From Ruditapes philippinarum (Eukaryota): a stretch of 64,000 bases of DNA. The stretch covers positions 62,001 to 126,000 of the forward strand of contig NW_026860451.1 of NCBI RefSeq assembly GCF_026571515.1, in the 5' to 3' direction. The notes below the pieces were generated by a model, which saw nothing but the letters and a program-made list of their open reading frames with translations, searched no databases and had not been told where the DNA came from. Of this stretch, positions 1-64,000 are shown piece by piece (positions within the stretch are counted from its first letter, which is position 1; each line of letters starts with the position of its first letter). A program made the translations under genes and the position numbers.

Positions 1-1551
1 CGCTAATTGCCAGAGCAAAACGTGATATAAATATCTGGTTGTTTTTTCTTTGCAGGTTGGCCAGTGCAATCAGTGCAATAGGTTGAAAGTTCATTGTTAA
101 GGCAGTTTAAAGAACATGCGGCTAGTAAAATGAACATGGCTTCCAGATAATGATACTTCTGCGCGACGGTTTTATTTTTTTATAAACACACCGTGACCAT
201 TGCTCCAATTTCAAAAAAAAATAGCAAGCAATAATTTTGCATTTACACCCATACTCCCCGGGACCACTTAATGACTATTTACACAACTCAAATACGCTGT
301 AATCCCCAATTTCACAACGTTTCAAAACACAGGTCGTGACAAAATTATACTATTGTAATAAAAGTATATAATAATTACAAATACTATAAACTACTGAAGA
401 TTATATAAATCTTTGATTGCATACAAAATATTCATTCCGACGTGTGTTTTGTTTTTGTTAAAAATTATAAAGACACAGGTAAAGCATGATAGTAATATGT
501 AGCACAGTGTTCTGCAATAAAAGAAATATTCAATTTTTGCGATAATGATGTGGCGTTATCTCATCATTAATGGTCAAGTTAACTTCTACTCTTGTATAAA
601 TCATGATAAATATCTAAAATCTATTAACGAACTATACGATATTCGTTTTATAGTACAAAACATCCAAAATCTGTTCATTTATTCTTTCATTTTAATTTTT
701 TTATTATTATTATTTTATTTTATTATTATTATCTTTTTATTTTGGCTCGTCTTTTGTTCAATGACTGTTATTGATGAAATTGGAATCAAAGAAGATTTTT
801 TTTATGCAAAATACCGGTACATGTGTCATGAAAGAAATAACAAAACTGAAAACGAGGCAGAATTCTTGTGAAGAATACAATATTATTACATGTATTTCTA
901 AATGAGACACAGCTTATTGGCTGTTTTATGATTTTTCTAAGGTGGTGTGCAAAAAGGTTATAGCTTTAATGACATATATAATTATATAGAGTTGCATCAA
1001 TTTTGCACCTAACTTTCGATTTGCTAAGAAACTTTTTATGTTCGAAAATGCAAAGTAACGAGAGTTTAGCTTAGTTACTGTTGGTTCAATTTTGTAACAG
1101 TTAGCCTTAGTTGAAAGTTTCAGTTCATAACAGTATTTGTGCGGGGTAATAAGATAAATAAATAACACATAGGTTTTATTGAGTAATACGCAATACGCAC
1201 ACAAATATTGCTCTCAATTTCATTACTCTTTAATATGTTTAATATCGGTACTGTAATCAAATTACGATATACATACAATGTTTATATTACAATCAATCAA
1301 AACGGTGACTTTTAAATCCTCGCCGAAGTGTAATGGAAAAGCTGAAAAAGTTTAATTATGTTAACCTGAAAGAAATTTATATATGATAGTATGATATATA
1401 TACATGTATAATATGACATTTTCTTTTGATTAGTCAAAATATTCTTATCTCAAAGGTGAAATACTAAGTCGAACATCACCTAGATAGCATTTTTTTTTTT
1501 AAAAGTGTCTTCTGAATTCTTCATGATCTGGAATTATTGATAGTTTAAAAC

Positions 1552-4500
1552 ATGTTTGTCTTTTTTCTTTTCTTCATCTTTTCCTTTGTAGGCATACATG
1601 GAATAAAAGAGGAAACATTCATGCAAAATATCATGAATGAAATTACTGAACTCAAAACGAGACAGACTTCTTGTGAGCGATACAAGGCCAAAGTGGCTGA
1701 ATTAGAGGCTGCTGTAGTCCAACTGAAAACAAAGCAAAGTTCTTATGAAGCTAAGGTAGATGATCTCCAGAAACGCAATGGGAAATTGGAACTAAAGATG
1801 CTTCAGATTCAGCATGACATGGTATTACTAAACTTATCATTTTTATAGTTATTTTTTTAATTGTGAGTTAGACATCGAATCGTCAAGATAGCCAATGAAT
1901 TTAATCTTCAGACAAGTATTGATTTTTTACACCGTGCAATATAGGTCATTCTAATGAGTTCTAAGTTTCTAACCTCAGTTTTTGTGAATCTTGTCATTTT
2001 TTCTTCTTCTTTCTTTCCTTTATTCATTTCAATTAAGGTAACAAGAAAAGCATTGATGCAAAGCATCAAAGGGCGTCCAAGCAAGAAATGCAGCAAGTGA
2101 AGATGAACTAGTACACATATGATGACAAGTAATTCTTATAAACTACCAGAAATGTATATCACTTATGAATGAGCGGACGAAAGACATTGTTCATTATGAA
2201 CTTTGATTGACATGCTAGAGATTAGAATATATCTTGTTATTTCTTTATGATCGTGGTTATTAATAGCAACGGATATACATGTATGCAATCATTTATAATC
2301 CATATGTGTAACGCATGATCAACACGTACCACACATTTGTAATTGTCCCTTATTATGTTATCGCTATTAGCGAAGACCCCCTTAAGGTATCTGTTCACAC
2401 TTTAAGTTAGTAAAAATATGACACTGGTTATATTACCATGTTGATCATAATTGTTTATTATACAATAATTGTAATATCTATTAATTTTAATTAAAAAAAA
2501 ATACAAATTTTATGAATATTGTTTTCTTTTATTCTTTTTTGTGTTTTATGTGCTATTTTAATACTGAGTTTTTACTACTCTTTTTTATTAAAATTGTAAA
2601 ATAAATTTTAAGAATTCAATTGTCATATTGACCGACGATTATAAGTCAAAGCTTAACTGGAAAAAGTCAGTAAATTATGGTTTATCTTTCAATATATAAT
2701 ATTGTTTATTCTTAAACCATGTACATGTACATTGTATTTTTCTTTATCATTTTTTAAATTATCAATCAATTGAATAATTCATAAAATCTAATTTGTAACT
2801 TTGAATAATTCCTCGGCATCTTTACTAAACACGGATAACAAATTAAATAAAATGTTTCAAAGTTGATAATGTCATTTTAATACCATAAAAAATGTACCTT
2901 TTTCTCAATTATTGTACATATCACGGATTTATATTACATATAAATCCGTGTACATATTTATTGTTTTTATCTCATATAGATAAAATGAAACATGCTATTG
3001 TTTTTTTTTTCTAATTGTAACGATATCAAACATCTACTCCATAACCGGGAGAGACCGGACAATAAATGTGTGGTACTATTCGCCGGTCACTAGTAAATCC
3101 TGGTCAAAATAGACCGGGAGAGACCGGCATTTACCGATAGGAGTGATAAATAGATATATCTATAAATAGGTTTTTGGAATATTTAGGTCATCAACTGATC
3201 ATACTAGGATACATGTACAACAATAACATACCATGATAACCGACTGTGTACTACAAAATGATAAATAAAAAACTCCGAAGAGCGCGATTTATTGACGGAA
3301 AAGGTTATGCAAAATGTTTGCATTGCGAAAATTCATTGTAACATATCGCGACATTTCATTCTTAATTAATAATAATCAAGCACCCTCATACCGATCGGAA
3401 TTTTCGGCTTTTATTATGACCGACTAAAAGGCTCGAGAAGTTGCTGTCGCCCTTTCACAAAATCTGATTTCATTCCATAAGAGCGCCGCGCTTCGGCGCG
3501 GACGCCAATAAACGGTGATGTTGTTTGTTATTCGCACATACACTAATTTTATTTACGTCTTTTCATTTGTTTGGGTTTATTTTAGCAACCATATATAACA
3601 TAAGGAAACTTTATACCTTGTTTTTTATTTACTTTGAGAGAACAACTATCTATTTGTATACTTATGCACACCAAAAAGTAAATATTAATTAATATTGAGC
3701 ACGACATTGGTCTTTTAACATAATCAAAAATATAACTATCTTTAAATAAAATCTTTCTTGCTATTGAATTGCATTATTTTAATATGAGGTTTTAGCATAT
3801 TCCTTCATTATTATGCCGTATAACACAAGGCGTTTCTAATATCTGATTGAAAGTGAAACGGGACAACATTTTGCCTAATGGTAAAGATACATTAACGATA
3901 GTGGTGAAATGAGTCGAAATGTCAATTACTTTTGTGATTGGAATTCATATATACTGATATAGAAAATATCTCATCTCTTGATTAATTTATGCAAATGCGG
4001 AATCGACAGAGTAAGAACCACAGATCTGGGAAATTTCTGTAAAAGTATACATTTGCCTAGCTAAACATTGCTAAATGCGTTATCATTAAAATTTATATAT
4101 ATCAGAAAACATTATTGTTTTACAGGATTCAAAACGACAAATCCATAATATTCAGCATAAAGACAAGCCAGATAATCTCACGACTTACCAAAACAGTTAC
4201 AAACGTAAGTATTATTTATCAAAAGATATTTTACATATATTGACGCAAATGTCTCAAATGTTTTGACATTCAAAATCAGTAAAATAATGCAGGTTTGTAT
4301 GTCAAAAAAACAAGTATTATCAGCTGCTTTTCGTCATACCTGTATCAAAATCACATTTGTTATCAATGGAATTCTTCAAGAAATAGTATCACTAATTTGA
4401 ATTGAACTCCAACACGGAACAAATATATTTCAAAAGGTAATGATACAATGCATATATACGTAAAAATACAGTTTGTTTCCAAATCGCCACACTGGTTTGT

Positions 4501-5393
4501 AAATACTATGAGACATATATTGTTATGCGTGTAACAAGGCGTCTGATAATTCTTTTTTTGAAAGAAGTTTGATTCAAACTAACTTACAAATTATGTTCAT
4601 GGATAAACCAGCGAGTTATCCCAGCATGCAATCACAAATCAGGTCATTCACCTGTAAAATTGGCAGCCTTAAACAACTTTAAGCGACCGGTCGATTAGGT
4701 GACATTGGTAATTCTGCCATAAAATATAAATATATACATATATTACGCTAACCTACATGTAAATGTGTATTTCCCACTAACTATTAAAGATTATTCATTT
4801 TATAAGGCAATTAACATGATTGTACTGAATTTAAAACGAATATATTTTTTAAAAATATATCTCTTGTTGAATGAAATTTCACCTCAGTGATTCAAACATT
4901 TGTTTCAATAACTTAATATCAAATAATATATGAATAGATCTTTGCCACAAACTACAATCACTTTATAGGAATGGCAGTCAGTGGTCAAGTTGCGTTTACA
5001 GCTGGTGTATCAAATGCAGACCTAACACAACTAGGAGATCACCACACAATCATCTTTGATAAGCCTATTACAAATATTGGAAATGCCTACAGCGTACATT
5101 CTGGTATATTCCAGGCACCCCTTAAGGGTGTTTATGTGTTCACAATGACACTCATGGTTGTCCCACGTCACAGTGAGTATCTGGACATTGTAGTCGATGG
5201 AAATCTTATAAACCAAATTTTTGCAGATGCTTCGTCGGTTGATGATTTTATATCAACAACTAAGCAATGGGTACTCGATCTCAACGTTGGCTCCGAAGTT
5301 TGGATTCGAACATCTACGTACGAAAATAAGGGAGAGATACATGGTAAAATGCACACAACTTTCAGTGGATTTCTGTTGTTTGAAACTGAATAA
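1552..5393 (+). CDS. Secreted C1q-domain-containing protein 1 (signal peptide + coiled coil + globular C1q); exons 1552-1821, 4126-4204, 4969-5393
   Basis: Exon 1 encodes a hydrophobic signal (MFVFFLFFIFSFVG) and heptads, with a GT donor at 1822. The 79-nt exon 2 is bounded by tttacag and gtaagt. Exon 3 follows ctttatag and encodes gC1q motifs (VAFTA, IIFD, NIGNAY, GIFQAPLKGVYVF, TTFSGFLL). Phases 0/1 join in frame. Confidence 0.9.
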
Positions 5394-5840
5394 AGTTTCA
5401 AATAATACTGAAATGTTATATTGTAAAAAGAATATAACGAAAGCATATGATTGGAAATATTTTGTTTTTGTTATAAAATATTAATCAAGCGGGATAATGA
5501 GATGGCAAGAATATTAAACTCATACGATAAAATAATTGCCCATCCTCAGAAATATGAATTAAGACACTATTTGCCTCCATTTTATCTGGATCCTGTATGA
5601 TATTGTCCCGGATACATTGCAAGAGAAGACATGTACCCTTCATCCAAAAATTGATGACTATAAGTTGAAACATACTTATTTCATGAAAGCTTGAAACTTA
5701 TTTGAACTACTCTAATGTTCACTGATCACTGGATAGAGAGACAGTTTTACAACTCGTCATCAGCTATCCATAATTGAACAACGGATGAATATTAAAGTTT
5801 TTTCCTCCTCGGTAATACAAGAACCGGTCTAACCGGATGA

Positions 5841-7074
5841 TGCTCCCCGAATAGGTTTTGGACACAGAGAAGTAGTTTGTCCATGCTCCCCGAATTAGGT
5901 TTTGAACAGAGAAGTAATTTGTCCATGCTCCCCGAATTAGGTTTTGAACAGAGAAGTAGTTTGTCCATGCTCCCCGAATTAGGTTTTGGACACAGAGAAG
6001 TAGTTTGTCCATGCTCCCCGAATTAGGTTTTGAACAGAGAAGTAGTTTGTCCATGCTCCCCGAATTAGGTTTTGGACACAGAGAAGTAGTTTGTCGATGC
6101 TGCCCCGAATTAGGTTTTGGACACAGAGAAGTAGTTTGTCCATGCTCCCCGAATTAGGTTTTGGACACAGAGAAGTAGTTTGTCCATGCTCCCCGAATAG
6201 GTTTTGAACAGAGAAGTAGTTTGTCCATGCTCCCGAATTAGGTTTTGAACAGAGAAGTAGTTTGTCCATGCTCCCGAATTAGTTTTTGGACACAGAGAAT
6301 AGTTTGTCCATGCTCCCCGAATTAGGTTTTGGACACAGAAGAAGTAGTTTGTCCATGCTCCCCGAATAGGTTTTGAACAGAGAAGTAGTTTGTCCATGCT
6401 CCCCGAATTAGGTTTGAACAGAGAAGTAGTTTGTCCATGCTCCCCGAATTAGGTTTTGGACACAGAGAAGTAGTTTGTCCATGCTCCCGAATTAGGTTTT
6501 GAACAGAGAAGTAGTTTGTCCATGCTCCCCGAATTAGGTTTTGGACACAGAGAAGTAGTTTGTCCATGCTCCCGAATAGGTTTTGAACAGAGAAGTAGTT
6601 TGTCCATGCTCCCCGAATTAGGTTTGAACAGAGAAGTAGTTTGTCCATGCTCCCGAATTAGGTTTTGAACAGAGAAGATATTTGTCCATGCTCCCCGAAT
6701 TAGGTTTTGAACAGAGAAGTAGTTTGTCCATGCTCCCCGAATTAGGTTTTGGACACAGAGAAGTAGTTTGTCCATGCTCCCCGAATTAGGTTTTGGACAC
6801 AGAGAAGTAGTTTGTCCATGCTCCCGAATAGGTTTTTGAACAGAGAAGTAGTTTGTCCATGCTCCCCGAATTAGGTTTTGAACAGAGAAGTAGTTTGTCC
6901 ATGCTCCCCGAATTAGGTTTTGGACACAGAGAAGTAGTTTGTCCATGCCCCCCGAATTAGGTTTTGAACAGAGAAGTAGTTTGTCCATGCTCCCCGAATT
7001 AGGTTTTGAACAGAGAAGTAGTTTGTCCATGCTCCCCGAATTAGGTTTTGGACACAGAGAAGTAGTTTGTCCAT
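5841..7074. repeat. Tandem satellite/minisatellite, ~41-44 bp unit (CCATGCTCCCCGAATTAGGTTTTG[AA/GACA]CAGAGAAGTAGTTTGT), ~29 copies
   Basis: Head-to-tail near-identical units with two variants (GAACAG and GGACACAG) and no spacers. Confidence 0.97.
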
Positions 7075-8671
7075 AAAGTGTTTACAAGCATTAAGTTATT
7101 ATGTAATGGGTAGTTGCTGGAAAAGTTTAATACTAAATATGCAATGAAGTATATTGAATTCTAAACTGACTATTTTATTCTATATTATTCTACAAGTCAG
7201 ACATTGACAGTCCTATCAAGACAGTATCATGGTCACTGAAGTAGGCAATAAAAAGTATGAAAACAAATAAAATAACTCTAAAATTATGAAGCAGAGAGTT
7301 ATGGTTATTGTGCATTGCTTGCACTTCTCCACTGTAAGATCTGTCCACCTGTAAAGTTTCAAGTCAGCAGTTTTCATACAGTTGGATTTACATTGTGGAC
7401 AAACAACAAGTACGAAAAATAGCAAATGGCACTAGCAAAGAGTCCCGGACATGGAGGTAGTACAATGGCTTCCAGATGCCCGCGTAGCATTAAAGTTTAC
7501 TTGTGCGGCGATTTTGTTCTCTCTATATTATAATTATAGACTTTTCAAACAAATGAAAATCGAATCTTCCCAAGACTGGCAAATTTGTTCTTTCTCATTT
7601 TAAACAAAATTTTGTAAAAAAGGAGAAAAAAACAACAACATTTTCAGAAGTCCATCTTTAGCTACTCATTAATTTGATATGATTGCCAATTTATCTCTGT
7701 AATAGTTTGTAGTCTCTTGTTTACGACAATATTTTTCAAATATGGCCACCCGAGGTCGACTGAAATATGCGTTTTTAGCCTTTTAATCTACTACGTAGTA
7801 AATATAAGATTTTTAAAGATACGCCAATTGATGGACCCAAACTTGACATACATATAGGGTTATTTCCTGCGGGTTGACCAATGCAATAGGTTATGGCACA
7901 GGGACTTGAAATTCTATCAATATTAACGATAATATGCAAAATATACCCCCATATAATATAAAAAAACATAGTATATAGGTTTTTTTTTATATTATCATTA
8001 ATATTGGTTATTTGATAAAATCCTGTGGTCATGGCTCATTTTTACGGCAATTTAAAGAACATGGGGTTAGTACAATGAACACCGAATGGCAATTGACGAA
8101 TTTCTTCACCGTGACCATTGCTCAAATTTTAAGAAAAAGATCAAGTGCAGAGTCACTTTACGTCAATATATGGTACATGAACAACGGCCGCAGTATTTTT
8201 CGAGAAATCTAGTATTTGCCTGCGCGATGATTTTTATTTGATTTTGTAATTTATTATATTCCGTATTCCGGAGTCTACCGTCATATATCCTTTGTTCCGA
8301 TAACGTTGCCAATAGCTTATATGCTTGTCAATACGGCAATAGAAGGTATGGTATATGTCACTATCCAAAGAAACATGTCCGCCAGGTGCCCGATTAGCAT
8401 AAGCGTACCCCGATGCTGTGATTTTTTCCTCTTTCTAAATTAAAACAACATTCTACTGAGCCAAACGTGGCTTACCGTTTGATCCGTTTGCACTGCATAT
8501 TAGCAAGTGCAATAGCTCAGAAGGCGCTATCTGAAGAATATGGATAATCCAGATACTACTTTACCTTATGCTTGCGTATATTTCCGTATTTGAGCAAATT
8601 AGCATTCAGATAGAATAAACGGAAGCTCCGGTGAAAATACTTTAATATGATTATCACATTATCCGTTTCAT

Positions 8672-8698
8672 TAGACGCCGCTTGCAAGCGGCGTCTAG
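8672..8698 (+). other. Perfect 26-bp GC-rich palindrome ending in CTAG|T; candidate Helitron-type 3' terminus
   Basis: TAGACGCCGCTTG-CAAGCGGCGTCTA followed by GT. Confidence 0.4.
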
Positions 8699-9791
8699 TA
8701 GATATGCATTCGTCCATACAGCAATGGGGAAAATTTTAGACTTGATTTTGTGTATTTTTTTGTTTTGTTCTTTTTTGTTTTAACAAAATTACACTGTTTT
8801 TAAATTTTCTAATAAAAATAGTTTTTATGATGTACAACATGTCACAGAGCTTTAAGGGATTAGAATAAACGTTTAACTGAAGTGATAGTGCCATGTTTGA
8901 ATATCATATTCTTTTTGTCAATATCTTATTTTATTTACATGATAAATAACGTGCCAATGAGCCAGTCTATAGTCGATCGTTCTAAAACTTAACCGTTGAG
9001 AGAGGTGACAACTGAGGACTGAGGCAGTGTCACTTACCTCATTTGCTTCGCCTCTGTTGAAGTTCGGCTCCGCCTTAATTAAATTGTCATATTAAATTTG
9101 ATATTATGCTCCATATGCTAGCATTTAGTCTTCGTTGACGGGGTAGAAGGGAACCAGGACAATTTTGATCAATATCACTGTCGAACCATTAAATTACAAG
9201 TTACAATGCCTAATCCACGCCCACTATTAGAGAGGCGGTTCTCACTCAACCATTAAGAAAGTACAACAAACCGGTTACGCTACGGCCTGTAAGGGGAGAT
9301 CCTGCAGAACAGTTTGTCCTCAAATCATTCGAACATTATGCAATCCGTACCAATATTTAAATGGGTATATTCACTAAAGGTAGAATCAATAATCAGAAGG
9401 GCTGGTAAAATAAATCATCAGTTAGTTGATTAAAGAACTGAGAAACCCGAAATGCTATCAAGTTTCTTAATTGACCACGCAGTCACTGAGGATTAAATTT
9501 GTATAAATGTTTAAATAAATCGACACTTTAATATACTTTAATATAAAAACATCGATAGCTGTTCTATGCACTTTAATACAAACAATGATGAAAAATCCAA
9601 AATAATATTCGTGACTGAAATTTTGAAAGACCTTGAATATAATAATATTGAAATCTCTATTCGAAAAACAAGAACCTTATCACATTCGTTAGGCTCTTAT
9701 GATTTTTATCTTAAATGTGCTATAAGATAACGTATAATTGCCTTCTTTTTGCGAATTTATTCATTATTTAAACATACTGATAGTTTCAAAC

Positions 9792-12700
9792 ATGTATGGC
9801 TTTGCCTGTTACGTCCTTTATTTAGTCACTGTAGGCATACATGGAAGTCAAGAAGAATATGTTGTGCGTAATATCCTGAATGAAATAACAGCGTTGAAAA
9901 CAAGACAGAATTCGTGTGACAAAAAAGTTTCTGAATTAGAGGCCGTCGTAGATGAACTTCAGAGACGCAACGATAAATTGGATCAAGAATTACTTGAAAT
10001 GAGAGATGACAAGGTAATAATTTTATAATAATTTTATCATTATACGTATTCGTCAATACCGACCCAAAATTCATTTTCCATATAAAAAAATTATTATTAT
10101 TATTATTATTACTATTATTATTATCATTATTATTACCATCATCATTATTATTTTGTTCCTGCATGGTATAATTATTGTAAAAATAGTAAAAAGTGGTCAT
10201 GTAAGACACGAAACGTATCAACTCAAATGGGGTGTTTTTAAAATGATATATATATTAGAAAGCCTTATCGTATTACAGATTATCTCAACAGAAAACTATG
10301 ACCTTCAAAGTCAAGCCTATGTAGATAAAGTAACAAGACACAAAAGCCTGCACAAACGTAAGCGAAATTTTATTATTTGTTTGTTTTCCTATAGTTTAAT
10401 ATATTGCCGTTGTTCTTATTCTTATAAATGTGTACACTCCTATGTAAAATGTTTTAGAACAAAAGTTTGTACACATTCCTTTCAAAGCAATATTTTGGAA
10501 ACAAAATCACCATGTTATAAAGTATCTCAAGAAATATAGTTGTATCTCTGCTCATCCAGAGATATCAGTATTTTACTTTTTATCCTTACCACCCTGCATC
10601 CAACTTCCCAAGATTAAACTTATCTCGCTATCTTACGGAAGGTCGGTGGTTCTATACAGGTGTCCGTTCGTGCCTGAAATAATCTGAAATAATGCAAGGA
10701 GGGGAACTTAAGGTTTTCCACCAGCATTAAAGCTAGAAAACTTGCCATATTTTATCCAGATTAAATATGACATTTACATAGGGTCGTTGTGACTTCAAAT
10801 TAAATAAATTAAAAAAAAATCTGCTTAATAGGTTTATTTTGTACATTTTAGACAACCAACCATGAAAAAATATATTCTTTTTGTTATATATACTACTCAA
10901 AATTTGCTAAGGATCACTTTTTCTACTGTGCGTTACTTTTGTGTATTTGTAATATATGTAAAAATTAATTCAATGGAGTTTAATATAATTAGTTAGGAAT
11001 TGATTTTTATGAAAATAATGACAATGACGTGTGCCTGTTGCGGAAAGAGTGTGCTGGACGAAAATCAACATTTTAGAGATCACATAGTGGAATAAAAAAA
11101 TCTTCGAATCAGGAAATGTTTGGCGTGGCGTGTTTAATTCCGAGTATGGTGTCCACGGACATTAATAACGGCCTAGCATCGCCGCCGTATGCTGCTGTAG
11201 ATAAGCCTGCGGACCTTGTGATGAGGAATATGGACCCGTTTCTCTATGATTGCATGTCTTTGCTCATGAACAGTTGTTGGTTGGACGTGGCGTGAAGAAA
11301 TGCCTTTCTGCAGTATATCCCAAGCTTAATTGGATTTAAATCCGGGGACCTTGCTGGCCAATCCATGTGGATTATAGTTGCCTCCACAAGATATCGGTTT
11401 GTGATGTGGGCTCTTTGTACACGGGCGTTGTCATCCATAAGAATGAAATCAGGACCGACTGCGCCAGCTTACGTGCGTACATGAGATTTCATTGACATAC
11501 CTTACTGTCGTCAGTTTACCGTTTTCAATGATGTGTTGGTCCGTTTTCTCCTGAGCGCTTATTCCCTCCCTCACCATGACTGAACCCCCGCCAAAACGGT
11601 CGTGTTTTGCAACACAACACTTGCTGGAGCTAAGCGTTCATTTGAACTTCTCCAAACCCTAGCCCGTCTGTCCGTGAAGTCCACACAAAACCTTGGCTCA
11701 TCAGTGAAGATGACCGGGGTCAAATCATTAATTGTCCATGTGACACGAGTCTGCGCCCATTGCAAACGCTCTTGAATATGGCGTGGTACGTGTCCAAGGA
11801 ATGCAAATTGCTGGCCTCCGTAATCTCAACTCAGCATCATGCAACCTGTTTCTAACAGTTTGTGTGCTTACACGCGCACCAGTTGCATTCTGGAAGTCGT
11901 TACGTAAGGTCGTAGCGTTCGAAATCAATTGGCGCCTGGCCTGAAGGACAATAAATCGGTCCTGGCCCCGAGTCGGTGAACGTTCCCGACCTCCAGCGTG
12001 GCCCTGCAAGACATTTTCAGTCATTTTTGGAATCGGTTCCACATCCTGTAGATACCCCAAGGACATGGGCAACGTGCCTTTGTGAACGGCCAGCCTCCAA
12101 CATTCCACACCCCTGTTAATCTCATCTTCACCAAGACGACGTCTTACTTGTCGATTTGCCATAGTTTGTTAATTTCGAACGCAGTTTGGCAATAAAACAG
12201 AGAAGTCTTGCTGCTTGTACACTTTAAGTGAAAGCACAAGGCCACAAATTACCAATTTTCCATGGGTATGCTTTTCCACGTGCTTATCGTGCAAGGTAAC
12301 ATGACAAAACAAACTTAAGTACACGATTATGAGGTCCCCGTACAGTTGTATCGTTAGCGGAAATATGATTTTAATATGATGATAACATGATTGAAATATA
12401 CAATGTCAAAAAGGTGATCCTTAGCAAATTTTGAGTAGTATATATATTATAACAATCATATGGCCAAAACAGACATTTATTGATATATCCTGTATACAGC
12501 GTTTATAAAATTTTCAACAGGAACACCTAGCAGTCAAGTAGCGTTTACAGCTGGCGTATCTAGTGCGGATCTAACTGACCTAGGGTATCATCACACTATT
12601 ATATTTGATTACCCCATTACCAATATTGGAAATGCTTACAACCACTATACCGGAATATTCCAAGCACCCCTTAAGGGTGTTTATGTATTCACATTGACAT

Positions 12701-12939
12701 TGATGGTGATACCTAGAAACACGGATTATCTTGAACTTGTTCTGGATGGAAATATCATGTTCGATATTCTTGCCGATGCTTCTTCTGTCGATGGTTACGT
12801 ATCATCAACTAAGCAATGTGTCCTGAACCTAAATGTTGGTTCTGTTGTTTGGATCCGAACTTCATCAACAGGAAAAGTAAGGGAAATACATGGTAATATG
12901 CATACTACTTTCAGTGGATTTCTGCTGTTTGAAACTTAA
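9792..12939 (+). CDS. Secreted C1q-domain-containing protein 2, tandem paralog; exons 9792-10013, 10279-10357, 12521-12939
   Basis: Same ATG context as paralog 1 (tagtttcaaacATG), signal peptide ending VGIHG, coiled coil, and an exon 2 of identical length (79 nt) ending AAAC|gtaag. Exon 3 follows ttttcaacag and encodes VAFTAG...GIFQAPLKGVYVF...TTFSGFLLFET. Confidence 0.9.
10090..10152. repeat. (ATT/ATC)n microsatellite in intron 1 of C1q gene 2
   Basis: Imperfect trinucleotide run. Confidence 0.85.
10628..10800 (+). mobile_element. 5'-truncated SINE fragment, same family as 39590-39790 and 42105-42320
   Basis: CTTACGGAAGGTCGGTGGTTCTA...GAAATAATGC...TAAAGCTAGAAAA; reverse-complement similarity to the 39.6 and 42.1 kb copies. 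Confidence 0.6.
10891..12440 (-). mobile_element. Tc1/mariner DNA transposon (~1.55 kb) in intron 2 of C1q gene 2
   Basis: ~31-bp TIRs (TACTACTCAAAATTTGCTAAGGATCAC / GTGATCCTTAGCAAATTTTGAGTAGTA) flanked by TA, with transposase fragments on the minus strand. Confidence 0.93.
11130..12162 (-). pseudogene. Frameshifted Tc1-family (DD34E-type) transposase
   Basis: Split across several frames: HTH region (STQTVRNRLHDA), VIFTDEPRF, MDDNAR, WPARSPDLNPI. Confidence 0.88.
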
Positions 12940-13184
12940 TAATTGTCATTTAATGATCATTGCTAATTTTGTAACAAGAATGTAATAAAAGGTTATTGGA
13001 GACATTATCTTTGTTATTAAACAAGCACGATAATGATACAGGGAATAATACCAAATGCTTCATGTTAAGTAAAAACACAAAATATAAAAGAAAACCGTAA
13101 TGCACTTAAATGGCAATTTGAACAATATCTTAACTATATTCATTTGATGATCCTTAACTTTTGTATTTTTTATATGTATACGGC

Positions 13185-13870
13185 CAGTCAGACGGACTGA
13201 CAGACAGCAAATCTTTAAACATCTCTGGTTATAACCAGAATATAATATTTTAAAGGCAAAGTTCTTTAACTAAAGAGGAGATGACTCTTGAAATAAAGAT
13301 GCTAGACTTATGAACATTGTCATACATGGTGTGAGTGGTGACAAAAGACAATTATCTTAAGTCTAAAGTCGATACCATTTATCGTAACAAAGAAGAAAAT
13401 AAAAGATATATAACAATTTTCAAATAAATTCCAAGTTCAAATAGAAAATTATCATGGAAAACCAAGGCGCTAGACTTATAAATCTTATCACATGATATAG
13501 GTGTTACTAATGAACATATTTTGGATATTTGGAGTAACTCCATGAAGGAATAAGAAAGTTATGGAATAAAAAAGGGAAATTAAAATTTTATGGGGGGAGA
13601 TAATTCTAGAAAATTGGACGGTAGACTTTTTAACCTTGTCATATTATTCTGATGTGGGTGTTTTGAAGTTTGAAGTAAATCCTGTATTAAATGAAGAAAA
13701 AATTATTATTTCTAGAAAAAAATGTTCAAGGGGACACAATTCTGGAAATAGTCTTGCTAGATTATTAACACATGATTTCAGTGATAATAAGGAACATATA
13801 CTTGAAGTTTGAAGTAGATACCTTAAAAATAAAGAAGTTATAGAAAACAAACAACTTTTTTTTCATGAAT
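13185..13870. repeat. Old degenerate ~150-bp tandem repeat next to a (GACA/GACG) microsatellite remnant
   Basis: Recurrent GCTAGACTTAT-like anchor at ~13301, 13469, 13621 and 13756; CAGACGGACTGACAGACAG at 13189. Confidence 0.5.
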
Positions 13871-14449
13871 ATTATATAGAAAAGAAACATAACTAAACTA
13901 AAGAAACATATGCTTTAAATGTTAAATAGATAATAAGCAATATACACACAAAAAAAAAAACATTTTTTTTTTTTCATGAAAATTCTAAGTTCATAATCTC
14001 CAAAGTGTCATTTATCCATATTTCAAGTTTTATAAACTCATTTTCAGCACTTTTGAGTTACCACAAATATTGTTATACTTGTCATACTTAGAGTTTATTT
14101 GTTGCCATAGCAACGAATTTTTCAACATAAGAAGAAAAAAGATCTGCATAATCTCCAGACTGCTAACCAACCCATATTTCGAGTTTCATAAAAAAAAAAT
14201 TAGTACTTTTTGCGTATTCACGGGATCCAGTTTTGGTGCTATATTTGCCATATATTAAGTCTATTTGTTTCCATATCAACCACATTTTTAAACATAAGAA
14301 GAAAGAAACAAGACGTGCGTTATCTCCAGACTGCCTTGCCAACAATTGTTTTAAACAATTACAAAAACCGATGATATTAATATTTCTTTTTTTTTTCTTT
14401 TAAAGAAGCCTTGAGCAATTTGCGTTTATTTATTTACTAGTTTGTCCTC

Positions 14450-15356
14450 TACGGTGTTCCGTTTGGACACGTTTGGACAATCGTGACATTTAATTTATTC
14501 TGTACCCGCGATGCACGATGGTACGATGGTGAAAACGCGATGGCACGATGGTACGATGGTGAAAACACGATGGTACGATGATGAAATCACGCAATGGTAC
14601 GATGGTGAAATCGCGATGGCGCGATAGTTCGATTTGGTGAAAACACGATGTTACATCGCGTTTTCACCATTCGTACCATCGTTGTTTCACCATCGTTTAC
14701 CATTGCGTTTTTCACCATCGTTACAATCGCACCATTCGCGCTAATCGTGTTTTCACCATCGTGCCATCGCCGCTTTTCACATTTCGTGCCATCGCGATTT
14801 CACCATCGTACCATCGCGATTTTCACAATGTACATCGCGTTTTCACCATCGTTCACCACCCCATCCGCGTTTTACCATCGTACCATCGTGCATTCGCACA
14901 GGTTAACAGACTAAATTAAAAATCTACGACTGTCCAAACGGAACACCGTAGTACGCGATGGTTTTACGATGGTGAAATCACGATGGTGAAAACGCGAATT
15001 TGGATACGATGGTGAAATCGCGATGGTACGATGGTGAAATCGCGAGGATGGCAACGATGGTGAAAAACCACGTATAGCGCGATTGTGCGATGGTACGATG
15101 GTGAAAACGCGATGGTACGATGGTGAAATCACGATGGTACGACGGAGAAAACGCGATGTAACATCGCGTTTTCACCATCGTACTATCGCGCCATCGCGAT
15201 TTCACCATCGTACCATCGTGATTTCACCATCGTACCATCGTGTTTTCACCATCGTACCATCGTGCCATCGCGTTTTCACCATCGTACCATCGTGCAGCGG
15301 GTACAGAATAAATAAAATGTCACGATTGTCCAAACGTGTCCAAACGGAACACCGTA
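14450..15356. mobile_element. Non-autonomous foldback DNA element with TACGG...CCGTA ends, 6-bp TSD GTCCTC and internal CGATGGTGAAA repeats (IS3EU-like)
   Basis: Long TIR (TACGGTGTTCCGTTTGGACACGTTTGGACAATCGTGACATTT...), GTCCTC on both flanks, inverted arrays of ACGATGGT/ACCATCGT, and an extra internal terminus ending at 14950. Confidence 0.85.
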
Positions 15357-16787
15357 GTCCTCTCATACTAAAATATTAAAAATTTACAACAAGATACAAC
15401 AATATAATTCAGTACGGATAATTGGTCTTATTTGATAAATATTGTTAAAGGATTATTTTATTTTACCGATAAAAAATAATGCATATCAGCAAGTATACAG
15501 TGGCTATTGAGAATTTAAAAGCCTCGGCAACCATTCGCACAATCTTTAAATTTATCTTTTTATATTTTAACTTTAAAAAACTAAAGACATCGATTATTTC
15601 AAATGCGTTATCGGCACTGAATAAGATGTAAAAAAAAATATCGCCTTGTCATATCGATATCGACTATTTGATATTTATAAGATATTCAAGAACAAACATG
15701 TACCGTGTAAAAGCCGGTAGCGCAAACGCCATTGTATTGAAGAACTACCAACTGTAGCAAACATTTGAACTGTTTAAAGATATGCCACCACAAAAAGCAA
15801 AATAAAATGTTCCCACAGAAAGAAGTAATTATACGGTATAATGAATGTTTAGAAAATAGTACATTTATATTTCGAGATTTAAAAAGACCTTATTTTGTTA
15901 CAGAAAATTGAAGGCAGAGCATTGCCTCACTCATACGACGGTTTGGCTGGAATAAAAAAAAATCCAGACAAGCCTTTGGGAAGACAATATATGTGCATGT
16001 TAGCTCAGTTCATTTACAATCGAATTATACATCTTTTTTCCCTGCATAAGGCGGAGATAGTCCATTCATCTGATATTGTTTTAGGTAACAGAAATGCGTT
16101 TGCAACTATGTACTGGTAATAAAAAGCCAACTTTGTCAAATGTTAAACCGATATTTTGTTTTGAAAAAGTAAAACGATACATAACAATACATTTAATTAC
16201 ATAAATTTAGGATTATAAAAAGTCATTGGCTCCTGTCACTCTCTAATTGTGCTAGCGCTACTTGCAATAAGTTCTTCTTTTGAAAGCACTAAAAGCACCA
16301 TGACAGTCATGTTGTTAAAATTGAATGAGAAAGAGGCAATTCGTGCTTTGTATATGAAATCAATATACTTAAATAAAAGACGTACATGTACTCAATTATA
16401 ACGTCGTGTCATAAAAAGTCAAAATGATTTCAACTACGCCAACGGAGTTTTTTGTTTATATTTCTACCAATTTTGATAGAACTCTATAGTTAATGCATGT
16501 GGTGCACACATATATGTTAGCACATAGTACAATGATAAATCCGTAAAAAATATATGTCTAGTATTGAAATTAACAATGTTTTAATTAATCTATAGTTTAC
16601 AACATAGCGATAATTACAGAGGTAAAGTCGGAATGTGTTCTTCTTTATGACATTTACGCATAGTCACGGACCCTAGCTTCACTCACTTGTATGAATATTA
16701 ATTCAACATTGCCAACTATATTGTGAAAACGGTGGGGGTGAAAATTGCATAAAACCGTCGTTACATTAGTTCGTCGTTCGTTTAACA

Positions 16788-18481
16788 ATGGAAATTAAAA
16801 AACCAAGCTACATTCACAGACCTACTGGATTTCAGTATAATTACCAGACTGTTCCGGAACGATTGCTATATATGGCTCAGAAATGTGGGGATAAAGAAGT
16901 CTATGTTTTTCTTCACCCTGATGGAAGGAGAGACAGTATTAACGCAAGAGAGTTATATCAAAGGTCACGTCAGTTGGCATACTCGTTGATGTCGTTAGGG
17001 ATCGGTGCGGGTGACATTGTAGCTACTTGTTTGGACAATGAGCTAGATTTGTTAATATGCACCTTCGCAACTATTTGTACAGGGGCTATTATTCTGAACG
17101 TTGTTATGAGGAATGAGGATGGTAGCGATCTAAAGCAGAAACTATGTAAACTTGACGTAAAATGTTTAATTGTGAACCCGGGTAAGGATCGGCAAAGATT
17201 TACAGCTTGTTTGAATTTCATAACAAAATTGAGTCCAGACGGTTTGGTCGAAAGCGAATCCGTTCCTTCACTTAAAATCTTCATTTCGACGACATTTGTT
17301 GAAGAAAGACAACTTAAGCAACTGAATGATCTATATAAAGATCCAGGGAATTCCTTCCATTTCCCTCGACTAGACCCGGAAATGACTGTAGTACTTTTGC
17401 CAACTTCCGGTTCAACAGGCGAGTCGAAGTTTGTAGCCCATTCGCATCATGATGTGATGATAATTGGCAATCATCTGAAAGAATCATTTGGTTATGATTC
17501 CGGAGATGTGATTTATAACGAACGCCGATTTGCTTGGATAGGTGGGTTTCCATTTATGTATTTGCATGACGGCGTCAAAGTTGTGACGAAAACACAACCG
17601 TTCGAAAGCCTTCAAGAGCATTGTGAATTTACATACAACGCAATGCTACAAGAGAAATGTACTGTCGCAGGTCTTTTCCCTGCCACTATCATTGGTCTTC
17701 TTGACAAAATAAATGGGATGACGTCACCTTCAAAACTTTTTGTTAAAAAAAAACCCCCGTGGGTTGTCTTGTGCACCTGTTTGATGAAGCTTAGGAGATT
17801 TCGGAAAAAAGTTACAAGTTTTTGGCTCTACAGAAAGCAGGGGTTTGCACATTTAATCTGTGAAAAGTAAAATGAATATTTATTATTGCACTGGGTTTTT
17901 TCACGGCGGGTTTTGAATTAAAAGTTTTTTACAACGACGGATTGGGCAGACAGAAGGGAAAGTGGCAACGGCGGCCTATCCCTTGTCTTTTTGTATTTTC
18001 TACGGAGATGAAAATTTTAAAAAAAAAGAATGTTGTTGTCAATTTAAAAACCCTGGGAAATAAAAACCCCGATGCGTAGGAAATACGGAAAAGGGCAATT
18101 TGAAATAAATTTGGTCGGAAATCGGATATCTTTAATACAGGGGGGAAAAATTTTTGATACCAAAAATCGAAGTTTTTTTCAAAAACCCCAGATTTTTATT
18201 AGTTTGTTATTTCATCCCCATTCCAGGATTTCAAAATTTGAATTGGTTTCCGCATGCGTTTCCCCCTTTCCCCGGGAAAACAGCAAACTCCCAGAGCCCT
18301 AGAGAGTTTTTTAAAAAAAGGTGTTATGTCTTTTTGCAAACAAAGGCTTTTTCACGTGCCCCAAACCCGGAAAATTGATCTAATTTTAAAAGCTTTTTCC
18401 AACGGGGTTTACACGGGAAAGCCGGAAAAGGGCAGCTCTAAAAGGGAAATTTCTAATCCCCCCTTTTGGTTTAAACAGTAA
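16788..18481 (+). CDS. Intronless acyl-CoA synthetase / AMP-binding (ANL superfamily) enzyme; 3' third frameshifted in low-quality sequence
   Basis: P-loop LPTSGSTGESKFV, GIGAGDIVA and GAII in the clean ORF to ~17740. Out-of-frame remnants of GSTE (~17824) and GRKSDI..QGG (~18114) follow. Confidence 0.8.
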
Positions 18482-21044
18482 AATTAAATTTAACAAAACT
18501 TGTCCGGGCTAACATTATTTGATTCATTTAAATTACCTTTTAAAAAAGGGAATTTTAAATTTGTTTAAATTTTTCTTTCCCAACCAATTTAATTTTTTCG
18601 GGCGTGTTTTTAAAATTTCCCAGCGTTGATATACATGCTTTTTTTCTCTCATCAACATTGAAAATTGTTAGTAAAAATGGTAAAAGGGGCCAAAGTCTTT
18701 AAAAACATACTTTTTTTAAAAATTTTTTAAACTTTTCCCTTTGAAAATAATCAGAAAAATTATATCAGTTTAAAATATAACCAGTTTCATTTTTTTGTTT
18801 TTACTTTGGTTTAAGAACCATTTGTTTTTGTTGGGGTTCCCCAGGGTTGCATTTTTAAAAAAAGTAATTTTAATCAACACTTCAATCAACAAATACGACA
18901 GAAAAATGTTACCATGAATGTAACAAAAACATATAAACTATTTAACTCTGATATTTTATGCTTAATACCAAAACTTTCCTATCTAAATTTAAAAAAAAAA
19001 ACTTTCAAAACAATTTAATTTGGTGGAATGTTCAAACTTGTTCATTTTCAATACACTACTAAGAACTACTAAATGGTGCCGTGTACTCGCCCTTTTATTT
19101 TATAAGCGATCCAGAGAAGTCCTATGACCAATGGGTTGTCTCCATACAAAGTAATGGGAGCACTCTGCTGCACTAATAAATTCTTTGTTAGAAAAATAGA
19201 GAGAGAAATCGTTAAATATTTGCTTGAACATTCATTGCGATTAATCATTAATAATTTGTATTAGATGCCTTATGCAAAACCAACTCCTTTCTGAAGAGAA
19301 TTTCTTTTCACTGAGAAACATTTCTGCATGGGGTGTGGATTCAAATCCCATTGATGGCAAACATTATTTCGTGTTTGAATACTTTTTTCTTTTCTTAAAT
19401 AACAAACTCATTTTTAAAATCTATCATTTTTGCATGTGACTCTATATAATCTTTTTGCGCTTAGGCGGTTAATTAGCACAACACTGGAGCAGCACAGTTA
19501 TTTACAGGCAAAATAACAGATTGGACTAAATAATGAAGATGATGCACAAGGTCATGATGTTTCCATAAAACAGCATGGTCGCTTTACTATTATTATTTCA
19601 TTATTTGATGAGATTAGCATGACGAGATTAGCATGCCAAAGACAGAAATCATGATTTGGATTACTTTCAACATTCATTCCTAGTTTTTAATGTTTTTTTT
19701 TATTCATATACAATGTATATATTTTATTTATTTATTTAATGTTATTTTTGGGGGGGTCATGTTGTTTTTATTTTTTTCGTTGTTTTTTCTAGATCTTCAT
19801 GAAATAAAACATTAATCGTGAAAAAAATATTTACAGTCCCGTCATGGTAAAAAAGTCTACAGACAACTGCAATCACAACTAGAATTTACAACACATAGCG
19901 TCTTCTGTATTCACTTTCCCCCGTGTTTTTCTCCCAGTATCTGTATTGATCAATTTTTTTTTCCAGAAGGCTACTGACAATCAATTGTCATTGTTTGGCG
20001 AACATTATCGCAATTTTTTTTACATCTGGAGATGTAGGCCGCAAATTGCTCTTGAGAAAAGCAAAGGTCAAGGTCACTTTTCCGATTACTAGTATAATTA
20101 TCAGAAGTTCGTACGTTGCACACACTGTTTCATAAACCGGATAAATTATAGAACTCTCGGATTAGTCAGGTATTCAAATTAAATTTGTCTTTTTTTCTGA
20201 TAACTGTTTCTTCAAAGTATATTTATTTCACATTTTTGTAGAGGAAATTGGATTAAATACACTGTAAAAATGGCGCTTCAATAGTCATGATGTCAATAAT
20301 TCAATGTACTGTGTACTCTATTTGAACTTATTGTTATCTTTATGCGAGTTATAACGGTCATTGTACACTTGACCTTTTTACTATACGCACACAAAACTGT
20401 TTTTAGCGTGGCTTTGTTTTTGACCCATTATGGCCCATTATATGTCCCATAAATGATTTAAATTTTATTTCTCAAAAGCTTTTCAATTTTTACGTGCTTA
20501 TATAATTTCCAAAGAGTTACTTTTTGGCCAATTACCGAACAATCTTTTTCTTTTATTTATATATATATTTTTTTTTTGGTGGGAAAATTAGAATTGTTAT
20601 ATAGTAATTCCGTATTTTATATGGAAGACAAAAAAATGGTTTTTGGTTTCATTTTGCTACTTTTTGGACAAATTATTTTATGTTTAGCTCTTAGAACCAT
20701 TATTTTTTATGTTATAAAATTCATGTAAGTCCTTTCTAAAGAAGTAAAAATTGTATTCAATCCATGTACCTTTAAGCCATAATATGTTTTATTGACTACC
20801 TTAACGAATAATAATCAATTATCTGTATCGATTAAAAAACAATATTGAAATATCTTTGATATCATATTTTTTATATGTAAAAAGAATATGTTTTGCAGTT
20901 AAAAAGAAAATAATTTAGTGTACATTTTTCAAACTTGTGTTATCTTATGTGTAAACATTGATAATTCCTCACACCGACCACTCCGTATCGAGATAACATT
21001 GGATAAAATATCATCGCACGACGGATACGAAAACATTTTTAGCA

Positions 21045-21189
21045 NNNNNNNNNNNNNNNNNNNNNNNNNNNNNNNNNNNNNNNNNNNNNNNNNNNNNNNN
21101 NNNNNNNNNNNNNNNNNNNNNNNNNNNNNNNNNNNNNNNNNNNNNNNNNNNNNNNNNNNNNNNNNNNNNNNNNNNNNNNNNNNNNNNNN
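21045..21189. other. Assembly gap (145 N)
   Basis: Run of N. Confidence 0.99.
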
Positions 21190-23065
21190 AAATAAAGTAA
21201 TAATAATATCAAAACAATCATAATAATCTGAAAAAAATAATGTTGTTTTTTCTTTTTTAATTTCAACTTAGGAATGTTATGTTACTTTCAACCAAATATC
21301 ATTATTTTATTTAAGTTCAACCAAATTTTTCTATTTTAATTTTTAGCTTGATAGTGTTTATTTACATTTTACAATTTTAATTTCAAAATTCTGAAACATG
21401 CCGGGGTTTCATGAAAAATAAAACAATTTTGACTATTAACTTTGATTTTGAGCTGTAATTTGAATCCTTGAGAAACAAATGTCAAGGAATTTTATTCATG
21501 ACTCTCAACAGTTATTATATAATTTATTTAAATTTCTATATGATATTAAAATTCAATTTACAATATTAAAATACGTTTTATGTTGAAAACAGTGGTCAAA
21601 AAACTTACTCCCTTTTTAATGTGACAGTAAAAAAAAACTGTACTCGCAATTTGCACTACTTTCTATAACCTTTCTTGAAATAGAAAAAAGATGGCAATTG
21701 TGAAAACAAGGAATTCCTCCGCTGACAGCGATTTATTGGATGTGTCAGGAAGTGTGCTTTTTAATCAGTGCCGCCGCAGAACTTTAGATTTACTGACACG
21801 TTAGTTATTTTCTCCAGGTTAACATGCACTAGTGTGTTGCAGAACGTGTCTAGGTTTCATTATTTATGGTACATAATTGTTTAACCAGACAGAGGGTATT
21901 TCTATCAAATAAATTAAAATAGAAAAATACCGGTACAATTGATTCTGCAAGTTCGGCAAATGTCATTTTTCCGTCGCTTTTTACTACATGCAAACCTGCT
22001 AAATATGTCCAAATTCTATTTTTTGAACCGTTCAATGCATTGTCGATTTTGGAGAAATCAAGAATTAAAACTATTCAACCAACGATATAAACCCAGGTCA
22101 GAAGAGTTCACGGAAGCACATAATCTGCTTGCGCTGGACTGATGGTAAACAAGGCTAAACACTTCCGGTTCCAGAAGGTTAGGGCTAATATACGGAACAC
22201 ACGGATGTTTGATTAAAAAAGCTAAGCTTCCTGTCGGCAACTGGTTCTAACCATGCCGGCCAGTGCAGACCACGATCAGCCGGTATACATTTGTCGTCTG
22301 ATTATGGTATGCACTGTTCGGTAATCAATCAGTACACACTTTGAAAATTTCCCTCAAGAAAGATAAATGGTTTGGTCAAGACTTTATGATACTAAAGATA
22401 TTAAGCAAAGATATTTAGCAAAAGTAAGTATGCTATAATGAACTAATATCACGTAAAGATGATAGTGTGATCTCACACACAAGAGTTCAATTAAGGCATT
22501 TATAATATCATAGATGTGTAATCTTTGACAGGATTTCTAATTCAAATTCATTTTAACTTAATGTACTCATTCCTTAAAGTTTATTATAAATAGATTACAA
22601 AATAATACTCTAAAATATTTGATAATTTCACAATAAAATTATAAAATAAAATTCCACAACAGCCGACCAACAATTAAATGCGGATGAATACCGTACATCT
22701 AATAAATGATTATGTTGATTTAAGAAGCATGAAAAACATGTATTTTAATGAAATGTTTTATGTACGAGCGTATATGTAAGAGTTGTATTTTACTTACGTA
22801 AGAAACAATTATATTTTATTGGCGAACATTGTTATATTCAAGAATAAGTTATATTTCACTGGTGAACATTTTTATATGAAAGTGCCAGCTATATTTCACT
22901 GATGAACACGATTCAAAATTTGATACACCTTGTGTTTACTTGGTGAGATACACATTGATCTGACATTGAAACAATCAAATACCTCTTTGTGTTTTCTGAA
23001 ATGAACAAAACCAATTTGATATGTGTCAGTGATATATACATCATCAGACGATACCATAAGGTTTT

Positions 23066-23145
23066 TCACGTGATATGCAAATGTTTCTCTTTTTTAAATC
23101 ACGTGATATGCAAGTGTTTCCTTTTTTTCAATCACGTGATATGCT
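23066..23145. promoter_or_regulatory. Three 33-bp-spaced TCACGTGA E-box/HRE-containing repeats upstream of opine dehydrogenase 1
   Basis: TCACGTGATATGC at 23066, 23099 and 23132; the first copy includes the octamer ATGCAAAT. Confidence 0.4.
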
Positions 23146-24702
23146 CATGTTTACGTTTTTAAAGTTCCCATATCTAATTCTTGAAAAAAAAATGCCTGAA
23201 ACACACATTTTATAATTACAGAACTTTTAAAAATACACGCACATGACTTACAAATTTACCATTTAAAGTACATGTATTTCGATAGCGGTTATGTAATCAT
23301 AGTAAATAAGTATTATCGTGTAAGTAAGTACCTTATATGACACCCCACAATCTCAACGCTCCAATAACTCTCGCTTATTTAGGGGAGTAACTGGTTCCTT
23401 AATCATAAACAGGAGGTTTCATATGTCAAAATATTCGGTTGAGAAATGGGATTTAATTTTTGCCAAAAATGCTGGGGGACTAAGAAATCCAAGATGGTGT
23501 CCAAGATGGCCACCGAAAATATGAAAATTACCATTTTGTTATATTACTTAAATTTGCTAGCTTAAACGATTAAATATACTTGTTTTTATCATTTTGATAT
23601 CAAATAAACGTGGTTTTAGTATTCTATTAATAATATCAAACCTTTCAGTCATGAGCTTTTCAATTTTCACTAAAAGTGCCTATGATCACATCAAGTTGTG
23701 TGCACAAAAGCTTAGTTTCTGGCAGACATGTATGCTGCTGTAAAATGAAAACAATGCATACAAACAGACATTTCTGATGAATATATTGTAACTTAGATTT
23801 GTTTCATATAAGTCATGTAAATACACCATAAAGTAATAAGAAAATGAAAATTATAAACATAAAAATCTGAAATCAGTTACTGCATCCTGTCCGGTGCTTA
23901 AATTATCGTATGATAGCCATGTAACAACCATTAATAGTTATTTTGTTAAACTAAACAGTACTAAGATACTTTAAGAGGTTTGAGATTAGGTCCTCACTTT
24001 TCAGAGGCCATGGCTGTTTTACAAAAAAGTGATGTTATATTGCAAGATGGAAATAGAGCTTTTATAGTAACTAAATTAAATTTCAGTCAAATTTGACAGA
24101 ATTATTAAATAAAGGTTATAAAGTGTATATGATATTATGTAAAGAATTTTTTGAAACATATCTTTCTACAAATACTAATTAAAGCCCCTTGAATGCTTAG
24201 AGGTGTAAGATTTGAATTGTCCACGATAAAATGTCTAAATAAATGTCTTCATTTTCTTACAGCAAGTGTTCTTTTAAAAAAAAAATAAAGTGAGTGTTGT
24301 GTTCATTTAGTTTATAAAAAAAAGTATAAAAAAAATAAACGTTCCCTTACAAAAAATATTTAACGGTTGTTTGAAAAAAGTAACACAATGAATTCGTGCA
24401 TGCGCCAGTCGCTTTTTCGAAATTTTATAAACATAATTGATTTTCAATTTTAGTTCTTTTGTATGATATTTGTCAAGATATAATCAATAATCCTTCGACG
24501 GTGAAATCACAATTAAGAAAACGGGTCCTGGTCCCTTGAAATCTTTGTAGAATATAGGGAGATACAATGTTATATATTAGATGATTGTTTAACTTTAGTT
24601 TAAACCGATGTACAAACAGTAAACTAGATCTCAAAATTGGTACCCTTTCGTGAGCGTATAATGACGAATTTCTATAAATTGTCTTTTTTTGTTTCAGACG
24701 TT

Positions 24703-25935
24703 ATGGCAGGTTTCTCAGAGAGTAAGAATGTGACCATATTTGGTGGCGGAAATGGTGCACACGTCCTTGCAGGTACTTCTTCATTGGTCAAAAATGCTCA
24801 CGTGACTGTTGTTGACACTTTTCAAGACGAGGCAGAAAGATGGACGAACGCAATGGCGGCTAATGGATTTACCATGAAGTATAGTAACGGGCAAACAAAA
24901 TCCCAACCCGCTGGTGCAGTTAACTTTAAAGTCACAAAAGAAGTGGAAGCAAATGTCCGAAATGCAGACATTGTTATCCTCTGTATGCCTGCATTCCTTC
25001 ACGAGATGGTTCTAACGAACATCGCATCATATTTGCAAGATAAGTGTGTATTGGTCGGACTACCAGGTCAGGCGGGATTCGAGTATCAAGCTCTGGCAAT
25101 TTTGAGAGAACACGGGAAAAAGTGCAGTGTAGTATCAATTGAAACCTTACCCTGGGCGTGTAGAATTGTAAAATATGGACAGGAAGTCGAAGTTTTAGGC
25201 ACAAAAGAAGAAATTTATGCTTCTCAAATTGAGCAAATTAAGTCCAAGGATACTGATTCAAATTCAAGCCCAATGGGCCAAGTTCAAACAATACTCGGAC
25301 CTAAACCAGTTTTAAAACGAGAAATGAATATCATCAAATACACTTTTCTTTATAGGCCAACTGTCCATCCTCCCATAATGTATGCAAAATGGAAAAATTG
25401 GGATGGAAAACCGTTAGAAACCGCACCTCTCTTCTACCAAGGAGTCGACGAAGAGGCTGTTAAATATTTAGATGGAGCAACGAATGAAATGATCGAGGTT
25501 GCCAATGTGCTTGCGTCTAAATATCCAAACATGGATTTCTCTGGAATTTCGCCAATGAAAGAATGCTTCATAGGTGAGTACCCAGATCAAATCGAAGACA
25601 AACAAACTTTGCTTTCATGCTTGAAAACCAACCGAGCTTACGATGGTCTCGTGCATCCCATGAAGAAAACAGCAGACGGTAAATTGGAGCCAGATTTCAA
25701 ATATCGTTACCTGATGGAAGACGTTCCATACGGACTACTTATCATTCGACAAATTGCTGGCATGGTCGAAGTCAGAACACCACTAATTGATGAAATCATA
25801 GTTTGGGCGCAGGCTAAACTTGGAACAGAGTACATGAAAGATGGCAAGCTGTGTTTTGTTGACAGAAAACACGGTCGTCTTCCAATGGCTTATGGTATTA
25901 ACACTATAGAAGAATTCGTCAATTTTTTCGAATAA
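24703..25935 (+). CDS. Opine dehydrogenase 1 (octopine/tauropine/alanopine dehydrogenase family), 410 aa, single coding exon
   Basis: GGGNGAH Rossmann motif, DEAERW, GLPGQAGFE, IETLPWACRI, catalytic VHP, WDGKP..PLFYQG, YRYLMEDVPYG. A splice acceptor (ttttgtttcag) lies 5 nt before the ATG at 24703. Confidence 0.95.
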   Translation: MAGFSESKNVTIFGGGNGAHVLAGTSSLVKNAHVTVVDTFQDEAERWTNAMAANGFTMKYSNGQTKSQPAGAVNFKVTKEVEANVRNADIVILCMPAFLHEMVLTNIASYLQDKCVLVGLPGQAGFEYQALAILREHGKKCSVVSIETLPWACRIVKYGQEVEVLGTKEEIYASQIEQIKSKDTDSNSSPMGQVQTILGPKPVLKREMNIIKYTFLYRPTVHPPIMYAKWKNWDGKPLETAPLFYQGVDEEAVKYLDGATNEMIEVANVLASKYPNMDFSGISPMKECFIGEYPDQIEDKQTLLSCLKTNRAYDGLVHPMKKTADGKLEPDFKYRYLMEDVPYGLLIIRQIAGMVEVRTPLIDEIIVWAQAKLGTEYMKDGKLCFVDRKHGRLPMAYGINTIEEFVNFFE

Positions 25936-27002
25936 TGCTGAATCCACAGCTAAAATCTATGGGAGTTTTCAAAGTTCTTAGTTTGGACTTTTGTTGTGAC
26001 AGCGAACAAGAAAGCTTGCTTTTAGAGTATAATTAGAGCGATGAATTCATTATACAATGTGTATGAGTTATGAATTCAAAACATAATTGTTGCATTCGAC
26101 AAATATAGGACAATAGCATAATTGAATCAACATTTATTAACAACTTTTACCTTTGGTGCACATGTATGGTCAATTCATTAGGGCAAGTAGATATTGGTTT
26201 ATATTTCTTTTTAAATGGCAGCTTAAAATGTTTGGTTTTTTTCTTATTAGTGGTTCGTTTATGTTGTGTAGTCAACGACCAGTAAAACAGTCATATGTTA
26301 TGTTTACAAAGACTTGGTTTATTGTTGAGTTTGATTTTCTAGTTAAATTACAATCTTTGAAATATTGTCATTATAATAAACTGTTCGTTTATGTTTTATG
26401 TAGAAGTTAGGTGCATATATTTGTTTGTTGTGAATCGAGCTTTTACACATGTAAACAATGAATAAGGTGGATTGCTTCTTCATCTGAACTTAGTGGCAAT
26501 CGCTGTGGATTCGATTATGTTTTGAAACTATGCATCTAGTTAACTTAATTAAGATTAATAAAAGTCTTTGAAACATTGAAGCAAGAAGAAAAAGAATTGT
26601 TCTTATAATTCAATGTTAGTAAAAACTAAATGAAATATGTATAGGAGCCAAACTATCTAGAGTCTCTTCCACTTATTATAATATTTTGATAATATGTATA
26701 TAGAATATAGGGCAACATTATAACTTAATGTCTTTTTGTAATTAATATATTTGTTAAATGACACTGCTTTTTGTTTTCACAATAATTTTATTGTTGTATA
26801 CAAATTTTAAAATTGTTGGTCTAAAAAAAATAAAGAAGAAGAAAAGGATTTGTCTCGTTTGATAACGTTAACGCTAAAAAGGTTAAGTTATGATATGATG
26901 CTAGCTTTGAAAGAAATCATGTTAGCCTGCGTTTAATAATGTGTTGTTTCGTTTGTTGGATTTTTTGTTGTCTTTTTTCAAGAATCCTAGAAATTATCTT
27001 GA

Positions 27003-27983
27003 ACTACGTAGGAGATAAAAAAGCCTAATTAGGAGTTTACAACTCTTTCGTAGGACTTTTAAACTCCTACGTAGGACTTTTTAACTCCTACGTAGGACTT
27101 TGTAACTCCTACGTAGGACTTTTTAACTCCTACGTAGGACTTTTTAACTCCTACGTAGGACTTTGTAACTCCTACGTTGGAGATAAAAAAGCCTAATTAG
27201 GAGTTTATATCTCCTACATAGGACTTTATAACTCCTATGTTGAGGAACACTTATAAAGTCCTACGTAGGAGTTATAAACTCCTACGTAGGACTTTTAAAC
27301 TCCTTATTAGGTTTTTTTTATCTCCTACGTAGGAGTTATAAAGTCCTACGTAGGACTTTATAAGTAATAAGTAATAAAGTCCTATGTAGGACTTTCAAAC
27401 TCCTAATTAGGTTTTTATATCTCCTACGTAGGAGTTATAAAGTCCTACGTAGGACTAATATTGTCCTATGTAGGACTTACAAAGTCCTATGTAGGAGTTA
27501 TAAACTCCTAATTAGGCTTTTTTATCTCCTACGTAGGAGTTATAAAGTCCTACGTAGGAGTTACAAAATCCTACGTAGGAGTTATCTTTTTTTATAGAAC
27601 ATGTTAAATTGGCACCAGGACGCTTCCGTATCCTACGTAGGAGATAAAAAAAGTCTAATTAGAAGTTTATAATTTTTTTAGTTTTATTAGTCCTACGTAG
27701 GACTTTATAACTCGTACGTAGCAGATATAAAAACCTAATTAGGAGTTTTAAATTCCTACGTAGGAGTTTAAAAGTCCAACGTAGGAGTTATAAAGTGCTA
27801 CGTAGGAGTTAAACAGTCCTTCGTAGGAGTTTAAAAGTCCTACGTAGGAGTTAAAAAGCCCTAGGTAGGAGTTTAAAAGTCCTACGCAGGAGTTATAAAC
27901 TCCTAATTAGGCTTTTCTATCTCCTACGTAGGAGTTTTCAATTTTTATAGAACATGTTAAATTGGCATCAGGACTCTTCAGTA
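27003..27983. mobile_element. Foldback/satellite-bearing element built of CCTACGTAGG palindromic repeats, with two tandem right termini (CCGTA at 27630, CAGTA at 27983)
   Basis: Arrays of TCCTACGTAGGA in alternating orientation; GAACATGTTAAATTGGCA(C/T)CAGGAC..TTC(C/A)GTA occurs twice; left end not recognised. Confidence 0.75.
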
Positions 27984-29045
27984 CAAACTCCTTAAAGTTA
28001 ACAATTTGCCTGTTTTCATCACTTACTCATTCAAGTAGACTTTCGTATATACTTTTAAGTTGACGTTACAATTCATACTTCACTGAAGTATCAGGGAAAG
28101 AATAAGGGCTCATTTTAATAAAAGAGGTTTGTTGTAGGTATAAAGTTAAGTAGTAATTGTAAAAAACAAGTTTATAATAGTCTAGCTTAACAGTTTTCAC
28201 TATCCAATTAATTAATAAGTAATGACTAACGAATACTTTTTTTTTGGGGGGGGGGTCTCAATGGATGAACACAAGCTCGTTTTTGCTCCGGTTTACTTAA
28301 TGTGACGGCAAAGAAAGGGAATGCGATAGAAATATCATATTCAGATGCTCATTCATTGGTTACTTTTTGGTGGGATTTCATATTGTGACAACAGGGAACG
28401 TGTACGTACATAGTTGGTCATATAATCTGTCAAAATACTATTTGTATCATAGTTTGGGGACCTTTCTGTTGAAAATGTGTCAGAGTTCAATTGTATACAT
28501 AAATTATACAATGTACATGCACAGTGCGTTAACTGGAGTGCAGGTTTTAGCTTCCGGCACTCCAGAGCGTGCCCATTGACTGGCTCATTTTGTCAGGGGT
28601 TTACTTATTGTGACGACAGAGAAAGAGATAGCAATAGAAATATCATATTCAGATGTTCATTCATTGGTTACTTTTCTTATGGGGTTTCATATTTTCTAAA
28701 TTCAGTCAAAACACAAAATTTAAGTCTGCCAAAAAAGGAAGAGAATAATGTATATAATAAACAGAAAATTCAAGGTTTTTTCTATAAAGACAGGATTTAT
28801 CGATAATCATTTTGTGGTATGAAAATTATTATATGTATCACGCAACTTCACTCATGAAATATCTTTTTTCATATTTTCATACCACTTGATGAAAATAAAT
28901 CCTTTATTTATAGAAAAAACTTGAATATCCCTTTATAGTTAATATAAGTAAAATATTCTTTTTAAATTTGTCTTGGAAGTTTGTTGGAAAGATTAAAGCT
29001 TATATTGGTACTTAAGGATACTGCCCCAGAAAATATCATTGTTTT

Positions 29046-29350
29046 GAGCCGTCCAGTTAGCTCAATAGGTAGAGAGTTGGACTGTGAATCGGGCGACCCG
29101 GGTTCGATTCCCGGACGGCGCAGGTCACTTTCGTTATGATTGATCATGAAATCCTTTCTATGGTCATTCGCACTGTACATCTGCTCTGGCATGTACAGAA
29201 GTTTCAGTTCCTTGCGAAAATGGAAGCAACTAGTTACTGGTTAACCGCTTGACAACCAGCCCAGGAACGATGCGGTGGTTGAACTGTGCTCTGGTGAATT
29301 CCATGTGGCTAACTGTCGTGATCCGGAGTGAAAACTACCAACACCACCAC
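29046..29350 (+). mobile_element. tRNA-derived SINE (GTG-anticodon-like head, Meta/MESC-like central domain, CAC/CAA tail)
   Basis: A box TAGCTCAATAGG, B box GGTTCGATTCC, then TGATCATGAAATCCTTTCTATGGTCATTC...TACTGGTTAACCGCTT and a short repeat tail. The domain name is from recollection. Confidence 0.8.
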
Positions 29351-30905
29351 AAAATATTATGTTTGTTAATACTGTGTTGATATAACACTGCAGGGACAAT
29401 TTAAATCAAATGATTTGACAGACACGTCGCATTTTTTTCTCTGACGTCACTTATTACACTGATTGTGACGTAAAGTGACGTTATCGTCCTAGTGATTAGA
29501 TACACGGCATTACACTCGGACATTTATTTGAGAGAAAATGGAATTGGCAGAATTCATCTAAACACGGGAGGTAAGTGAGGCGTATATTAACGTTGTACCG
29601 TTTACTTTACGTGAATTTGTGTAAATAGCATATCCTACTTTGATTTTGGAGCAGTATGTGATAACATTAAAGTGAACTACTGTACTTACAGTGTAGAGCC
29701 TTGGTCCGAAGGTTATAAAGAAATTCTCTAAGCTCAATCTCAGATCATGTATATCTGATAGGTCAGAAACTGCCATATAATGTACATTTACTATTGGAAT
29801 TCCCGAGGTTTTAGACAGAATTGAGAAATAATAAATAAATGTTTGGCCTGACCTCGAGGTTATAAAATATTTTTTTTCTAAATTCAATATCAAATTTCTG
29901 GATTTTTATTGGTAAGTGTACACCCTGGGCTGGTTTCTGACCATTCAGGTACTGGAGCTCTGAGTTATACATAGAAAATTTCTTTATAACTTTATAACTT
30001 TGGAGCCTAATCAGACTCTAATGATGTGCAGTTTATACTGTTGGTATAAAAGCCTTCTAATCCCAATCCCAACAGGTCAACTTTTAATATAGAAGCCTAT
30101 AGTTTGAAAACTTCTTGAAAAAAAAGTCGTTTCATGCAGAAAATATTTATAAATTTACATAAATTTAAACTAAAGTGAAGAATGTTTTATTGTACCGGAA
30201 TATATTTGCCAATATTACTCCTTTATTTCCAGTGCTTTTTAAGCTTTATATTCCATAATGTGCTTAAAATGTTCACAAAACATTCTTATAGATATAAGTA
30301 CTGTAGCATTAAAACTAAGTTACTCCTGTAAGTAATAATTAAAGATAGATATAAATGATATATGCCAAAATAAATGTTTAAAAACTAAAAGTTTTGATAA
30401 GTTTATTATTCAAATTACATAAGACCATATAACCGGTGAAGATATACAATACAACATATATATGGCTAGCCAGCGTTCAAAAATAAATTTGCAAACAAGA
30501 TTTAAACAACAACGGAGAAAGTTAACATTCATTTACATGTTAAAACATCTTAGTATTAATGATCTATTTCTTATAATATCTAAATGTTTATAAAATTATG
30601 TAGGTGGTGTATTCTATAAACTACCCCTGCTCTTCCTTGTTACGAAGTAACTATGTAAATTAGATATAAGAGTCATTATATAAACTAGTCATACTAGTTA
30701 AAAAAAAAAACCCAGATCCACAGCAATATTATATAGAGTTTTCGGTATTGTTGCTAAACACATTATTTAATTTCAATATAATTGAGCCGCGTCACAACAA
30801 AACCAACATAATGGGTTTTAATCCGTGTAATTTCGATCAAAAACAAAGTAAGTACATATTGTTAAGGTACATTTCAATTTCTTCTTGAACCAGGCCATAA
30901 CAAAT

Positions 30906-31105
30906 GAGCCGCGTCACGACAAAACCAATATAATGGGTTTGCGACCAGCATGGATCCAGACCAGCCTGCGCATCCCAACCCTATTACAAGTACAGGAACT
31001 GATAGCGAACAGCATGGATCCTGATCAGACTGCGCGGATGCGCAGGCTGGTCTGGATCCATGCTGGTCGCAAACCCATTATGTTGGTTTTGTCGTGACGC
31101 GGCTC
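30906..31105. mobile_element. Palindromic MITE with GAGCCGCG termini and 4-bp AAAT TSD (Sola-like); partial copy at 30784-30818
   Basis: ~60-bp TIRs GAGCCGCGTCACGACAAAACCAA...; AAAT on both flanks; second full copy at 57414. Confidence 0.85.
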
Positions 31106-31587
31106 AAATAAAAATTAAAGGAACGTAAACTTACAAAGTGGTCTTAAATAAAACGTTATAATCTTAAACCCAGTAAATTATTAAAGGAGCTGAGGTCCGA
31201 ATATATATATGAAAACATGAAATTTAAAATTCTTACATAGGTCAACTTGTGAGCTTGAAATAGAAAAAAATATGCAAAAGATAAATTTAGAATTATTCTC
31301 GAAATTAAATTGAAAGTCAATTTTTGTGCGATATTTAGTCTGATTAAAAGCATTTAAAGACATTTCAATTTTATATCATTTAGCACAATTAGAACTAACG
31401 TGCTGGAGCAAATGATGAGAAATTTTGCACACAAGTTACTACTCTAGTCCTTAATCAAGGTCAAATGCACAAGTCTCGAACAAAAATATTTCCAATCCCT
31501 TTATGTGAAATAAACTCACTTTTGTCACTTTAAGACGATAGTTTTTAGTTTGTAAATGTGTCAGGAAAACGTGTTTCTCTTACAGTT

Positions 31588-33093
31588 ATGGCTATGTTAA
31601 GGATAAACAAGGATCTTGAAATGGAATCCAACATCATGCGCCAACAGAAGCTCGCAGCTGGCCAGTCTCAACTAGATCGCCACATCAACAGTGTCCTATT
31701 ACAAGCGTCTCTTAGAAGACCACCAGTTTCAGTACGAATGTCTGGGAGTAGATATTCAGGAAGCAATAAAATAACGTCATCGGCGATTTCCGGTGCACAA
31801 AAAGCCGCATCAAAACTGGTATGGTCGAAAGTCATGCTTTCGAAAGGATCGACCGTAATGAAATCAACATGCTCAACACGGATGATTAAATCGCCAAAAT
31901 ATGTCGAGAAGGCTTTTCCAAATCACAAGCACGATGTAATTGAAACAAGTATTATTAGGTTGGTACCGAAATATGATTTTGAAATTCCTTCAGATCAAGA
32001 ATTTGAAAAGCTTATCAAAAATGCCTATCCAAAACCTGTGAGAAATCAAAACAATTTCGAAAACACATGTCTTACTAAATCAGATCATTCTTGTAAAAGT
32101 GCCGTAGAGTCAAACATTTATTGCAATGGTGAACTGAACAATGAATATGATAGTAATGTTAGCAAAAGACCTGATAATGAATTCCGTCAACAACTTGAAA
32201 ATGAAAACCAGTTGAAAGCCAATGTAGAGAAAGACAAAATAGTTCTTCGCGGTGTATCGGAAGAAATAAAAAATCAAGCATTGCTAACACACGACACAGA
32301 TACCACTTTGCCTGGTCATGAAATCAAAACAAGCTTTAAAACTGAAATTGATCTCGACGAAATTTATGATATTGGTTTGTTTTTTGAAGTCTGTAGCAAA
32401 CTAAATAAAGAAAATGTCAACGAAGTTTATGATATTGGTTTGTTCTTTGAAGTCTGCAACCAATCGAAGAAGGAAGAAATCGACGACATTTATGACCTTG
32501 GTTTATTCTTTGAAGTCTGCAACCAGTCAAAGAAGGCAGAAATCGACGAAGTTTATGATATTGGTTTGTTCTTTGAAGTCTGCAACCAATCGAAGAAGGA
32601 AGAAATCGACGAAGTTTATGATATTGATTTGTTCTTTGAAGTCTGCAACCAATCACAGAAGGCAGAAATCGACGAAGTTTATGATATTGATTCATTCTTA
32701 GAAGTCTGCAACCGGTCGAAAAAGAGTCATTTCGACGACGTATTTGACATTGGTGTGTTCTTTGGTTTATGTTGTGAAGCCTCCGAATTAAAGAAAACGA
32801 CAGAGTTTGATAATGCAGTTGATGATGATCCAGTATTTGATCCCAGTAACAATAACAGTAAAATCGATGTCGGCAGTGTGTTGGGACACACTCTGACTGA
32901 CACCACCAGAGAATGCACAGTTGACACTACAAGGCATGAAGTTAACGAAAATAACGAAGATGATAGCAACATGATTGATGCACAAAACATGGATATTGCG
33001 CCTTTACCTCGTCTTGATGAGAACATAGACTTTGGTGAGGATATGTTCGGAATTCTTGGAGTGTTTTGCAGAAGTGGTTTACATCAACTGTAA
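31588..33093 (+). CDS. Uncharacterised ~500-aa protein: basic Ser/Lys-rich N-terminus, seven 21-aa acidic repeats (DEVYDIGLFFEVCNQSKKEEI), acidic C-terminus
   Basis: 1.5-kb ORF in AT-rich DNA; acceptor ttacag 2 nt before the ATG at 31588; in-frame 63-bp repeats; GTAAGT overlapping the stop. Confidence 0.75.
   Translation: MAMLRINKDLEMESNIMRQQKLAAGQSQLDRHINSVLLQASLRRPPVSVRMSGSRYSGSNKITSSAISGAQKAASKLVWSKVMLSKGSTVMKSTCSTRMIKSPKYVEKAFPNHKHDVIETSIIRLVPKYDFEIPSDQEFEKLIKNAYPKPVRNQNNFENTCLTKSDHSCKSAVESNIYCNGELNNEYDSNVSKRPDNEFRQQLENENQLKANVEKDKIVLRGVSEEIKNQALLTHDTDTTLPGHEIKTSFKTEIDLDEIYDIGLFFEVCSKLNKENVNEVYDIGLFFEVCNQSKKEEIDDIYDLGLFFEVCNQSKKAEIDEVYDIGLFFEVCNQSKKEEIDEVYDIDLFFEVCNQSQKAEIDEVYDIDSFLEVCNRSKKSHFDDVFDIGVFFGLCCEASELKKTTEFDNAVDDDPVFDPSNNNSKIDVGSVLGHTLTDTTRECTVDTTRHEVNENNEDDSNMIDAQNMDIAPLPRLDENIDFGEDMFGILGVFCRSGLHQL
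32344..32775 (+). repeat. 63-bp coding tandem repeat, ~7 copies
   Basis: GAAATCGACGAAGTTTATGATATTGGTTTGTTCTTTGAAGTCTGCAACC repeated in frame. Confidence 0.92.
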
Positions 33094-34019
33094 GTATTAA
33101 TAACAGAAAATTCAGTTTGTCAGTGTGTAGTATAACAGATATATCTTTGTTATGTTAGATAGGGTTGATTCACAAATGTGTGACTAAGTATATCATAGAT
33201 TTCACAACATTACGGTACAATTACAGGATCACATTTTATCTTATTCTTATATTTTTTTTAAGAATTAAAGCAAAACCCACAAACTTCTTTTCTGGTATAC
33301 CTTAATTCATTGACGTCGTATAACTGTATCTCTTATAAGATTCTAAAAATTCTAAATAATGTTTTTGAAAACGTTTTGCTTTAGTATATACTTTTTGATA
33401 ATATCCTACAATTACCTGGTGCGTTTCATCATATTACGTTGTACAAAATAATCATTTAATGTTCAGAATAATTAGATAATCGCTTGTTCCGGTATACACT
33501 AAATATTGCTGTCCGTGTAATAGACAGGACTGATTTTGAGAATTTGGCTCTCTATAAGATGCTAGAAGCATTTTGTAGTACAAGTGGTATGTTGGTGTAT
33601 TTTACCTATTTAAGGTATGCTGAATCCGATAAAGGTGGATACCGAATTGAAAAACTTGATCTTGACCATTGAAAGGGCCATTTAAAATGCCCACTAAAAT
33701 GGCCGCCAAATTTCTTTATCATAAATAATGATGATATATCAATTTTTCTATAGGCTAATAATTATAATAGAAATATAGAAGTAATATTAAAGATGGTACT
33801 GAAAATTTTAAGGCATTTAAACGTAAAAGACCTATATTTAGGGTTTACGAACACTACTACACTCTTTCTGTCCTATCTGCTAGATATAGAGCTTTCGTGT
33901 ATTTTATCTGGCACTCTACTCTGGCTACTCATATTATACTTGCACAGCGCACGTATGTGTGACGGGATTTAAACGTGCGCATTAAACGTGGGATTTAAAG
34001 GCACCTGTCTCTGGGTTTT

Positions 34020-35200
34020 GGTGTTCGTTTTTCTGTTACCGGTTGTTGTCTCTGTTCGCTTGTTGTCAGTTCTTCTGTTATCGGTTATTGGTCGTGATTT
34101 TCGTTCTTCAATCGGTCCTGGTCTCAGTTCTTTTGTTGTCAGATGTTCCGATTTCTCGTCTCTGTTATTCTGTTATCGGTCCTCGTCTCTATTTTTCTGT
34201 CATGAATGCTCGTTTCCTTTGTCTTGTTGTCAGTACTTCTCGTATCGGTCCCTGTCTCTGTTCTTCTGTTATCGGTCCTCGTCTGTGTTAGTTTGTTGTC
34301 AGTTCTGTTATCGGTCCCTGTCTCTTTTCGCTTGTTGTCAGTTCTTCTGTTATCAGTCCCGGTCTTTGTTCTTCTGTTATCTGTCCCTATCTCTGTTCGC
34401 TTGTTGTCAGTTCTGCTGTAAGCGGTTATTCGTCTTGATATTCGTTCTTCAATTGGTACTGGTCTCAGTTCTTTTGTTGTCAGATGCTCCGATTTCTCGT
34501 CTCTGTTCTTCTGTTATCGGTTATCGTTTTCGTTCTTCTCCGTTCTGCTGTCATCGGTTCTCGTGTCTATTCTGCTGTAATCAGTCTTGGTCTCCGTTTT
34601 CTTGTTTTCAATTGTTCTGTCATCGGTTTCCGTCTCTGTTATCCGTCCTCGTCTCTATTTTTCTGTCATGAATGCTCGTTTCCGTTGTCTTGTTGTCAGT
34701 TCTTCTGTTATCGGTCCCTGTCTCTGTTCTTCTGTTATCGGTCCTCGTCTGTGTTAGCTTGTTGACAGTTTCTGTTATCTGTCTCTGTCTCTTTTCGCTT
34801 GTTGTCAGTTCTTCTGTTATCTGTCCATATCTCTGTTCGGTTGTTGTCAGTTCTGCTGTTAGCGGTTCAAGTAACTGTTCTTCTTTTATCGGTCGCTTGT
34901 CTGTGTAGCAATGTTCTGTGGTGTACGTCTCTGTTCGGTTGTTGTCAGTTTTCCTGTAATCGGTACCTGTCTCTATTCGCTTGTTTTTTTTTCTTCTGTT
35001 ATCGCTCCCTGTCTCTGCTCTTCTGTATTCGGTCCTCGTCTCTGTTCGCTTGTTGTCAGTTCTTGTCTCCATTCTTCTTTCTGTTATCGGTCGTTGTCTT
35101 CGGTCTTGTACTTTCGGTACTTGTTTCCTGTTCCGTTAAGGTCTTCTCTTGTTTCTATCGTTGCCGTCATTCTGTGCTGATGTCCTGGTTTGTCAGTCTT
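34020..35200. repeat. Degenerate pyrimidine-rich complex minisatellite (CTGTTATCGGTCC / GTCTCTGTTC / TTGTTGTCAGTTCTT modules)
   Basis: Shuffled short modules; direct duplication of ~34164-34410 at ~34630-34865. Confidence 0.85.
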
Positions 35201-35220
35201 GTAGTCATTTATTCGTTCAG

Positions 35221-35294
35221 TGGAGTAGCGGGGGATCGAACTCACGACCCCTTGATTTGAAGGCAGACAGTGTTACCACTGCACCATAGCGCCC
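35221..35294 (-). mobile_element. tRNA-like (SINE head) sequence with A/B boxes and TCA in the anticodon loop
   Basis: Minus strand reads GGCGCTATGGTGCAGTGGTAACAC...CTTCAAA...GAGTTCGATCCCCCGCTACTCCA; stems are poorly paired. Confidence 0.65.
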
Positions 35295-37890
35295 GCTCAG
35301 AATAATAACTATGTTTGAAAGTCCTTTATACTTTAAAAACTATTTCAATGGCAAACAAAGGGTGTATTACAATTATATTTTAACACCTCTACTATGTAGC
35401 CAACCCACGTGACTTTTTTATATTGGCAAAGAAAATATTACTCGATTTATTACAAGTAATATTTTTAAAAATAACTTTGCAGTTACTTTAAGATATTCCA
35501 GACATTTATTGGAGGGTACCCGGAATTCTAATGTATATCAAATGATGTGATAATCTTCTTGTAGAATTTTCTTAAAACCGTGACTGAATTCCAAAATTTT
35601 CGAGAGCTGCCATGGTATAACAAGCACACGTAGCAATCTCCCGGTTTCAGACATTTCATAACTCGATGAAAATATGGTGTTGTTATTGTTGTTATCAAAA
35701 ACTTACATGCATCATACATGTGTAATGTTCACAATGTGCTGAAAAAACGGCTCTTTATTAATTTCAACATTTCAGCAAGTGACACATTTTATATCAGAAT
35801 GGGACAGAAATGTTGTTCTAACCATTTAAAATTTAGGATTTGTAAATTTGTAAGTTGGATATTTTTTACCTAGTTTGCTCATCACTTAATTCACATTTTT
35901 ATATATAAACCTGAGGTACAGAAAATAGACAGAAAACAACTGTCATAGATTGAGATAGAGCCATAGTGTCGTAGATATTTGGGTTACAAAAGGAGTTTTT
36001 GATCCTGATAATGTTTTAAGTACATGTACAGGATAAACATATTATAAGCCAATATTCTTAAAATTTTAACTGCCTTTATTCATATTTTTTTTTTAAATAC
36101 GTGCAATTATGTAATTATTTTGTCTTTAGTTAATAGTTTCTGGAGAAAAGGCTTAACAAAGGTGATATCTTTTATTTTATAGATAAATTTTATAATGTGT
36201 CACATGTCGACTTTAAAAAAAAATTGTGGGGGTTTATCGCATACTTAGTCCCGCTTTTGCATGTTGGAACATCTATATTTTATTTGTTTGTATACACAGC
36301 CTAATTGCTTATTTGTATAGTCTTATTTTATTGACCTGTCAATTGTGAATACCTTACAACACTCATTGAAATATTAGATTCCACTTAGATTTCGTGAGTA
36401 AAGTTTACGAGAAATAATATGGAGTACATGTATAAAGAGGATATTTGTTTGTCTGTGTGTAAGATGAAATTTTATTTCATCGAGTGGGCTTTAAAAACAG
36501 TATTCCAACGAGTGGCGTAGCACATCTGACACAACAAACAAACACATTTTCTTTTTATTTTATGCTTAAAAATAAGTTAAAACGAAATTTCCTTGATATT
36601 AACTTTAATATTAAAATCTGTTTTCCCCACTGGTAGCCTCTATTATGTACATGTATTAGTCGAATTTCTCATAAAATACAAGAAATCTTGGGCTGAAAAA
36701 TAAGTTCGACAATCAACGTTAAATTGCGATGATATTATTCATTTGAATGATCGCTTATTTTAATAATAAAAACAAACAATTTTAGTAGGAGAAAAAGTCC
36801 AACCATCCATCCATATTTCTGTTACTTACTGCGAATTTATATCAGACCTGGCTCTGTTAAATGTAAGCGGCGGCCATTTTTAAAAGATGTGTATTTCAAG
36901 GGAGGAAAATAATTGTGTTTGATTTAGAGGGATATCGTTTGGATTTGTTAGTCATACACCTTTTTAAAAGAAAGAAAACTTATTTGAGGATTGTAACAGA
37001 CAATAAATAAGTGTTGACAGATGTGTAAACATTTAAAAAGTGGCTAGGAAATTGGAAACTTGGAATTGTTGAAAGGCTGCCTTATTTCGTTTTAACGAAA
37101 TATAAAATCTTTATTACGAAATATTGATTCGTTATTACGAAATATTATTCCGTAATTACGAAATTCGTAATAACGAAATATTAATATGATATTACGAAAT
37201 ATTTATTCTGTGATTATATTTATTAAGAAGGATTTTGAAACTAAGTACATGTATATTGTTAAATATAAGTCAAGTAAACAAAACATAAAAAAGTGATTTT
37301 TTTTTCAATTTTAGTCTTATACCTTAACGCGCTAGTAAAACAGTACTGTGTATAACTGTTAATTGAGCCATTATGCTTATAATCGTTATATTTGGTGGCC
37401 AATCTCATTAAAATCTGATCATATTGAATAATCGTTTGATTTTGACAAGAATTATTAATTTCATCATATTGAATCATAGTTTTAATGACCTATTTTTAGT
37501 ATTTTTAAGCGGCCATTTTGAATTGACCTTTTGAAGGTCAAGGTCAATTTTATTTTCTTGGTATCCACCCACATCGTCCTCAGCATACCCATATTAGGTT
37601 CAAACACTCAAGATATAACTTGTACTATAAAATGCCTCTAGCATAATCAGTCCTGTATATAATATAAACTTGCAAATTGGGTCTTAAAACAAGTAAATGT
37701 TATAAATTCATATAATGTACAAGTATATACAGTTATACAGTTGGTGTAAACATACATATATTCCATTTCCGTAAAAATGAAATAAAATCAATGAAGAAAT
37801 CATTGGTGAATGACGATAAGCCAAATTTCATTGCATATCTAATTTTATTTTAGTTATGTTATGTTAATAATCAGGCATGCATGTATGTGT

Positions 37891-38809
37891 GAGTGTAGGA
37901 CAAAAGCCCTCCCGGACAAAAGCCCTCCCGTCAAAAATTGACAAGGCGGACAAAAGCCCTCCCGTGAAAATGACAGGGCGGACAAAAGCCCTCCCGTAAA
38001 AATGACAGGGCGGACAAAAGCCCTCCCGTAAAAATGACTTGGCGGACAGAAGCCCTCCCGTGAAAATACAGGGCGGACAAAAGCCCTCCCGCAGCAAATA
38101 CATATATGTACATTAAATAGTTTGTATTTTCAATTCAATGCACTCAACATATTAAAATTGTAATCATGAATATTTTTGTTTTCCATTGGCATAAGAGTGT
38201 TTGTATGAGCTTGAGTACATTCCTGACTGGCATCTGAATAATAAGTACTAAAATCTGTAAGTGCATATTTATTCACGTAAAAATGAAGGATTACTCACAT
38301 GTAAAGTTATGATTAATAGAGTAATAAATGATGAAAAGAAGTTAAAATTAACTAAAATTAAAAGTCCAAGTGCCTTGTAATGAGTCAATTACTTTAGAAA
38401 GTGACCTTTTTTTAAACGACATTCGTGTGAAAATATTACCTCGCTAAACATTTAATTTCTGAAAGGTATGTTCTGAATGAAAGCTGGTTCTAGCTAATAA
38501 AAATACTTAGACCAAAAGAAAACAACAACAAATATATATGTTACAAATTTAATATCTTAAGTGCGTTGAAAAAACACAGGTATGTAACATAAATATATAT
38601 TTTGTTACGGGAGGGCTTTTGTCCGCCTTGTTAATTTCACGGGAGGGATTTTGTCCGCCCTGTCATTTTCACGGGAGGGCTTTTGTCCGCCCTGTCAATT
38701 TCACGGGAGGGCTTTTGTCCGCCTTGTCATTTTCACGGGAGGGCTTTTGTCCGCCTTGTCATTTTTGGACGGGAGGGCTTTTGTCCGGGAGGGCTTTTGT
38801 CCGTTTCCC
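37891..38809. mobile_element. Mutator-like (MULE) foldback non-autonomous element with 9-bp TSD TGTATGTGT
   Basis: Inverted arrays of ~31-bp GGACAAAAGCCCTCCCG repeats at both ends, AT-rich core, G...C termini, and identical 9-mers at 37882-37890 and 38810-38818. Confidence 0.88.
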
Positions 38810-39589
38810 TGTATGTGTGTTTCATAGATTATTTTCCGTTTTTTTTTCCAGGTACAGCGATGTCCAGGATGTCAATGCTTGAATCGTGCACACATTTACA
38901 TAAAACATTTTTATTGTTATAAATCATTAAAATTAAAAAAGGATAAGATTATGTTTGCTAAACGAAAAATAGTTTGGGTTGTTTTTTTTCGTCCAAAGTT
39001 TTTAAAAACCAAAACCGACGTCAACCAAAAAGAACTTGAATTGACGCGCACTGATCATATACATGTATGATGTTTATACATTTTAATAATTCATTGAGCT
39101 GAAGCCAGGCAATAGTGAAACCATATAGTAGAAAAGCATAAAAACCGGTTGTGATGTTTCTGCTAATATGTTTTTTTCTACATAATACATGGAAACATGT
39201 ACACTTGCAAATATATTTTACGTTTTTAAGACAATTCGTAACCGCAAAATATAAAAAACACTTCTATCAAAAAATCTTGAGATGTAATTCTGATAAGCCT
39301 CTTATTTTCACATAACAATATTAAATATGATGAAACTAACGACAGAAGTGTAACATGTCAATTTTAGCGAACTAATATGACCAGCATTTTCATTGTTAAT
39401 AGAAATGAATACATGTACATAGTAAAACATGAGAATTTACTATTGTTACATGTATACCAACTGAAAATAGCGTATAGACGGTACATATTAGGGGGAAAAG
39501 CTATTGTTTATACTTGTACGACTTGTGACCTGCCCGTGCCACAAGTATACACGTTGTTGAGTTTTTACTCATATTGACTTGTAAACTCG

Positions 39590-39790
39590 GATCACATGGC
39601 TAGCTTCCTGCTTTACTAGTAGAGGAAGTCCTCAGGTAATCCTCCGTTTATTATTTCATTCAATAGTGGGCATCTAAGTAGAACCATCGACATTCGAAAT
39701 TCTATGAGGTAGATGGGCTTTCTCACATAGAAAAATGTAAATTTACTAACAGGATTCAAAACCACTACGCCAGGACAATCATGCAGTACA
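39590..39790 (-). mobile_element. Degenerate SINE copy
   Basis: GCTTTACTAGTAGAGGAAG...TTATTTCA...GTAGAACCATCGACATTC matches the 10.6 kb and 42.1 kb copies. Confidence 0.5.
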
Positions 39791-42023
39791 TTACGGCAGT
39801 ATGATCAGTCCCTATATTGTAGGCCGCTTAACTTTGGCAGTTTAATATCACCACAAACTACCAAGTAACAGTGTGCAATTCCAAGCTTAAAGCCATACGC
39901 CTCAAGATGGTAAAGTGAGAAAGAAAGAAAAATAAATAAAGTTTCAAGTAAATGGAAAGTATTGTTATAGTAAGGTTTAATGTGTCAATTCGTTATTACT
40001 GACCTTTTAAGCTGCGGAAGGATGCTGACAAAGTCGTCAGTAATATGTGTTGTTTTTTCTTTTATACACACAATATATTGTGTTCCTAACGCAGTGGCCG
40101 ATATGATATATAAATAGAAAAAGTCAATTATTTCAATATGGTCATATGTTAAATAAAACTAAACTAATTTTGCTGTATAATAAAAGTCGTAATAATTTAG
40201 CCTCGTTTCCATATCACATGCATATAGTATCCTATATAGCCTCGTTTTCATTATCTAAGTCAAAAATATCTTGATCAAATGCATATATTGTACTCCAACT
40301 GACCTCGTTTTCATTTTCAGAATAAAATATTTGATATCAAATCCATATTGTACTTGAAGTAATTAAGTTCTGTTAAAATATAAACAATGGTGGTGAGAAA
40401 TCAGACTGATTCAATTTGACTCGTACACGGCTGCAAAAAGCTATATCAGATTTGGCTAACTCCTCGTCCAATATAGTTCAGACAGCTGTGTGTTCGCCCA
40501 TAAGAATTAACTATTGTACTTGACAATGTATAATAACCTCATAAAATAAATTTGCTCTAAAAACAAACTTTTTCTAAGTTACTTTACGGTGACATTATGT
40601 CCACCAAAACGTAAAAAGTGAGTGTGCTGGTAATGTAAAAATAGTTTTATATTTTGCCATAAACGTTTTAAGATTTTACAATGTACTTCATTAAAAATAA
40701 ACAATAACTTATGTGACACACTGAAATTTCTGTCAATATACTTCTTACTTATCGTGTAACGTTCAAATAATAAAAAGTTGTACAGTATTATACACTGCAA
40801 TTTAAGATAGTTTTTATACTTTATTCTAAACATTTTTATCAGTTTTTGGTCAATTACCATCTTATAAGTCATTCTTTAGCTCAATTTGACAGCAAAAAAA
40901 ATATATACGCAAACTGTCAGTTTAAAACAACCTATGACTTTACTTTATAACTATAGCATACTTCAGTATGACCCTCATATCTCTTCAGGTCTTTTTTTCT
41001 GACGTGACTTTGCACTTAAAATTAAGAGAACTTGTCTAAAATTAAAGGTAAATACAGTACAATCTCTGTAAAGCAACACCCTTTCGCGCTATCTGACTAA
41101 TAAGAGGTGACTTAGGAGTGTTGTCGTAAACAGGCAATTGCTATGTAAAGGTTGCATTATACCAGAATTTCAGCATTACTTATTTATAATAGATTTTTTT
41201 AAACTGAGAAACAATAAATTCAGTGACTATGTATATAGCCATAAGAAACAGGAGAATTTTATTCTGTTCTGAATCGCTTTTTATTATCGGCGTTTTCCGA
41301 CATACTCAAGTAACGGAAATCGCCGTATTGTTCCGAATGCAAACAGGGATTACCATGGAAACGTTAAAATCTGACTCCCTTTTACGTTAAATCCTTTAAA
41401 TCAAACAGTACAACATTCACTGATAGCCAGAAAAGTATTCAATTGATCTTAAATCCATTTTAGTCATTTGGAAATCTCGCCGGTAAATAATCGTGTTTTT
41501 TACTGAAAGAGTCGGAAAGTTGCGACAAAAAAAATTCGTCTCTCTCTGAATTGTGACCAAGTACCTTTAACTGCAGTGTTAGGTCTATCTCCAGATGTGC
41601 ATAAGAATATATTAATTAATGTATAATCTGGCTTGTCACTTGTTTCGTTATCAGTACATGTATATATGGGACTTCACCAGGAGAAGAATTGGCAATAACA
41701 ATTTAATTTAAAAAGTAAGTTTTCGATATTTATATAAATAATTGCCTTATCTATAAGTTTACTTTAATAATTTATGCAAATTTTATTACATCATATAGTA
41801 ACAACAAATACACTGAGAATGCAATTTTGACTTTACGTCCGTCCGTCCGAAACTGCTTTTACAAACCATAATGTAGTATTTGGCATAAAATTAATGTTAA
41901 CAGTGATACGACATACTTGTAGTGTAATGTGTTGTATGTGCCAATGAAATGACCGAACCTTATTTGTTAGTGACATATTCATGCTCATCTAAAATACCAA
42001 CAACTTACATTTAACACAATTTT

Positions 42024-42058
<35 letters not shown>

Positions 42059-42104
42059 CTTGTTTTTTTTTTTTTTTTTTTTTGGGGGGGGGGGGGGCAG
42101 AGTG

Positions 42105-42320
42105 GGGGTTTAACTCACACCCACACTCCAATGGTCATATGATGACTTTACAGCTTTACTAGAAAAGGAAAACCATGTGTGGAACCTCCGACATTCCGTA
42201 AGCTAGATGTATAATTTCCTCACATGAAATAATTTAATTTCCCTGACGGAAACTGAACCCAGAGCGGTGAGGGCCAAGTGGTTTGAAGTCAACGCCCTAA
42301 ACCAATATGTCACAACGCCA
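42105..42320 (-). mobile_element. Degenerate tRNA-derived SINE with adjacent poly-T/poly-G tract (42026-42097)
   Basis: Minus strand: GGTTTAGGGCGTTGACTTCAAACCACTTGGCCCTC..GGGTTCAGTTTCC head, then CATGTGAGGAA..CTTACGGAATGTCGG body. Confidence 0.6.
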
Positions 42321-42615
42321 AACAATGAAACTTTCTTAACAACTCTTATGAATATATCAATGAGACAAAAGAGAAAGGACTCGAGCAACATTTAGACATG
42401 GAACTATAATTTGGAGTTTCAGGAATATGAATATTTTAGATATCAAAATAAAAAATAATAAAATAATAAATTACGAAACTGCTCGACTGTCTCTATAATA
42501 ACTGGTAATATTGTTTAAATATATTTTCTACTTTTGAATGAATACGTACAGTATTCATATGTTAGGGGCTTTAAAATATTAATATAGACCATATTTTATA
42601 TAATTCACAGGGACA

Positions 42616-43848
42616 ATGACAGAGTTTTCTGATAAAGTTAACATTACAATTTGTGGTGGCGGGAATGGTGCCCATACTCTGGCAGGAATATCATCTCTGG
42701 TTCCCAACGCTTGCGTTACTGTTGTTGACGTGTTCGAAAACGAGGCTGAAAGATGGACGAACGCTTTGGCCAATTACGGTTTCACTGTGAGGTTCAGCAA
42801 AGACGTAATGTTACACCAGAAGCCGGGGAAAGTCAAATTCCGTGTAACAAACGATGTGGAAAGCGTTGTTCCCCATTCAGACATTTTAATCATCTGTGTC
42901 CCGGCTTACACGCACGAAATTTATCTAAATCTTATATCACCTTACGTACCAGAAACGTGTCCAGTTGTAGGAATGCCTGGTCAACCAGGCTTTGAGTATC
43001 AAGCATTGACCATCTTGCAGGAACACGGCAGAAAATGTAAAGTAATGTCTATTGAAACGCTTCCATGGGCATGCAGAATATCCAAGTATGGACAGGAAGT
43101 AGACGTTGTCGGGACAAAAGAAGAAGTTTGCTATACTCTGATCGACAAGCTGTCAAAGGGCAATCCGTCCAAAAGGTTGGATCCTGTTTCGGTGCTTCAA
43201 ACAATATTAGGCAAGAAACCCCAACTCGCCAAAGAGGAGAATATGCTGAAGTATACTTTTCTCTGTAGGCCGACCATTCATCCTCCGATAATGTATGCAC
43301 GATGGAAAAATTGGGACGGTAAGCCTTTGGATAAGCCGCCATTATTCTACCAAGGAGTTGATGAAGACTCAGTTAGGTATATGGACGGCGTCACGGATGA
43401 ATCTGTCAAGATTGCCGCTGCTGTTACAGAGATATTTCCAAGCATGGATTTCTCGGGAGTTTCAACGATGCAAGAATGGTTACTGGATCATTACACAGAT
43501 CAGATCACCAACAAACAGACGCTCCTGACTTGTTTACAGACAAACAAGGCGTATGATGGCCTTTTACACCCAACAACAAAAACAGCCGATGGTAAGTATG
43601 TGCCGGATTTCACCTACCGCTACATTAGAGAAGATGTTCCCTATGGATTGATAGTGGTACGTCAAATAGCCGACTTCGTTGGAGTGGAAACGCCAGTAAT
43701 TGACGAAATCATCTTGTGGGCACAAGAAAAGCTGGGAAAACAGTTCATTCAACATGGAAAGCTGTGCAAACTGGACCGTACCGACGGCAGACTTCCTATG
43801 ACCTATGGTATTAATACAATCGAGGATTTTTTCAACTTTTTCAAATAG
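42616..43848 (+). CDS. Opine dehydrogenase 2, paralog of 24703-25935, 410 aa, single coding exon
   Basis: CGGGNGAHTLAG, EAERW, PGQPGFE, IETLPWACRI, IHPP, PLFYQG, YRYIREDVPYG. Acceptor ttcacag lies 5 nt before the ATG. Confidence 0.95.
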   Translation: MTEFSDKVNITICGGGNGAHTLAGISSLVPNACVTVVDVFENEAERWTNALANYGFTVRFSKDVMLHQKPGKVKFRVTNDVESVVPHSDILIICVPAYTHEIYLNLISPYVPETCPVVGMPGQPGFEYQALTILQEHGRKCKVMSIETLPWACRISKYGQEVDVVGTKEEVCYTLIDKLSKGNPSKRLDPVSVLQTILGKKPQLAKEENMLKYTFLCRPTIHPPIMYARWKNWDGKPLDKPPLFYQGVDEDSVRYMDGVTDESVKIAAAVTEIFPSMDFSGVSTMQEWLLDHYTDQITNKQTLLTCLQTNKAYDGLLHPTTKTADGKYVPDFTYRYIREDVPYGLIVVRQIADFVGVETPVIDEIILWAQEKLGKQFIQHGKLCKLDRTDGRLPMTYGINTIEDFFNFFK

Positions 43849-44696
43849 CATCAGTATAGAAGTTCAACTCGTGTTCGTTCGGCCATTGAAATTGTAATTA
43901 CTTATAACTATACAAAATAATTGTGAATTACTCCATATACACTTTATTGGCTAACAAAACAGATAATACTATATGAGAAATGAGATTTGTTTTTGTTAAA
44001 CAATTAAGTCGCTTAGTTACAGTTAAATATCGAATCGGATATTGTACAAGAAAATTATTATTCAAGTACACGTACTTATTATAATTGTAAAGAACGGCGT
44101 GTAGCGCATGATGTTTTCGTTTACTCGTGCCTGCAGTTGTTTTTTTTGTTGTTGTTGTAAAAAACAGAACTGTCTTCCCATATTACATTACACATAGGCT
44201 AGGCATGAAAATTTTGCAAAAAATGCCTTTGTTTTAATACTTTCTACGACCCAATGTATTATATAATCTCTACCAGAGTATCACTAATAAATTCCTGTTC
44301 GTATTGTCTTATACAAGAAGTTAATTCCCTAGGAAATCACCAATAGTGCTCACATGCTTGGCGTACTGTAACGTATAAAGCACATAAACCCTGTTGGTGA
44401 AAAGTTAGCTTACCACCAAGAGTGGTTTGTGTTTGTATATGTGATGTGGGAAACATTTTTAATAATAATTTACCAACTTGAGTTTTTTCATATCATTATT
44501 CTTATTATTAGTATTGTGACGTTTTCTTAACGTTGTGACATTACTTTTTTGAGAAATTTGTTTTAAGACTTGGCATGGAAAATTTGTGGTTACGGCAACT
44601 TTGGTTTGGCAGTTGTTTACATTTTACCACACTGGCCACCAAATGAGACACACAAACCCTGTAGATGAAAAGCTAGCTTTTCACCAACACGGTGTG

Positions 44697-44827
44697 TGTG
44701 TGCCTTAAAACGTTACAGTACTTAGTGCAGAAAAATAAGTTTGTGTGCCTTAAAACGTTACAGTCCTTAGTGCAGAAAAATAAGTTTGTGTGCCTTAAAA
44801 CGTTACAGAACTTAATACAGAAAAATA
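44697..44827. repeat. 45-bp tandem repeat, ~3 copies
   Basis: TGCCTTAAAACGTTACAG at 44701, 44746 and 44791. Confidence 0.9.
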
Positions 44828-47021
44828 GAATCGAACCATTGGTTACATTAAGCCTTCATACATGTCACCCTATTGTCCTCTCTAACATTAAGTCATTGTT
44901 TAATAATAATTGTATAGGCACATTGTGTGCCCATCTAGAGAAACTTGAAAGAATAATACCTTTTCGTTATTGTCGAATTGTTAGTACTTTTACCTGGCTT
45001 TTATTGTATAATATGATATAAATAGATTGACTTTTCCTTTAGAATGGATTTAAAGTATTTGTCTCAATTTAAAGAATATATGTATCTTATTCAACTTGAA
45101 TTGCATTTGTATAAATTCATCTTGGAATATTAAGTAAAAAATGTTAAGATTTGGTTATATTTCATGATTAAAGGGAGATCATAAAACACAAAACATTTAC
45201 TATATAAAAACAGACGAAAACGGCAAATTGAAAATGTTGTTAGGCTCGGTTTGCTTAATATAAGCCTGTTCATGGACGGTAGTGATAACTGCATGCCACC
45301 GGTCACGTCAAAACATATTTGTGACGTCATCCTTTGTTGTATGTGTATATTGTACTTACAGATGAATAAACCATCCAATATTTACCGAATAATTATACAA
45401 TATTTTGAGATTGGATTTTTTTCAAGCCAATAACTATAAAAAGAATAGACAGTAAGCTGTGTACTTTTGGACATTTTGCAGCAGATGTGGGAATTTAATG
45501 TTTCGAAGAGAGGCATAATCAAAAACAACACTTATATTGAATAACACTCATTTGTTTCTTTTATTTTAAAATTTATCATTTATCATTCACTCACCACAAA
45601 GGAACCTCATAAAGATTTACACTGTTGATGTGAACAGTTAAATTTAAGTTTACTCACTATAATCTGTATTTTATTCAAAATGTTAAAAAGGACAGGTTTT
45701 TTTATATAGGAAACACATGTTTTCATAGCCCGTATTAATCCATCTTTTTCTGAATAATGTTACTCACAAATTGGTGTTTGTTTGTTTCCAAATTTACGAC
45801 ACACTGATAAACTTCAAGCTGTTTGATTTTCAGATAAAACATATGACTATTAAGAAAGAAAATCAAATCCTATCAAAATATCGAAGTAGCATTAGCTTGA
45901 TATGATCAACATGAACAAAAGAAATTGCAAAATTCCCATTGATTAAAATGTTTACGTTATTCAACTTATTATATTATTCAAATTCCAGATATTATATCTT
46001 AAGTTGAATATATTCACACTCTGGTTTTTTTTGGCAACAGGCAACTAACAAAGACAATCTACACAACTAAACTTTGCAAATGACAATCTACAGGAAATGC
46101 AGTGAATAAGTCGTCTTATAAATTGAGGCCGGTTAGAGTAGGCCTTTCATACTTGTTGACCCTTCTGTCCACTTCAACATTAAATCATTATTTAACATTA
46201 GTTTTATAGGCACATCGTGTGCCCATCTAGACAAACTTGAAAGAATAAAACCTTTTCGATATTGTCGAAGTTTCAGTACTTTTATCTGGTTTTTATCGTT
46301 TAATATGATATGAATAAATTAACTTTTCATTTAGAATAGATTTAAAGAATTTGACTCAATTTAAAGAATACTTTTATCTTATTCAACTTGAATTGCATTT
46401 GTGTAAATTCATCTCGGAATATTAAGTAAAAAATGTTAAGATTTTGTTATATTGCATGATTAAAAGGAGACTATAAAACACAAACCATTTACTATATTAA
46501 AACAGAAAAGAACGCGCGAAATCGGCAAATTGAAAATGTTGTAGGTTCGGTTTGATTAAGCCTGTTCATGGACGGAAGAGGTAACAGCAGGCCACCGTCC
46601 ACGTCAAAACATGTTTGTGAGGTCATCCTTTTTTGCATCCGTACATGTATGTGTCTACTGTACTGACAGATGAATAAATTGTCCAATATTTACCGAATAA
46701 GTATCCAATATTTTGAGATACTTTTCTAGTCAATAACTCTCAAAGAATAGACAATAAGCTGTGTACTTTCGGACATTTTGCAGCAGATGTGGGAATTTAA
46801 TGTTTCAAAGAGAGGCATAATAAAAAACAACACTTATATTGAACAACACTCATTTGTTTCTTTCATTTTAAAATTTTTAAAAAAAAAATCATTTATCATT
46901 CAATCACGCACAAAGGAACCTTATGAAGGTAAATACACTGTTGATGTGAACAGTTAAATATGATGCACTGCTTAAGTTTACTCACAAATCTGTATAATAT
47001 TCAAATGTTTAAACTATGGTG

Positions 47022-48989
47022 TATGGTGGCATATTTCTGCCACCAGATAACCATATAACTAACTAGTTAATTAAAAGGTTAACTAGTTACGTAACTAGTT
47101 AACCTCTTAATTAACTAGTTAGGTATCAAGTTAACTAATTACGTAACTAGTTAACCTGATATCTAACTAGTTAGTTATCAGGTTAACTAGTTCCGTAACT
47201 AGTTAACCTCTTAAATAACTAGTTAGGTATCAGGTTAACTAGTTCCGTAACTAGTTAACCTCTTAATTAACTAGTTAGTTATCAGGTTAACTAGTTGCGT
47301 AACTAGTTAACCTCTTAATTAACTAGTTAGTTATCAGGTTAACTAGTAACGTAACTAGTTATTTTTTTCTATAAAGAAAAGATCATAACGGGAAATAAAT
47401 GCATGTTTGTGCCCGCAACTGCCATCCCTTATTGTCAGCTTAATATTAAGAGGTTAACTAGTTACGTAACTAGTTAACCTCTTAATGAACTAGTTAATTA
47501 ATAGGTTAACTAGTTACGTAAATACTTAACTAGTTAACCTAATAATTAACTAGTTAATTAAGAGGTTAACTAGTTACATAAATACTAAACTAGTTAACCT
47601 CTTAATTAACTAGTTAGTTAAGAGGTTAACTAGTTACGTAAATACCTAACTAGTTAACCTATTAATTAACTAGTTAATTAAGAGGTTAACTAGTTACGTA
47701 ACTAGTTAACCCGTTATCACCTATCTATAAATAGCACTGTTTTGCTCCATTGCATTGATACACAGTCCCACTTAAGAAAGTCATTGCAGACATTAGAAGG
47801 GAATTAAAATCGGCTCCATACATTGATAAAATGGTTTCATATATTGTAAAAATGAATTAATATATTGATAATTCGGTTCCATACAAGGACATCTGGTTCC
47901 ATACATGGCTACTTTGGTACAATATATTGAAGTATTGGAATCATATATTGAGAAAATCAACTTTTATATTGCTAACTCGGTTTCATACACTGACGGTATG
48001 GTTTCATATATTGTCACTGTGGATTGATATAATGGATTCCGGTTAAATAAGAAGGTGTTTTCAAGTCATTTATAGTCGAAGTGAACTTATATATTATCCA
48101 AATGGTTAAATAAATTGAAAACGAACAACATCAGACAGCCATGGCTGTCCATAGACAGGTGCCACAGGGTTGGTGGTTATAATAAGATACATCAATAAAA
48201 CCTTTGATTAGTTTATGTTTTATAACATGCTTTTTCATGGGTCAGTACAATTGATTACTTTAAGGCCCGATTACGTTTCATTTAGGTATGTATATTGTTT
48301 ATATAAAAATTGGATATGTATTAGTCAGACAATGAAAGTCTTAACTTTCAAAGCTCTAGACAAATAAACAAATACACAGGAAATTGACCCGATGCTGTGA
48401 GACACGTGCAATAAACAAGGGAATATCTTGCCGCTCAAGCCAAATTGCTATTTTCGCGAAAATAACCCTATTTTCGTATTTTAGTTATACCCCGCGCATA
48501 AGCGGGCAGTACGGGTATTCCAAATATTATGCAATATCTATTTAAAGATAAGTGATAACGGGTTAACTAGTTACTTAACTAGTTAACCTATTAATTAACT
48601 AGTTAATTAACAGGTTAACTAGTTAGGTATTCACGTAACTAGTTAACCTTTTAACTAACTAGATAATTAAGAGGTTAACTAGTTAGGTATTTACGTAACT
48701 AATTAACCTATTAATTAACTAGTTAATTAAGCGGTTAACAAGTTACGTAACTAGTTAACCTCTTAATTTTAAGCTGATAATATAATAAAAGGATGGCAGT
48801 TGCAGGCACTAACATGCATTTATTTCCCGTTATGATCTTTTATTTATTGAAAAAAAATAACTAGTTACGTAACTAGTTAACCTGATAACTAACTAGTTAA
48901 TTAAGAGGTTAACTAGCTACGTAACTAGTTAACCTCTTAATTAACTAGTTAGTTATCAGGTTATCTGTTGGCAGAAATATGCCACCATA
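47022..48989. mobile_element. Foldback DNA element with TATGG...CCATA ends, 6-bp TTAAAC duplication and TAACTAGTTA satellite arms (IS3EU-like)
   Basis: TIR TATGGTGGCATATTTCTGCCA.CAGATAACC; mirrored arms (47022-47726 / 48546-48989). TTAAAC precedes a 7-nt TATGGTG duplication on the left and follows the right end. The empty site is visible at ~45680. Confidence 0.88.
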
Positions 48990-51634
48990 TTAAACAGACA
49001 GATTTTTATAGTTTCATAACGCGTATTTATCCATCTTTTCCGGAGTAATGTCACTCACAAACTGATGTAATAGAATAATTGTTTCCAAATTTAGGATTCA
49101 CTGGCAAACTTATTGTAAGATAAAATGTGTGACTATTAAGAAGGAAAGTCAAATCAAAGAAGCATAAGCTTGATATAGGCTAATCAGCATGCATTTTTTT
49201 GTGTGTGCAAAATTCCCATTGATTAAAATGTTTACGTTATTCAACTTATTTTATTATTCAAATTTCAGATGATATCTTAAGTTGAATAAATTCACACTCT
49301 GGGGTTTGTTTGTTGTTTTTTTGGCAACCAGGCAACTAACAAAGGCAATCTACAAAACAAAACTTTGCAAATGACAATCTACAGAAAGTGCAGTGAATAA
49401 GTTCTCTTTTAAATTAAGACCCGGTACCATTGGTTAGAGTAGTAGGCCTTGTTGGCCCTTCTATCACTATTTAAAATTAGTTTTATAGGCACATTGTGTG
49501 CCCATCTAGAGAAACTTGAAAGAATAAAACCTTTTCGTTATTGTCGATGTTTCAGTACTTTTACCTGGTTTTTATCGTTAAATATGATATAAATAAATTA
49601 ACTTTTCATTTAGAATGGATTTAAAGAATTTGACTCAATTTAAAGAATATTTGTACAATGTATCTTATTCAACCTGAATTGCATTTGTGTAAATTCATCT
49701 TGGAATATTAAGTAAAAAATGTTAAGATTTTGTTATATTTCATGAGTAAAGGGAGATTATAAAATAGAGAAAAACAGAATCCCTAAAGAAAGCCCAACAC
49801 GACAAAATTGAAAATGTTGCAGGCTCGGTTTGATTGAGCGTGTTCATGGACGGTACTGGAAAGTACAAGTTACCGTCCACGCCCCCTAGCACCGGCTTTA
49901 GCAGAATTCAACATTTAACACGAGCTGGTACAATTTGGAATTTTGAAACATCCGAAGATGTGTTCATATGACGGTTATCATGGAACCTCAATGTGACACG
50001 TAAATGCCATTCCATGAAAAGCGGCATATGGTCCCCAAGTAAAAAAATGCGTGTGCCCTAAACGAGAAACTAAATAAAATGGAATTTTGAAAGGGGATCT
50101 GAGGTTATGAAGCCTGCATATCACAGATAAGACGTCAAAAGACAATTTAAAAAGCAGGCAACATATCCTAAGGGTGATTACATGTATACAGTATTCAAGT
50201 AGGAATACTGGAACCACCCAAGTTGAAAAAGTCCAAATAGAAGAAACTAAAAATACCACACAACAATTATGTCGTGCTGAACGATCTTCAAGGAAAGATA
50301 TAAAACACAAAACATTTACTAAAAGAACGTTCGAAAACGGCAAATTGAAAATGTTGTAGGCTCGGTTTGATTAAGCCAGTTCATGAACGCGGTAGTGGTA
50401 AATGCAAGCCACCGCCAACGTCAAAACATATTTGTGACGTCATCCTTTGTTGTATATGTACATTGATATGTCTATAATAAACTATCCAGTATTTACCGAT
50501 TATTTTGAGATTGGATACTTTTCAAGCCAATAACTATAAAAATAAGACAGTTAGCTGTGTACTTTCGAACATTTTGCAGCAGATGTGGTAACTTTGATGT
50601 ATCACAGAGAGACATAATCAAAAACAACACTTTAATTGACCGATATTCATTTGTTTCTTTCATGTTATTTAAAAAAAATCATTTATCATTCACTCACGCA
50701 TGAAACAGCCTTATAAAGATTTACACTGTTGATGTGAACAGTTAAATACTTTTTTTTAGGAAACAGGTTTTCATAGCGCGTATTAATGCATCTTTTCCTG
50801 AGTAATTGATGTCCTAAAACTGTCCATATTGTAAGAGAATAAGACGCATCGATCTGCCCTTTCTCTCACATAATGAAATTAATATTAATTTAAATGAAAG
50901 ATACTTATTAACCATTTTCACAATTTTTAAAAATATATATAGTATGAAAAAATTTCGATTAATTCAACCTACAATGATCATTTGACTTTATTTTCTAATG
51001 ATTGTACAGTTCAATCGAAACTGATTTAACTTAAAAATTAGACCTTGATAAGACTAGATGTCTACTGACAAGCCAAATATCTTCATTTCCTACATTTTAA
51101 GTAGGAGACTGCATTACTAGTGCCTCGTCCAATATATGTTTTGCAGATGTGTAGGAGTCCAACAGAATCAGTATTGTATCAAACAATGTATAAGGACCTA
51201 ATTCCTAATTTCAAACATCCATTCTCTTTACCGTTTTGACATAACTTCTTGATCTCGAGTATAATATAAATCTAATATGTTTTGTTTTTTTTGGACACGG
51301 GAAATGAAAACGAGGCTTAATTAATATGGTTTGATTCAATAATGATTTCTATTGGAGCATCACATAGTGAAATTGTTGGTTATATCTTCTGACCAGGTGT
51401 GAGATAAAATTTGATATTTTTAAAAGAAATAGATATTTCTGTATGGGAAATGATTTTTAAAAATTGTTGTTCACTTTGATTCCTTACCTACAATAAAATT
51501 TCAGATAAGTTGATAGATATGGTCATTTTCGTGAAATAACTATAATTTTGCAGACATGAACTTTGAAATTATTGTATTTACCAAAGAACAACATCAATAT
51601 ATGCAAGATATATAACAATGCTCCCATGGTTACT

Positions 51635-51700
51635 GTGTGTGGGTGAGCGTGGGCGTGTGTGTGTGTTGGTGTGTGTGTGCGTGCGTGCATGCGTGCGTGC
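51635..51700. repeat. (GT)n/(GTGC)n microsatellite
   Basis: Simple repeat run. Confidence 0.85.
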
Positions 51701-53870
51701 ATTCAAGTTGTGAAAGAAATACCTTTGTGTGTGTTATATTGATTTATATCATATTAGTTACCAGATATATATCACTAAAATCCTAAACCTATTGGGTTTT
51801 CATTTCAAGAAAACAACAAAGGAAGCATCCTCGGTAACCCAGGCTATATTAACCGTATATCAGTATTACATGTATAGTATACCGTGGGTTCCGACGAGTA
51901 ATTGGAAGCACAGGACTGGGTGAACGTCTGACACTTGCATGCTTTCTAACATGTTTTACTTCTGGTTTGTTAAATAATTGTTTTACAGGCACATTGTGTG
52001 CCCATCTAGAGAAACTTGAAAGAATGTAACCTTTTCAATATTGTCGAAGTGGGAGTGATTTTTCCAGGTATTTATCATACAGTCTGATATAAATAATTTG
52101 GCATTTCAGTTAGAATAGATTTGATAATTTGACTTTGTTTAGATAAAATTTATAAATATTTCAGTCTGAATTATATTTATTATATTTGTTTAAATTATCT
52201 TTAACATTTAAATTAATAAATGTATAGATTTTGTTATATTTCATGCATAAAGTGAGGCTATAAATCGCAAAACACATTTCACCGTAAGAGACTTAGTTAC
52301 GTTTTTCACAATTTTTATCGAATTGTGTGTCACAAAGATTCGTGAATGAATCTCTATCTGGTTGATAAGAAAAAATTCTATCAGTTGAAACGTATGAAAT
52401 TGCGCTTCAAGATTTGCGTGCATTTTTGGGGTATATATAATAAATAAAAATATCCACTGCAGTGAAACATATTTTTCGTATTTTCATTGGTGCCTGACTA
52501 CTTTCTTTGTTTTTAAGCCAATTAATTTAAAGGGGAAGTCTTTGGAACTATACGTCAAAGAAGAGAAAAAAGTATATAAAAAAGAAAATGCATTTTTTTC
52601 TATAAATCGGGATTTATTTTCATCTCGTGGTATGAAAATTCTTATATTTCACGCCTGGCTACTGCCACTGGATGAAAATAAATCACATATTTAAAGAAAA
52701 AATGAATATTTATTTTAGTGGGAAATTGCATTATATATTCGCGTTATTTTGACGTCATTTTCGACGTCATTCAATACAAACGTTTGTTTTTATTTGCGTC
52801 CTAGCAACCAGATGTACCGTTAACATCCGAGTGAAGAGACTTTTAAGATGGAAGCGGAAGAGTTTATTTCGTCATTTTCTTACCATTAAACATACAGAAG
52901 TCGTCGTATTTGGAGTCCCATGGAAGACGCACAAAATCCATACATATATCAACAGATATGTGTCGACCAAGGGATTTGTAAGTCGATAACTTTTATTCCA
53001 TTTTTTACTGTTTCATTTCATGTAGTTTCTTTATTTTCTAGATCATCGAAAAGAGGTCTATGTGAATGAATATTTTACATTTTAATTTTAGATAGTGTTA
53101 ATTGGCCGCATTAAGGGCTTAAAGGCCAATTTAGCCCAACATCAATTTATTTTTGTTTCCTTAATCCTTTTAATTTTTGCTGTCCCGTTACAGTTTTCAA
53201 GGGCTCTACTGGTTTCCTAGCAGTTTCCGGCTACAAATCGCACATTTTAACAAATAAAATAAAAATCAGTCTACGGAGGGGTACAAATTTTGACAGGACA
53301 AAGTTAGGTACCTGTCCAGCATTGCCATATGTTTAATGTTGCACTTTCATTTTACTTTTTAATTTGAATATAGGCCTGAAATGTAATACCTTTTTCACCT
53401 TTATTCAAATATTCAAAGCAGTTTTCCGGACCCTTTTATTTTGAAAATAATTCAGCACCATAAAGCAATGTTAAGATGGTTTTAACAAACAAACAGAACT
53501 TCACAACCTTTTCCGTGTCGTCTGAAAAAATATTTTCCGAAGTATTGATTTACCTAAAATGGGGTCTTAGTTATTGTGCATGGATATTCAAGCTACAATT
53601 CCCCAGGTGTTGCTTATATGAAAAGTCGCAAGTTCTCTTATGTAACTTTAAATAACAGGCAAAACTTCAAAACATATAAATCGTTGTACTATTTTAAATG
53701 CTGTTTAGCATAGAAAACAAATGTCTCTCTGATTGATGAATTAATGTGGACGCCTTACTGGTAAAAATAGACTGTACTGGACGAAAATGATAAACGGCCG
53801 GAAAACTGCTAGGGGACGGAAACTGCTAGGAAACCAGTACTGTATAGCTGAGCCATTTTTTAGCATTTAG

Positions 53871-54423
53871 CAAATATATACGGAATATTATGTTGTAGTA
53901 GCTTTCTGAGGCTCTGTATTTTGCTACGAGCAGCGGTGGAAAAATAAAATATACCTATAAATTTTCTCCCTAAAATACACGCAAATATTGAAGCGCAAAT
54001 ACGCTTCAACGGATAGAAATTTCCGTATTATGTTAGTGACAAATACGGTACCATATATGGAAGTGTCGGACTATTTTTGACGTTGGTTCCGATCTTAGCT
54101 TTGTATAACGTTGCATTTGGAAACGGGAACCAAAATTATTAAAGGCGTGGCCAGTTTTCAAGAATTACGTATTCATCCGTCAGTCATAAATTTATTTCTT
54201 GACAACTACATTTCATTTTCTGAATAAAACGAAATGGTATATAATAAAAGGAAAATTATGTTGTAGTAGCTTTCTGAGACTATGTATTTTTCTATTCGCA
54301 ACGTTGGAAAATTGATATCTTGCTCGACCTACGGTCTCGCGAGATATCAATTTTCCATCGCTGCTCGTAGCAAAATACAGAGCCTCAGAAAGCTACTACA
54401 ACATAATATTCCGTATATATTTG
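53871..54423. mobile_element. MITE-like element with ~70-bp near-perfect inverted ends and an internal third copy of the arm (54250-54310)
   Basis: CAAATATATACGGAATATTATGTTGTAGTAGCTTTCTGAGGCTCTG... and its reverse complement at 54350-54423. Confidence 0.75.
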
Positions 54424-55284
54424 TATGGGTTTTGCATATTTCACCATCCATTTAATTTTCTTTAATTTTTTTTTAAAGTGCCACGCCAAAATTTTGTCCT
54501 AACTTAAATCACTCTGATGTTATATAAATCTAGATTTCTTTAACATACCAAAACTATAAGATAAAAAGTTTTTGAATTTTAAAAAACCTGTTTTGGGCTC
54601 TGTTACTTACATTATTGACCGAAAGCAATATGTACATTTTAAAATAAAAAAAATATTTTCAGCAACTAAATGTCAATGCTTTTAAGAAATATTTCCATCT
54701 TAAATATAGGAATATGTGCAAAATTACATATCATTTGCTCACTTCTTTTATCCAGAATAATTATTCTTGTGAAAAATGACTCAAAATTGAAAAAAAGTTG
54801 TAACTCATATCCGCCCAAAATAGAACAAAAACAAACAAAACAAATTTCAACATATTAGATTAAATGAGTATGTTTCTTAATTATATTTTGCATATAAGTA
54901 AATAAGCTGTTATACCACTTAATCTACCGTGTTTGATTTGTATTCTTAAGTTAATGTAATATATTTAATATATGTATTCTTAAGTTAATGTATATATTTA
55001 ATATATGTATTTATTACATGCTTTTCGGTGGTTTATAGAAATATATCAGTGATATAAAACTGGTAATTTCACTGTTTGAAACAGTGAAATTACCACTTTG
55101 ATAATTTCACTGTTTTGAATTTAAGCCCCTTACGTTGTTTCAGTTAAATACCAGCGTGCACAGTACTGGGTACCAACTTCATGGCGTGACGTCGTAAATG
55201 ACGTCACGTTGTATTATTATTTGGCGCGCTTTTCATTAAGTATTAGGTTTAATGTCTTTTTAAAACGTTTCTTTGCATATAATA

Positions 55285-55452
55285 AAAAGAAAATTTGTTT
55301 AGTTTAGTTTAAGATCGATATATATTTCACCTTGTGAACACCAAAAGTTCATATTTCACTCGTGGCTGCGCCACTCGTGAAATATACCTTTTGGTGCTCA
55401 CTCGGTGAAATATATTCCGATCTTACACTGAACTAAACAAATATCCTCTATA
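55285..55452. repeat. Long imperfect palindrome centred on CACTCGTGGCTGCGCCACTCGTG; related remnants at ~28770-28935, 36430-36560, 52600-52710 and 58250-58400
   Basis: Arms TTTGTTTAGTT..AGATCG..ATATTTCAC / GTGAAATAT..CGATCT..AACTAAACAAA. Confidence 0.65.
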
Positions 55453-55762
55453 TATCCGGAAAAATATATGTTCAAACCAAGAAACTCAAATAATCTTTGT
55501 ATGAATATTAAAGGCTTTTTTGGCTCATACATAATCATATTTTACATTTAGCAACATTTATTATGCATTTTCTTTTCAACGTACACATAGTAATGCTCCG
55601 CATTGCAAGTTTAGAAATACCAACCTCGATACTTGGCGCCAAAAGAAACCCGGCACTGCCGACAATTACTTGTAGGTTTTCCTACGCTATTCCTTGCTTT
55701 GCCCAGTCTGGTTTATAAATTAATCAAAATTGCACTCTATAATAAATTTTTATTTTACAGAC

Positions 55763-56584
55763 ATGCCGATCACTGAAAACACGGTAGAAAAGCCACCGGA
55801 GAAGAAGAAGAGAAAAAGAAGAAGGTCTCAAAAACAATGGGAAAGGTGGATGAAATACCGTGAAAAGAAATACCTGGAACGTGTTCTAAACAAGGGCTGT
55901 TTCACTGAACAAGATTACAAAAAACACCTAGATGAAAAAAATCAAATATCTGTTGATCCTCCGATGGTTTGGGTTCCTGTAGAAGAAACAGACGTAACAA
56001 ATTGTCATGACGTCATCTATTACCCAGTGTATTACCCATATCCTGTATATTATCCTACAGACGCGGCCATTCAATGGCAACATCAAAATATTTCAGCTAT
56101 TGAGTATAGCGAGTGTTTACAGTACTCGGATCAGATGTATTACGAACCAGGATTGACGTCTGGTAATTCTAGCGAAGATTACGAGCAGGTTCAACAGGTA
56201 CTTTCACTGGAGCAATCATTTGGAAATACGTGTACCGCTAGTGAAAGCGATGTTAAGCTCGAGCAAGTTGCCAACAAAGTGGATACGCCATCAGAAACAG
56301 ATATTGATACAACATCCGACTTGTCCGCTGACGAGAAAGCCCCTGTGTTTCTTCCAAGTCCTTCAAGTCTTTTCGCGCCACATTTACCCGCCACAACACG
56401 TGACCAGGAGGATTTCTGTAACATGAAAGACATGGAGGAAAGCCTTGAGCGACTGTTATGTACGGAGTCTGAGGTAGTAGGTGAGGAGTCTGAGGTAGTA
56501 GAAGACGTTTCCGACGATGATGACGAGGCCGACGGAATTTTGTCATTGTACGCTTCAAGTGGTATTCATGTCAAGTTTAAGTAG
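55763..56584 (+). CDS. Uncharacterised 273-aa protein: basic NLS-like N-terminus, Tyr/Pro-rich segment, acidic C-terminus
   Basis: Acceptor ttttattttacag 2 nt before the ATG at 55763; KKKRKRRR; YYPVYYPYPVYYP; GTAAGT immediately after the TAG. Confidence 0.72.
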   Translation: MPITENTVEKPPEKKKRKRRRSQKQWERWMKYREKKYLERVLNKGCFTEQDYKKHLDEKNQISVDPPMVWVPVEETDVTNCHDVIYYPVYYPYPVYYPTDAAIQWQHQNISAIEYSECLQYSDQMYYEPGLTSGNSSEDYEQVQQVLSLEQSFGNTCTASESDVKLEQVANKVDTPSETDIDTTSDLSADEKAPVFLPSPSSLFAPHLPATTRDQEDFCNMKDMEESLERLLCTESEVVGEESEVVEDVSDDDDEADGILSLYASSGIHVKFK

Positions 56585-57413
56585 GTAAGTTACTTAAGTC
56601 TAAATACAATGTAGATAAAAAAATCAATCGACAAGTGCATAAATTTAACATGTAGGCATACCACGAATGAAAATTTTTGCACATATTGCATGTACCTGTG
56701 CTTTTGAGCAGACGATATTTTAACGTATTGCCAGACTGCACGGATATGTATATGTACTGGTGACATAGGCATGTACTGGTGACATAGGCAGAGATTTTAT
56801 AATTATATTTTAGTGCAATCAATGATGATGAAAAGTATACAAGAAGAAATAAAATTTGCAGGATTAAAAACAGATTATTTAGGAAATAGATCTTGAGTTT
56901 GAGTTTTATAGTTAAAGCCTGAGTCATTAATTACTAAAATCTGAACGACATACCGTGCTATATGTATAACACCGAGCACACAAGATCTATTTCCATTCTG
57001 ACATGTCAAGAAAAAAAATAAAGGTGTACTTTATTTTTGGTGGTTAAATTTCTTTTCGCCTCAATATTTCTGGTAGCAACGTTCTTCAAAGGTTTTTCTA
57101 GTCGGTTGAAAAAAAAAAAACTCTAACTAATCCTAAATATTCTTTATTTTTGTTATTATCCAATGAATATTTTACATTATCATTATATCTTACATGAATA
57201 TGAATAATTTTTTAACCTTGACAAGGTATGCTTTCTTAAACTTATTAAACAAAAAAGGTAACATTTCCTTTTTTGCAGGCGACATGCAAAAAGAAGAGGA
57301 CGTATCAGAAATTTGGCTTGAATGTATGAAATGACAAAATAAAAAAAAATCTGCCTTGGAAACTATAGATGTGGCTTAACTTATTGATAAAATTTCTTTC
57401 ATGAAGATTATTT

Positions 57414-57652
57414 GAGCCGCGTCATGACAAAACCAACATAATGGGTTTGTAAGCGACCAGCATGGATCCAGACCAGCCTGCGCGTCCGCGCAGTCTAATC
57501 AGGATCCATACTGTTCGCTTACAAACCCTATCACAAGTAGAGAAACTGACAGCGAACAGCATGGATCCTGATCAGACTGCGCGGATGCGCAGGCTGGTCT
57601 GGATCCATGCTGGTCGCAAACCCATTATGTTGGTTTTGTCGTGACGCGGCTC
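57414..57652. mobile_element. Palindromic GAG-ended MITE, longer copy of the 30906 element
   Basis: Same TIRs; flanks ATTT/AATT. Confidence 0.85.
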
Positions 57653-60600
57653 AATTTTGACTGTGAATCTCCGGAAATGAGAGGTTTTGTTTCAAAAAGA
57701 TTTAATCTTTGCCAGAGATGGAAACGCACCATTTCTTGGATACTGGTTGTGTCAAGAAAAAATGGCCTTGCTACCTCGATAGCCTATATGCGTCTTTCTC
57801 CTAATCAAGAGCTGTCAGGGGAGGCAGCACACTCGGTGTGTTGAATATTGAGCAAATCTTTGAGAGAAAAAAAATACCAAAGAAATCATATTTCTGTATT
57901 AATTATAAATATCAAGAACACACTCTTGAAAATGTCCAATCATACCCAATAACTCCAATATCGTACAATGATAGTTGGGCTTCTTCACTTGGGCATTGCA
58001 CTATCCATCTATGAAGCTGTATTTTCCAATTACGCTTAGGACAAGAAGAGTTACATTCAAGTATACCAGAATGCAAACTAAAGAACTTCTTCGAGGAAGC
58101 AGTTTTTTGTATGTTCCGTGCATATATTTTGAAGTGACGTCATTAGCGTTATACAGACGCGCTAAATGTTAGCGTTATACTATAGGCGCGTCAATGAAAA
58201 ATGACTCTTCTCACTTTAAGAGGACTTTATTTTGGGTATGTGATAAATAGAATTAAATTCGTGTAAGATCATTACTGAATTTATTGAACTCGTTGAATAA
58301 AATAATATTTTGCTCGCCAGAGCCCCGCATAATATAATTTTATTAAACTCGTGCAATAAATTCAGTATTGAACTTACACACATTCAATATCCTCTATTTA
58401 TTCTTTGAGAAATACTTGCAAAACAAATGTTTTTATAGTCCTATGTGGACACTAACATACCGTTTATCAAAGTAAATAAATAACTTTATCAATGATCCAT
58501 GAATACTTTGTGGTCACAGTGTAACTCACACATCATAACAAAATAAAGACAAACGTGTTCCTTTAATAATTACATTTTTTATTGTCTAAAGTTATGTAAG
58601 GGTAGTACATTTTAAATAGCAAAAATATTGAACATGATAATCATGTAATAAAAAGAAAATGTATAACATATAGAGGTAACATAAAGGCACTAACATAAAA
58701 TGTCTACAGATATATATAAATAACTATCACAACTCAATCACACCATTTCCATGACAACAGCACAATTATTTCAGCTTTTAAACAATAAGCCTATCAACAG
58801 TACCAATGTTTCGGGTTTATACAACAACCCTTTACCTTCTGAATTTCTTAAGGTAGTCTTACTACAATGCTTTCCCGCCCAAAAAAATAAAAATTCAGCC
58901 AATTTCGTAATAAATCATTTCCGGAAACGTTATTTTTCACAATCTCCTGTATTCAATTATTTTTGACCGTTTATAACAAGACTTTGGTACATAACAATAA
59001 AGGAGGAGTGCATGATTGTAAAAGATTTTGAAGAAAATAACGTTCCGAAAATAACCAATTTGCTACGATATTGGCCGATGTTAGAATTTAAATGGACTTG
59101 AAAACATTCATTTTTTTGGAACTGTCAAGTAACTATGTTGGGGCAATGAATACAAAAATTTAAAGTTATCCGACAGTTTAGAGACTGGTGATATCAGACA
59201 TCCGGTTCTAGTTTGGCAAGGGGTTCAACCAATCAACAGCCAATGTCAAAGATACTTTAGACCTGTCAGATTTCCAGATGAACATAGTAAAAATCCATTT
59301 TGAAACAATGAAATTTTGTGTCTTTAGAACTTAAATATACTCAATATAATTCACTGTATAATCCACCTAGATCTTATCATCTTGCCTTATACATTTAACA
59401 GATAATTAGATTTTTTTTTTTTTTTTTTGGTAATTGATTACTTTGATTGAAATTTTTTTCTATAAGGTCCCCAAACACTTGGTTTCAGCTGTGAAAAGCA
59501 TTCATTCAAACTTCACACTGAAGGAACATAAACTTAAATCCTACCTTCAATTTATCATGCTAAATTTATATAATGAACTCATCCTGCATTGAATTTGAAA
59601 CAGTCCATTCACAATTTTGGGGATAGTTAGATGAGCCAGCCAACAGTATAAAGCCTGGCAATACGGCTAGGAAGTCCAGGCTGGCCTGGCTCTATACTGA
59701 GTGCAGTCATATCATTTTCACTTCCATAAAACAAGACAAAGCATGGGCATCATTTACTGGTAATTAATCAAAAAGCCAAATCCTTAAGCCACTCCATACA
59801 AAACTTATTATTAATTTCAAAAAAGCAAAAATTAATTCAAATCACTTCAATAAAAAAAAATCAAATCATGAAAACTTAATTCCCCCTGAAAAACATTTCT
59901 AATTATTACTGAGTTTTGGCATATTGATGAAGAGTGATCTGATTGGTTAATTATAAATACAAGTATCCTGTAGTTGGAAATAGTGGATCTTGCTAGTCCA
60001 TAGGCAAAGTCATTTTTAATTATACTAGTCATGCAATAGGGATTTTCTTTCCAATGCAGTGTACATTGTATCTGTCAATGTTATACTAACAGTTTATGTA
60101 GCATAGGCATAGTTTAACTGACAATCTCCCTTAGATGTGACATTCTTTCAATTAATGTTTCACCCACAACTTTAAAGCCCTTGTAAAAGTATATAAAATC
60201 TTCTCACCCTCTTGAGATACCAAATCAAATCAATCTAACAATCGTCTAAGTGACCTTGACCCCCATTTACCTTATGGTCAATGTTAAAGTATGTTTTATA
60301 CCAAACATCTGAGTAGTGGTTAACAAAAGAAGGCAATACATGAGAAATGCAAGGTATGACTTAAGAACAAACAAAACTACAATTGTATAATTATGCTCCC
60401 ATAAAAAAAATACATTATATATTTTCAGAGGCTTAAAAAAGTTACACACTATAAAAATTAAAGCTTATTATTTTCAAAAAGGAAACAAAAACACATTCAA
60501 CAACCTTTCATATCTTGTAAATAATCTACAAAAAAAATGTTAATAAATTACTGTAACAGTGACTAGCTACTGGTTTGACGTAAGAAATTGATTTCACAAC

Positions 60601-61056
60601 ACTGGCACTAAACTATATACTCAAAATGAATAATATCATAAAATGTTACAACCACAGACAATGCAAACGAATAACAAACACATAAATCACTTTAGTTATG
60701 ATGAACTTATCACTTGAATTTCATCTTATTAGTGCAAAACTGTAGTAACATAACGCATAAAAGAATAAGAGATGAACTTATTACTTGAATTTAATCCTCT
60801 AAGTGCAAAACTGAAATAACATGATGCACACAAAATAGGAAGTCTATTACCCTGAAGCACTGCACTGAATTTGTGTAATGTACATTATTTTGGTTTGAAT
60901 TTGGAGCTATCCAATATTTCAGATAGGGATTTTGACATCAAAATGCCATGATTAAGCTGCAAACAGTGTACAGCCTAGACAAACTGCATTGATGTGCAGA
61001 CTGGCTGGACAAGGTTCTAAACTGTTGACATATTTCTGCTCACAAATCTCAGTATA

Positions 61057-61512
61057 CAGTTATTTAATATGTGATTTGGGAACAGTCAAACTATTGGCCC
61101 AAGGTGGAGGGGGTAGTGTTTTGAACTGTTGCCCAAGGCCGTAGGCAACAGTTCAAAACACTATCCCCGACACCGAGGGACAACTGTTTGACTGTTCCCA
61201 AATCACGTATGAAATAACTGTTTTATTACCTGATCAACTACTGTTTTAATAGTACTTACAGAAGAAAAAAGGAACAAGAAAATAGTTCAAGTGCACATAT
61301 GTTAATACTTAAACTTAATATTTTGTCACGTCTGGTTCATGATCAAGATCGATGGACGCTTCAAGTGGGAATCCTTTATGATGTCAGAGCACGCGAGGGA
61401 AACAGTAGAAACTATTGACCGGTCAACAGTTCGCGAACGTGGACGTTTTTAGAATTTCAGAAAACAGTAAATAATAACAAATTACATTTATATAAGGTAT
61501 CAGGTAATAATA
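61057..61512. mobile_element. Non-autonomous element: 164-bp palindrome (61057-61220) plus a TTATTACCTGAT/ATCAGGTAATAA inverted pair
   Basis: GTGATTTGGGAACAGTCAAAC..TAGTGTTTTGAACTGTTGCC / GGCAACAGTTCAAAACACTA..GTTTGACTGTTCCCAAATCAC. Confidence 0.6.
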
Positions 61513-63307
61513 TAATTTAAAGACTGAACAGTTTTGCACTTTAGAAACTTACAGTTACCAATAGTAACTAAATGCTGGTCTTCAGGCATATACAATTATA
61601 ACAATAACTGAAAAATACAGAACCCTCTACAGAACAAATTGAGAGTACATGTAATGTATACAAGCTATAATAAAATCAAATTTAACAAAAAAGCCTTATC
61701 AAAATTTCATGCGTATAGCCAAGAAATCTGAAAATTTTAAAGGACAAAGTTCAATGAAGTCTGTCCCTTTAAAAATCTATAGAAGTAGTTTTTTTTTAAC
61801 TTTTATTTGTCTTAATGAGAGAGAAAACAGAAGACAAATTGACACCACATGTATTTCTATCCTAATATACAATAATATCAAATTTTGAAAATACCTAGTC
61901 TACAATATCATGATTATTATCAGTTTATTGGTTTGTTATAAGTAAAGTTATTTAAGTATACTAAAACATCATTCGTTTTTTTTTTTTAATGTAAGCAAAA
62001 TTCAATAAAACATGTTTCGACCAGATTTTAACAAATTTGCTTCAAGCAAAAACACCAAGAAATATAAAATAAAACTAACAAAAAACATGTTCAATCCATA
62101 TTTAAATGCAAAAAAAAAATTTTTTAAAAATTAATAAAACATATTCTATCCATATTTTTAACTATTTACTATATGCAAAAAAAAAATCAATAAAATATGT
62201 TCTGCCCATATTGGCTGTATGCAAAAGTTTTATAAAACATGTTACATCTAGATTTATACACATTTTTGATTCAACAATGTTTTAATGTCTTTAACTATGA
62301 AAGTTTCTGTCATTAAATGCAACAAAGTAAAACTTGGTTTTCTCCCTATGAAATACTATGTACATAAAAAAACTACTGTAACAATGTAAAGGTAATTTAC
62401 CACGATGATGTTTTGTAGTGTAGTGTCAACTTTTTCAAATTTTATCTCATTTTTTGCAAAACCCTTAAAATGTTGGGGTTTTTTTCCCCCCAGATAATAA
62501 ATGTTTTGTAGGATAGGGAGCAAAGACACCTTGTATGACACTACAAATTTCTTAACAAATATAAACATAGAATGAATGCACCCAAACATATTAATAAATA
62601 CATCACCAACAAAAATATTGCACTTTTTCAAGTTCATAAATGCTACTTACACATATAAGATGTATAATAATTATACAATTAAAAAAATATTTAAAAAAAA
62701 TCAATAACAAAACTATGAGTGTACATAATATTAGATACAAGTACATTAAGATTACTATCATTATTTACATGAACTAAGGCACTGAAAATGTTGAACCGAA
62801 CAAAGATGTATAAATCCGTAGGATTATAAACTGTTTAAAACTCTATTGTCAAAATACATGAGTGTCATTAGAGTTTTTAACATAAAGGAATACAAAACTT
62901 TCTTCTCCTACAAAAAATGAATGATTTGGCTTATAATAAACAAATCTTCTATATGTTGTTTCACACTAAAATCACATCTTAAATATCTCAAATTGTAAAA
63001 CAGACTTCAAGGTCCCACACTGTTTGTTCTATTCACATTAAAGGGACTATTGAATTAATTATTCACTTTAAGGAAATGTTTGTTTACCATTGACTTTGTC
63101 ATACAGCATTATGGAGAAAGATTGGGCAAGTGGTTTAAATTGGGCTTGAGAGGTTGGGAGTGTAATCAGCTTGAAGCTCCAGGTCTGAGTTCGAAATCAT
63201 ACCCTATATATGAACATTAAATGATATTTATGAGCAACTAGTTTCAAATGAAAGTATATGTTCAGAAAAACTCTTCCGAATTAACAGGTCATTGACACAT
63301 CATGTTT

Positions 63308-64000
63308 CTATTTCTTTTCAGTTTTCTTTCTTCCATGACAGCAGTCACGGAAATGGTCCGTATGTTTGGAAGTATCAGAATTCACCGAGCTGATACTGCC
63401 CCTTTTAGTGCCATGTTTGACCTTGATCTTATCCTCTTTTGATGCAGACAAATCCTGTTTGCTCACTTTTCTACCACTCACTGACACAGATGAATCTGTT
63501 GATGATCTAGGTCCCTTAGAAGCATGACTAGTCATACTTGTTTTCTCAATTTTCCTTTGTTTTTCAGTTGGACTTAGTTGGGACGATGAACCCTTCACTT
63601 GCTTACTTACAGCTGACTTCACAACTGATGGTGTTGATTTCTCTTTCTTTAATTTTTCATCTTTAGTATTCGATACTGGAGAGGTCTTTGTTTTTATCAC
63701 TGACTGTTCTTTAACTTTAAGTGCTGAAGATTTCCTTAAACCTTGCACAGGAGACACTGTAGGAAGTCCACCTGAAGTCTGACCTAATTGTCTTTTGCTT
63801 GAAGACGATTTATTTACAGGGGGTGTCACTGATCTCACTTTTCTTAAGATTTCTTTACACTCCTCTTCTGCAACAGGTTTAATCTCATGTGATGTAACAA
63901 GAATTGTAGGACTTGATTCAGTCTGATGTATCTTTGATGGTTTGGACCCTGATGAAGGATCGGCTTCTGATGCAGAGTTTGGTCTGTATGCTTTTCTACT
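63308..64000 (-). CDS. 3' coding exon of an unidentified Ser/Lys/Thr-rich, probably disordered protein (5' part outside the window)
   Basis: The frame is open from 64000 to the TAG at 63308 (~230 aa), followed by long AT-rich UTR-like sequence. Confidence 0.7.
   Translation of the reverse strand, partial: SRKAYRPNSASEADPSSGSKPSKIHQTESSPTILVTSHEIKPVAEEECKEILRKVRSVTPPVNKSSSSKRQLGQTSGGLPTVSPVQGLRKSSALKVKEQSVIKTKTSPVSNTKDEKLKKEKSTPSVVKSAVSKQVKGSSSQLSPTEKQRKIEKTSMTSHASKGPRSSTDSSVSVSGRKVSKQDLSASKEDKIKVKHGTKRGSISSVNSDTSKHTDHFRDCCHGRKKTEKK

What the first reader, a model, noticed from the sequence alone, without database searches (positions are those of the whole stretch)
24703..43848. Pair of intronless opine dehydrogenases with an Arg-Pro loop beside the catalytic His: possibly new opine specificity
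Seen: both are 410 aa and keep residues equivalent to Pecten maximus octopine dehydrogenase Gln118, Glu142, His212, Arg324 and Asp329. The segment before the His reads YTFL(Y/C)RPT(V/I)HP; my recollection of scallop OcDH here is LIMSYSFVHP. Established: this loop helps set amino-acid substrate choice among octopine/alanopine/strombine/tauropine dehydrogenases. Inference: a shared Arg would disfavour arginine and favour an anionic substrate (taurine, beta-alanine or an acidic amino acid), and Tyr vs Cys suggests the paralogs differ in substrate.
Basis: partly seen in the sequence, partly recalled or inferred. Interest (0 to 1): 0.7.

Follow-up and report, generated by a model that had tools for sequence, protein, structure and literature searches.

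The report
Clam opine dehydrogenase pair, known clade
Two neighbouring clam genes encode ordinary members of a known family of low-oxygen fermentation enzymes; the flagged loop is already present, letter for letter, in a public surf-clam sequence named octopine dehydrogenase, so a new chemistry is unlikely, although the two copies likely use different amino acids.

Summary
In detail: two 410-aa opine dehydrogenases, 60% identical, keep Gln118, Glu142, His212, Arg324 and Asp329 and carry YTFL(Y/C)RPT(V/I)HP. "Intronless" is true only of the coding sequence; both genes have a 5' UTR intron.

The novelty claim mostly fails. The public surf-clam "octopine dehydrogenase" (Q5NT49) has the identical YTFLYRPTVHP and is the orthologue of gene 1 (73% identical, bootstrap 100). 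A basic residue at this site is common (Lys 118, Arg 18 of 266 relatives), and Lys occurs in enzymes named alanopine, tauropine and beta-alanopine dehydrogenase. The limpet tauropine and beta-alanopine enzymes share one loop. Both clam enzymes keep Glu142, have acidic residues on the facing helix and lack the Arg that gives bacterial enzymes their Asp preference.

The larger difference between the paralogues lies elsewhere: gene 1's clade alone replaced Trp278 with Cys and gained Glu282. Best reading: gene 1 likely uses arginine through a remodelled pocket; gene 2 likely uses a small amino acid. No assay of this clade was found, and the surf-clam name may rest on homology. Interest 0.25.

The parts
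20136..20169 (+). Gene 1, non-coding 5' exon (3' part; its start was not determined)
   Evidence: Loose 5' ends of contigs in 3 of 3 contig runs map here with 1 mismatch; GT donor at 20170
20170..24697 (+). Gene 1, 5' UTR intron (GT..AG); holds the N stretch 21045-21189
24703..25935 (+). Gene 1 coding sequence, 410 aa opine dehydrogenase (P0001), orthologue of surf-clam Q5NT49
25351..25368 (+). Gene 1 loop Tyr217-Arg218-Pro219-Thr-Val-His222 (Pecten 207-212)
25564..25578 (+). Gene 1 helix Cys288-Phe-Ile-Gly-Glu292 (Pecten Trp278 to Tyr282): the clade-specific pocket change
25936..26839 (+). Gene 1 3' UTR up to a poly(A) loose end
   Evidence: Contigs to 26796 (X2) and 26839 plus an A run (X3)
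41678..41714 (+). Gene 2, non-coding 5' exon (part seen)
   Evidence: (X1 joint; X3 loose end), donor seen
41715..42610 (+). Gene 2, 5' UTR intron, 896 bases, GT..AG
   Evidence: one contig
42616..43848 (+). Gene 2 coding sequence, 410 aa opine dehydrogenase (P0002)
43264..43281 (+). Gene 2 loop Cys217-Arg218-Pro219-Thr-Ile-His222
43477..43491 (+). Gene 2 helix Trp288-Leu-Leu-Asp-His292 (Trp and His as in the sister clades)

Best explanation
The two genes encode members of the invertebrate opine dehydrogenase family that likely condense pyruvate with an amino acid using NADH, gene 1 likely with arginine (octopine) and gene 2 likely with a small amino acid such as alanine or glycine. Shown: family, intact catalytic residues, spliced forms in public contigs, orthology of gene 1 to the surf-clam entry named octopine dehydrogenase, and an Arg-Pro loop shared by a clam clade. 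Inferred: the pair is an old tandem duplication that predates the venerid-mactrid split. Arg-Pro is a conservative descendant of the common molluscan Lys-Ser/Ala. In gene 2 the Arg would act like that Lys, filling the side-chain channel near Glu147 and leaving room for a small substrate. In gene 1 the opposite wall was rebuilt (Trp288 to Cys, His292 to Glu, Tyr at 217), which would add room and a negative charge and so re-admit a long cationic side chain. Mechanism by family knowledge: NADH binds, then the amino acid closes the two domains, then pyruvate binds; the His-Asp pair relays protons and the imine is reduced, regenerating NAD+ during anoxia. Family membership is about 0.95 sure; the score given is for the whole statement including the substrate split.
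For: Q5NT49/BAD81062 (P0013, named octopine dehydrogenase, Pseudocardium sachalinense) has the identical loop, is 73.3% identical to gene 1 and matches it at all 28 positions tabulated; clade bootstrap 100. Arg-Pro clade of 16 sequences, bootstrap 98, nested in a clade (bootstrap 100) whose other 7 members have Lys at 208. Mactra antiquata ACF0H5_003925 and _003926 have consecutive locus tags and are closest to gene 1 (72.5%) and gene 2 (66.3%). In scallop OcDH the guanidinium group is held by the side chains of Glu142 and Trp278, while 206-208 contribute backbone contacts (PMC2924402, passages). Trp278 is kept in 248 of 266 relatives; Cys278 occurs in 6 and Glu282 in 6, the same six, all in gene 1's clade. 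Tyr217, Cys288, Phe289 and Glu292 are among 16 fixed differences between the two groups. Limpet tauropine and beta-alanopine dehydrogenases have one loop and differ only from position 273 on, 11 of 20 differences within 273-290, which points to this helix as a second selector. Asp38 aligns with ArODH Asp34 and position 39 is not Arg, Arg there being the NADPH mark in PMC10787698 (passage). The AlphaFold model of gene 1 (pLDDT 95.7) has scallop OcDH as best fold match (TM 0.84).
Against: No assay of any Arg-Pro enzyme was found. The name of Q5NT49 comes from its depositor; from memory the cDNA work called such genes 'presumably' opine dehydrogenases, and the paper is not held. All 5 other OcDH-named entries have Tyr or Asp at 208, none a basic residue, while 5 of 12 entries named for other substrates have Lys. 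Gene 1 has lost Trp278, which contacts the guanidinium group in scallop. Published trees group these enzymes by organism, not substrate (PMC11084901, passages), so names transfer poorly. I could not read atomic coordinates, so the direction of the Arg218 and Glu292 side chains is not shown. The gene-2-like sequences are not one clade, the Mactra pairing with gene 2 rests on identity and adjacency, and the Mercenaria relative of gene 2 has Ile in place of the Arg. The identical first 272 residues of the two limpet entries could be a cloning artefact.
Confidence: 0.5

Rival explanations
1. Both enzymes take small neutral amino acids (alanopine/strombine type). Arg218 plugs the channel in both, and the surf-clam entry is misnamed by homology.
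For: Lys at 208 in Crassostrea AlDH1, AlDH2 and Fusitriton AlDH; no basic residue in 5 of 5 scallop and cephalopod OcDH. Loss of Trp278 in gene 1. From memory, venerid clams are known for alanopine and strombine dehydrogenase activity (recalled; not found).
Against: It leaves the fixed Cys288/Glu292/Tyr217 set of gene 1's clade unexplained. The depositor chose 'octopine'. The genome search found no intact scallop-type copy that could supply octopine activity: that paralogue has Asn for the catalytic His and in-frame stops; this matters only if the species makes octopine, which I could not establish.
Confidence: 0.25
2. One reading: Arg218 binds the anionic end of taurine or beta-alanine, so one or both are tauropine or beta-alanopine dehydrogenases (known activities).
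For: Lys208 in Cellana TaDH and beta-AlDH and in Haliotis relatives. Position 208 is a tested specificity site in bacterial enzymes.
Against: The tauropine-named entries have Lys281 (Cellana) or lose Glu142 to Val (Arabella, the only Val in 266). The window enzymes keep Glu147 and have Gly/Glu or Asp/His at 281/282, an acidic wall. The loop does not separate taurine from beta-alanine in Cellana.
Confidence: 0.13
3. One enzyme makes an opine not described in animals: from Asp/Glu through a mirror image of the bacterial Arg111/Gly198 pair (Arg now on the 198 side), or, for gene 1, from another basic or bulky amino acid.
For: Arg218 sits at the ArODH-198 position facing Gln123 (ArODH 111). The Cys278/Glu282 pocket is seen in no other relative retrieved.
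Against: The Asp-preferring enzymes have Arg at 111 with Gly at 198 and a positively charged cleft; here 111 is Gln and the cleft keeps or gains acids. A basic residue at 208 is found in 136 of 266 relatives (62 of 161 after thinning at 80% identity), so it cannot mark a rare chemistry by itself.
Confidence: 0.08

Closest known systems
Octopine dehydrogenase of the surf clam Pseudocardium (Spisula) sachalinense, Q5NT49 / BAD81062.1 (P0013)
   Same: Orthologue of gene 1: 73.3% identical, identical YTFLYRPTVHP, same Cys278/Gly281/Glu282.
   Different: 59% identical to gene 2, which has Cys207, Trp278, Asp281, His282. Whether the name rests on an assay is not established here.
Pecten maximus octopine dehydrogenase (PDB 3c7a/3c7c/3c7d/3iqd, Q9BHM6)
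   Same: Same fold (TM 0.84) and Gln118, Glu142, Cys148, His212, Tyr235, Arg324, Asp329.
   Different: 38% identity, separate clade; loop Ser-Tyr-Ser against Tyr/Cys-Arg-Pro; Trp278 lost in gene 1.
Molluscan Lys208 opine dehydrogenases: Crassostrea gigas AlDH1/AlDH2, Fusitriton AlDH, Cellana grata TaDH and beta-AlDH
   Same: Basic residue four before the catalytic His, Glu142 kept; Trp278 kept as in gene 2.
   Different: 36-41% identity (AlDH2 not computed); Arg-Pro for Lys-Ser; different residues at 281/282.
Asp/Glu-preferring metagenomic ODHs and ArODH/CENDH (PMC10787698; PDB 1bg6)
   Same: Same fold; the 111/198 pair corresponds to Gln123/Arg218.
   Different: Those enzymes have Arg at 111 and Gly at 198; the clam enzymes have Gln and Arg.

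Membership tests
NAD(P)H-dependent octopine/opine dehydrogenase family (PF02317) | C-terminal Octopine_DH domain above the curated cut-off | tested here: met
   98.4 and 107.9 bits against 30
NAD(P)H-dependent octopine/opine dehydrogenase family (PF02317) | N-terminal Rossmann domain with glycine motif, two-domain fold | tested here: met
   GGGNGA in both; model of gene 1 matches 3iqd at TM 0.84; gene 2 was not folded
NAD(P)H-dependent octopine/opine dehydrogenase family (PF02317) | His-Asp dyad and NADH-sensing Arg | tested here: met
   H222, D340, R335 in both
NAD(P)H-dependent octopine/opine dehydrogenase family (PF02317) | Active-site Trp (Pecten Trp278) | tested here: inconclusive
   Kept in gene 2, Cys in gene 1; 18 of 266 relatives lack it, including Arabella tauropine dehydrogenase, so it is typical but not required
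Octopine dehydrogenase (EC 1.5.1.11), gene 1 | Arginine is the preferred amino acid | not testable with these tools
   Needs an assay; orthology to an entry so named
Octopine dehydrogenase (EC 1.5.1.11), gene 1 | Guanidinium contacts of the scallop enzyme: Glu142 and Trp278 | tested here: inconclusive
   Glu kept, Trp replaced by Cys, new Glu at 282
Alanopine/strombine dehydrogenase (EC 1.5.1.17/22), gene 2 | Alanine or glycine preferred | not testable with these tools
   No sequence signature separates these activities
Tauropine/beta-alanopine dehydrogenase (EC 1.5.1.23/26) | Taurine or beta-alanine preferred | not testable with these tools
   Val142 of Arabella and Lys281 of Cellana are both absent, but neither is a proven defining mark
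Acidic-amino-acid ODHs (mODH type) | Arg at ArODH 111 with Gly at 198 | tested here: not met
   Gln123 and Arg218

The most novel reading that the evidence does not exclude
One of the pair makes an opine not yet described in animals, either from Asp/Glu through Arg218 acting as a mirror image of the bacterial Arg111, or from an unusual basic or bulky amino acid through gene 1's Cys288/Glu292 pocket, found in no other relative retrieved. A milder and more likely novelty (about 0.35, interest about 0.4) is that gene 1's clade is a third, independent route to arginine specificity beside the scallop (Tyr208) and cephalopod (Asp208) enzymes.
Probability: 0.08. Interest if true: 0.55.

Novelty: new member of a known kind. 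Interest (0 to 1): 0.25.

Why it matters
Substrate cannot at present be read from the sequence of animal opine dehydrogenases: trees group them by organism (PMC11084901, passages). This pair is a convenient natural test, because two 60%-identical, gap-free paralogues share the loop residue usually blamed for specificity and differ at a handful of pocket positions (217, 288, 292). An assay and two or three swaps would say whether the 278-282 helix is a second selector and whether octopine synthesis arose more than once in molluscs. That is of modest interest for invertebrate anoxia physiology and for reductive-amination biocatalysis; it is not a new kind of system.

Tried and rejected
Primary papers that would settle the naming and the role of position 208 are not held: Smits 2008, Kimura 2004, Vazquez-Dorado 2011, Endo 2009, van Os 2012 (one search used a wrong identifier). 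Nine literature searches turned up no assay of the surf-clam enzyme, no statement on which opines this clam makes, and no mention of an Arg-Pro loop; the library lacks most subscription journals, so this is no proof of absence. No supplements were opened. From memory, a recombinant Mytilus galloprovincialis enzyme prefers arginine; the three paralogues of that species retrieved here all have Lys208, but I could not tell which sequence was assayed, so I do not use it as evidence. The structure tool returns no coordinates, so side-chain distances were not measured; gene 2 was not folded. No complex prediction was run, as no binding is claimed. The run search listed no holder on record as RNA. 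The one raw-read RNA run (X24, about 4 in 100 read) gave thin, mostly partial matches and no joint, so expression levels were not compared. NCBIfam gave no family. Earlier findings of the scan: none by sequence or by the specific words; the eight listed for 'opine dehydrogenase' concern prokaryotic and phage loci. Own slips: L004 was translated on the wrong strand (redone); support values printed were displaced by re-rooting (read per split). Rejected: retrogene origin as something special (5' UTR introns present, other paralogues equally one-exon); recent duplication or assembly duplicate (60% identity, tandem counterparts in Mactra); pseudogene (open frames, catalytic residues intact, 12 of 16 and 21 of 35 listed coding differences silent; 21 further rows were not shown).
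Full report
1. What is there. The window holds two open frames of 410 aa on the + strand, 24703-25935 (gene 1, P0001) and 42616-43848 (gene 2, P0002), 60% identical without gaps. Both pass the Pfam cut-off for PF02317 and align over their length with scallop octopine dehydrogenase; the alignment has no gap between scallop residues 206 and 311, so the register of the loop and of the 278-282 helix is safe. An AlphaFold model of gene 1 built on a 132-sequence alignment has pLDDT 95.7 and finds 3iqd, 3c7a and 3c7d first. A paralogue elsewhere in the genome (L003) is 100% identical to a public protein named for Ruditapes philippinarum, so the window most likely comes from the Manila clam.

2. Gene structure. 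The coding sequences are single exons, but both genes have a 5' UTR intron. For gene 2 one contig joins 41714 to 42611 across GT..AG. For gene 1 contigs from three studies start at 24694 with a loose piece that maps to 20136-20160, and that exon ends before a GT at 20170. The runs are RNA only by the tool's guess, but spliced joins and an A run at 26839 are what transcripts give. Gene 2's coding region was covered in 2 of the 3 contig runs. L003 and L004 are also single open frames.

3. Is the loop new? No. The first homologue search returned Q5NT49, named octopine dehydrogenase of Pseudocardium sachalinense, with YTFLYRPTVHP. Over the 266 cluster representatives listed by three searches (best 120 of 675, 720 and 667 hits, so a biased sample), the residue four before the His is Lys in 118, Asn in 86, Arg in 18, Asp in 15 and Tyr in 8; after thinning at 80% identity it is Asn 66, Lys 52, Asp 11, Arg 10, Tyr 3 of 161. 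Arg-Pro occurs in 14 of 266. In a 36-sequence IQ-TREE run these, with the Mercenaria (Ile-Pro) and Mactra members, form a clade of 16 at bootstrap 98, inside a clade at 100 whose other seven members have Lys. Gene 1 groups with Q5NT49 and Mactra ACF0H5_003925 at 100. Mactra ACF0H5_003926, the next locus tag, has gene 2's loop and helix and is 66% identical to it, so the tandem pair is probably older than the venerid-mactrid split (inference). The gene-2-like sequences are not one clade.

4. Does Arg218 mean an anionic substrate? The site matters. It aligns with ArODH Asn198, and changing 111 and 198 together switched ArODH from Phe to Asp (PMC10787698, one section and passages read). Among entries named by substrate, scallop OcDH has Tyr and cephalopod OcDH Asp (5 of 5 non-basic), whereas 5 of 12 alanopine, strombine, tauropine and beta-alanopine entries have Lys and 7 have Asn. 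These are database names, not assays seen by me. So a basic residue plausibly disfavours arginine, which tells against my reading of gene 1. It does not point to anions: three of the five Lys entries are named alanopine dehydrogenase. The Asp-preferring bacterial enzymes have Arg111 with Gly198, while here 111 is Gln123. Arabella tauropine dehydrogenase has Val for Glu142, while both clam enzymes keep the Glu. The limpet tauropine and beta-alanopine entries are identical through the loop and differ only from 273 on. In the scallop structure residues 206-208 touch the ligand with backbone atoms, while Glu142 and Trp278 use side chains (PMC2924402, passages).

5. The more telling difference. Comparing 7 gene-1-clade with 9 gene-2-like sequences gives 16 fixed differences, among them Tyr/Cys217, Cys/Trp288, Phe/Leu289 and Glu/His292. 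Trp at this position is kept in 248 of 266 relatives. Cys there and Glu at 282 each occur six times, in the same six proteins, all of gene 1's clade. Gene 2 keeps the Trp and His of the sister clades. Gene 1's clade thus rebuilt the wall that contacts the substrate side chain, gaining room and an acid.

6. How it most likely works. From family knowledge (PMC2924402 passages; PMC6033044 one section and passages): NADH binds, then the amino acid, whose side chain bridges the domains, then pyruvate, and the imine is reduced. NADH is predicted from Asp38 and a non-Arg residue 39. Inferred: in gene 2 Arg218 fills the channel as Lys would in the alanopine-named enzymes, leaving a small amino acid; in gene 1 Cys288, Glu292 and Tyr217 re-open it for arginine, in line with the name of its orthologue. 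I put this at 0.5, both small and neutral at 0.25, taurine or beta-alanine at 0.13, and a new animal opine at 0.08. No side-chain geometry was measured and no assay of the clade was found.

7. Novelty. The family, the fold and even the motif are public. The two genes are new members of a known kind. What remains open is the substrate of this clam clade, and I found no discussion of the Cys278/Glu282 change in nine searches of a library that lacks the main primary papers. Other papers seen as passages only: PMC3446923, which lists the surf-clam mRNA AB197036 as octopine dehydrogenase, PMC11084901 (passages and one section), PMC12202636 and PMC6472746. Interest 0.25.

Noticed in passing
L005/L009 (G000:C8340:342603-343814): A scallop-type paralogue about 17 kb from L003, with Asn for the catalytic His, Leu for Gln118 and four in-frame stops in its first quarter: a pseudogene or a poorly assembled stretch.
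   Followed up: partly
L006/L014 and L007/L015 (G000:C5620): Two decayed 3' fragments most like gene 2 (51-63% identity), with stops and frame changes, about 39 kb apart.
   Followed up: partly
L003 (G000:C8340:324435-325622) and L004 (G000:C15213:54662-55846): Two further intact opine dehydrogenases with the common MAKSI(I/V)HP loop, so all four intact copies found in this genome have a basic residue at 208.
   Followed up: yes
P0004 (Mercenaria mercenaria): The closest named relative of gene 2 has Ile in place of the Arg (FLCIPTIHP), a natural variant for testing the site.
   Followed up: no
window 16788-17870 +: 360-aa open frame with a partial AMP-binding domain (PF00501), probably an exon of an acyl-CoA synthetase, 2.3 kb before gene 1's first exon.
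   Followed up: no
window 31588-33093 +: 501-aa open frame between the two genes with about six in-frame 63-base repeats (32354-32764) and no Pfam match.
   Followed up: no
window 37913-38091 and 38607-38787: Two arrays of a 32-base unit in opposite orientation about 500 bases apart, like the ends of a small non-autonomous DNA transposon.
   Followed up: no
window 47056-48963: Several arrays rich in TAACTAGT (periods 20-60).
   Followed up: no
window 55763-56584 +: 273-aa open frame, basic N-terminus and acidic C-terminus, no Pfam match.
   Followed up: no
P0236, P0237, P0262: Proteins named for bacteria (Blastocatellia, Candidatus Angelobacter, Pyrinomonadaceae) are about 50% identical to a polychaete alanopine dehydrogenase, far closer than ArODH; this bears on the origin of the animal family.
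   Followed up: no

What the first reader, a model, noticed from the sequence alone, without database searches (positions are those of the whole stretch)
31588..56590. Two unrelated-looking orphan ORFs share exon architecture and a C-terminal motif: possible undescribed gene family paired with opine dehydrogenases
Seen: ORFs 31588-33093 and 55763-56584 both start as cag|NN-ATG and are one long exon running basic N-terminus to acidic C-terminus. They end in the same motif (EDMFGILGVFCRSGLHQL vs DEADGILSLYASSGIHVKFK) and have GTAAGT at the stop (33090; 56585). The rest does not align by eye. Gene order alternates ODH1-orphan1-ODH2-orphan2, all on the + strand. Inference: an old duplication of an [ODH + orphan] unit, in which a fast-evolving disordered protein keeps only a short terminal interaction motif.
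Basis: partly seen in the sequence, partly recalled or inferred. Interest (0 to 1): 0.8.

Follow-up and report, generated by a model that had tools for sequence, protein, structure and literature searches.

The report
Clam-specific disordered-protein family, shared end motif
The two "orphan" genes really do share an end motif: it marks a large, undescribed family of mostly disordered proteins in venerid clams (over 100 loci in this Manila clam genome), but the family has no general link to the neighbouring opine dehydrogenase genes.

Summary
The window is Ruditapes philippinarum (Manila clam).

The motif is not chance. A profile built only from other genes of this genome, with both orphans and their close kin left out, finds each orphan at its last residues (hhalign P about 1e-6). 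It matches 109 loci genome-wide at E<1e-3.

The motif is an acidic run followed by [F]-G-I-[LM]-x-[VIL]-[YF]-x-x-[ST]-x-[IL]-H. It always lies at the 3' end of a big coding exon, with an intron 5, 8 or 15 nt after the His codon.

- **Orphan 1** is NCBI LOC132760138. It belongs to a subfamily with 21-residue tandem repeats.
- **Orphan 2** is transcribed (contigs from 4 studies). It belongs to a subfamily with a basic N-terminal helix and, in its relatives, a PAM2 (poly(A)-binding-protein docking) motif.

Named relatives occur only in Ruditapes and Mercenaria, and all are "uncharacterized". AlphaFold models are largely disordered.

The ODH pairing is not supported. No other family locus lies on an ODH contig, and the two orphans fall in different subfamilies.

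My best reading is that these are disordered adaptor proteins whose conserved end is a docking peptide for an unknown common partner.

The parts
31586..33089 (+). Orphan 1 main coding exon (ATG at 31588). NCBI LOC132760138 of Ruditapes philippinarum, subfamily A.
   Evidence: ORF. 100% identical to P0003 (510 aa). Acceptor ttacag| and donor CT|GTAAGT.
32354..32764 (+). 63-bp tandem repeat x6.5 inside orphan 1, giving seven 21-residue units (core VYDIGLFFEVC). Paralogues carry 17-21 units.
   Evidence: TRF. Units listed. Paralogue ORFs. No detectable relation to the end motif (hhalign probability 0.08%).
33046..33084 (+). End motif of orphan 1 (FGILGVFCRSGLH), preceded by an acidic stretch. The intron starts 5 nt after the His codon (phase 2).
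38852..38882 (+). Terminal mini-exon of orphan 1: completes the Leu codon, adds 9 residues, then TGA.
   Evidence: The tail of P0003 maps here after a tttttttttccag| acceptor. This rests on the NCBI model; I did not lay RNA on it.
52818..52977 (+). 5'UTR exon of orphan 2. The end is exact (donor GTAAGT at 52978). The start is approximate (up to 160 nt of contig lies 5' of the junction), and the exon may begin elsewhere.
   Evidence: RNA contigs carry 70-160 nt of other sequence before 55761. The 18 nt next to the junction match once, at 52960-52977, followed by gtaagt.
55761..56584 (+). Orphan 2 coding exon (CDS 55763-56584, 273 aa plus TAG), subfamily C. N-terminal basic helix motif (KKKRKRRRSQKQWERWMKYREKK) and a degenerate PAM2-like stretch.
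   Evidence: ORF. Contigs of 4 runs from 4 studies begin to match exactly at 55761 and stop at 56582-56585, then continue in other sequence; one retains the intron to 57220. Relative P0002 at 59% identity. N-motif kin.
56531..56569 (+). End motif of orphan 2 (DGILSLYASSGIH) after DDDDEA. The stop is 5 codons after His, and the intron starts 15 nt after the His codon.
24703..25935 (+). ODH1, a single-exon opine dehydrogenase. It is a neighbour, not part of the family.
   Evidence: Pfam Octopine_DH 5.1e-28.
42616..43848 (+). ODH2, a single-exon opine dehydrogenase, 60% identical to ODH1. It is a neighbour, not part of the family.
   Evidence: Pfam Octopine_DH 6.2e-31. Own-genome search.

Best explanation
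Both ORFs are expressed, protein-coding members of a large gene superfamily that appears restricted to venerid clams. Its proteins are mostly intrinsically disordered and have diverged beyond recognition. The exception is a roughly 14-residue peptide near the C-terminus: an acidic run followed by [F]-G-I-[LM]-x-[VIL]-[YF]-x-x-[ST]-x-[IL]-H.

The gene plan is also conserved. There is a 5'UTR exon, one big coding exon that ends with the motif, then an intron 5-15 nt after the His codon, then a short last exon.

Orphan 1 belongs to subfamily A, which carries an array of 21-residue repeats. Orphan 2 belongs to the subfamily group (C/D) with a basic, NLS-like N-terminal helix. Its relatives also carry a PAM2 peptide, the known docking site for the MLLE domain of poly(A)-binding protein.

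Inferred mechanism: the end motif is a short linear docking motif that brings every family member to one common, still unknown partner or place. The variable body supplies other contacts (PABP in the PAM2 subfamily; multivalent repeats in subfamily A). The proteins would therefore act as adaptors.

What is shown: family membership, motif conservation at the peptide level, gene structure, transcription of orphan 2, and the lack of ODH linkage. What is inferred: the docking function and any PABP link for orphan 2 itself, whose PAM2 is degenerate.
For: **Family and motif**
- Own-genome searches with the two ORFs reach the same third group of loci.
- ORFs from 15 loci end in DDDDDDSPFGILSVYCRSGIH.
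- The leave-out profile A3 gives 136 hits, 109 at E<1e-3, and recovers both orphans.
- hhalign gives P 1.1e-6 and 8.1e-7, at the very ends of the two ORFs.

**Peptide-level selection**
- Gly, Ile, Leu, Ser and His codons differ synonymously between subfamilies.

**Intron after the motif**
- It lies at His+5, +8 or +15 nt in all subfamilies.

**Expression**
- Spliced RNA contigs from 4 studies cover orphan 2.
- Orphan 1 has an NCBI model.

**Disorder**
- AF2 mean pLDDT is 59.5, with only the N-motif helix confident, for P0017.
- It is 26 for orphan 1.
- There are no Pfam domains.

**PAM2 in relatives**
- PF07145 scores 21.7 bits in P0017, above the cut-off of 20. It scores 15.6-15.7 bits in two others.
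- The best PDB hit of the family profile is the Paip2 PAM2 peptide 1jgn_B.
- The published consensus is LNxxAxEFxP (PMC7356810).

**Range**
- Named hits are only from Ruditapes and Mercenaria, all 'uncharacterized'.

**ODH independence**
-.
Against: - No partner and no biochemical evidence exist; the function of the motif is pure inference.
- The Phe before G-I-L is missing in orphan 2 and a few others, so one uniform binding mode is not assured.
- Orphan 2 lacks a scoring PAM2: it has a 2-residue insertion, and its relative P0002 has lost the key Phe. It also lacks the FGYxYFSxxNL tail that spliced models of its relatives carry.
- In the genome-wide leave-out search the two orphans are only borderline (E 0.04 and 0.35). 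Significance rests on the small prior search space and on position.
- The AF2 model of orphan 1 used only 4 sequences, so its low confidence is weak evidence of disorder.
- The taxonomic restriction rests on one profile search plus names for about half of the hits.
Confidence: 0.72

Rival explanations
1. One reading: an ancient duplication of an [opine dehydrogenase + orphan] two-gene unit, with the orphan functionally paired to ODH.
For: The order ODH1-orphan1-ODH2-orphan2 on one strand is real. Both orphans belong to one superfamily. An old local duplication of the orphan gene cannot be excluded.
Against: - The other ODH-bearing contigs (C8340, C15213, C5620) have no motif hit, and about 100 motif-bearing contigs have no ODH.
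- The orphans sit in different subfamilies and intron classes, each with closer kin elsewhere. ODH1 and ODH2 are mutual closest paralogues.
- There is no colinear similarity beyond the ODH coding sequence.
- Orphan 2 has its own 5' exon 9 kb from ODH2.
Confidence: 0.07
2. The shared motif is a chance resemblance between two unrelated ORFs.
For: Pairwise BLASTP reaches only E 0.039 over 12 residues, and nothing else aligns.
Against: The independent profile hits both at P about 1e-6, at the same position (exon end, just before a donor). More than 100 further loci carry the motif. It is conserved in the 59%-identical relative of orphan 2 and in all orphan 1 paralogues.
Confidence: 0.02
3. The motif is spread by a mobile or repeated element (exon capture or shuffling), so the 'family' is a set of unrelated genes that each acquired the same terminal cassette.
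For: About 25 hits are 37-38-residue mini-exons. The two of these loci that I compared, from different contigs, are 98.7% identical over 531 nt. The motif sits next to an intron in every gene and is attached to N-terminal regions that do not align with each other.
Against: - In most subfamilies the motif is in the same exon as the variable body, not in a separate cassette.
- Motif codons differ widely between subfamilies, so the copies are old.
- No transposase or reverse-transcriptase domains occur in the ORFs.
- Subfamilies also share other blocks: the N motif in C/D, and FCNSVDAFLRH in B/H.
Confidence: 0.1
4. The conserved end is a self-association (cross-beta or amyloid-like) or degradation/localisation signal, not a docking site for one partner.
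For: - The pattern G-hydrophobic-hydrophobic-x-hydrophobic-aromatic is strand-like.
- Relatives carry a second, similar element at the very C-terminus (FGYxYFSxxNL).
- One gene has the motif twice in tandem (L071).
- The motif is terminal in many unrelated bodies.
Against: AF2 gives no confident strand or hairpin there, only a low-confidence helix. There is no Asn/Gln-rich pattern like known amyloid signalling motifs (own knowledge). No experiment bears on it.
Confidence: 0.12

Closest known systems
PAM2-motif adaptor proteins (Paip2, ataxin-2, Tob, LARP4/4B, GW182), which dock on the MLLE domain of poly(A)-binding protein
   Same: Relatives of orphan 2 (subfamily D) are short, mostly disordered proteins. 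They carry L-R-[AP]-E-A-x-E-F-V-P-R-S, which fits the published consensus LNxxAxEFxP (PMC7356810). Pfam PAM2 scores above its cut-off in P0017. Like these adaptors, they combine PAM2 with other short motifs.
   Different: There is no sequence similarity outside the 12-residue PAM2. The basic N-terminal helix and the end motif are not known from any PAM2 protein I could find. Orphan 1 has no PAM2, and orphan 2 has only a degenerate one that does not score.
Taxonomically restricted, tandemly expanded gene families of bivalves (for example the IAP expansion reported for the hard clam genome, PMC7831173)
   Same: Many copies lie in tandem clusters on several contigs, with fragments and pseudogene-like pieces. 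The family is found in Ruditapes and Mercenaria.
   Different: Those expansions involve recognised domains. Here no Pfam domain exists, and the only family-wide element is a 14-residue peptide.
Ustilago Upa2, a large disordered multi-PAM2 protein with a conserved C-terminal motif (bioRxiv 10.1101/455378, listed; details are from my own knowledge)
   Same: The design principle is the same: a disordered scaffold, PAM2 contact(s) to PABP, and a separate conserved terminal motif needed for a second contact.
   Different: It is unrelated in sequence, comes from a fungus and is a single gene. The terminal motif is different.

Membership tests
Venerid end-motif superfamily (unnamed; defined in this report) | Acidic run followed by [F]-G-I-[LM]-x-[VIL]-[YF]-x-x-[ST]-x-[IL]-H, scoring with a profile built from other subfamilies | tested here: met
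   hhalign of A3 against orphan 1 gives P 1.1e-6 and against orphan 2 gives P 8.1e-7. Both are recovered genome-wide at E 0.35 and 0.040.
Venerid end-motif superfamily (unnamed; defined in this report) | Motif at the 3' end of a large coding exon, with a GT donor 5-15 nt after the His codon | tested here: met
   Orphan 1 has CAT CAA CT|GTAAGT (+5). Orphan 2 has CAT GTC AAG TTT AAG TAG|GTAAGT (+15). The same two classes occur in the other subfamilies.
Venerid end-motif superfamily (unnamed; defined in this report) | Transcribed and spliced as predicted | tested here: met
   For orphan 2, contigs of 4 studies start at 55761 and end at 56582-56585, and the 5' exon donor is at 52978. Orphan 1 rests only on the NCBI model P0003; no reads were laid on it.
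PAM2-motif proteins (Pfam PF07145) | LNxxAxEFxP peptide scoring above the Pfam gathering cut-off (20 bits) | tested here: not met
   Neither orphan 1 nor orphan 2 has a PF07145 hit at E<=1. Orphan 2 has DLSADEKAPVFLP with a 2-residue insertion. Relatives do match: P0017 scores 21.7 bits (met); L036 scores 15.6 and P0022 15.7 (below cut-off).
PAM2-motif proteins (Pfam PF07145) | Binding to the MLLE domain of poly(A)-binding protein | not testable with these tools
   This needs a binding assay.
   ODH lies on C8938, C8340, C15213 and C5620. Motif hits outside C8938 are on none of these. Only the best 150 of 229 candidates were scored.
Transposable-element proteins | Transposase, integrase or reverse-transcriptase domain in the ORF | tested here: not met
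   No such Pfam hit occurs in the orphans or in seven representative family ORFs.

The most novel reading that the evidence does not exclude
The end motif is a new protein-docking (or self-assembly) module. Together with PAM2 and a basic helix, it defines a clam-specific, >100-gene system of disordered adaptors that tie poly(A)-binding protein and mRNPs to a lineage-specific partner. This would be a large, rapidly diversifying layer of post-transcriptional control, or perhaps immune or germline control, not seen in model animals.
Probability: 0.2. Interest if true: 0.7.

Novelty: new variant of a known kind. Interest (0 to 1): 0.52.

Why it matters
Bivalve genomes hold thousands of "uncharacterized" lineage-specific genes. 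Here a 14-residue peptide and a conserved intron position join more than 100 of them into one family, which pairwise searches cannot see. That gives a handle for annotation: a profile that can be run on any clam genome. It also gives a concrete experiment, namely finding the partner of the motif. One branch carries a bona fide PAM2 motif, which points to poly(A)-binding protein and mRNA control. The finding also removes a tempting but unsupported link to anaerobic metabolism through the opine dehydrogenases.

Tried and rejected
**Searches that gave nothing useful**
- Pfam on both orphans and on seven representative ORFs of other subfamilies gave no domain. A weak ThsA_Macro hit (E 0.0038) in one subfamily's N-terminal block was not followed up.
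- The family profile against PDB sequences gave only the Paip2 PAM2 peptide, at E 0.62.
- The ESM Atlas could not read a new sequence. For the stored relative P0017 it gave only chance-level rows.
- Two literature searches found no description of the family.
- The scan's earlier findings, searched by words and by sequence, held nothing.

**Ideas rejected**
- That orphan 1's 21-residue repeats are copies of the end motif: hhalign probability is 0.08%.
- The candidate acceptor at 57278: no joint goes there.
- An FGYxYFSxxNL tail exon in the window: none was found.
- LIR, SIM, FFAT, PIP-box, ABBA and NES readings of the motif and repeats, considered from memory: none fits all subfamilies, so none is claimed.

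**Structure prediction**
- AF2 of orphan 1 gave pLDDT 26. The model is unusable, so no fold search was run.

I rebuilt the leave-out profile from locus references instead.
Only a sample of subfamilies was therefore fetched.
Exons were handled apart, and the only spliced sequences used are database models.
Full report
**1. What is there**

The window is contig C8938:62001-126000 of the Ruditapes philippinarum (Manila clam) assembly.

ORF 1 (ATG at 31588) follows the acceptor ttacag|TT and runs to 33089. There the donor CT|GTAAGT splits a codon. It is 100% identical to NCBI 'uncharacterized protein LOC132760138' (P0003, 510 aa). The last 9 residues of that model map to a mini-exon at 38852-38882, behind a polypyrimidine acceptor.

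ORF 2 (ATG at 55763) follows ttacag|AC and ends with TAG at 56582-56584, directly followed by GTAAGT.

Both proteins run from a basic first quarter (pI 10.7 and 9.9) to acidic later quarters (pI about 4-5). Orphan 1 contains a 63-bp tandem repeat x6.5, which gives seven 21-residue units. The two opine dehydrogenases (24703-25935 and 42616-43848) are real single-exon genes (Pfam Octopine_DH).

**2. Is the shared motif more than chance?**

Pairwise BLASTP finds only 12 residues at E 0.039.

Six-frame searches of the clam's own genome changed the picture. The C-terminal part of orphan 2 weakly hit many long ORFs on C6800, C9111, C2128, C12706, C1192 and C14127. The C-terminal part of orphan 1 hit two of the same loci. 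Reading those loci showed a third group of genes, all ending in DDDDDDSPFGILSVYCRSGIH followed by a donor. That sequence bridges the two orphans. More subfamilies followed.

I then built a profile (A3) from nine genes of seven subfamilies, leaving out orphan 1, orphan 2 and their close kin.
- Against the whole 1.4-Gb genome it gave 136 matches at E<=1, with 109 at E<1e-3.
- It recovered orphan 2 (E 0.040), orphan 1 (E 0.35) and orphan 1's paralogues (E 0.012-0.04).
- Compared directly, A3 aligns to the last residues of orphan 1 (484-500, P 1.1e-6) and of orphan 2 (251-272, P 8.1e-7).

The codons of the motif differ by many synonymous changes between subfamilies, so selection acts on the peptide.

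In every subfamily an intron follows almost at once:
- 5 nt after the His codon in A, B and H
- 8 nt in I
- 15 nt in C, D, E, F and G

The motif is therefore real. It is an acidic run followed by [F]-G-I-[LM]-x-[VIL]-[YF]-x-x-[ST]-x-[IL]-H.

**3. The two orphans within the family**

Orphan 1 (subfamily A) has paralogues on C6216 (a tandem cluster), C4144 and C15416. These are 63-76% identical in blocks and carry 17-21 copies of the 21-residue unit instead of seven. The units do not match the end-motif profile.

Orphan 2 (subfamily C) shares an N-terminal block, KKKRKRK-x-SQKQ[WL]ERWMKYREKK, with genes on C12653, C13624 and C7963 (subfamily D). Those genes also carry L-R-[AP]-E-A-x-E-F-V-P-R-S. 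This fits the PAM2 consensus LNxxAxEFxP (PMC7356810).
- Pfam PAM2 scores 21.7 bits (cut-off 20) in the relative P0017. It scores 15.6-15.7 bits in two others.
- The best PDB match of the family profile is the Paip2 PAM2 peptide, although at E 0.62.

Orphan 2 itself has only a degenerate version with a 2-residue insertion, and its 59%-identical relative P0002 has lost the key Phe.

Spliced database models of D-type genes continue into a tail ending in FGYxYFSxxNL. No such exon exists in the window.

**4. Expression and gene model of orphan 2**

Contigs from four runs of four studies (one on record as RNA-Seq) begin to match exactly at 55761. They carry 70-160 nt of other sequence upstream. They stop matching at 56582-56585 and then continue for 12-101 nt in sequence that does not lie within 55101-61100. 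One contig is spliced at 55761 but reads through to 57220, so it retains the intron.

The 18 nt next to the 5' junction occur once in the window, at 52960-52977, followed by gtaagt. The model is therefore:
- a 5'UTR exon ending at 52977
- the coding exon 55761-56584, including its stop
- a 3'UTR intron starting at 56585

The acceptor proposed at 57278 has no support. NCBI's protein set held no model of orphan 2 within the length range searched.

**5. Structure and range**

AlphaFold2 on the relative P0017, with a 13-row alignment, gives mean pLDDT 59.5. Only the basic N-terminal helix is confident. Orphan 1, with 4 rows, gives pLDDT 26, which is uninformative but consistent with disorder. No Pfam domain is present.

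A profile search of 1.84 billion representative proteins found 20 hits at E<=1e-3. The named ones are all 'uncharacterized protein' of Ruditapes philippinarum or Mercenaria mercenaria, both Veneridae. Two literature searches found no description.

**6. The ODH link**

ODH copies in the genome lie on C8938 (this window), C8340, C15213 and C5620. None of the other contigs with motif hits is among them.

ODH1 and ODH2 are each other's nearest paralogues. The two orphans belong to different subfamilies and intron classes, each with closer kin elsewhere. Beyond the ODH coding sequence the two supposed units share only dispersed repeats. Orphan 2 has its own first exon 9 kb downstream of ODH2. The alternating order is best read as coincidence, or at most as an old local duplication within the orphan family alone.

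**7. Mechanism**

Shown:
- a conserved terminal peptide under purifying selection
- variable, disordered bodies
- PAM2 in one branch

Inferred: the peptide is a short linear motif that docks all members on one partner or site, and the bodies supply other contacts (PABP for the PAM2 branch; multivalent repeats for subfamily A). I put this at about 50%.

A self-association or targeting/degradation signal is the main alternative. Spread of the motif by a repeated element deserves a look, because about 25 hits are mini-exons and the two such loci I compared are 98.7% identical.

**8. Limits**
- Contigs, not raw reads, were laid, so expression levels, strand and exact transcript ends are not known.

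Noticed in passing
window 52751-52773: Two TGACGTCA (CRE-like palindrome) copies 12 nt apart lie about 50-70 nt upstream of the inferred start of orphan 2's 5'UTR exon. This could be a cAMP/ATF-type promoter element.
   Followed up: no
window 37898-38068 and 38632-38802: A foldback structure: 171-nt inverted arms (94% complementary), each built of 32-bp tandem units. It lies inside orphan 1's last intron and ends 50 nt before the terminal-exon acceptor at 38852.
   Followed up: partly
window 33964-35260: A strongly T-rich stretch on the + strand (AT skew -0.40) made of 27/39/42-bp tandem units, with long ORFs on both strands (227 aa on +, 150 aa on -) and no Pfam hit. It is probably a minisatellite in orphan 1's intron.
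   Followed up: partly
window 57408-57657: A short element with extremely high contig depth in all four runs (up to about 180,000). Copies also occur at 30780-31111, just upstream of orphan 1. It looks like an abundant dispersed repeat (SINE-like).
   Followed up: no
G000:C13889:457250-457850 (L079) and C8975:6900-7500 (L080); about 25 similar loci: A 37-38-codon mini-exon encodes ...DPFGIMSAYCNSEIHS with its own acceptor and a donor at His+5 nt. The two loci compared are 98.7% identical over 531 nt, so a recently amplified element carries the family motif.
   Followed up: partly
L071, L073, L074, L078, L081 (C10027, C2806, C1850, C1302, C13193): Subfamilies E-G share an N-terminal block, DILISPNNDD[IV]IIP[IT]SATFDK.VLHIGIG, that starts at an exon boundary. 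One copy has a weak Pfam hit to ThsA_Macro (E 0.0038). L071 carries the end motif twice in tandem.
   Followed up: partly
L036 (C7963:66500-72500): A 1030-codon open frame has the N motif and PAM2, then about 90 copies of an 8-residue unit (VDNDMPSS-like), then the end motif. This is an extreme repeat expansion within the family.
   Followed up: partly
window 4971-5390 (+), 16788-17867 (+), 11731-12162 (-): A C1q-domain exon (E 1.1e-23), an AMP-binding enzyme exon (E 4.3e-25) and a Tc3-type transposase HTH remnant (31.1 bits, just under the cut-off of 31.5).
   Followed up: partly
window 47056-47710 and 48562-48963: Arrays of 52/60-bp units built from the palindromic word TTAACTAGTTAA, in two blocks about 1 kb apart between ODH2 and orphan 2.
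   Followed up: no
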